Of a stretch of 26,279 bases of DNA, positions 1 to 26,279 are shown in pieces. The stretch spans positions 1 through 26,279 of IMG/VR virus record IMGVR_UViG_3300003394_000003. The stretch is one strand, 5' to 3'. Source of the DNA: a virus (Duplodnaviria > Caudoviricetes). How positions within the stretch are numbered: position 1 is the first letter of the stretch; every line of letters starts with the position of its first letter. Position numbers and translations under genes: made by a program. The notes under the pieces are model-generated. The model saw only the letters and a list, made by a program, of their open reading frames with translations, searched no databases and was not told the DNA's origin.

Positions 1-139
1 CTCTTACGAATAAGATAGCGCCAGGAACGAATTCACCTTCAGAATAAACTTGTGTACCATCTACTAATGTAGCTTCCGCGAAATTGAACTGAGCACCAAG
101 CATAACTTTCAACTTTCTAATTACGTTTGTTACGTTCAT
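1..139 (-). CDS. 5' part of the scaffold-like gene (partial duplicate of 23610..24176)
   Basis: Lies within the terminal repeat; ATG at 139 begins MNVTNVIRKLK. Confidence 0.7.
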   Translation of the reverse strand, partial: MNVTNVIRKLKVMLGAQFNFAEATLVDGTQVYSEGEFVPGAILFVR

Positions 140-186
140 ATTTTTAAAATTTATTTTGTTTGTACAATCAATTGACTGTATGCTAT

Positions 187-210
187 TAAATATAGAATAG
201 TTCAAAACTG
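187..210 (-). promoter_or_regulatory. Putative late promoter CA-N14-TATATTTA (scaffold/capsid operon); duplicate at 24224..24247
   Basis: - strand reads tCAg ttttgaactattc TATATTTA; same spacing as five other sites. Confidence 0.65.
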
Positions 211-218
211 ACAAAAGT

Positions 219-246
219 TAAACTTTATGTCTAACCTTTATATAAT
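219..246 (+). promoter_or_regulatory. Putative early promoter TAAAC-N17-TATAAT; duplicate at 24256..24283
   Basis: AAAC at 220-223, 17-nt spacer, TATAAT at 241-246, upstream of ATG 263. Confidence 0.65.
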
Positions 247-262
247 ATTAAAGAAAATTAAT

Positions 263-418
263 ATGGAGCCAAGAAAACTAAGCTTATTTCAAGCCGCAAA
301 GATCAGAGAGTACTACGAAGCTGGCGCAACGCAGAATAGATTAGCCACAATGTATGGCGTTAGTAAACAAACTATCAAATCAATAGTACAAAGAAAAACG
401 TATCAGCAAGGCGTTTAG
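263..418 (+). CDS. Small helix-turn-helix DNA-binding protein (51 aa)
   Basis: KLSLFQAAKIREYY...TQNRLATMYGVSKQTIKSIV is an HTH pattern. Start moved from 227 to 263 because 227 lies inside the promoter motif. Confidence 0.75.
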   Translation: MEPRKLSLFQAAKIREYYEAGATQNRLATMYGVSKQTIKSIVQRKTYQQGV

Positions 419-573
419 TCTTGCTGATCTTTATTCTTATTAGCAGATCTAATCCTAATCACATTAAGTATAATACCTGACACAAGAAGTGCCACTGTTA
501 ATATTGCTTGTGCGTTAACTAAATACGCACCAATGCCTACGTAACCTACTAGGTTTGCTGCACTATCTTTCAT
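415..573 (-). CDS. Small membrane protein, holin-like (52 aa; 56 aa from in-frame ATG at 585); absent from ORF track
   Basis: MKDSAANLVGYVGIGAYLVNAQAILTVALLVSGIILNVIRIRSANKNKDQQD has a hydrophobic core and a charged C-tail, and directly follows the protease gene. Confidence 0.65.
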   Translation of the reverse strand: MKDSAANLVGYVGIGAYLVNAQAILTVALLVSGIILNVIRIRSANKNKDQQD

Positions 574-577
574 TTGA

Positions 578-1846
578 TCACCCATTTTTTGTTGTTGTTC
601 GTTCTATAAACTGACCTGCAATTGAAAATCCATTCAGTTTACCTTCTTTGATTTGATTCCAAGTCTCTTCGTTATTTATTTTATATGACACATACCAATC
701 ACCTTTTGCTGGTTCAAATCCTAAAGCTACTGCTTTATCCATTTCAGGATCTTCTACGATCCATGATTCGATTAAAGTATTCTCTTCATTTGGATTCATA
801 CTGTGGTTTATATCTGTCATATGTTGTTTGTGTTCTTTTAAGAATTTCTCTGAAAGTTTTTTAACTGTTTCTGCTGTAAAGTATACGTGAAATATCTCTT
901 TAGTTACCTCATCTTTACGAGGTATCATTTGCCATGGTCTCATTGCTGGACCAGTAATAACTCTTTGTTCTTCATCTGCTGCAAATGACCATTGTTTAGA
1001 TAATCTTGCATTATTTCTTACATATCCAGTAGGACTAGGTTCTGAGCTGTTGTTAGACTCACCAGCCAATCCAGCTGCAGGTCCTTCAGATATTACTATG
1101 TTTCTACCACTATTAGATCTGAATACTCTAAGTTGCTCCCAATAATGAGTACAATTTACAGATCCTTTATAATCAAAAATACTATAGAAGTTAGTTCCAC
1201 CAGGACCGAAGCCAAAGTTAACTCCGTCCATCATGTTAATTTCTGCTCTAGTGTAGATTTTACCTAATGCAAGTAATGCTTTACAAAAGTTTCTTTGTGC
1301 GCTAGGTCCAGTATATCTGTAACTAGGTTCTGGTACTTGTTGTGCACCACTATTAGATATTTGTGCGAGTACATCTAATGCATCGATACCTCTTAAGAAT
1401 TCACCAACAGTTTCAAACTCTTCTTTAGCAAGACTTACAAATGTAGTATTAGCCATATCTAAAACTTCACCAACTTCTGGTCTTGAAGCCATTTCTAATA
1501 CAGCATCTTGATATGCATCAAAGTCAGCTTTTTTTGGTTTTAGTCCATCTACTTCATCTACGTATTTTGGAAGTGCATCTGTGTTTGCTTCAAAACTACC
1601 ATAACAAATAGCAGCAGCTTCATCTTGATCATAACCTTCTTTAATAAGTTGAGGTATGCAACGACCAATATAATCTTCTTCAGATTCACCGATGATTTTA
1701 TCTACAAATTGATGTGCAGCGAATGCAGCCCAATTAACACCAATTGCTGGCGTCTCAACTAGTGACATAATTTCGATAGCAACATCGTCAAATTCCATGC
1801 CATCTACTTCTACTTGAAGTTCTACTATTTTATTGATTCTACTCAT
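578..1846 (-). CDS. Prohead maturation protease, XkdF-like serine peptidase with a large internal insertion
   Basis: N-terminal SLVETPAI and C-terminal GPAMRP...DINH...ESWIV...W...IKEGKLNGFSIAG are typical of XkdF-like phage proteases. It precedes scaffold and capsid in circular order. Confidence 0.8.
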   Translation of the reverse strand: MSRINKIVELQVEVDGMEFDDVAIEIMSLVETPAIGVNWAAFAAHQFVDKIIGESEEDYIGRCIPQLIKEGYDQDEAAAICYGSFEANTDALPKYVDEVDGLKPKKADFDAYQDAVLEMASRPEVGEVLDMANTTFVSLAKEEFETVGEFLRGIDALDVLAQISNSGAQQVPEPSYRYTGPSAQRNFCKALLALGKIYTRAEINMMDGVNFGFGPGGTNFYSIFDYKGSVNCTHYWEQLRVFRSNSGRNIVISEGPAAGLAGESNNSSEPSPTGYVRNNARLSKQWSFAADEEQRVITGPAMRPWQMIPRKDEVTKEIFHVYFTAETVKKLSEKFLKEHKQHMTDINHSMNPNEENTLIESWIVEDPEMDKAVALGFEPAKGDWYVSYKINNEETWNQIKEGKLNGFSIAGQFIERTTTKNG

Positions 1847-1861
1847 TTTATATTTATCTTA

Positions 1862-3853
1862 TTATAATCTTGCCAGATCGGTTATCTTACGGTCAGCTTC
1901 TTGTTGATTGGTCATCTGACTAGAAACTACATATGCTTGTACCACAGTACCACCAGTGCTTCCTTGTTGGTTACCTAATGTTATTTGATTTTGTACTTGT
2001 TGTCCTTCTTGTGCAGCTCCTAAAGCAGCCGTAGGATTATAAGCAGGAATAGCGGGAACAGAAGGTACTGAACCAGCAGATCCACCACCACCTCCACCAG
2101 GTGTTTTAGTACTTAAGATCTTCTTAACATTCATAATACCTGCAGCCACAGCAACACCCGCAGCAATTGGAGCTAAAACAGGTCCAACGAATGGTACACC
2201 AACTACAGAAGCATAAGCTGCAGTAGCAGATGTATATGTTGAAATTGTGGCAGAAGCTACAGCAGCAGCTTTTCCAACAGCAGAACCTTCTCCAACTAAA
2301 TCAACTACACTATTAAGTACATCAGCACTAGCATTTAATGCATCGCCAACCTCTTGTTTTTTAAGTGCTTTCTTAAATTTAAGTTCTTCTGTTGCTAATT
2401 TTTTAGATTTATCAGTATAACCTGCATTGATAGCATTTAATTGTGTAGCAGTTGCACCAGCTAATGTGGCTTTTTCTACATCGGTAGTTCTCTGAATCTC
2501 TAATTCCATTCGAGCTTTCTCAAATGTATCTTCAATAGAATCTAACTTTTGTTGTTGTAAGATACCATCTACAATTTCTTTATTAGCTTTAGCTTTTTCT
2601 TCTTCAGCTTTTTTCTTTTCATCAGCAACTTTCTGTTTCTCTTCAGCAGCTGCTGCAAACTCATCCTTGATAGCTTGAGCTTTTTGTAAGTAGTTCTTAT
2701 CTAATTCCAATAACAGTTCATTAGAAGCTTTCTTTTCTTCTAGCTCAGCACGTTTTTGTTGTCTCTCTAATTCTAAAAGAGCCAATGCTTTAGCTTGTTT
2801 ATCTGTGATATTCTCAGCTTGTAATCTAGACAGTTCAGCAAGTAATTCTTTCTCAGTCTGTATTCTTTCATCAGCAGCCTCTTTATTCTTTGCTGCAGCA
2901 TCATCACTAGCTTTTTTAGCTTGATCTTTACCTTGAAGGATATAACCATCACGAGTATTTTTTAATTTACGTAAACCACCTTCAACTTCTTTTGCAGATT
3001 TGTCTGCTTCTTCTTTAGCACCCGCCGGGTCAAAGATTAAACCAGCTAAACCACCACTAAACTTCTCTTCTAAATTGGTACCTTTTTCCATTACACCAAT
3101 CTTAGCAAGTCCCATAGTCAGAGTATCAACTGCTTTTAATAAGATAGTAACTGGCGCTGCTATGAATCTAATAACATTCTGTGCAATTGTAGCATTTCGT
3201 TCTAAAGCTTCTTGTTGTGCTTTAGCTTGTTGCTTTTGCATAGTCAATTGAGTTTCCATTGAAGCAATGGTCTCATTAGTTTGTTGTATCTTTAGATCTC
3301 TAATCTCTTTTTCAGTCTTACCACTAAGCTTTAATGAGTTCTCAGATTCTAATGTTGAGTCTAAATTGGCTTGATTTGCAGCAGCAGTAGCTTTAGTGTC
3401 TTCTAATAACTTAGCTTGTTCACTACTTACACCACTAATTGCACCTACAATGTCATCCCAATAAGCTGCAATTAAACCGAGCGCTACAACAATAGCACCA
3501 ATACCAGTTGCAATAAGTGCTTTACCCATTGCATTAGCTCCCATTACTGCAGATTTAAATGAAGTAATAGCAGATGTACCTAATTGTTTAATACCTCCAC
3601 CTACTTCTTTAATCTGTGTACCTAAACCTCCAAATGCTTCATCGATAATCTTTGTAGCACCTTCGGCATTCTTAGCAGCTTCTTCACTGGATTTACCAAC
3701 GGTCTTTGCTGCATCACTTACATCGTTAACAGTTTTCTCTGTCTTTTTAGACTGAGTCTCAACTCCTTTAAGTGCGTTCTGTAATTCTTCAACCGAAGAC
3801 ACACTCTGTTGTATGCCTTCGATTTCGAATATTATTTTAACTTCTTCTGCCAT
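1862..3853 (-). CDS. Tail tape measure protein
   Basis: 663 aa, Ala/Lys/Glu-rich coiled coil with hydrophobic ALIATGIGAIVVALG segments and a C-terminal QAYVVSSQMT motif; adjacent to tail genes. Confidence 0.8.
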   Translation of the reverse strand: MAEEVKIIFEIEGIQQSVSSVEELQNALKGVETQSKKTEKTVNDVSDAAKTVGKSSEEAAKNAEGATKIIDEAFGGLGTQIKEVGGGIKQLGTSAITSFKSAVMGANAMGKALIATGIGAIVVALGLIAAYWDDIVGAISGVSSEQAKLLEDTKATAAANQANLDSTLESENSLKLSGKTEKEIRDLKIQQTNETIASMETQLTMQKQQAKAQQEALERNATIAQNVIRFIAAPVTILLKAVDTLTMGLAKIGVMEKGTNLEEKFSGGLAGLIFDPAGAKEEADKSAKEVEGGLRKLKNTRDGYILQGKDQAKKASDDAAAKNKEAADERIQTEKELLAELSRLQAENITDKQAKALALLELERQQKRAELEEKKASNELLLELDKNYLQKAQAIKDEFAAAAEEKQKVADEKKKAEEEKAKANKEIVDGILQQQKLDSIEDTFEKARMELEIQRTTDVEKATLAGATATQLNAINAGYTDKSKKLATEELKFKKALKKQEVGDALNASADVLNSVVDLVGEGSAVGKAAAVASATISTYTSATAAYASVVGVPFVGPVLAPIAAGVAVAAGIMNVKKILSTKTPGGGGGGSAGSVPSVPAIPAYNPTAALGAAQEGQQVQNQITLGNQQGSTGGTVVQAYVVSSQMTNQQEADRKITDLARL

Positions 3854-3858
3854 GATTA

Positions 3859-3882
3859 TAAATATAAATTATTAATGAGTTG
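3859..3882 (-). promoter_or_regulatory. Putative late promoter CA-N14-TATATTTA, 5 nt before the tape measure ATG
   Basis: - strand reads ttCAa ctcattaataatt TATATTTA taatc ATG. Confidence 0.65.
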
Positions 3883-3884
3883 AA

Positions 3885-6800
3885 TTAACAACTATTACCA
3901 TTAGGATATGGTTCAGCACCGTAATATATTATAATTGCAGTAGCACAAAAACTAGTTGCATCATATCCACTAGCAGATGGACCATTGTAATATGCAGTTT
4001 GTTCAAAACCATCACAATCTAAATAAGTAGTTTCACCAATATCATAACCACCAATTGTATAATTAATACACTCTGCTAAAGTAGGCATTGGTGTTGGTGT
4101 TGGAGGTACTGGAGTTGGTGTTGGAGTAACAGGACCACCACATGGATCTTCACCTATTATGAAAATATTAGGACCATGTACTAATGAATCTGTTTCTGCA
4201 CATATTGGTCCGAAAGATTCAAATCCACCAATATATGTTTGAATCTGAGCACCATCACATAGTGTATAACCAAGTATTTCATCAGACTGTTGACCATTAT
4301 AAAGAGTGTATTCTGTACATGCAGTTGGTCCACATGCAATACCTTGTATAGCTCCAGGTGCAATGTATGGTAATTTTATACATTCACCTAATGAATCTCC
4401 TTGAGGTACAGTTAATGTGGTTTTAAATGTATCACCACATCTAGTAAATGTGAAACTTCTTCCAGTGATTCCACCATATAATTCAAATTCAGCACATTCA
4501 AGAGTACTTGGTGTAGGTGTTGGTGGTATAAATGTTGGTGTTGGAGTAGGTGTTACAGGCGTGTCACATTCTATACAAGTATCATATGCAATGGCTACTT
4601 CTGCTTGAACATAAGGACTAGATTCAGATCTAATCCAATAACATGTCGATTCATTAAGTATATCTGCAACGCTTGGATCAATATTTTTTAATTTAATAGT
4701 AGTTCCAATAGCAAGTGGAACTAATGAACTAACATTTTGATTAAATCCACCACCTTGTGTACAACCAAGAAAATCTGGATATTCACCATGATATCCAATA
4801 TTATAGAAATAACCTTGATAATATTGGCATTGTTCACAATCAGTATATGTTTCAATTATATTAGCAATTGGTTGTAATGTACTTTCTGCAATTACAGTAA
4901 AACAACCAGGAATTGAATCTAACTCATAAGCATTTGTATTACCAATTGTTATAGGTGTTGCAGACTGTGCAATAATACTAGTGCTACCAACTGTACTACA
5001 TGTTTCATTATATTCACGTACTTCATAAGTATATGTTGGACCTGTACATTCTATGTTTACTATAGTTTGATTAGTCACACAGTTATTAAAATCTCTAACA
5101 AAATATGAGTATACACCACAACATAGACCAGTACGAGTAAAAGTACCAGCAAATGTTTGATCTGACCAAAAGATATAGAATGGTGCAGTTCCAACTGGTG
5201 TTACAACTATTTGACCATCACATTCTCCTGGTAAAGTATTAGTAGCTACATATGATGATGTTACAGGTGTACCTTCAGGAATTGTTACTGATTGAGAGAA
5301 TGTTCTACCAATAGCATCTGTTAAATCAATGGTAAACGTTCCAACTGGTACATCATCTATAGTGAATGTATATGGTGGTGGTGCGCCATTATCAAATTGA
5401 CCACTCAAACCATTAGATATTGTCCAATTGATAGGACCAGCACCTCCTGTTTCAACTAAGATACTTCCTGGTTGACCGTAACAATCAAGGTTTTGACCTG
5501 TTGCAGTAGCAAATAAGGTTTCATTATTCCAAACAGGAACATAATCATTCGCAGTTAATAACTGTACTTGTACTTCTGTATATGCACCGATTTGTACATC
5601 GATAATCTTTTCAGGTATGTAGTAAACACCATTAACAAAGATGGTATCATCAAATGAGAATGTGTTAAGATCTATATTGTTTAAGACAAAGTAAGCAGTC
5701 ACACGTCTTGAGTACTTATTGTAAAGACTAGAAATATATCTAGACCAATAACTATCGTAAAGTGTAGCACCATTTAAATTATAACCACCAGGAACCGACG
5801 TACCCCAATATTGTATATCATTAGAGAATGCCAAGTTAAGACTGCCTTGTGTAATTGGCCATGCTTCATACTGAGACATTAATGGATAACTATTAATAGC
5901 TGCGTTGTTTACCATATACCATGGTATAGGTGTAGCTTTTAGACCATTATAGAATAATAGTCTAGTTTTAGTTTTAATAGGTAAATGACGTACTTTATTT
6001 TCATCAGTCTCATGTACATGTATTTGTGGTAAGATCCAAGTACTAGTATCAGCTTCACCTTCTATTTGTGACATTGGTGTATTAGCGATACCTGTTATTT
6101 TAATCTCACGATTCCCTTTAAGTAACTCATTACCACTATCAAACTGTAACCAACCCCAATTATGTTTGTAACTTAGTTGATGATAAATGTTAATATAATC
6201 ACCATCAGTTGGTTGTGCGAAAGTAATATTATCACTTTGACTAAAGAATACTGGTTCAATTACAACATCTTTATCTTCTACAAGTTTCTTAGACCAATCA
6301 TATAATTGACCACTATTGATATAAGTTTGCCATGGCTCTACAATAAAGTTACGAGGATTATTAGGATCTGGACTTAAAACTAATCTAAACATCAATAAGA
6401 TGTCTTTGATAAAATCAATTTGTTTATATGTACACTCTAATAAAGATGCAGGATTGATATTACCAGGAGATGCTATACATGCAAATGATTGTAAAGTAGA
6501 TGAAAGAAAATCAGCACTCTCATTACATGACATAAAGAAATATACTTCATCTCCAGCATTTAAATTTAGAGTATGTGTAAGTATACTTGTACTATAACCA
6601 GCCCAAGATCCACATGCTACTGATACACCATTAACATAAAGACATATATTACCATATTCAGTTTGTTGTTCTGGTGGCCACGAAGATCTAATTTCAGTAT
6701 AACCATAGAAATATGCACTAGCAGTAAATGTGTGTTCACCTGTTGCTTGTACTATATAAGTTTGACCATCCCAAGAACCTGATGGATCTACTACTATTTC

Positions 6801-7700
6801 ATCAGCTGATTGTATACCAAATCCTTGATAACCACCACCTAGAAATCCACCACCTGATGAAGTATTCTGTGCACTAAAATTATATTCACTACTACTAGCA
6901 GCATCATAAGAAGGTCTTGCAACATTATCAAAAGCACTCAAATACATCTGATGAAATCTATTACTATCAATAAAACTAGAAGAGTAAGTATAACCAGCAT
7001 CACTAAAGATCTGATCCCATATTCTCTTAGCTCTGATCATTGGATACATCTGATCAATATCAAGTGGAAAACTTGTACTTGTAAATGGTTTACCACCAGC
7101 TAAAGTACCAGTTCTTACTTCTGGTTGTTCAGGTACACCAAGATCATCATACGTATTACCATGATCTATAAGTGGATAAATGATATTACCATCATGTAAA
7201 CCTGCAGTTAGTGGTGCAGTCTCAGGAAATGCTTGCCAACTTTGAATAATATCTGCTCTAGTTAATGGTGCACCGCTATCACCACCAGTAAGGTCAGTTA
7301 GATTAAGTGCACACATTTGTCTGTCACCAATAATAGATGAGAAATCTCTTGTTTCACCTAAGAACACCAACTCATAATCATAGCGATCTAGTTCTGTGTT
7401 CTTAATCATCTTATTAAGTCTGATGTGACCATGTCTAAACTCTGCGCCATCGACAAGTATCTCTGCGGGTTTTTTTACAGTTACATCAAATAAGACGCCA
7501 TTGATTTCAAATGCTTGTTTAAAGAACTCATTGTTCTTTCTAGTACCAGGAACTTTAAAAGCTTTACTGTAAGTTGAAGTAGCATCAGCACTTGTGATGT
7601 CTTCAATACTTAGAGTTAACTTGATTGGTTCCGAATCATAGAGATCTAACCAATACTGTTGTACTTTGGTTCTGTCTTCATATACTCGTAATTGTATCAT
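3885..7700 (-). CDS. Large tail tip/fibre protein with Cys-rich modules and Pro-Thr linkers at the C-terminus
   Basis: 1271 aa. N-terminal LDLY...SIEDI...YSKAFKVPGT..N resembles tail-hub proteins of this gene arrangement. The C-terminal ~550 aa are beta-rich with repeated Cys motifs (YTDCEQC, YDTCIEC). Confidence 0.7.
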   Translation of the reverse strand: MIQLRVYEDRTKVQQYWLDLYDSEPIKLTLSIEDITSADATSTYSKAFKVPGTRKNNEFFKQAFEINGVLFDVTVKKPAEILVDGAEFRHGHIRLNKMIKNTELDRYDYELVFLGETRDFSSIIGDRQMCALNLTDLTGGDSGAPLTRADIIQSWQAFPETAPLTAGLHDGNIIYPLIDHGNTYDDLGVPEQPEVRTGTLAGGKPFTSTSFPLDIDQMYPMIRAKRIWDQIFSDAGYTYSSSFIDSNRFHQMYLSAFDNVARPSYDAASSSEYNFSAQNTSSGGGFLGGGYQGFGIQSADEIVVDPSGSWDGQTYIVQATGEHTFTASAYFYGYTEIRSSWPPEQQTEYGNICLYVNGVSVACGSWAGYSTSILTHTLNLNAGDEVYFFMSCNESADFLSSTLQSFACIASPGNINPASLLECTYKQIDFIKDILLMFRLVLSPDPNNPRNFIVEPWQTYINSGQLYDWSKKLVEDKDVVIEPVFFSQSDNITFAQPTDGDYINIYHQLSYKHNWGWLQFDSGNELLKGNREIKITGIANTPMSQIEGEADTSTWILPQIHVHETDENKVRHLPIKTKTRLLFYNGLKATPIPWYMVNNAAINSYPLMSQYEAWPITQGSLNLAFSNDIQYWGTSVPGGYNLNGATLYDSYWSRYISSLYNKYSRRVTAYFVLNNIDLNTFSFDDTIFVNGVYYIPEKIIDVQIGAYTEVQVQLLTANDYVPVWNNETLFATATGQNLDCYGQPGSILVETGGAGPINWTISNGLSGQFDNGAPPPYTFTIDDVPVGTFTIDLTDAIGRTFSQSVTIPEGTPVTSSYVATNTLPGECDGQIVVTPVGTAPFYIFWSDQTFAGTFTRTGLCCGVYSYFVRDFNNCVTNQTIVNIECTGPTYTYEVREYNETCSTVGSTSIIAQSATPITIGNTNAYELDSIPGCFTVIAESTLQPIANIIETYTDCEQCQYYQGYFYNIGYHGEYPDFLGCTQGGGFNQNVSSLVPLAIGTTIKLKNIDPSVADILNESTCYWIRSESSPYVQAEVAIAYDTCIECDTPVTPTPTPTFIPPTPTPSTLECAEFELYGGITGRSFTFTRCGDTFKTTLTVPQGDSLGECIKLPYIAPGAIQGIACGPTACTEYTLYNGQQSDEILGYTLCDGAQIQTYIGGFESFGPICAETDSLVHGPNIFIIGEDPCGGPVTPTPTPVPPTPTPMPTLAECINYTIGGYDIGETTYLDCDGFEQTAYYNGPSASGYDATSFCATAIIIYYGAEPYPNGNSC

Positions 7701-7715
7701 ATTTGTTTGTTTATT

Positions 7716-9128
7716 TTAACCTCTTTGACTCTTGATATTATGCGCCATTCTAAATGTAATATCGTATTGGAATAATTGATTCTTACGTACTGTTTTCTCT
7801 GTGTATGTTTTATTCATTAGAGTAACTGGTTGCCATTGAAATTGTTGTCCTACTTGTGAACCATTAAATCTAACTTTAACATCTGCACTAATAAAGAGCT
7901 TCTCTAAGAAGAGTGCTTCAGCATCTGTTAAGAAATCAGTGAATGCTACAAACTCTTGTCCTAAGTCTTCTGAGTATGTTGTAGTTCCTCTATCGTATAT
8001 ATTAACATTATATGAAGCTGAATTATAGTTAGCAGCTTCTTTAAGGTATGTGTTTCTATTGATACTTACATTACGATCATGTCTCTTTCTAAAAGAATAG
8101 TAGTCTCTAAATCCATATGAGTTTAACCAACTTACTTGTATTTCAGGAAAGTCATTACAACCTTCTTCGATAATATTGAAGCGGTGCACGTAATGCATAG
8201 GTGCATCACCTAAACCTTGAATAATACTCACACAACCATTAGGATATGTGTATGCATTAGTAACTACATAATAATGAGTAGTTGATGGTAATAGAGATGC
8301 AGCTATATTCTTAGGACCTACACCTGCTGTAATAGCAAAATATGGGTATACCATTGCCGAACCTGCACTTGGTAATGCATTAGGTCCACCACCATTTGGT
8401 ATAGTATTATAGATTGTCACAGGAGTTGCTGGTACGCCTACTGCATTGTACTGCCATATGGTAAATGCTTCAATTGATTTCGTGTTGTTAGGGACAGAAC
8501 CAGTAACTGTGGGTTCATTCCAATAACTAATAGTTTCCATGTCATCTCTTGTTACGTAGTGATCATAGACTCTCATCTCTCCTCTTAAGAATGTAGGTCG
8601 ACCATCTGTAATCTGTTCTGCAGTTCTATATGATACCATATCAGAGAATGGTTTACCTTGCATAGTCACAGAACTACAAGGTCCTGCATTGTTAACAATT
8701 GGAATAAATTCTGAATTAGGATAAGGCACTTGATAGTAAGCTTTAGTACCTCCGATTGATAAGTACTTTACAGCAGTAGTTGTTAAGCCAGCTACTACAC
8801 CGCTAGTTTCATAACCATATCTAATTTGATATTGTACTGATTCATTACCACCATTCATTAGTTTTTTACCTACGGTACCTAATAATTCTATATTGTTTGG
8901 TGATGAAGATACAAAGTTCTGTAAGATATTCTGAATATCAAAGATAGCACTACCTATTGAGTTAGGTGCTTGACGTATATCACCGATGACTTGACCACCT
9001 CTGACGATTTGTAGTACATACTTATTAGGTAATGGACTGATTGTACTCAATCCACTTAGAGTAATAGGATTAGCTCCATATACTTGGTCGAATGGTATAC
9101 TAGGTGCTTGTGTTAATGTAATTGCCAT
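7716..9128 (-). CDS. Tail/baseplate structural protein
   Basis: 470 aa, beta-rich, with a C-terminal WLNSYGFRDYYSF motif; lies between tail completion and tail tip genes. Confidence 0.6.
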   Translation of the reverse strand: MAITLTQAPSIPFDQVYGANPITLSGLSTISPLPNKYVLQIVRGGQVIGDIRQAPNSIGSAIFDIQNILQNFVSSSPNNIELLGTVGKKLMNGGNESVQYQIRYGYETSGVVAGLTTTAVKYLSIGGTKAYYQVPYPNSEFIPIVNNAGPCSSVTMQGKPFSDMVSYRTAEQITDGRPTFLRGEMRVYDHYVTRDDMETISYWNEPTVTGSVPNNTKSIEAFTIWQYNAVGVPATPVTIYNTIPNGGGPNALPSAGSAMVYPYFAITAGVGPKNIAASLLPSTTHYYVVTNAYTYPNGCVSIIQGLGDAPMHYVHRFNIIEEGCNDFPEIQVSWLNSYGFRDYYSFRKRHDRNVSINRNTYLKEAANYNSASYNVNIYDRGTTTYSEDLGQEFVAFTDFLTDAEALFLEKLFISADVKVRFNGSQVGQQFQWQPVTLMNKTYTEKTVRKNQLFQYDITFRMAHNIKSQRG

Positions 9129-9129
9129 A

Positions 9130-9582
9130 TTAGTTAAATTGTCTTGTTAGTTCTTGTTCTATTCTAGATGTAACCTCTTCTCTTAATTGAGAGATGTCAA
9201 AGAATTGTTGTGGTTTAAGTCCGCGCTCAGCTATTGACTTTCTGACTGGAAATGGTAAGCTACCTCCAATGGTCATAGACTTAAATTTAAATTTATACCC
9301 GGCGGGGATACCGAAGATTCCAGCTTCTACTGGTCTTGCACTACCACTTTTAGTACCATCTACACCATAGTTCTGAAACACACCATAGTTTAACATCTCT
9401 AAGGTCATCGTGTTCTCATCTACTGTAAATGAGATGCTTGATCTTAGAGCTCCTGTGTCAACTGGTGCACGTTGTTTAAGACCTGTAGTAATCTCATTAC
9501 CTATGCCCGTTAAGATGTCACTTAAGTTTGTAGCCTCTTGTCCGAGATTACCGAGTCTTGCTATAAAGTCATCTACTGTCAT
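9130..9582 (-). CDS. HK97 gp10-like tail completion protein
   Basis: APVDTGALRSSI motif and C-terminal GLKPQQFF; 150 aa. Confidence 0.75.
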   Translation of the reverse strand: MTVDDFIARLGNLGQEATNLSDILTGIGNEITTGLKQRAPVDTGALRSSISFTVDENTMTLEMLNYGVFQNYGVDGTKSGSARPVEAGIFGIPAGYKFKFKSMTIGGSLPFPVRKSIAERGLKPQQFFDISQLREEVTSRIEQELTRQFN

Positions 9583-9583
9583 C

Positions 9584-10453
9584 TTATAGGATTATTGTTA
9601 CACCGCTACATTGAGGTATGATGCTCTCTACTGTAAAGTTAGCAACACATTCATTTTTCTGTAAGACTGGATTTAGGTTAAAGGTTTTTGTATGTTGATC
9701 TACTAAGATGGTCTCAGTACCTACGAATACAGTACCAAGAGTTCCATATGCTGTACCTGATACAATATAATTACATATAGCTGTTGCTGGTATTGTAAAC
9801 TCTGGATCTTGCCATAGTTGCATATCAAAGTTAGTACAACCTAATAAACGTACCTCTAAGTATTGTGTAACATCTGGAACTGGTGTTGCAGTTGGTGGAA
9901 CACTAGTAGGTGTAGGTTCTATAGGTGTTGCAGTTGGTGGAATTGCTGTTGCAGTTGGTGTTGGTTGTAATGCTGCTTTATCGATTGGTGCTATACATGC
10001 ATCTAATCTTGTTGGTACTTCTATACTCAAACTACATGTCATACCTGCGACAGCATCTTGGAATCTCTCTTTGAATGGTGAGTAACTGATATTAGTTCTT
10101 AACACTTCTGGTTGATCTGTGAAATCATAGTACAATGCAGCCAATACATCGTCAATATACTGCTGACACTGTGACTGTATAGCTAAGAAGTTATTGTACT
10201 GTAAGTCATCTACTTCTCCACGTGCCATGTCCATAACTAACATGTTAAAGTTATAAGTCATTGTAGTCATGTTACGTACATGATTAGCTGGATTCAAGAA
10301 CAAGTATGGATAATCTGCTTGTACTGCTGAGTCACCACTAGTGTTCTCAAACCTAGTCTTAAGATCTGATAGATCTCCGTAGCCAAAGTCTGCTATCATG
10401 TAGTGTGCATTGGCGATGGTCTGTATTCTGTTTACTATTTCTTGGTATGTCAT
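9584..10453 (-). CDS. Probable tail terminator/completion protein with Pro-Thr linker and appended Cys-containing domain
   Basis: About 155-aa core (YPYLF...YNFNMLVMD...PFKERF..AVAG) next to the gp10-like gene, followed by PTPTATAIPPTATP repeats and a ~95-aa extra domain. Confidence 0.55.
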   Translation of the reverse strand: MTYQEIVNRIQTIANAHYMIADFGYGDLSDLKTRFENTSGDSAVQADYPYLFLNPANHVRNMTTMTYNFNMLVMDMARGEVDDLQYNNFLAIQSQCQQYIDDVLAALYYDFTDQPEVLRTNISYSPFKERFQDAVAGMTCSLSIEVPTRLDACIAPIDKAALQPTPTATAIPPTATPIEPTPTSVPPTATPVPDVTQYLEVRLLGCTNFDMQLWQDPEFTIPATAICNYIVSGTAYGTLGTVFVGTETILVDQHTKTFNLNPVLQKNECVANFTVESIIPQCSGVTIIL

Positions 10454-10466
10454 TGTGTCATATGTT

Positions 10467-11144
10467 TTATTTGCGTGCTAAATCTAATTGTCTCTTATGT
10501 TGCATTAGTCTAAAGTTATCTTCTAATTGTTTCTCTTTCTTATAAGACATAAAGTTCAAAGCTTTCTTTAGTGGTTGATCTGTGACTTCATCTAACTCTA
10601 AGATGTTGTCATGTGCTAAGTCAGCGATGATTCTATACCAACCTTTGGCAATCTTATTAGGATCCCATTTCTCTAAATCTTCATCATCTTCATCATCATG
10701 TCTCTCATTAATACCAAAGAGTCCAGCGTATTGTCTGTATGTGTGTACTCTAAATAAACTATACTGATCTACTAACCACATGGCTTCGTCTGAGTACTCT
10801 GTGCCTTCGCTGAGGATAGCAACAATGTTATCTAAGTTCTTCTCTACACCCATTACCATATATATGTCTAAGTCTATGAACTCACCAAATAACAGATCAT
10901 TGAAGTCTCTGATTACATATTCCTTTCTTCTGTTCATAGTCTCTATTGTAAAAGCTATAGCTAACGTTAAGCTGTCTAATGTACATGGTCTTAAGACCTC
11001 GACATCTTCATCGAGTAATGTGGCTATTATACGCGGCCATTGTTCAGTGTCTGTGTAGTCAAAGGCTACTAACTGTTTCCACTGTTGAATTGTTAACCTC
11101 TCTGGTAACTGATACTTTGTTTTGCCTATAGTTATTTTAACCAT
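10467..11144 (-). CDS. Hypothetical protein, possible tail assembly chaperone
   Basis: Acidic 225-aa protein (FGEFIDLD, GWY motifs) heading the tail operon. Function inferred from position only. Confidence 0.45.
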   Translation of the reverse strand: MVKITIGKTKYQLPERLTIQQWKQLVAFDYTDTEQWPRIIATLLDEDVEVLRPCTLDSLTLAIAFTIETMNRRKEYVIRDFNDLLFGEFIDLDIYMVMGVEKNLDNIVAILSEGTEYSDEAMWLVDQYSLFRVHTYRQYAGLFGINERHDDEDDEDLEKWDPNKIAKGWYRIIADLAHDNILELDEVTDQPLKKALNFMSYKKEKQLEDNFRLMQHKRQLDLARK

Positions 11145-11149
11145 ACTAA

Positions 11150-11173
11150 TAAATATAATTTAGATGTGTATTG
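11150..11173 (-). promoter_or_regulatory. Putative late promoter CA-N14-TATATTTA, 5 nt before ATG 11144
   Basis: - strand reads ttCAa tacacatctaaat TATATTTA ttagt ATG. Confidence 0.65.
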
Positions 11174-11175
11174 AA

Positions 11176-12423
11176 TTACCACTGAGTCTGTGATTTGTTC
11201 TTAGTTCCTTGCGTAACGTATTGACCATATGTTTTATTTTGTATGCGATTGTAGTTTGCTAGACATAGACTAATTACCATATCATCATGGAAAGAGTTAC
11301 GCGCAGCATATTTAACTGATCTTGTTTGTGGATTGTATGTCATCTCAAATACTTCGAGTTCTCTATGTAACTCTGGATATAGAGTAGCTGATGGTATTTT
11401 AACAGCACCTTCATTGAAACCCATTATAAGTGTCTCTACGATATCTCTCTTACTTTGATTTGATGTGTTGAATCCATGTGTGTCATGATACTTTTTCTTA
11501 ATGCCTTCTAAGACTACTGATCCCATTGAGTTAGTCTCTATCATTACTGTTGCTTTATACTTCTGAGCTAATTGGATAATGTTGTTCTGCATTGTTTCCC
11601 ATTCCTTATGGTTATCTCGGTAAATCTCAACTACTGCACCAGTAGAGTCTATTACTGTGGCTACTGTGTAATCGCCAGTTTGTGCAAGATCGACACCTAT
11701 GTAGCATTTACCTTGAGGTTTAGGCCATGATTCATATGTGTTAGCATTAAAGTTTTGAAAGACTTGTGATTCTCCTTCTAAGAATTCTCCTAAGTACTCT
11801 GCTCTAAAGATGGCATCTGGTAGTGTACGTTTAGCTGCTGCTATTTCTTCTTTGTCTATATAAGGATTGTCACCTTGTTCCATGCGGACTGATGCATGAT
11901 TACTGTATGAAGCATCTTGACCTAATTGAAAGAACTCGTAAAACCAATCACGACCTCGAGGTGTAGAGAATAAGACTACCTTTTTACCATGTACTAAGGC
12001 TGTAGGTTGGATAGCTCTCTTCCATGCTGCTTCTGATTGATATGCTGCTTCATCTAAGAATAAGTAATCAAATGTATAACCTCTTAATCCATCTTCTCTT
12101 TCTGATGATCTGAAATAGATTTTACTACCTGTCTTTAATTTAATTTCAAAGTTAGAGAAGTTGGTTGCTTCTACTATTCCACTATCTTTAATAGCTTCAT
12201 ATAGATCTTCCATTAGTTTTCTAGCTTGTTGATATATTGGTGTGATGATGCCGATTTTTGAACCTTTGTCATTTATACCATAGAACAAGATTAAGTTAAC
12301 TAATAGTAATGACTTACCAACCTGACGTGGCGAGACTACAGTAATATACTTCTCAGTACCATTTACTATAGTCTCGATAACTCTTTGTTGTCCTCTATGT
12401 GGTTGGAATCCTCTTACTTCCAT
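11176..12423 (-). CDS. terL: Terminase large subunit
   Basis: Walker A SPRQVGKS, Walker B LFLDEAA, coupling motif FSTP, and nuclease motifs IGVDLA and HDDMVISL. Confidence 0.95.
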   Translation of the reverse strand: MEVRGFQPHRGQQRVIETIVNGTEKYITVVSPRQVGKSLLLVNLILFYGINDKGSKIGIITPIYQQARKLMEDLYEAIKDSGIVEATNFSNFEIKLKTGSKIYFRSSEREDGLRGYTFDYLFLDEAAYQSEAAWKRAIQPTALVHGKKVVLFSTPRGRDWFYEFFQLGQDASYSNHASVRMEQGDNPYIDKEEIAAAKRTLPDAIFRAEYLGEFLEGESQVFQNFNANTYESWPKPQGKCYIGVDLAQTGDYTVATVIDSTGAVVEIYRDNHKEWETMQNNIIQLAQKYKATVMIETNSMGSVVLEGIKKKYHDTHGFNTSNQSKRDIVETLIMGFNEGAVKIPSATLYPELHRELEVFEMTYNPQTRSVKYAARNSFHDDMVISLCLANYNRIQNKTYGQYVTQGTKNKSQTQW

Positions 12424-12773
12424 TATTGTAAGTCTTCTAAGTCAGTGAATTCAGTACCATCTTCTATCTGTATTCTTTCTGCTGAGTTTAATGCTGGTCC
12501 AAAATTAAATGTTATCTGTTTGAATAGATCATCACCATCTTTGGCTGTAATTTCAGTTCTTGCTAATGAAGGTACAAATCTTTCTGATAACTTAATGATT
12601 ATATCTACAGCTTTTGCTGGATCGTCTGCTGCTATTTGATTTAACCATCTACCCATATTAGGTAAGTTGTTTTCTACTAACATAGCAAATGCTTCTTTAA
12701 TCATCTTAGTAGAATTGTTTGGTCCTATTCTACCTTCTCTATTAATTCTAGGATCTCCTTTTACAAATGCCAT
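12423..12773 (-). CDS. terS: Terminase small subunit (probable)
   Basis: 116 aa, overlaps the terL start, and begins MAFVKGDPRINREGR (F.KG...N..GR motif of small terminases). Confidence 0.7.
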   Translation of the reverse strand: MAFVKGDPRINREGRIGPNNSTKMIKEAFAMLVENNLPNMGRWLNQIAADDPAKAVDIIIKLSERFVPSLARTEITAKDGDDLFKQITFNFGPALNSAERIQIEDGTEFTDLEDLQ

Positions 12774-12774
12774 A

Positions 12775-12918
12775 TTATGTTATTGTTTTTTTGTATTTAG
12801 TTAGCGCGGCTTTTGCGGCACTTAAAGTTTTTGCATGTATCTTTAAGATATGCGGGCAATATTCATCACTCATTTTAAGTGCTCCTGTTGCTGTCTTATA
12901 AACATAGTAGGTTTTCAT
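12775..12918 (-). CDS. Hypothetical protein (47 aa, MKTYYVYK...)
   Basis: Its ATG overlaps the upstream stop codon (ATGA); start trimmed relative to the ORF track. Confidence 0.55.
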   Translation of the reverse strand: MKTYYVYKTATGALKMSDEYCPHILKIHAKTLSAAKAALTKYKKTIT

Positions 12919-13142
12919 AGTGTTTGTTTGTATTTTTCGTAAGCTTGTTTGACTACGTTTAGGGTTGATCTTAAACAAGATCCACAACCATTAGGTCTTT
13001 TGTTTTCTGATGTTATATGGTTATAGATGCCATAGATCATTATCTGATCTCCTGGTTCTAGACGTGTACTAACATAAAACATGTTCTTCTTGTTATCTAA
13101 CCAATTGTATTGTACTTCTGTTAATGGATTATTCTGTTTCAT
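12915..13142 (-). CDS. Small CxxC (CGSC) protein
   Basis: 75 aa containing NGCGSCL; tightly packed in the operon. Confidence 0.7.
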   Translation of the reverse strand: MKQNNPLTEVQYNWLDNKKNMFYVSTRLEPGDQIMIYGIYNHITSENKRPNGCGSCLRSTLNVVKQAYEKYKQTL

Positions 13143-13144
13143 AG

Positions 13145-13390
13145 TTAGTGTATATTAATATCGATTATTTCTGCTAGGATAGCGGCGATTGCACTTATAA
13201 ATATAGCTTCGAAGCCATGTGAAATAACTGTAAAACCAAACGTATACCAAAAGGTACTACACATTACACAGATAAATGGTTTTATATCTAAACTAAAGTA
13301 TTTGAGTATCTTATGATACAGTGGAGCAGAGTGTGCTAGATTAACTAAGCTTGCCATTCCTAGTATTATAAATAGGTAATTAAAATTCAT
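13145..13390 (-). CDS. Small membrane protein with a CxxC-xxFW motif
   Basis: Hydrophobic segments flank KPFICVMCSTFW. Confidence 0.7.
   Translation of the reverse strand: MNFNYLFIILGMASLVNLAHSAPLYHKILKYFSLDIKPFICVMCSTFWYTFGFTVISHGFEAIFISAIAAILAEIIDINIH
13198..13221 (-). promoter_or_regulatory. Putative late promoter CA-N14-TATATTTA upstream of the terS-terL cluster
   Basis: - strand reads ttCAc atggcttcgaagc TATATTTA, 55 nt before ATG 13142. It lies inside a CDS. Confidence 0.5.
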
Positions 13391-13910
13391 AAGTGATTCC
13401 TTGTATTTTTAGTTGTTGTTTAATATATTGTTTAGCTTCTTCTACTGCATGTGATATACTATTACGCGGAATTCCAGTTTTCTTAGCTAATTGACTATAA
13501 TTAGGTGTGACTAACCACATATTAAATAAGGTTACTCTATACCAAAGTTCTGTCTTATCTGCTGCCATATCTTCAATGATTCCTTGAATAGCACCAATAA
13601 CAAAATCCTTCTCAATATCATATGGAATATCTATAGCTTCTATTTGATGTTCAGGCTTCATCTGGTGCATTCTATTCTTCTGACGATAGATTCTATGGTA
13701 TTCTGACGTTGAACTGTTGAATGATCTCCAAATGATTCCTGATAAGAAATTCATAGCTCTGTTAGTATCTACAAGTTCTTGGCCTCTTTCATGCTCCATA
13801 AAACACTGAATAGCAAAGTGTGCTACATCTTCTGACTCATGACTACCTTTACATATCTTCTTAGTCATTAAAATGATTTTGTCGTAATTATTAGTTATAA
13901 AGTTATTCAA
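13380..13910 (-). CDS. Sigma-70/ECF-like phage transcription factor
   Basis: 176 aa. N-terminal region-2-like segment (YDKIILMTKKI...SEDVAH) and C-terminal HTH (NYSQLAKKTGIPRNSISHAVEEAKQYIK); last regulator before the packaging genes. Confidence 0.7.
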   Translation of the reverse strand: MNNFITNNYDKIILMTKKICKGSHESEDVAHFAIQCFMEHERGQELVDTNRAMNFLSGIIWRSFNSSTSEYHRIYRQKNRMHQMKPEHQIEAIDIPYDIEKDFVIGAIQGIIEDMAADKTELWYRVTLFNMWLVTPNYSQLAKKTGIPRNSISHAVEEAKQYIKQQLKIQGITYEF

Positions 13911-14133
13911 GTCTATCTATTATATCTTTTAGCATTTGACAGCGTTCGTACTGTTCATGCTCTTCAAATCGAATTAAATCAATTCTAATCTCTTCTAACG
14001 TTAACTCAATTTCAAAATCATTACGTTCATAATAATATTCAAATACCATGTCTTGACATGTTTCTTTATTATCTTCTGTCTCTTTAGGATAATTATCAAA
14101 TAAGGCTTGAGTTAACTTCTTCTTTCTACTCAT
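13903..14133 (-). CDS. Small acidic protein with a C-terminal UVR (UvrB/C)-like motif
   Basis: EEHEQYERCQMLKDII resembles the UVR helical hairpin (E.YE.AA.LRD). The start could be 14133, 14151 or 14160. Confidence 0.55.
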   Translation of the reverse strand: MSRKKKLTQALFDNYPKETEDNKETCQDMVFEYYYERNDFEIELTLEEIRIDLIRFEEHEQYERCQMLKDIIDRLE

Positions 14134-14677
14134 CTTCTTTAAGCTCTTCATATTTGTCACGCATAGCTTTGCGTTCGCCTACTTTAATATAAGATGATGC
14201 TTCTCTACTAATCTGAAATGTTTTCATACCAAATGTGTTTTTAGATAGCTTCTGCTTAGACATATTCTCTGAGATGATATCATTATTAAGACAACCTAAT
14301 AAGTAGATCCAGGCTAATCTATTACGTTCCTCTTTAAGTTCTACTTCTAAAGGATCTACACGTTGAAACTTAACTCGCTTTCCATATCCTTTATTAGTAG
14401 ATATTTGGAATATCATGGTTGTTTCAAGCAAATCACCTACAATCATGTTATCTTCAATTTGTGGGAAACTACGTAACCAATCTACAATACCAGTAGATAT
14501 CTTGTTGGTCATTCTAGATACATCATCTATAGAAATATAGTATTCAGTATCGTATCCATAGATATCACAAATCCTAGATGCGAAAGCTAAAAATACATTA
14601 ACTCCTTCATCTTCTACACCTATTGCCCATTTTGGTACTATTATTTTCATATCTTTATTGTTTAAGTATGTATTCAT
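14126..14677 (-). CDS. Hypothetical protein downstream of the replication initiator
   Basis: Long ORF within the early operon; no motif recognised. Start uncertain (14698, 14677 or 14650). Confidence 0.6.
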   Translation of the reverse strand: MNTYLNNKDMKIIVPKWAIGVEDEGVNVFLAFASRICDIYGYDTEYYISIDDVSRMTNKISTGIVDWLRSFPQIEDNMIVGDLLETTMIFQISTNKGYGKRVKFQRVDPLEVELKEERNRLAWIYLLGCLNNDIISENMSKQKLSKNTFGMKTFQISREASSYIKVGERKAMRDKYEELKEDE

Positions 14678-14681
14678 GTTT

Positions 14682-15230
14682 TTAAAAGTCTTTATCAAAA
14701 TCCATAGCTAGACTTAATAGTCTTGTATCAATATCATTAACGTTAATTTCTTCTTTAAAAATATCAAAAGAAAAAGATTCAGGCTTAGTACTTATTTTAG
14801 TATCTTCTATAGTAACCTTATCTAGTACCTTATCTAGTATATGGGTTGTGCCAAGTTGGCAATCCAGCTGTGCCATAATGGCAGTATCACTATGCCCCGT
14901 TGGCAAGGTAGTACTGCCATATTGGCAAGGTGACTGTGCCCCAATGGCATAGTACCCTTTCTCTAAAGTGTACTCTAATTCTGTTTGATTTATTGCAAGG
15001 ACTTGTCTATTATTAGGAAGTCTTTTAACTACTTCGATAATACCATACTCTTTTAGTTTCTTAAGAGTTCTGCAATACGTTCTTGCTGATGTATAATACA
15101 TGTCACAATATTCTTCTTGAGACATAAAGTGTTCCTTTTTGTTTTTAGACCAAGATTGAATAACTGTTATTAGTTTTGCTTCTTCATTGCCTAATTTAAA
15201 TAATTCATTTTGTATTTGTGTAAATGCCAT
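14682..15230 (-). CDS. Replication initiator-like winged-HTH protein
   Basis: N-terminal FMSQEEYCDMYYTSARTYCRTLKKLKEYGII is a wHTH typical of phage replisome organisers, and the gene contains an iteron array as in lambda O. Confidence 0.75.
   Translation of the reverse strand: MAFTQIQNELFKLGNEEAKLITVIQSWSKNKKEHFMSQEEYCDMYYTSARTYCRTLKKLKEYGIIEVVKRLPNNRQVLAINQTELEYTLEKGYYAIGAQSPCQYGSTTLPTGHSDTAIMAQLDCQLGTTHILDKVLDKVTIEDTKISTKPESFSFDIFKEEINVNDIDTRLLSLAMDFDKDF
14815..14838. repeat. 12-bp tandem repeat ACCTTATCTAGT x2 beside the iterons
   Basis: Copies at 14815-14826 and 14827-14838, bordering an AT-rich tract. Confidence 0.7.
14849..14949. repeat. Putative replication origin: five palindromic iterons TGCC-N5-GGCA at an exact 22-bp period
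   Basis: Units start at 14849, 14871, 14893, 14915 and 14937 (tgccaagttggca, tgccataatggca, tgccccgttggca, tgccatattggca, tgccccaatggca). Confidence 0.85.
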
Positions 15231-15254
15231 TTGTATTTTACTTTTTTTTATTTG

Positions 15255-15404
15255 TTACCATCCATAAACTACACGTTTAATAGATGATGTTGATCGTTGT
15301 ACAAATCGTGCGATCTGAGAGAATGAATATCCTTTTGATCTGTACTCTCTGATAATAGCTCTTTCAGCTTCAGTTACTCTTGTTCTTCCTTGTGGTGTTT
15401 CCAT
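15255..15404 (-). CDS. Small HTH regulator (49 aa); absent from ORF track
   Basis: METPQGRTRVTEAERAIIREYRSKGYSFSQIARFVQRSTSSIKRVVYGW is a clear HTH and is the first gene after the leftward early promoter. Confidence 0.8.
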   Translation of the reverse strand: METPQGRTRVTEAERAIIREYRSKGYSFSQIARFVQRSTSSIKRVVYGW

Positions 15405-15436
15405 AATTTTTGTTTGTTTAAATTGTTTTTATACTT

Positions 15437-15465
15437 ATTATATTGAACCATGTTCTATTGTTTCA
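15437..15465 (-). promoter_or_regulatory. Putative early promoter TGAAAC-N17-TATAAT for the HTH/rep/sigma operon
   Basis: - strand reads TGAAAC aatagaacatggttcaa TATAAT aagtata. Confidence 0.7.
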
Positions 15466-15509
15466 TATGGTTCTATAATATATATCTATATAAAAATGTA
15501 AAAAAGTCA

Positions 15510-15538
15510 TGAAACAATAAATAGTTTGCTGGTATAAG
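15510..15538 (+). promoter_or_regulatory. Putative early promoter TGAAAC-N17-TATAAG, divergent from the rep operon
   Basis: TGAAAC aataaatagtttgctgg TATAAG tagtata. Confidence 0.65.
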
Positions 15539-15544
15539 TAGTAT

Positions 15545-15674
15545 ATCAACCGTTAAACATTTCCAAATGAAGCATTGATATATAGACTGACATATATTTT
15601 TAATGTATATGTGTTTTTATTTTATTTTACTTTTTTAATACCAGTGTTTCTTGATCGTTCACTGGTATTTTTTT
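15545..15674 (+). ncRNA. Candidate ~130-nt small RNA
   Basis: Bounded by a promoter motif and a terminator, with no credible ORF. Ends are approximate. Confidence 0.4.
15637..15674 (+). terminator. Intrinsic terminator
   Basis: Stem aataccagtg / cactggtatt followed by a T run. Confidence 0.75.
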
Positions 15675-15688
15675 GCTTACTAGTGAAC

Positions 15689-15730
15689 AAAAAAGAACCC
15701 CTTACTAAAATGGCTTAAAGTAAGGGGTTC
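15689..15730 (-). terminator. Intrinsic terminator ending the portal-to-RBP operon
   Basis: 12-bp stem gaaccccttact / agtaaggggttc, followed by T6 on the - strand. Confidence 0.8.
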
Positions 15731-15792
15731 ATGCCTAAAAATAATCGATAGAAATTATGAGAAACTACCGATAAGTTATATATCTTTTTTTA

Positions 15793-17460
15793 TTATGCAA
15801 CAGTTACAGAGTCAATCCAAATATAATCTGCAGTAATACCACTCGAAACAGCACATATATTTACAAATGAATCTAATAGAAAGGCAGCAGTACTTGCGTC
15901 TAATTGAGTATATGTAAAATCTTGCCAAGTCGTAGTCAATGCAATTGTTTGTGGTTTATAATTTGTAGTGATTGCAGTGTTTTGTGCAGTACCTGTTTGT
16001 GTTAAAGGTGTTAATAAACAAATAATAGCATTAGTAGAAGCACTAGCCTTTGCTCTTATAGTTATTGTTTTAGCAGCAGATGTTGTATTATAATACTGAC
16101 TAATAGGCATTCTTGTCGGTTGGTTATTTATTGCATCTAATTTACTTAATCTTAATGAATTGGTTCCAGTATCAAACACAGAACTATCTGCAAATGCGAT
16201 TCCTGTTGAACTATAAACTTGTTTATCACCTTCAATATCTTTAATATAACCAATAGCATTAGTAGAATAATAATTATATCCTGACCCAGCTAAAGAAAAA
16301 TCTTCAATCTTTTTAGTATTTAATTTAATAATATTTGTCATAGCAGCATTTTGACCATTTGAAATTGCTAATTTATATCCAGATAGATTATTACCTGAAA
16401 CTTGAATATCATTATTAATAACACAACTTGTTCCAACGAAACTAGAAAATAAAACAATATTTTCAGTAATACCACTGTTTTGTTGTGTTGCAATATAAAG
16501 ATTATCTATAATCATAAATGAACCTAAACAAAGACCGTATGATTGTAAACCTGTACTGAACATACTTCTAGCATACCAATTATTACATTTAAGTAAAATG
16601 TTACTACTAGATGAAGGCGCTGCAGTATTAGCATACCATATATTTCCAAATTGTTGTTGAGGTGCATCATTTTCTATAGGATATTGACCTCCTAAAGTTT
16701 GAGTAAATGTTGAGTTAGTTAAATATAAATCTGGTAAAGCATATGAATGTACAGTTAATGGTGCAGCTCCATATGGCGAAGCGTTAGTAAAATATACAAA
16801 TGCTAATGTTCCCATTAACCATCTTGATGTACCACCTCCAAAGCCTGTATTTAAATGTGATAACATAAATTTATCAAAATAAAGTGATCCATTTGCACCA
16901 CCAGTTGGACCAGTGAATCCATTACCTGATTTAGCAGTCGCAGATGCTCCATGATAATTCATAACTGTCCATCCATCTTGTGCAGTAAAAGAATTAGTCC
17001 AACCACCTGTAATTTTAAAATTATCTTTACCACTAATAGTAACATTTTCAAAAGTAACGCTAGCAGTTGTAGTATAATAATGTTGTGTAGTTATTTTAGA
17101 GAATGATAATTCAACAAATGATGCTCTATTCCATGCACCATCTACTGTAATTTGTGTTGATGTAACTGTTTGAACTTTGTAGAAAAACTTTTGATCTCCA
17201 AATTCTGCATCATTTACTGTAATAATATCACCAGGAAATAATGTACCAGTTAAATCACTCGAAGTTATCCATGTTGTACTAGTAGATCCAACTGCTGTTA
17301 CTGTTCCTGCTAATGCAGTAAAACCTGAACCAGCAGTTCTAATTTCATCACCATTAATACCAATAGTCATGGCTTTGTTAATAGTTTTATATGGTAATGC
17401 AATACTACCGTCTCCAGTACTATCATTACCTGTTAAATAATCTGTATGCCAAATTCCCAT
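15793..17460 (-). CDS. Putative receptor-binding/tailspike-like virion protein
   Basis: N-terminal GNDSTGDGS..PYKTINKA motif seen before beta-helix domains, a Ser/Thr/Asn-rich beta body, and a C-terminal CBM-like jelly roll (LTTTWQDFTY...IWIDSVTV). Confidence 0.6.
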   Translation of the reverse strand: MGIWHTDYLTGNDSTGDGSIALPYKTINKAMTIGINGDEIRTAGSGFTALAGTVTAVGSTSTTWITSSDLTGTLFPGDIITVNDAEFGDQKFFYKVQTVTSTQITVDGAWNRASFVELSFSKITTQHYYTTTASVTFENVTISGKDNFKITGGWTNSFTAQDGWTVMNYHGASATAKSGNGFTGPTGGANGSLYFDKFMLSHLNTGFGGGTSRWLMGTLAFVYFTNASPYGAAPLTVHSYALPDLYLTNSTFTQTLGGQYPIENDAPQQQFGNIWYANTAAPSSSSNILLKCNNWYARSMFSTGLQSYGLCLGSFMIIDNLYIATQQNSGITENIVLFSSFVGTSCVINNDIQVSGNNLSGYKLAISNGQNAAMTNIIKLNTKKIEDFSLAGSGYNYYSTNAIGYIKDIEGDKQVYSSTGIAFADSSVFDTGTNSLRLSKLDAINNQPTRMPISQYYNTTSAAKTITIRAKASASTNAIICLLTPLTQTGTAQNTAITTNYKPQTIALTTTWQDFTYTQLDASTAAFLLDSFVNICAVSSGITADYIWIDSVTVA

Positions 17461-17461
17461 A

Positions 17462-17638
17462 TTAATTTATTATTTTATTTGTTATGTATTCGATACAACT
17501 TTCTAAAGTATTTCTATATACTATTTCAATAACATTAGTTTCTAAATGTTTCTCGTAAACTTTATATGTTCCATCTTTTTCAACAATATCATATTGTATT
17601 GTGATTTCTTTATTGTGATCTGAGTAAATTATTTCCAT
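17462..17638 (-). CDS. Hypothetical protein (58 aa); absent from ORF track
   Basis: [58 protein letters not shown] has a TAATG overlap with the upstream gene and ends 1 nt before the next ATG. Confidence 0.7.
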   Translation of the reverse strand: MEIIYSDHNKEITIQYDIVEKDGTYKVYEKHLETNVIEIVYRNTLESCIEYITNKIIN

Positions 17639-18162
17639 TATTTAAGTTTTATGTTTATTCCATTTGTTATCCATTTTGATTCTCCTGCGCTAGATTCTGA
17701 TAAAATAGTTTCTAATCCAAATGTTAACCAATTAGTTAATCCAGCAACTGGTGTTGGTGTTGGAGGTATTGGTGTTGGTGTTGGAGGTATTGGAGTCGGT
17801 GTTGGCGGAACTGGAGTCGGAGTAGGTGGTGCTACTGTAGCAGTTGGTGTTGGTGGTATTGGTGTTGGAGTAGGACCAGGAATTATAGAAAATGCCAAAG
17901 CCATCCAAAATGTTCCACCAGTTGGATATGTAATACCATAATAGTTTGCCAAAGCAATAGTCCAAGAACCATTTAAAGGTTCAGTAATACCAAAATGATT
18001 ACATAAAGCAATTAACCAACTAGAATTAACTGGTTGAGTAATCCCTAAGTATTCACAATAAGCTTGGATGTAAGAACCATTTACAGGTTCAACCACATTA
18101 CCATTAGATTGTGTGTATACGTATTGTGCAATTGCACTAGAAATGTCGTTATCAAAAGCCAT
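17638..18162 (-). CDS. Repeat protein with four ~18-aa repeats and a Pro-Thr linker (probable virion decoration/fibre)
   Basis: [18 protein letters not shown] / [18 protein letters not shown] / [18 protein letters not shown] / [13 protein letters not shown], followed by repeated PTPTPIP units. Confidence 0.65.
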
Positions 18163-18169
18163 ATGTCTT

Positions 18170-18193
18170 TAAATATAAATTTAGTTTAAGTTG
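18170..18193 (-). promoter_or_regulatory. Putative late promoter CA-N14-TATATTTA, 7 nt before ATG 18162
   Basis: - strand reads gaCAa cttaaactaaatt TATATTTA aagacat ATG. Confidence 0.65.
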
Positions 18194-18384
18194 TCTACAT
18201 TTTTAGATTTCAATAATCTATCAACTACATCCACAACCATTTGAGATCCGATATAAGCAGTTGATACTATTACCCAATCTCCTGATGTTAAGTTACCTGA
18301 GAAGAGTCCAAAAGATCCAACAGCAAATACTACTAGCTTTCGACTAACGTACTTGTTTATTATTTGATCTAGATTCTTTCTCAT
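18181..18384 (-). CDS. Holin-like membrane protein (67 aa)
   Basis: SRKL motif followed by two hydrophobic segments and a charged C-terminus. Confidence 0.55.
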   Translation of the reverse strand: MRKNLDQIINKYVSRKLVVFAVGSFGLFSGNLTSGDWVIVSTAYIGSQMVVDVVDRLLKSKNVDNLN

Positions 18385-18428
18385 TTGATAGGTAAACTTT
18401 TAATTTTTTAATATTAATAGCAGTGCTC

Positions 18429-19013
18429 TTAGTTACACGTGCTACAGTCGGGATTACAATCTGTTCCGCAATCTTCATAAATCCAAAGGTTTCTATTGTT
18501 ATAAGGTATATTAGTTTGAATTCCACTGAAATAACTAGTTCTAGCATTTCTTGGCATACCATTTCCAGACCATGTTAACCATTCTTGGAACATGTTTGGA
18601 TGTTGGCGTAAGAATTCTCTCATTCTTTCATCGTAAAATTGAGCAGTTTCCATTGTAGCTTCTCTCAAATACTGTAATTCTTGTAGTGATGTTGGTTGAG
18701 TTTCTTCACTAGTACCATTTAAGATACCTTTTTCAACTAACTTATACTTTAAATTAGGCATAATCAAATACAATGCATATTGCATCAAAGTTGGTCCTAC
18801 ATAATCTTTAAGGAATGCTTCTTCATCTACTGTAAGATCATTAAGTTTTACACCTTCTTTAAGTCTATTAAAGAATCTGGTACCTAAACTATCTTGTACA
18901 TAAATTTCTTGAGCATTTAGAATACTTGGCGTTAGGACATCAATTCGAATGTTTTTATCTAAAGCAGTCCATTGCTTCATTCTTTGTTCTGATACTAATA
19001 ATACAGTTTCCAT
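18429..19013 (-). CDS. Head-tail adaptor/connector protein (probable)
   Basis: 194-aa helical protein immediately after the portal gene (AQEIYVQDSLGT..F motif), with a Cys-rich C-tail. Confidence 0.6.
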   Translation of the reverse strand: METVLLVSEQRMKQWTALDKNIRIDVLTPSILNAQEIYVQDSLGTRFFNRLKEGVKLNDLTVDEEAFLKDYVGPTLMQYALYLIMPNLKYKLVEKGILNGTSEETQPTSLQELQYLREATMETAQFYDERMREFLRQHPNMFQEWLTWSGNGMPRNARTSYFSGIQTNIPYNNRNLWIYEDCGTDCNPDCSTCN

Positions 19014-20176
19014 TATGCTTGTGGTATATTGTTAATGTTTTGATCTTCAGGAGCATTTGGTCCTTCAGCCTGTTCCATTGGTATTTCTATTAATTTATTA
19101 GGAATAACACAAATTCTTATATTATATCCAGCTAATTTAAGAATGTAACCAAAACTTGTTGTGATTTTCTTTCTTTTAGGTTCGATTACAGTACCTTCAA
19201 AGTGTGCGTAACTAACTTTAATTTCATCTGCATTAGAACTGAATCCCGCAGCATCCTTGATACCTAATAATAAAGGCGATGTAATTCTATGTGCAGTCAA
19301 AATACGTGAAGAGATGCGTTCTTCTAATGTTAGGTAATAACCATCATTAGCTGCAGTAATTGGAGTTACTTCTGGTGCTGTGTCAGCGTCTGAGAATGAT
19401 AAAAAGAATCTACCAGCATTTTCTTCACCAGCATAAGTTTCTTGAATTTCTCTATAAACTTCTGATCTTTGTTCTGGTGTTGGTATACCATTTCTAAATG
19501 CAATGAATAAAGATGGTGCTAAACCATTTGTAATATTATTGACATGAAAACGACTGACTTTAGCATCAAGATTAATATCATTTAGAGCAGCAACATAAGC
19601 AGGTAGTGGATAATAGTCATTACCCGGTGTATACCCATAATAATAAAATATTTGAGACGCGTCATCACCTTTGTTTTCTGTTGGATCGAATGCTTTATAT
19701 CTGGTTTCAGGATATTTTCTTAAATTAGCCCAATTGCTTGAGTAATAATAAGAATCAATAATATCATCTTCATTCATTTTACCAGATCTAACATTGTTAA
19801 ATGGTAAGTGATATACTTCAGCAATAGCAGTTCTCTCTTTATTCCAGATCACATTTAAAGCATATCCTTGATACAATGAATAATCTAATACAATCTTTTC
19901 AAAGATATCATCAATAGTCTCGCCCTTAGTGTTTATGTACTCTTCACCAATTGTTTTGATACCTTCACCAAAGATACCATCTTTAATTGCATCAATAGCA
20001 GTGTGATGCATTGCTGAGCTATCATATAACTCAATTAATTTCTCTGGAAATAAGTTAAGTTCTCCGTAGAAAACATAATCTTTATTTCTAATTTCTTTAA
20101 TTATTGGCAATGCTGGTGCAGCAAATGCACTACCTTTTACCGAATAAATATTCTTGTTGTCTTCTTTATTTTCCAT
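19013..20176 (-). CDS. Portal protein
   Basis: 387 aa with HK97-like portal features (YYPLPAY, NNITNGLAPS, GEENAG, ILTAHRITSPLLLGI). Confidence 0.85.
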   Translation of the reverse strand: MENKEDNKNIYSVKGSAFAAPALPIIKEIRNKDYVFYGELNLFPEKLIELYDSSAMHHTAIDAIKDGIFGEGIKTIGEEYINTKGETIDDIFEKIVLDYSLYQGYALNVIWNKERTAIAEVYHLPFNNVRSGKMNEDDIIDSYYYSSNWANLRKYPETRYKAFDPTENKGDDASQIFYYYGYTPGNDYYPLPAYVAALNDINLDAKVSRFHVNNITNGLAPSLFIAFRNGIPTPEQRSEVYREIQETYAGEENAGRFFLSFSDADTAPEVTPITAANDGYYLTLEERISSRILTAHRITSPLLLGIKDAAGFSSNADEIKVSYAHFEGTVIEPKRKKITTSFGYILKLAGYNIRICVIPNKLIEIPMEQAEGPNAPEDQNINNIPQA

Positions 20177-20184
20177 ATTTGATT

Positions 20185-20544
20185 TTAATAGTTTGGTCTA
20201 TAATATACTTCGGATTCTCTATTTTCAGTTACAGTTCCAGAATTATATTCTAATATATTTATTCCACCTCCTGGCTCGCATATAATTTTAGCATAACCTT
20301 CTTCGAATATCTCAGTATTATTTGAAATAGTATAGTAATAGACACCATTTTTGTGTTCATCTTTGAAATTAATTCCAAAGTCTACTTCTAATTCAGTATA
20401 TCTTGCATTTTGAGATATTAATAATGCTGGAAATGGTTCAGGTATCTTAGCATAACCACTAGTTAAAGTGAATACTAAGTCTCCAGTTATTTCTACATTA
20501 TTAGAGTAAATCAATTTTAATTGTTGATCAATGTATACAGTCAT
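20185..20544 (-). CDS. Hypothetical (probably structural) protein preceding portal
   Basis: 119-aa beta-rich ORF, first gene after a late-type motif. Confidence 0.6.
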   Translation of the reverse strand: MTVYIDQQLKLIYSNNVEITGDLVFTLTSGYAKIPEPFPALLISQNARYTELEVDFGINFKDEHKNGVYYYTISNNTEIFEEGYAKIICEPGGGINILEYNSGTVTENRESEVYYRPNY

Positions 20545-20569
20545 TTAAATTGTGTATGTTTGTTATCTT

Positions 20570-20593
20570 TAAATATAAAAGACTAAGATGTTG
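20570..20593 (-). promoter_or_regulatory. Putative late promoter CA-N14-TATATTTA (portal operon)
   Basis: - strand reads taCAa catcttagtcttt TATATTTA. Confidence 0.65.
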
Positions 20594-20598
20594 TAATT

Positions 20599-20628
20599 TG
20601 AAACAGTTTTACGCAACTAGCATATAAT
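20599..20628 (+). promoter_or_regulatory. Putative early promoter TGAAAC-N18-TATAAT
   Basis: TGAAAC agttttacgcaactagca TATAAT, upstream of ORF 20678. Confidence 0.6.
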
Positions 20629-20677
20629 AAATGTCTTTAGCCTCAAAGGTAGATTAGGTGGGACTAATATATACATT

Positions 20678-21145
20678 ATGACAATATACGGTGAACACAC
20701 AGCAGAAGAGATCTTACCAATTAATAGTGTTAAAGATCCTAGATTTCAAACATGGCTAAGAGAAATTCTTAAATTGGATTGGAATGGTTATGAATTATGG
20801 TTATACGGAGGAATATTAGAGAACAGAAAGACTGCAGATATTGATGGGTGTTTCATTGGAGCTCCAGATCCAACTCGAATAGAATATCTATTAGATAACA
20901 TAGTAAGAATTAGTTTTGCATTAGGGATCTACCCAGACATTCAATATAATATTACTGGAGAGTTATATGATCCTCTTATTGATAAACAGAAAACTATTAC
21001 ATATGCATATTATAGACAATATCTAAACTATAAAGGAATGGAATTTAATAGAGGTCTACCAAAAGATGGCTTCTTTCAAAGAGAAATTAAATGGCCACAT
21101 AGTAAAGAAAGTATAATGCCTCAACATCCAATTCAGATAATTTAA
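20678..21145 (+). CDS. Minimal Pol-beta-superfamily nucleotidyltransferase-like protein
   Basis: LWLYGGILENRKTADIDGCF fits hG[GS]x7-13DhD, with a candidate third Asp in YPDIQY. Confidence 0.6.
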   Translation: MTIYGEHTAEEILPINSVKDPRFQTWLREILKLDWNGYELWLYGGILENRKTADIDGCFIGAPDPTRIEYLLDNIVRISFALGIYPDIQYNITGELYDPLIDKQKTITYAYYRQYLNYKGMEFNRGLPKDGFFQREIKWPHSKESIMPQHPIQII

Positions 21146-21170
21146 ACTATTTAGAATATCTACATATAAA
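21143..21170 (+). promoter_or_regulatory. Putative early promoter TAAAC-N17-TATAAA
   Basis: TAAAC tatttagaatatctaca TATAAA, 11 nt before ATG 21182. Confidence 0.55.
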
Positions 21171-21181
21171 AATAAAAAATT

Positions 21182-21634
21182 ATGACAACATATTATATTT
21201 ACGAAGTACCAGGACATAAAATAGGAGCTACTATTAATTGGGATAAAAGATCTTTAGAAAATACTAGAATGTATAATATATCACCAATTATTGTAGAAAC
21301 GATACAAGGTCCTAATACAGCAGAAATGTGGCAAATAGTAGGAGATCGTGAATGGGAATTAGCAAACAAACATGAATACAATAAAGGAGAACATTATAGA
21401 ATTGCTAGAGAAAAAAGAATAAAAGCAAATTTAAAAGGTGCACGTTTAGGAGGTTTAGCAGGTAAAAATAAACCTAATAAACATTTAAGATCTTTAACAA
21501 CAGATCAAATATTAGAGATTAAATCAAAATATATTCCTAAACTATATAATCAAGCCAGATTATCAAAAGAATATAATGTTACAGTTATGACTATATCTAA
21601 TGTTTTAAACAATAAATTTTATAAAATAGAATAA
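21182..21634 (+). CDS. GIY-YIG-like endonuclease with C-terminal HTH (homing-endonuclease-like)
   Basis: YYIYE...KIGAT...R...E N-terminal pattern and C-terminal LTTDQILEIK...QARLSKEYNVTVMTISNV HTH. Confidence 0.55.
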   Translation: MTTYYIYEVPGHKIGATINWDKRSLENTRMYNISPIIVETIQGPNTAEMWQIVGDREWELANKHEYNKGEHYRIAREKRIKANLKGARLGGLAGKNKPNKHLRSLTTDQILEIKSKYIPKLYNQARLSKEYNVTVMTISNVLNNKFYKIE

Positions 21635-21636
21635 AA

Positions 21637-21665
21637 TGAAACTGTTTCCAATACCTCAGTATAAT
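21637..21665 (+). promoter_or_regulatory. Putative early promoter TGAAAC-N17-TATAAT
   Basis: TGAAAC tgtttccaatacctcag TATAAT cagtata. Confidence 0.7.
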
Positions 21666-21688
21666 CAGTATAACTTTAAATAATTATA

Positions 21689-21922
21689 ATGGAAACACAA
21701 TTCAAATCAAAACCAACAGATCCTAAAGTACAAGCTTGGATCGATGCTGAACATGCAGCAACAATGTTACCTAACGCTATCAGCGATTTAACAGAAGCAG
21801 TAACAGAGTTAACAAATCAAAAATGTGACTTTACTGGATGGAACGTACCAGAATGTTTATCTAACATCTACTACGAAATGAAAAGAATGAATGATCTTAA
21901 AGAAAAAGAATTAGGATTGTAA
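21689..21922 (+). CDS. Hypothetical early protein (77 aa)
   Basis: ORF with its own promoter motif and terminator; no family recognised. Confidence 0.7.
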   Translation: METQFKSKPTDPKVQAWIDAEHAATMLPNAISDLTEAVTELTNQKCDFTGWNVPECLSNIYYEMKRMNDLKEKELGL

Positions 21923-21949
21923 AGATAAGGTCGAAAGACCTTTCTTTTT
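21921..21949 (+). terminator. Intrinsic terminator, possibly bidirectional
   Basis: aaggtc-GAAA-gacctt hairpin followed by tcttttt; the - strand side is followed by atcttt. Confidence 0.7.
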
Positions 21950-22012
21950 AATAATAAATATCAGAGTTTCTCGTAAGGCGGAGACTATACTCTAGATTGT
22001 CTCTACCTGTTT
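21921..22012 (-). ncRNA. Candidate ~90-nt structured small RNA
   Basis: Lies downstream of promoter motif 22019-22047, contains hairpin aggtagagac / gtctccgcct, and ends at the 21927 hairpin. Ends are approximate. Confidence 0.4.
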
Positions 22013-22018
22013 CCATTA

Positions 22019-22047
22019 GTTATAGAGATTATTTTGAGTTAGTTTCA
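22019..22047 (-). promoter_or_regulatory. Putative early promoter TGAAAC-N17-TATAAC with no downstream CDS
   Basis: - strand reads TGAAAC taactcaaaataatctc TATAAC. Confidence 0.55.
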
Positions 22048-22057
22048 CATTACGCAT

Positions 22058-22088
22058 AAAAAAAGCCACTAATTTCTTAGTGGCTTTC
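22058..22088 (-). terminator. Intrinsic terminator after the capsid/tail-tube operon
   Basis: Stem aaagccactaa / ttagtggcttt with a T run on the - strand. Confidence 0.85.
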
Positions 22089-22108
22089 TAGTTTATTATC
22101 GTTTAAGA

Positions 22109-22624
22109 TTACTCTACGATTGTACCTGTTACTGCGTACATCGGAGCTTTTTCCATTCCACCTACTACGATTTCGTATCCTGATCTATCTGCGTATGCAA
22201 CACCTGATACAGAAGTACCTGAAGTCATAAATGCACCTCTTTCGATTCCGATTGACCAATATAAACCGTTGTTATCTTTTGCTACAACAACCATTGAAGT
22301 TGCTTCAGCCATTAATAAGATTTGGTTTCTTTTAGTTGCACTCATTTTATTGAATACCATTGTCAATTGTTGATCGTAAGTAACTGTACCATTCTCTTGT
22401 GTTGGAGTAATAGTTTCAGTTAATGAAGAAGTTTGTCTTGGAGTATCGAAAACGAAGAAATCAGCTGGAACTAATGGACTACCACCAACGTTGATCGCTG
22501 TGATTATACCTGCGGCTTCTGTGATAGATGTAACTGGTCCATTAGCGATAAATAATTTCTCTATACCACCTTGTGAATCGTTACAATCTAATGTAAAACC
22601 GGCTGTTAAATTGCTACATGCCAT
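22109..22624 (-). CDS. Probable major tail (tube) protein
   Basis: 171 aa, beta-rich, MACS...DC.DS.GGI start, VVAKDNNG.YW and G.AYADRSGY motifs; directly after the capsid gene and before a strong terminator. Confidence 0.6.
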   Translation of the reverse strand: MACSNLTAGFTLDCNDSQGGIEKLFIANGPVTSITEAAGIITAINVGGSPLVPADFFVFDTPRQTSSLTETITPTQENGTVTYDQQLTMVFNKMSATKRNQILLMAEATSMVVVAKDNNGLYWSIGIERGAFMTSGTSVSGVAYADRSGYEIVVGGMEKAPMYAVTGTIVE

Positions 22625-22687
22625 AATTGTCTTTGTTTATATTTTTATAAAGACTAGAGACCGAAGCCTCTAGCCTAATTTAATTGA

Positions 22688-23587
22688 TTATGCTAATCCG
22701 TTAGTAGAGAATAAGTTAACTTCACCTACTCCAACTCCTAATCTCCAAGCAGCTCTAAATTTCATTACGTCAATACCTTGATCGTAGAAGAATACGAATG
22801 AATCTAATTCATCTTGTAGTCCAGTAGCAGCTATGATCATTTTAGATGGTCCAGCAAATACGTAGTTAGATCCAACTAATCCAGAAGACATTACGATTTT
22901 AACGTTAGTTCCAGGAAGGATCATCACTTCATTACCTTCAACTGAAGGGAAGTGGTATAAGTTTTGAGCTACTAAAGCTCTAACTAAAGTTCTGTAGTTA
23001 GCAGGAGAACATACCATGATCAAATCGTCTCTGTTGATTACAGCTTCGTCGATAGCGTCATAGATGTTTAATGCTTGTTCTACTGCATTTGATACAGTCC
23101 AAGCTGCTGGAGTACCAACTGCGATGTTAGCTCCGTTAGCTACAGTGATGATGTCTTTAAGACCATCAGTAGTTCCAAATCCATTGATTAAGAATCCTTC
23201 GTTGTATTTAGCCAATTTATCTACATAAGATTGAGTAATTACTTCTTCAAAAGGAATGAAATCATTACCAGTACCTGCATTCATAAATGCTGATTGGTAT
23301 ACATTTCTTAAGTCTTCTGGACATAATTCAGTTTTTGATTGCAATGACTCGATAGTTACTGGAACTTGAGTGTAAGTTACTTCACCATCTGAAGTCCAAC
23401 CACAAGATAATGCAGAAACTGGTAAAGCTGCATCAACTAAGTTGATTGTAAAAGTACCACTTGTGAATCCTGTTCTCAAGTCTAAGTACTGTAATAAGTC
23501 TGTTTTTAATACAACTTTAGCAATTAAGTCTAAACTCAATTGGTCTGTATAAGCTGGTAAAGCGCTAGTGTTAAATCCTGCTGCCAT
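22688..23587 (-). CDS. Major capsid protein
   Basis: 299 aa, follows the scaffold gene, and has motifs consistent with an HK97 fold (ELCPEDL, PFEEVI, GFLING). Confidence 0.8.
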   Translation of the reverse strand: MAAGFNTSALPAYTDQLSLDLIAKVVLKTDLLQYLDLRTGFTSGTFTINLVDAALPVSALSCGWTSDGEVTYTQVPVTIESLQSKTELCPEDLRNVYQSAFMNAGTGNDFIPFEEVITQSYVDKLAKYNEGFLINGFGTTDGLKDIITVANGANIAVGTPAAWTVSNAVEQALNIYDAIDEAVINRDDLIMVCSPANYRTLVRALVAQNLYHFPSVEGNEVMILPGTNVKIVMSSGLVGSNYVFAGPSKMIIAATGLQDELDSFVFFYDQGIDVMKFRAAWRLGVGVGEVNLFSTNGLA

Positions 23588-23609
23588 AGTTAATTTGTTT
23601 GTTTTTTTA

Positions 23610-24176
23610 TTATTTGATTATTGATTTACGTAAAGCAGCCAACTGAGTTAATCTAGCGTCTGATTTAGAATTTTTATCTGCTAATACTTCAGCAAATGTG
23701 TTTTTTACTTTAGATGCAGCTGGTTCAGCAGCCATCTTTTCAAAGCGTTGTGATAATGCTACTACTTCTTCTTTAAGTACTGCAATTTCTTCTGTGAAAG
23801 GAGCAATAAGTTCTGCGATTCCAGCTAAAAGATCTTGAGTTGCAACGATAGCTTCAGGAGCTACATCAACAGGAAGTGTTACATCTTCCATTGCTTCTTC
23901 AGCAACTTCAGGAGCTTCTTCAGCTACTGTAGATACTTCAGTTATTTCACCGTTAGCACCAACTGAGATGATTTTACCATCACTAGTTTCGTGTTTTCCT
24001 TCAGGAGCAAATGGATCTTCAGAAACTCCTTCTCCAGCTCTTACGAATAAGATAGCGCCAGGAACGAATTCACCTTCAGAATAAACTTGTGTACCATCTA
24101 CTAATGTAGCTTCCGCGAAATTGAACTGAGCACCAAGCATAACTTTCAACTTTCTAATTACGTTTGTTACGTTCAT
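23610..24176 (-). CDS. Capsid scaffolding-like protein
   Basis: Acidic Glu/Ala-rich protein with APEGKHETSDG motif and C-terminal coiled coil, just upstream of the capsid gene. Start trimmed to MNVTNV, downstream of the late motif. Confidence 0.65.
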   Translation of the reverse strand: MNVTNVIRKLKVMLGAQFNFAEATLVDGTQVYSEGEFVPGAILFVRAGEGVSEDPFAPEGKHETSDGKIISVGANGEITEVSTVAEEAPEVAEEAMEDVTLPVDVAPEAIVATQDLLAGIAELIAPFTEEIAVLKEEVVALSQRFEKMAAEPAASKVKNTFAEVLADKNSKSDARLTQLAALRKSIIK

Positions 24177-24299
24177 ATTTTTAAAATTTATTTTGTTTGT
24201 ACAATCAATTGACTGTATGCTATTAAATATAGAATAGTTCAAAACTGACAAAAGTTAAACTTTATGTCTAACCTTTATATAATATTAAAGAAAATTAAT

Positions 24300-24455
24300 A
24301 TGGAGCCAAGAAAACTAAGCTTATTTCAAGCCGCAAAGATCAGAGAGTACTACGAAGCTGGCGCAACGCAGAATAGATTAGCCACAATGTATGGCGTTAG
24401 TAAACAAACTATCAAATCAATAGTACAAAGAAAAACGTATCAGCAAGGCGTTTAG
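24300..24455 (+). CDS. Duplicate of small HTH protein (263..418)
   Basis: Lies within the terminal repeat. Confidence 0.75.
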   Translation: MEPRKLSLFQAAKIREYYEAGATQNRLATMYGVSKQTIKSIVQRKTYQQGV

Positions 24456-24610
24456 TCTTGCTGATCTTTATTCTTATTAGCAGATCTAATCCTAATCACA
24501 TTAAGTATAATACCTGACACAAGAAGTGCCACTGTTAATATTGCTTGTGCGTTAACTAAATACGCACCAATGCCTACGTAACCTACTAGGTTTGCTGCAC
24601 TATCTTTCAT
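24452..24610 (-). CDS. Duplicate of holin-like protein (415..573)
   Basis: Lies within the terminal repeat. Confidence 0.65.
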   Translation of the reverse strand: MKDSAANLVGYVGIGAYLVNAQAILTVALLVSGIILNVIRIRSANKNKDQQD

Positions 24611-24614
24611 TTGA

Positions 24615-25883
24615 TCACCCATTTTTTGTTGTTGTTCGTTCTATAAACTGACCTGCAATTGAAAATCCATTCAGTTTACCTTCTTTGATTTGATTCCAAG
24701 TCTCTTCGTTATTTATTTTATATGACACATACCAATCACCTTTTGCTGGTTCAAATCCTAAAGCTACTGCTTTATCCATTTCAGGATCTTCTACGATCCA
24801 TGATTCGATTAAAGTATTCTCTTCATTTGGATTCATACTGTGGTTTATATCTGTCATATGTTGTTTGTGTTCTTTTAAGAATTTCTCTGAAAGTTTTTTA
24901 ACTGTTTCTGCTGTAAAGTATACGTGAAATATCTCTTTAGTTACCTCATCTTTACGAGGTATCATTTGCCATGGTCTCATTGCTGGACCAGTAATAACTC
25001 TTTGTTCTTCATCTGCTGCAAATGACCATTGTTTAGATAATCTTGCATTATTTCTTACATATCCAGTAGGACTAGGTTCTGAGCTGTTGTTAGACTCACC
25101 AGCCAATCCAGCTGCAGGTCCTTCAGATATTACTATGTTTCTACCACTATTAGATCTGAATACTCTAAGTTGCTCCCAATAATGAGTACAATTTACAGAT
25201 CCTTTATAATCAAAAATACTATAGAAGTTAGTTCCACCAGGACCGAAGCCAAAGTTAACTCCGTCCATCATGTTAATTTCTGCTCTAGTGTAGATTTTAC
25301 CTAATGCAAGTAATGCTTTACAAAAGTTTCTTTGTGCGCTAGGTCCAGTATATCTGTAACTAGGTTCTGGTACTTGTTGTGCACCACTATTAGATATTTG
25401 TGCGAGTACATCTAATGCATCGATACCTCTTAAGAATTCACCAACAGTTTCAAACTCTTCTTTAGCAAGACTTACAAATGTAGTATTAGCCATATCTAAA
25501 ACTTCACCAACTTCTGGTCTTGAAGCCATTTCTAATACAGCATCTTGATATGCATCAAAGTCAGCTTTTTTTGGTTTTAGTCCATCTACTTCATCTACGT
25601 ATTTTGGAAGTGCATCTGTGTTTGCTTCAAAACTACCATAACAAATAGCAGCAGCTTCATCTTGATCATAACCTTCTTTAATAAGTTGAGGTATGCAACG
25701 ACCAATATAATCTTCTTCAGATTCACCGATGATTTTATCTACAAATTGATGTGCAGCGAATGCAGCCCAATTAACACCAATTGCTGGCGTCTCAACTAGT
25801 GACATAATTTCGATAGCAACATCGTCAAATTCCATGCCATCTACTTCTACTTGAAGTTCTACTATTTTATTGATTCTACTCAT
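24615..25883 (-). CDS. Duplicate of XkdF-like prohead protease (578..1846)
   Basis: Identical translation; lies within the terminal repeat. Confidence 0.8.
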   Translation of the reverse strand: MSRINKIVELQVEVDGMEFDDVAIEIMSLVETPAIGVNWAAFAAHQFVDKIIGESEEDYIGRCIPQLIKEGYDQDEAAAICYGSFEANTDALPKYVDEVDGLKPKKADFDAYQDAVLEMASRPEVGEVLDMANTTFVSLAKEEFETVGEFLRGIDALDVLAQISNSGAQQVPEPSYRYTGPSAQRNFCKALLALGKIYTRAEINMMDGVNFGFGPGGTNFYSIFDYKGSVNCTHYWEQLRVFRSNSGRNIVISEGPAAGLAGESNNSSEPSPTGYVRNNARLSKQWSFAADEEQRVITGPAMRPWQMIPRKDEVTKEIFHVYFTAETVKKLSEKFLKEHKQHMTDINHSMNPNEENTLIESWIVEDPEMDKAVALGFEPAKGDWYVSYKINNEETWNQIKEGKLNGFSIAGQFIERTTTKNG

Positions 25884-25898
25884 TTTATATTTATCTTA

Positions 25899-26279
25899 TT
25901 ATAATCTTGCCAGATCGGTTATCTTACGGTCAGCTTCTTGTTGATTGGTCATCTGACTAGAAACTACATATGCTTGTACCACAGTACCACCAGTGCTTCC
26001 TTGTTGGTTACCTAATGTTATTTGATTTTGTACTTGTTGTCCTTCTTGTGCAGCTCCTAAAGCAGCCGTAGGATTATAAGCAGGAATAGCGGGAACAGAA
26101 GGTACTGAACCAGCAGATCCACCACCACCTCCACCAGGTGTTTTAGTACTTAAGATCTTCTTAACATTCATAATACCTGCAGCCACAGCAACACCCGCAG
26201 CAATTGGAGCTAAAACAGGTCCAACGAATGGTACACCAACTACAGAAGCATAAGCTGCAGTAGCAGATGTATATGTTGA
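25899..26279 (-). CDS. 3' end of the tape measure gene (partial duplicate)
   Basis: Identical to the C-terminus of 1862..3853; truncated by the window edge. Confidence 0.8.
   Translation of the reverse strand, partial: STYTSATAAYASVVGVPFVGPVLAPIAAGVAVAAGIMNVKKILSTKTPGGGGGGSAGSVPSVPAIPAYNPTAALGAAQEGQQVQNQITLGNQQGSTGGTVVQAYVVSSQMTNQQEADRKITDLARL

Follow-up and report, generated by a model that had tools for sequence, protein, structure and literature searches.

Putative promoter sites of the jumbo-phage middle class in a small tailed phage, a candidate bacterial counterpart of virophages

Described systems and the small phage

Satellites are usually recognised by their missing virion genes, and P4 uses activators of its helper P2. 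The virophages Sputnik and Mavirus form their own particle, carry genes under the promoter motif of a large virus and are believed to rely on the transcription machinery of that virus, as described in PMC6723459. Genes under the promoter motif of a large virus were also found in the small phage described here. The window, meaning the whole analysed stretch of 26,279 nucleotides (IMG/VR record IMGVR_UViG_3300003394_000003), consists of a single circular genome of 24,037 bp together with a terminal repeat of 2,242 bp. Virophages differ in that their hosts are eukaryotic, their capsid is of another lineage, and they have a viral factory and promoters of a late class, whereas the small phage has tailed-phage genes rather than those of the non-tailed Lavidaviridae type, and would combine middle-class sites, a borrowed sigma on the host polymerase and a late sigma of its own. 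The comparison is a working analogy and not a claim of membership.

The satellites MiniFlayer and MulchRoom and the capsid-forming PICIs (cf-PICIs) have their own capsid and packaging genes and need a larger phage; MiniFlayer is non-integrating, has no primase and grips its helper with short fibres, and cf-PICIs and MulchRoom take their tails from the helper (PMC10690885). The word 'promoter' is absent from the main text of that paper. The small phage differs from these elements: it has genes for a tape measure and for a predicted tail tube, and its dependence is predicted to lie in transcription. In PLE of Vibrio cholerae, infection by the helper ICP1 turns on satellite transcription, and non-coding RNAs are abundant (PMC7567579). 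PLE and P4, unlike the small phage, are integrated and borrow their virion; here virion genes are present, no integrase family matched, and the GTDB matches were free ~24-kb contigs only.

The sigma cascade of T4-like Bacteroidota jumbo phages has the same motif and position class, with an ECF sigma closest to SigW of Bacillus subtilis, whereas here the promoters would lie in an unrelated small genome without that sigma. ECF promoters have a CGT box at -10, according to PMC9723704, and the sites here have RTATAA. Nonlabens phage P12024S (Inhavirus) has the nearest cultured portal (28% identity) and a sigma-region-2 gene near its terminase, but is autonomous, with a genome of 35.7 kb, genes for primase, helicase, recombinase and peptidase M15, and host-type TATATTTG boxes before its replication genes. 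What appears to be new is that a small phage would use the middle promoter class of jumbo phages; no description of the motif or of the phage family was found in open-access main texts.

Gene content and the seven middle-type sites

The following genes of the small phage are referred to below.

263..418, plus strand: 51-aa helix-turn-helix protein (family searches)
1862..3853, minus strand: tape measure protein (PHROG 24676, E 8e-16)
11176..12423, minus strand: terminase large subunit (family searches)
13380..13910, minus strand: own ECF-like sigma factor, predicted late sigma (TIGR02937 below cut-off; AlphaFold/Foldseek)
14682..15230, minus strand: replication-initiator-like winged-helix protein, Rep (PHROG 428/678, E 9e-5 to 2e-4)
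15255..15404, minus strand: 49-aa helix-turn-helix protein, first gene of the Rep operon
19013..20176, minus strand: portal
20678..21145, plus strand: 155-aa nucleotidyltransferase-like protein kept across the family (Atlas lead; cluster of 52 ORFs)
22109..22624, minus strand: predicted tail tube protein (model pLDDT 76; Foldseek E 0.002-0.02)
22688..23587, minus strand: probable major capsid protein, family marker (position, size, PHROG 11320 of unknown function)

The virion module thus comprises portal, terminase, protease, neck and tape measure by family matches, a predicted tail-tube fold, for which the top Foldseek rows were nearly all tail tubes or Hcp, and a capsid gene assigned by position and size. 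The terminase matches were uninformative on the host. In line with the sequence-only reading of a phage without an RNA polymerase, no polymerase family matched any of the 30 window ORFs. Lysin, primase, helicase and integrase families likewise gave no match to these ORFs, many of which matched no family at all; most small ORFs are among these, and a divergent lysin or activator could therefore escape detection.

That reading had also listed seven sites that share AAAC, a 17-nt spacer and TATAA, and all seven were found, two of them with starts shifted by 1 nt.

218..246, plus strand: middle-type site TTAAAC-N17-TATAAT before the small helix-turn-helix gene (20.9 bits; repeated at 24255-24283 in the terminal repeat)
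15437..15465, minus strand: middle-type site heading the operon HTH - Rep - 190 aa - 85 aa - own sigma (22.3 bits; position kept in relatives)
15510..15538, plus strand: divergent middle-type site without an ORF (21.5 bits)
20599..20660, plus strand: N18 site and downstream leader common to jumbo phages (87% over 63 columns)
21142..21170, plus strand: middle-type site (TTAAAC) before a 150-aa gene (23.6 bits)
21637..21665, plus strand: middle-type site before a 77-aa gene (20.1 bits)
22019..22047, minus strand: middle-type site directly past the tail-tube terminator, facing the 77-aa gene (15.8 bits; only a 22-codon ORF downstream)

The spacer is 17 nt in six of the seven and 18 nt at 20599, and AGTATA continues three of them, both as first described. 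The proposed consensus (T)GAAAC...TATAAT fits in part, with TGAAAC in five sites, TTAAAC in two and TATAAT in four. The sites had also been said to precede every non-structural unit, which needs correction in that no ORF longer than 22 codons follows the 15510 plus-strand and 22047 minus-strand sites. The 15510 site probably directs a non-coding RNA of ~150 nt that would end at a hairpin near 15640-15680; an Rfam search of 14500-24400 gave one chance match and none for this putative RNA.

Against 100 shuffles (2.17 +/- 1.56 matches, maximum 6, with 0/100 reaching the observed number), AAAC-N17/18-TATAA was enriched in the window, with nine matches. The two beyond the seven sites are the terminal-repeat copy of the 219 site, at 24257, and an intragenic match at 15956-15982 on the minus strand (4.3 bits), which the sequence-only reading had omitted. 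A matrix built from 77 jumbo-phage sites, in which the AAAC and TATAA cores were required for training, ranked the seven sites as its top seven in the window (15.8-23.6 bits; next best 6.7) and found on average 0.1 sites of at least 15 bits in each of 40 shuffles. The motif peaked at a specific spacing, with 52 at N17 versus 0-2 at other spacings, N18 excepted, and 48 of the 53 sites of the family have a purine directly 5' of TATAA. We consider the seven sites to be putative promoters.

As had been noted, neither TAnnTTTG nor TTGACA/TATAAT describes the sites. The Bacteroidota housekeeping box TAnnTTTG (with upstream TTG) is absent at all seven; boxes of this type numbered zero in the region heading the Rep operon and six, all loose, elsewhere in 1,183 intergenic nt. 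TTGACA-N16-18-TATAAT had no exact match in the window, and a loose scan gave 58 versus 65 in shuffles, with no excess. The genome is AT-rich and the candidate host was assigned from portal similarity and one bin, which would leave room for chance AT-rich matches or for the ordinary housekeeping promoter of a host outside the Bacteroidota; this explanation is nevertheless largely refuted, and we give it almost no credence, given the N17 peak, the shuffle counts and the presence of the same class in Phage PAU, whose host is a Sphingobacterium according to PMC3738902.

Jumbo phages, candidate hosts and the reader of the motif

In sequence, the seven sites match the middle, replication-gene class of those T4-like jumbo phages whose genomes include a SigW-like ECF sigma gene. 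The motif is real, and the first label 'early' is better replaced by 'middle'. In jumbo G010 three classes were found, namely a host-like early class, the motif before replication and metabolism genes, and GATATATA before virion genes. The motif lies within 260 nt upstream of none of 10 jumbo ECF genes versus six of seven jumbo gp55-like genes. The jumbo ECF sigma has SigW as its best PDB match (E 2e-9) and a conserved C-terminal helix; region 4 of SigW was crystallised on ATTGAAACCTTT according to PMC6713349. It had been suggested that the sites are a hybrid of an ECF -35 and a sigma70 -10 box, which is probably unnecessary, as both boxes could be recognised by a single phage ECF sigma of the SigW type. 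The C-terminal helix is retained in LR756500 (motif 33 versus 12 in the control) and altered in Lak-A2 (17 versus 17) and MaF61 (2 versus 1); since jumbo records were found via the motif, their motif enrichment is partly selected. No RNA polymerase beta was found in five jumbo records, three of them incomplete.

PAU has the motif (27 versus 2 in the control), no orthologue of the jumbo ECF sigma and no early class, so this sigma is not the sole possible reader. The only sigma-family genes of PAU are the sigma70-like gp1 and a gp55-like gene; the GenBank note of gp1 is internal capsid vertex protein, and the motif and the PAU late box lie upstream of it. Hua et al. 2017 describe inner structures beneath the PAU vertices, with no mention of 'sigma' or 'mango'. 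It is conceivable, but improbable in our estimate, that the small phage depends on a helper whose motif is read by another jumbo product, either a factor of the sigma70 type, such as PAU has, or a co-activator redirecting a host sigma. In favour of this, the aquatic jumbo records are just 59-76% complete; however, no gp1 homologue was found in G010, G008 and G001, the ECF helix co-varies with the motif, and the motif is missing from MA9V-1 and PTm1, whose genomes include gp1 homologues.

The small phage and the jumbo phages also have DNA in common. The first 29 nt of the 20599 site are identical (29/29) to G014:33682-33710, and the site is 86% identical to jumbo G003 over 70 nt. Blastn of family loci against jumbo records gave 215 matches, the best of 50-130 nt at 78-98%, and against 280 kb of the candidate host gave none. 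Jumbo early-promoter modules were found in 25 of 74 family loci and four of six complete genomes; in the window the best match to this promoter type reached 3.8 bits, below the mean shuffle maximum of 5.9, with a matrix that transfers poorly to G001-type sites, so that a variant could be missed. Almost no genes are common to the family and the jumbos, one domain being inserted in some protease genes. Both RNA runs with exact pieces of the small phage (2/2, without control runs) also have G014-like jumbo contigs of up to 2,273 nt at 97%; these runs are contigs with small shares (0.17, 0.07), which may be DNA, and the stretches that they do not cover are uninformative.

Among the outside factors first proposed, a large co-infecting phage is well favoured by the jumbo matrix, the jumbo middle class and the identical site in G014; scanning large-phage contigs, as had been suggested, did reveal the same class in T4-like jumbo phages. 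The corresponding scan of candidate hosts, presumably Flavobacteriia, showed no excess in 151 Flavobacteriaceae genomes (748 versus 871 in the control), and none of 160 co-binned host leaders carried the motif, which leaves an unusual housekeeping sigma unsupported. A host stress sigma is disfavoured, though a mild excess was seen in 201 Bacteroidota genomes (79 versus 50, at most four per genome). In its fuller form, this explanation holds that an ECF sigma of a common Flavobacteriia host reads the motif and is exploited by both phage groups, the small phage being autonomous and gated by the state of the host. Apart from the mild excess, it would account for PAU, which has the motif without an ECF gene of its own, and F. 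psychrophilum has seven ECF sigmas whose regulons are not all known according to PMC9723704. We regard it as unlikely in view of the Flavobacteriaceae counts, in which a small degenerate regulon would be missed, the empty co-binned leaders, and the motif missing from 12 cultured Flavobacteriia-phage records (16 versus 23 in the control, no excess); in addition, 16 of 20 inspected host matches, picked as recurrent or multi-hit, lie inside ORFs, and the identical spacer and the early-promoter modules are left unexplained. A regulon suggested by recurrent host matches was rejected because these matches fall within coding sequence; an ORF resembling a tRNA synthetase (called from an N-terminal motif) contains four.

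Late motif, proposed dependence and the family

The structural genes are preceded by a separate late motif, CA-N14-TATATTTA.

187..210, minus strand: predicted late promoter before scaffold, capsid and tail tube (second copy 24224-24247)
3859..3882, minus strand: predicted late promoter before the tape measure gene
11150..11173, minus strand: predicted late promoter before tail genes
13198..13221, minus strand: predicted late promoter upstream of the terminase genes
18170..18193, minus strand: predicted late promoter before 174-aa, 58-aa and 555-aa genes
20570..20593, minus strand: predicted late promoter CA-N14-TATATTTA before the portal operon

In 90 sites the C and the A each reach 0.92 at -16/-15, and this bipartite motif needs a reader of its own. 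A candidate is the phage's own sigma, which matched TIGR02937 over its full length but below threshold and gave no match in a PDB sequence search; the best Foldseek matches of its AlphaFold model were ECF sigmas (E 0.035, SigL). A test for a late box of the jumbo type ahead of the nucleotidyltransferase-like gene (22/33 versus 2.1) was set aside, because the late box of the small phage itself, read as its reverse complement, confounds the count.

The gene of the own sigma lies downstream of the motif here, as had been observed, and the same holds for 14 of the 15 family sequences with such a sigma (duplicates included), with no clear site upstream in genome G195; none of the 15 has a jumbo-early site upstream of this operon. 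An outside factor for first transcription, as originally argued from this arrangement, is likely. Alternatively, the own sigma might read the motif in a positive feedback begun by leaky transcription or a virion-carried protein, with late genes served by host sigma and a phage helix-turn-helix activator. This would suit the modelled ECF-like fold and the possible precedent of gp1 in PAU; the late box also resembles host -7 variants (8 versus 2.2 expected in host leaders), so that host sigma might reach the structural genes. We think it rather unlikely, as the own sigma and the jumbo ECF sigma show hardly any relationship (E 0.02-0.4) and the former lacks the SigW-like C-terminal helix; the bipartite late motif would still need its own reader, and the DNA common with jumbos would be left unexplained.

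The reading that we find fairly probable is that of a virion-complete 24-kb satellite, virophage-like, which the SigW-like ECF sigma of a jumbo phage, acting with host RNA polymerase, would activate. The jumbo would express this sigma from a host-type early promoter, and the sigma would fire the Rep operon and the accessory genes of the small phage. The Rep operon would yield the own ECF-like sigma, predicted to read CA-N14-TATATTTA before head, tail and terminase genes, while host and helper functions would serve DNA synthesis and lysis. With giant-phage-type sites in the small phage, its life cycle likely could not start without the sigma of a co-infecting giant phage, and it would start only in cells that the jumbo also infects. 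We infer promoter activity, the pairing of sigma and motif, and obligate dependence from sequence comparison. No mechanism of persistence or co-entry was identified for the small phage, which counts against the satellite reading.

More broadly, we lean slightly towards the view that a family of tailed phages of ~24 kb, widespread in marine and fresh waters, is the bacterial counterpart of virophages, in which captured T4-like jumbo DNA has replaced host promoters, a jumbo sigma licenses replication, and common promoters identify the helper from sequence alone. If so, a parasite layer would exist on the jumbo phages of aquatic Bacteroidota, the abundance of a family without a cultured match would be explained, and one sigma gene of ~200 aa should turn on the small genome. 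A satellite with a full virion would pass as an ordinary small phage in catalogues, and helper dependence could therefore far exceed its current count; comparing the promoter classes of small phages with those of large ones offers a general computational test. The motif is kept across this widespread family, for which one capsid query found 74 loci and no cultured phage. No lysin was found among 56 and 69 ORFs of relatives. The Rep query found one relative only, and a helicase or loader is present in some relatives.

Promoter-like sites in the small phages

Matches to AAAC-N17/18-TATAA were found nine times in the window compared to 2.2 expected, a count that none of 100 shuffles reached. The nine comprised all seven sites of the sequence-only reading, together with one repeat copy and one intragenic match; that observation is confirmed. 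Across 75 loci of the family of related ~24-kb tailed phages (641 kb, partly redundant), TGAAAC-N17-TATAA occurred 52 times and the N18 form 13 times, with at most two occurrences for each other spacing from 10 to 25. The motif was found 29 times in 11 near-complete family records versus 2 for the reversed pattern, and its boxes were kept while the spacer sequence changed, as expected of a promoter.

The claim that the phage's own ECF-like sigma gene lies downstream of such a promoter held across the family: of 15 sequences, some of them duplicates, 14 have the motif at the head of this operon and none has a jumbo-type early site there. The window has one host-like box upstream of the operon, but it lies within a 555-aa gene and before two hairpins. 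Structural operons are preceded by another, two-part motif, with CA at -16/-15 (0.92 each, 90 sites) before TATATTTA; it has six minus-strand places in the window, one ahead of the terminase genes. A site facing away from the Rep operon occurs in 7 of the 15 sequences with a sigma gene and probably gives, in the window, a non-coding RNA (15544-15690), for which Rfam returned no match.

Genome content and likely host

The window is a circular complete genome of 24,037 bp plus a terminal repeat of 2,242 bp, with a GC of ~34% and almost all genes on the minus strand. Family searches identified the terminase, portal, protease, neck and tape measure and left most small ORFs without any match; the capsid gene was assigned by position and size, and a 171-aa protein may have a tail-tube-like fold (weak E-values, 0.002-0.02). 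Of genes for replication or transcription, only those for a Rep-like protein, a pair of small HTH proteins and the ECF-like sigma could be recognised, and none of the 30 window ORFs matched a family of RNA polymerases, DNA polymerases, primases, helicases, integrases or lysins in three libraries. Pro-Thr repeats in virion genes (17749-17832, 9906-9963 and 4090-4133) resemble those in jumbo-phage virion genes and were left out of the evidence because of their low complexity.

A capsid query of IMG/VR returned 74 loci, every contig being <25 kb, and no cultured phage. Its GTDB hits were two free contigs of ~24 kb from a single Flavobacteriaceae bin, in which a third such contig was also present; these three (G042 contigs C5, C7 and C8) are different family genomes co-binned with one Flavobacteriaceae genome. 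As the nearest cultured match of the portal is Nonlabens phage P12024S, these contigs and the portal together make a Flavobacteriia host likely.

The replication module is exchangeable across the family, with a DnaB-like helicase, a VapE-like ATPase, or Rep plus a DnaC-like loader:

L013:11157-13800, exchangeable replication module
L025:15161-16947, exchangeable replication module
L049:8856-10050, exchangeable replication module

A conserved nucleotidyltransferase-like gene (window 20678-21145; relatives, e.g. L029:3044-3535) runs opposite to the virion genes, and in about one third of relatives GATAAATA or GATATATA, resembling a jumbo late box, stands just before its start. One member has a T4 beta-glucosyltransferase-like gene (L060:1435-2493); the DNA of the large phage PAU contains modified cytosine.

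Putative regulatory DNA shared with jumbo phages

An IMG/VR search with an 18-letter motif version returned 19 stretches, large contigs included. The 170-kb record G001, a T4-like phage with a capsid protein nearest to LR756500, Lak, PTm1 and PAU, had 15 sites versus 1 control; motif/control counts were 24/3 in G008, 25/5 in G010, 17/1 in G014, 14/0 in G017 and 17/2 in G018, all six being picked up through the motif itself. Among large-phage records chosen independently of it, PAU, a phage of Sphingobacterium (PMC3738902), had 27 versus 2 and LR756500 33 versus 12, and PTm1, MaF61 and Lak-A2 were at control level only. G010 has three promoter classes: an early, host-like class ending TATATTAG or TATATTTAC, the TGAAAC motif ahead of replication and metabolism genes, and GATATATA ahead of virion genes. 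Late boxes vary with jumbo lineage, being TTATACATA in PAU and GATATATA in the aquatic group (G010, G008).

Scored with a matrix derived from 77 jumbo sites, the seven window sites reached 15.8-23.6 bits and the next site 6.7; 40 shuffles gave 0.1 sites of at least 15 bits, and at most 1. Window 20599-20627 is identical to G014:33682-33710 over 29 nt, spacer included, and the likeness continues for ~30 nt more. The jumbo counterpart faces away from a gene taken for a single-strand binding protein because its location and the start of its sequence are alike in G001 and G003. In small phages and jumbos, a conserved leader of ~35 nt that begins GTCTTTA comes after the N18 sites:

window 20628-20660, leader copy
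G014 33649-33681, leader copy
G003 50010-50044, leader copy
G001, three leader copies
G008, L020, L065 and L067, leader copies

Several of these leaders have no ORF after them and a terminator-like hairpin instead, which suggests a small RNA or origin transcript common to both groups.

A blastn comparison matched the family to jumbo records 215 times, and 280 kb of the candidate host gave no match. The best were early-promoter modules (50-130 nt, 78-98%). Of the 74 loci, 25 carry such modules ahead of variable small accessory genes, and so do four of the six complete genomes; the window and the complete family genome G006 lack them. Genes are hardly in common. Regulatory DNA may have been captured from jumbos in co-infected cells, which would fit this pattern better than convergence. 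A ~99-aa insert domain in some family protease genes (L040, L042, L046, L047, L349) has 47-54% identity to part of a jumbo protein (G002/G003).

Candidate readers of the motif

An unusual host housekeeping sigma was not supported: leaders of the co-binned Flavobacteriaceae genome had TAnnTTTG in 59 of 160 (14 expected) and the motif in 0 of 160, and 151 Flavobacteriaceae genomes held 748 motif matches versus 871 control. A stricter motif gave 82 matches (3 on small phage contigs) versus 50 control in 201 Bacteroidota genomes, at most 4 per genome, and 16 of 20 inspected host matches fell within ORFs. The F. psychrophilum start-site classes in the available part of PMC9723704 are TAnnTTTG variants, sigma54, TAnnTTGY and CGT, none motif-like. 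Twelve cultured Flavobacteriia-phage records had 16 versus 23 control; P12024S has TATATTTG boxes ahead of replication genes.

One ~200-aa ECF sigma family, separate from the small phage's own sigma, is encoded by 10 of 35 motif-bearing records. Its genes have the early class upstream instead of the motif (0 of 10), and jumbo gp55-like genes have the motif in 6 of 7. The closest solved structure is SigW (E 2e-9), whose region 4 uses the last helix to bind a -35 element containing TGAAAC (PMC6713349). The jumbo ECF conserves that helix, whose state tracks the motif: LR756500 retains it, and Lak and MaF61 have an altered form. Five jumbo records were examined for a polymerase beta subunit, and none was found.

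PAU has the motif, but lacks both the ECF orthologue and the host-type early class, which keeps alive reading by a host sigma, against which the host counts stand, and by the phage's own sigma packaged in the virion. PAU gp1 (JQ362498 94-1182; L119, L127) is a sigma70-family protein labelled in GenBank 'internal capsid vertex protein (mango) subunit 2'; upstream of its gene lie the TGAAAC motif as well as the PAU late box. The reader in PAU may be gp1 or a host factor, and a virion-packaged sigma would explain its start-up.

The earlier interpretation is partly supported: among the outside factors it proposed, the matrix scores and the 29-nt identity favour a co-infecting large phage over the other two. 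We consider it fairly probable that the window phage is a virion-complete satellite switched on by the jumbo ECF sigma. Counted against a satellite are the helicase or loader genes of some relatives and the likeness of the late box to host -7 variants. How the small genome would meet its helper is a further difficulty, as no integrase matched and Rep, under helper control, would probably be unable to maintain a plasmid alone. Exact window-phage pieces occur in two freshwater RNA runs of two studies, both also containing G014-like contigs (a 20-kb stretch divided into 30 bins was covered in 29 bins by one run and in 21 by the other; longest 2,273 nt, 64 differences), a weak indication of co-occurrence because control runs were absent and contigs may be DNA.

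In the literature searched, neither motif nor family was described. Satellites, as far as described in the available parts of PMC10690885, PMC12822802 and PMC7567579, borrow capsids or tails, or have a dependence that is not linked there to promoters, whereas virophages share the large virus's promoter and build their own particle (PMC6723459), as the window phage would.
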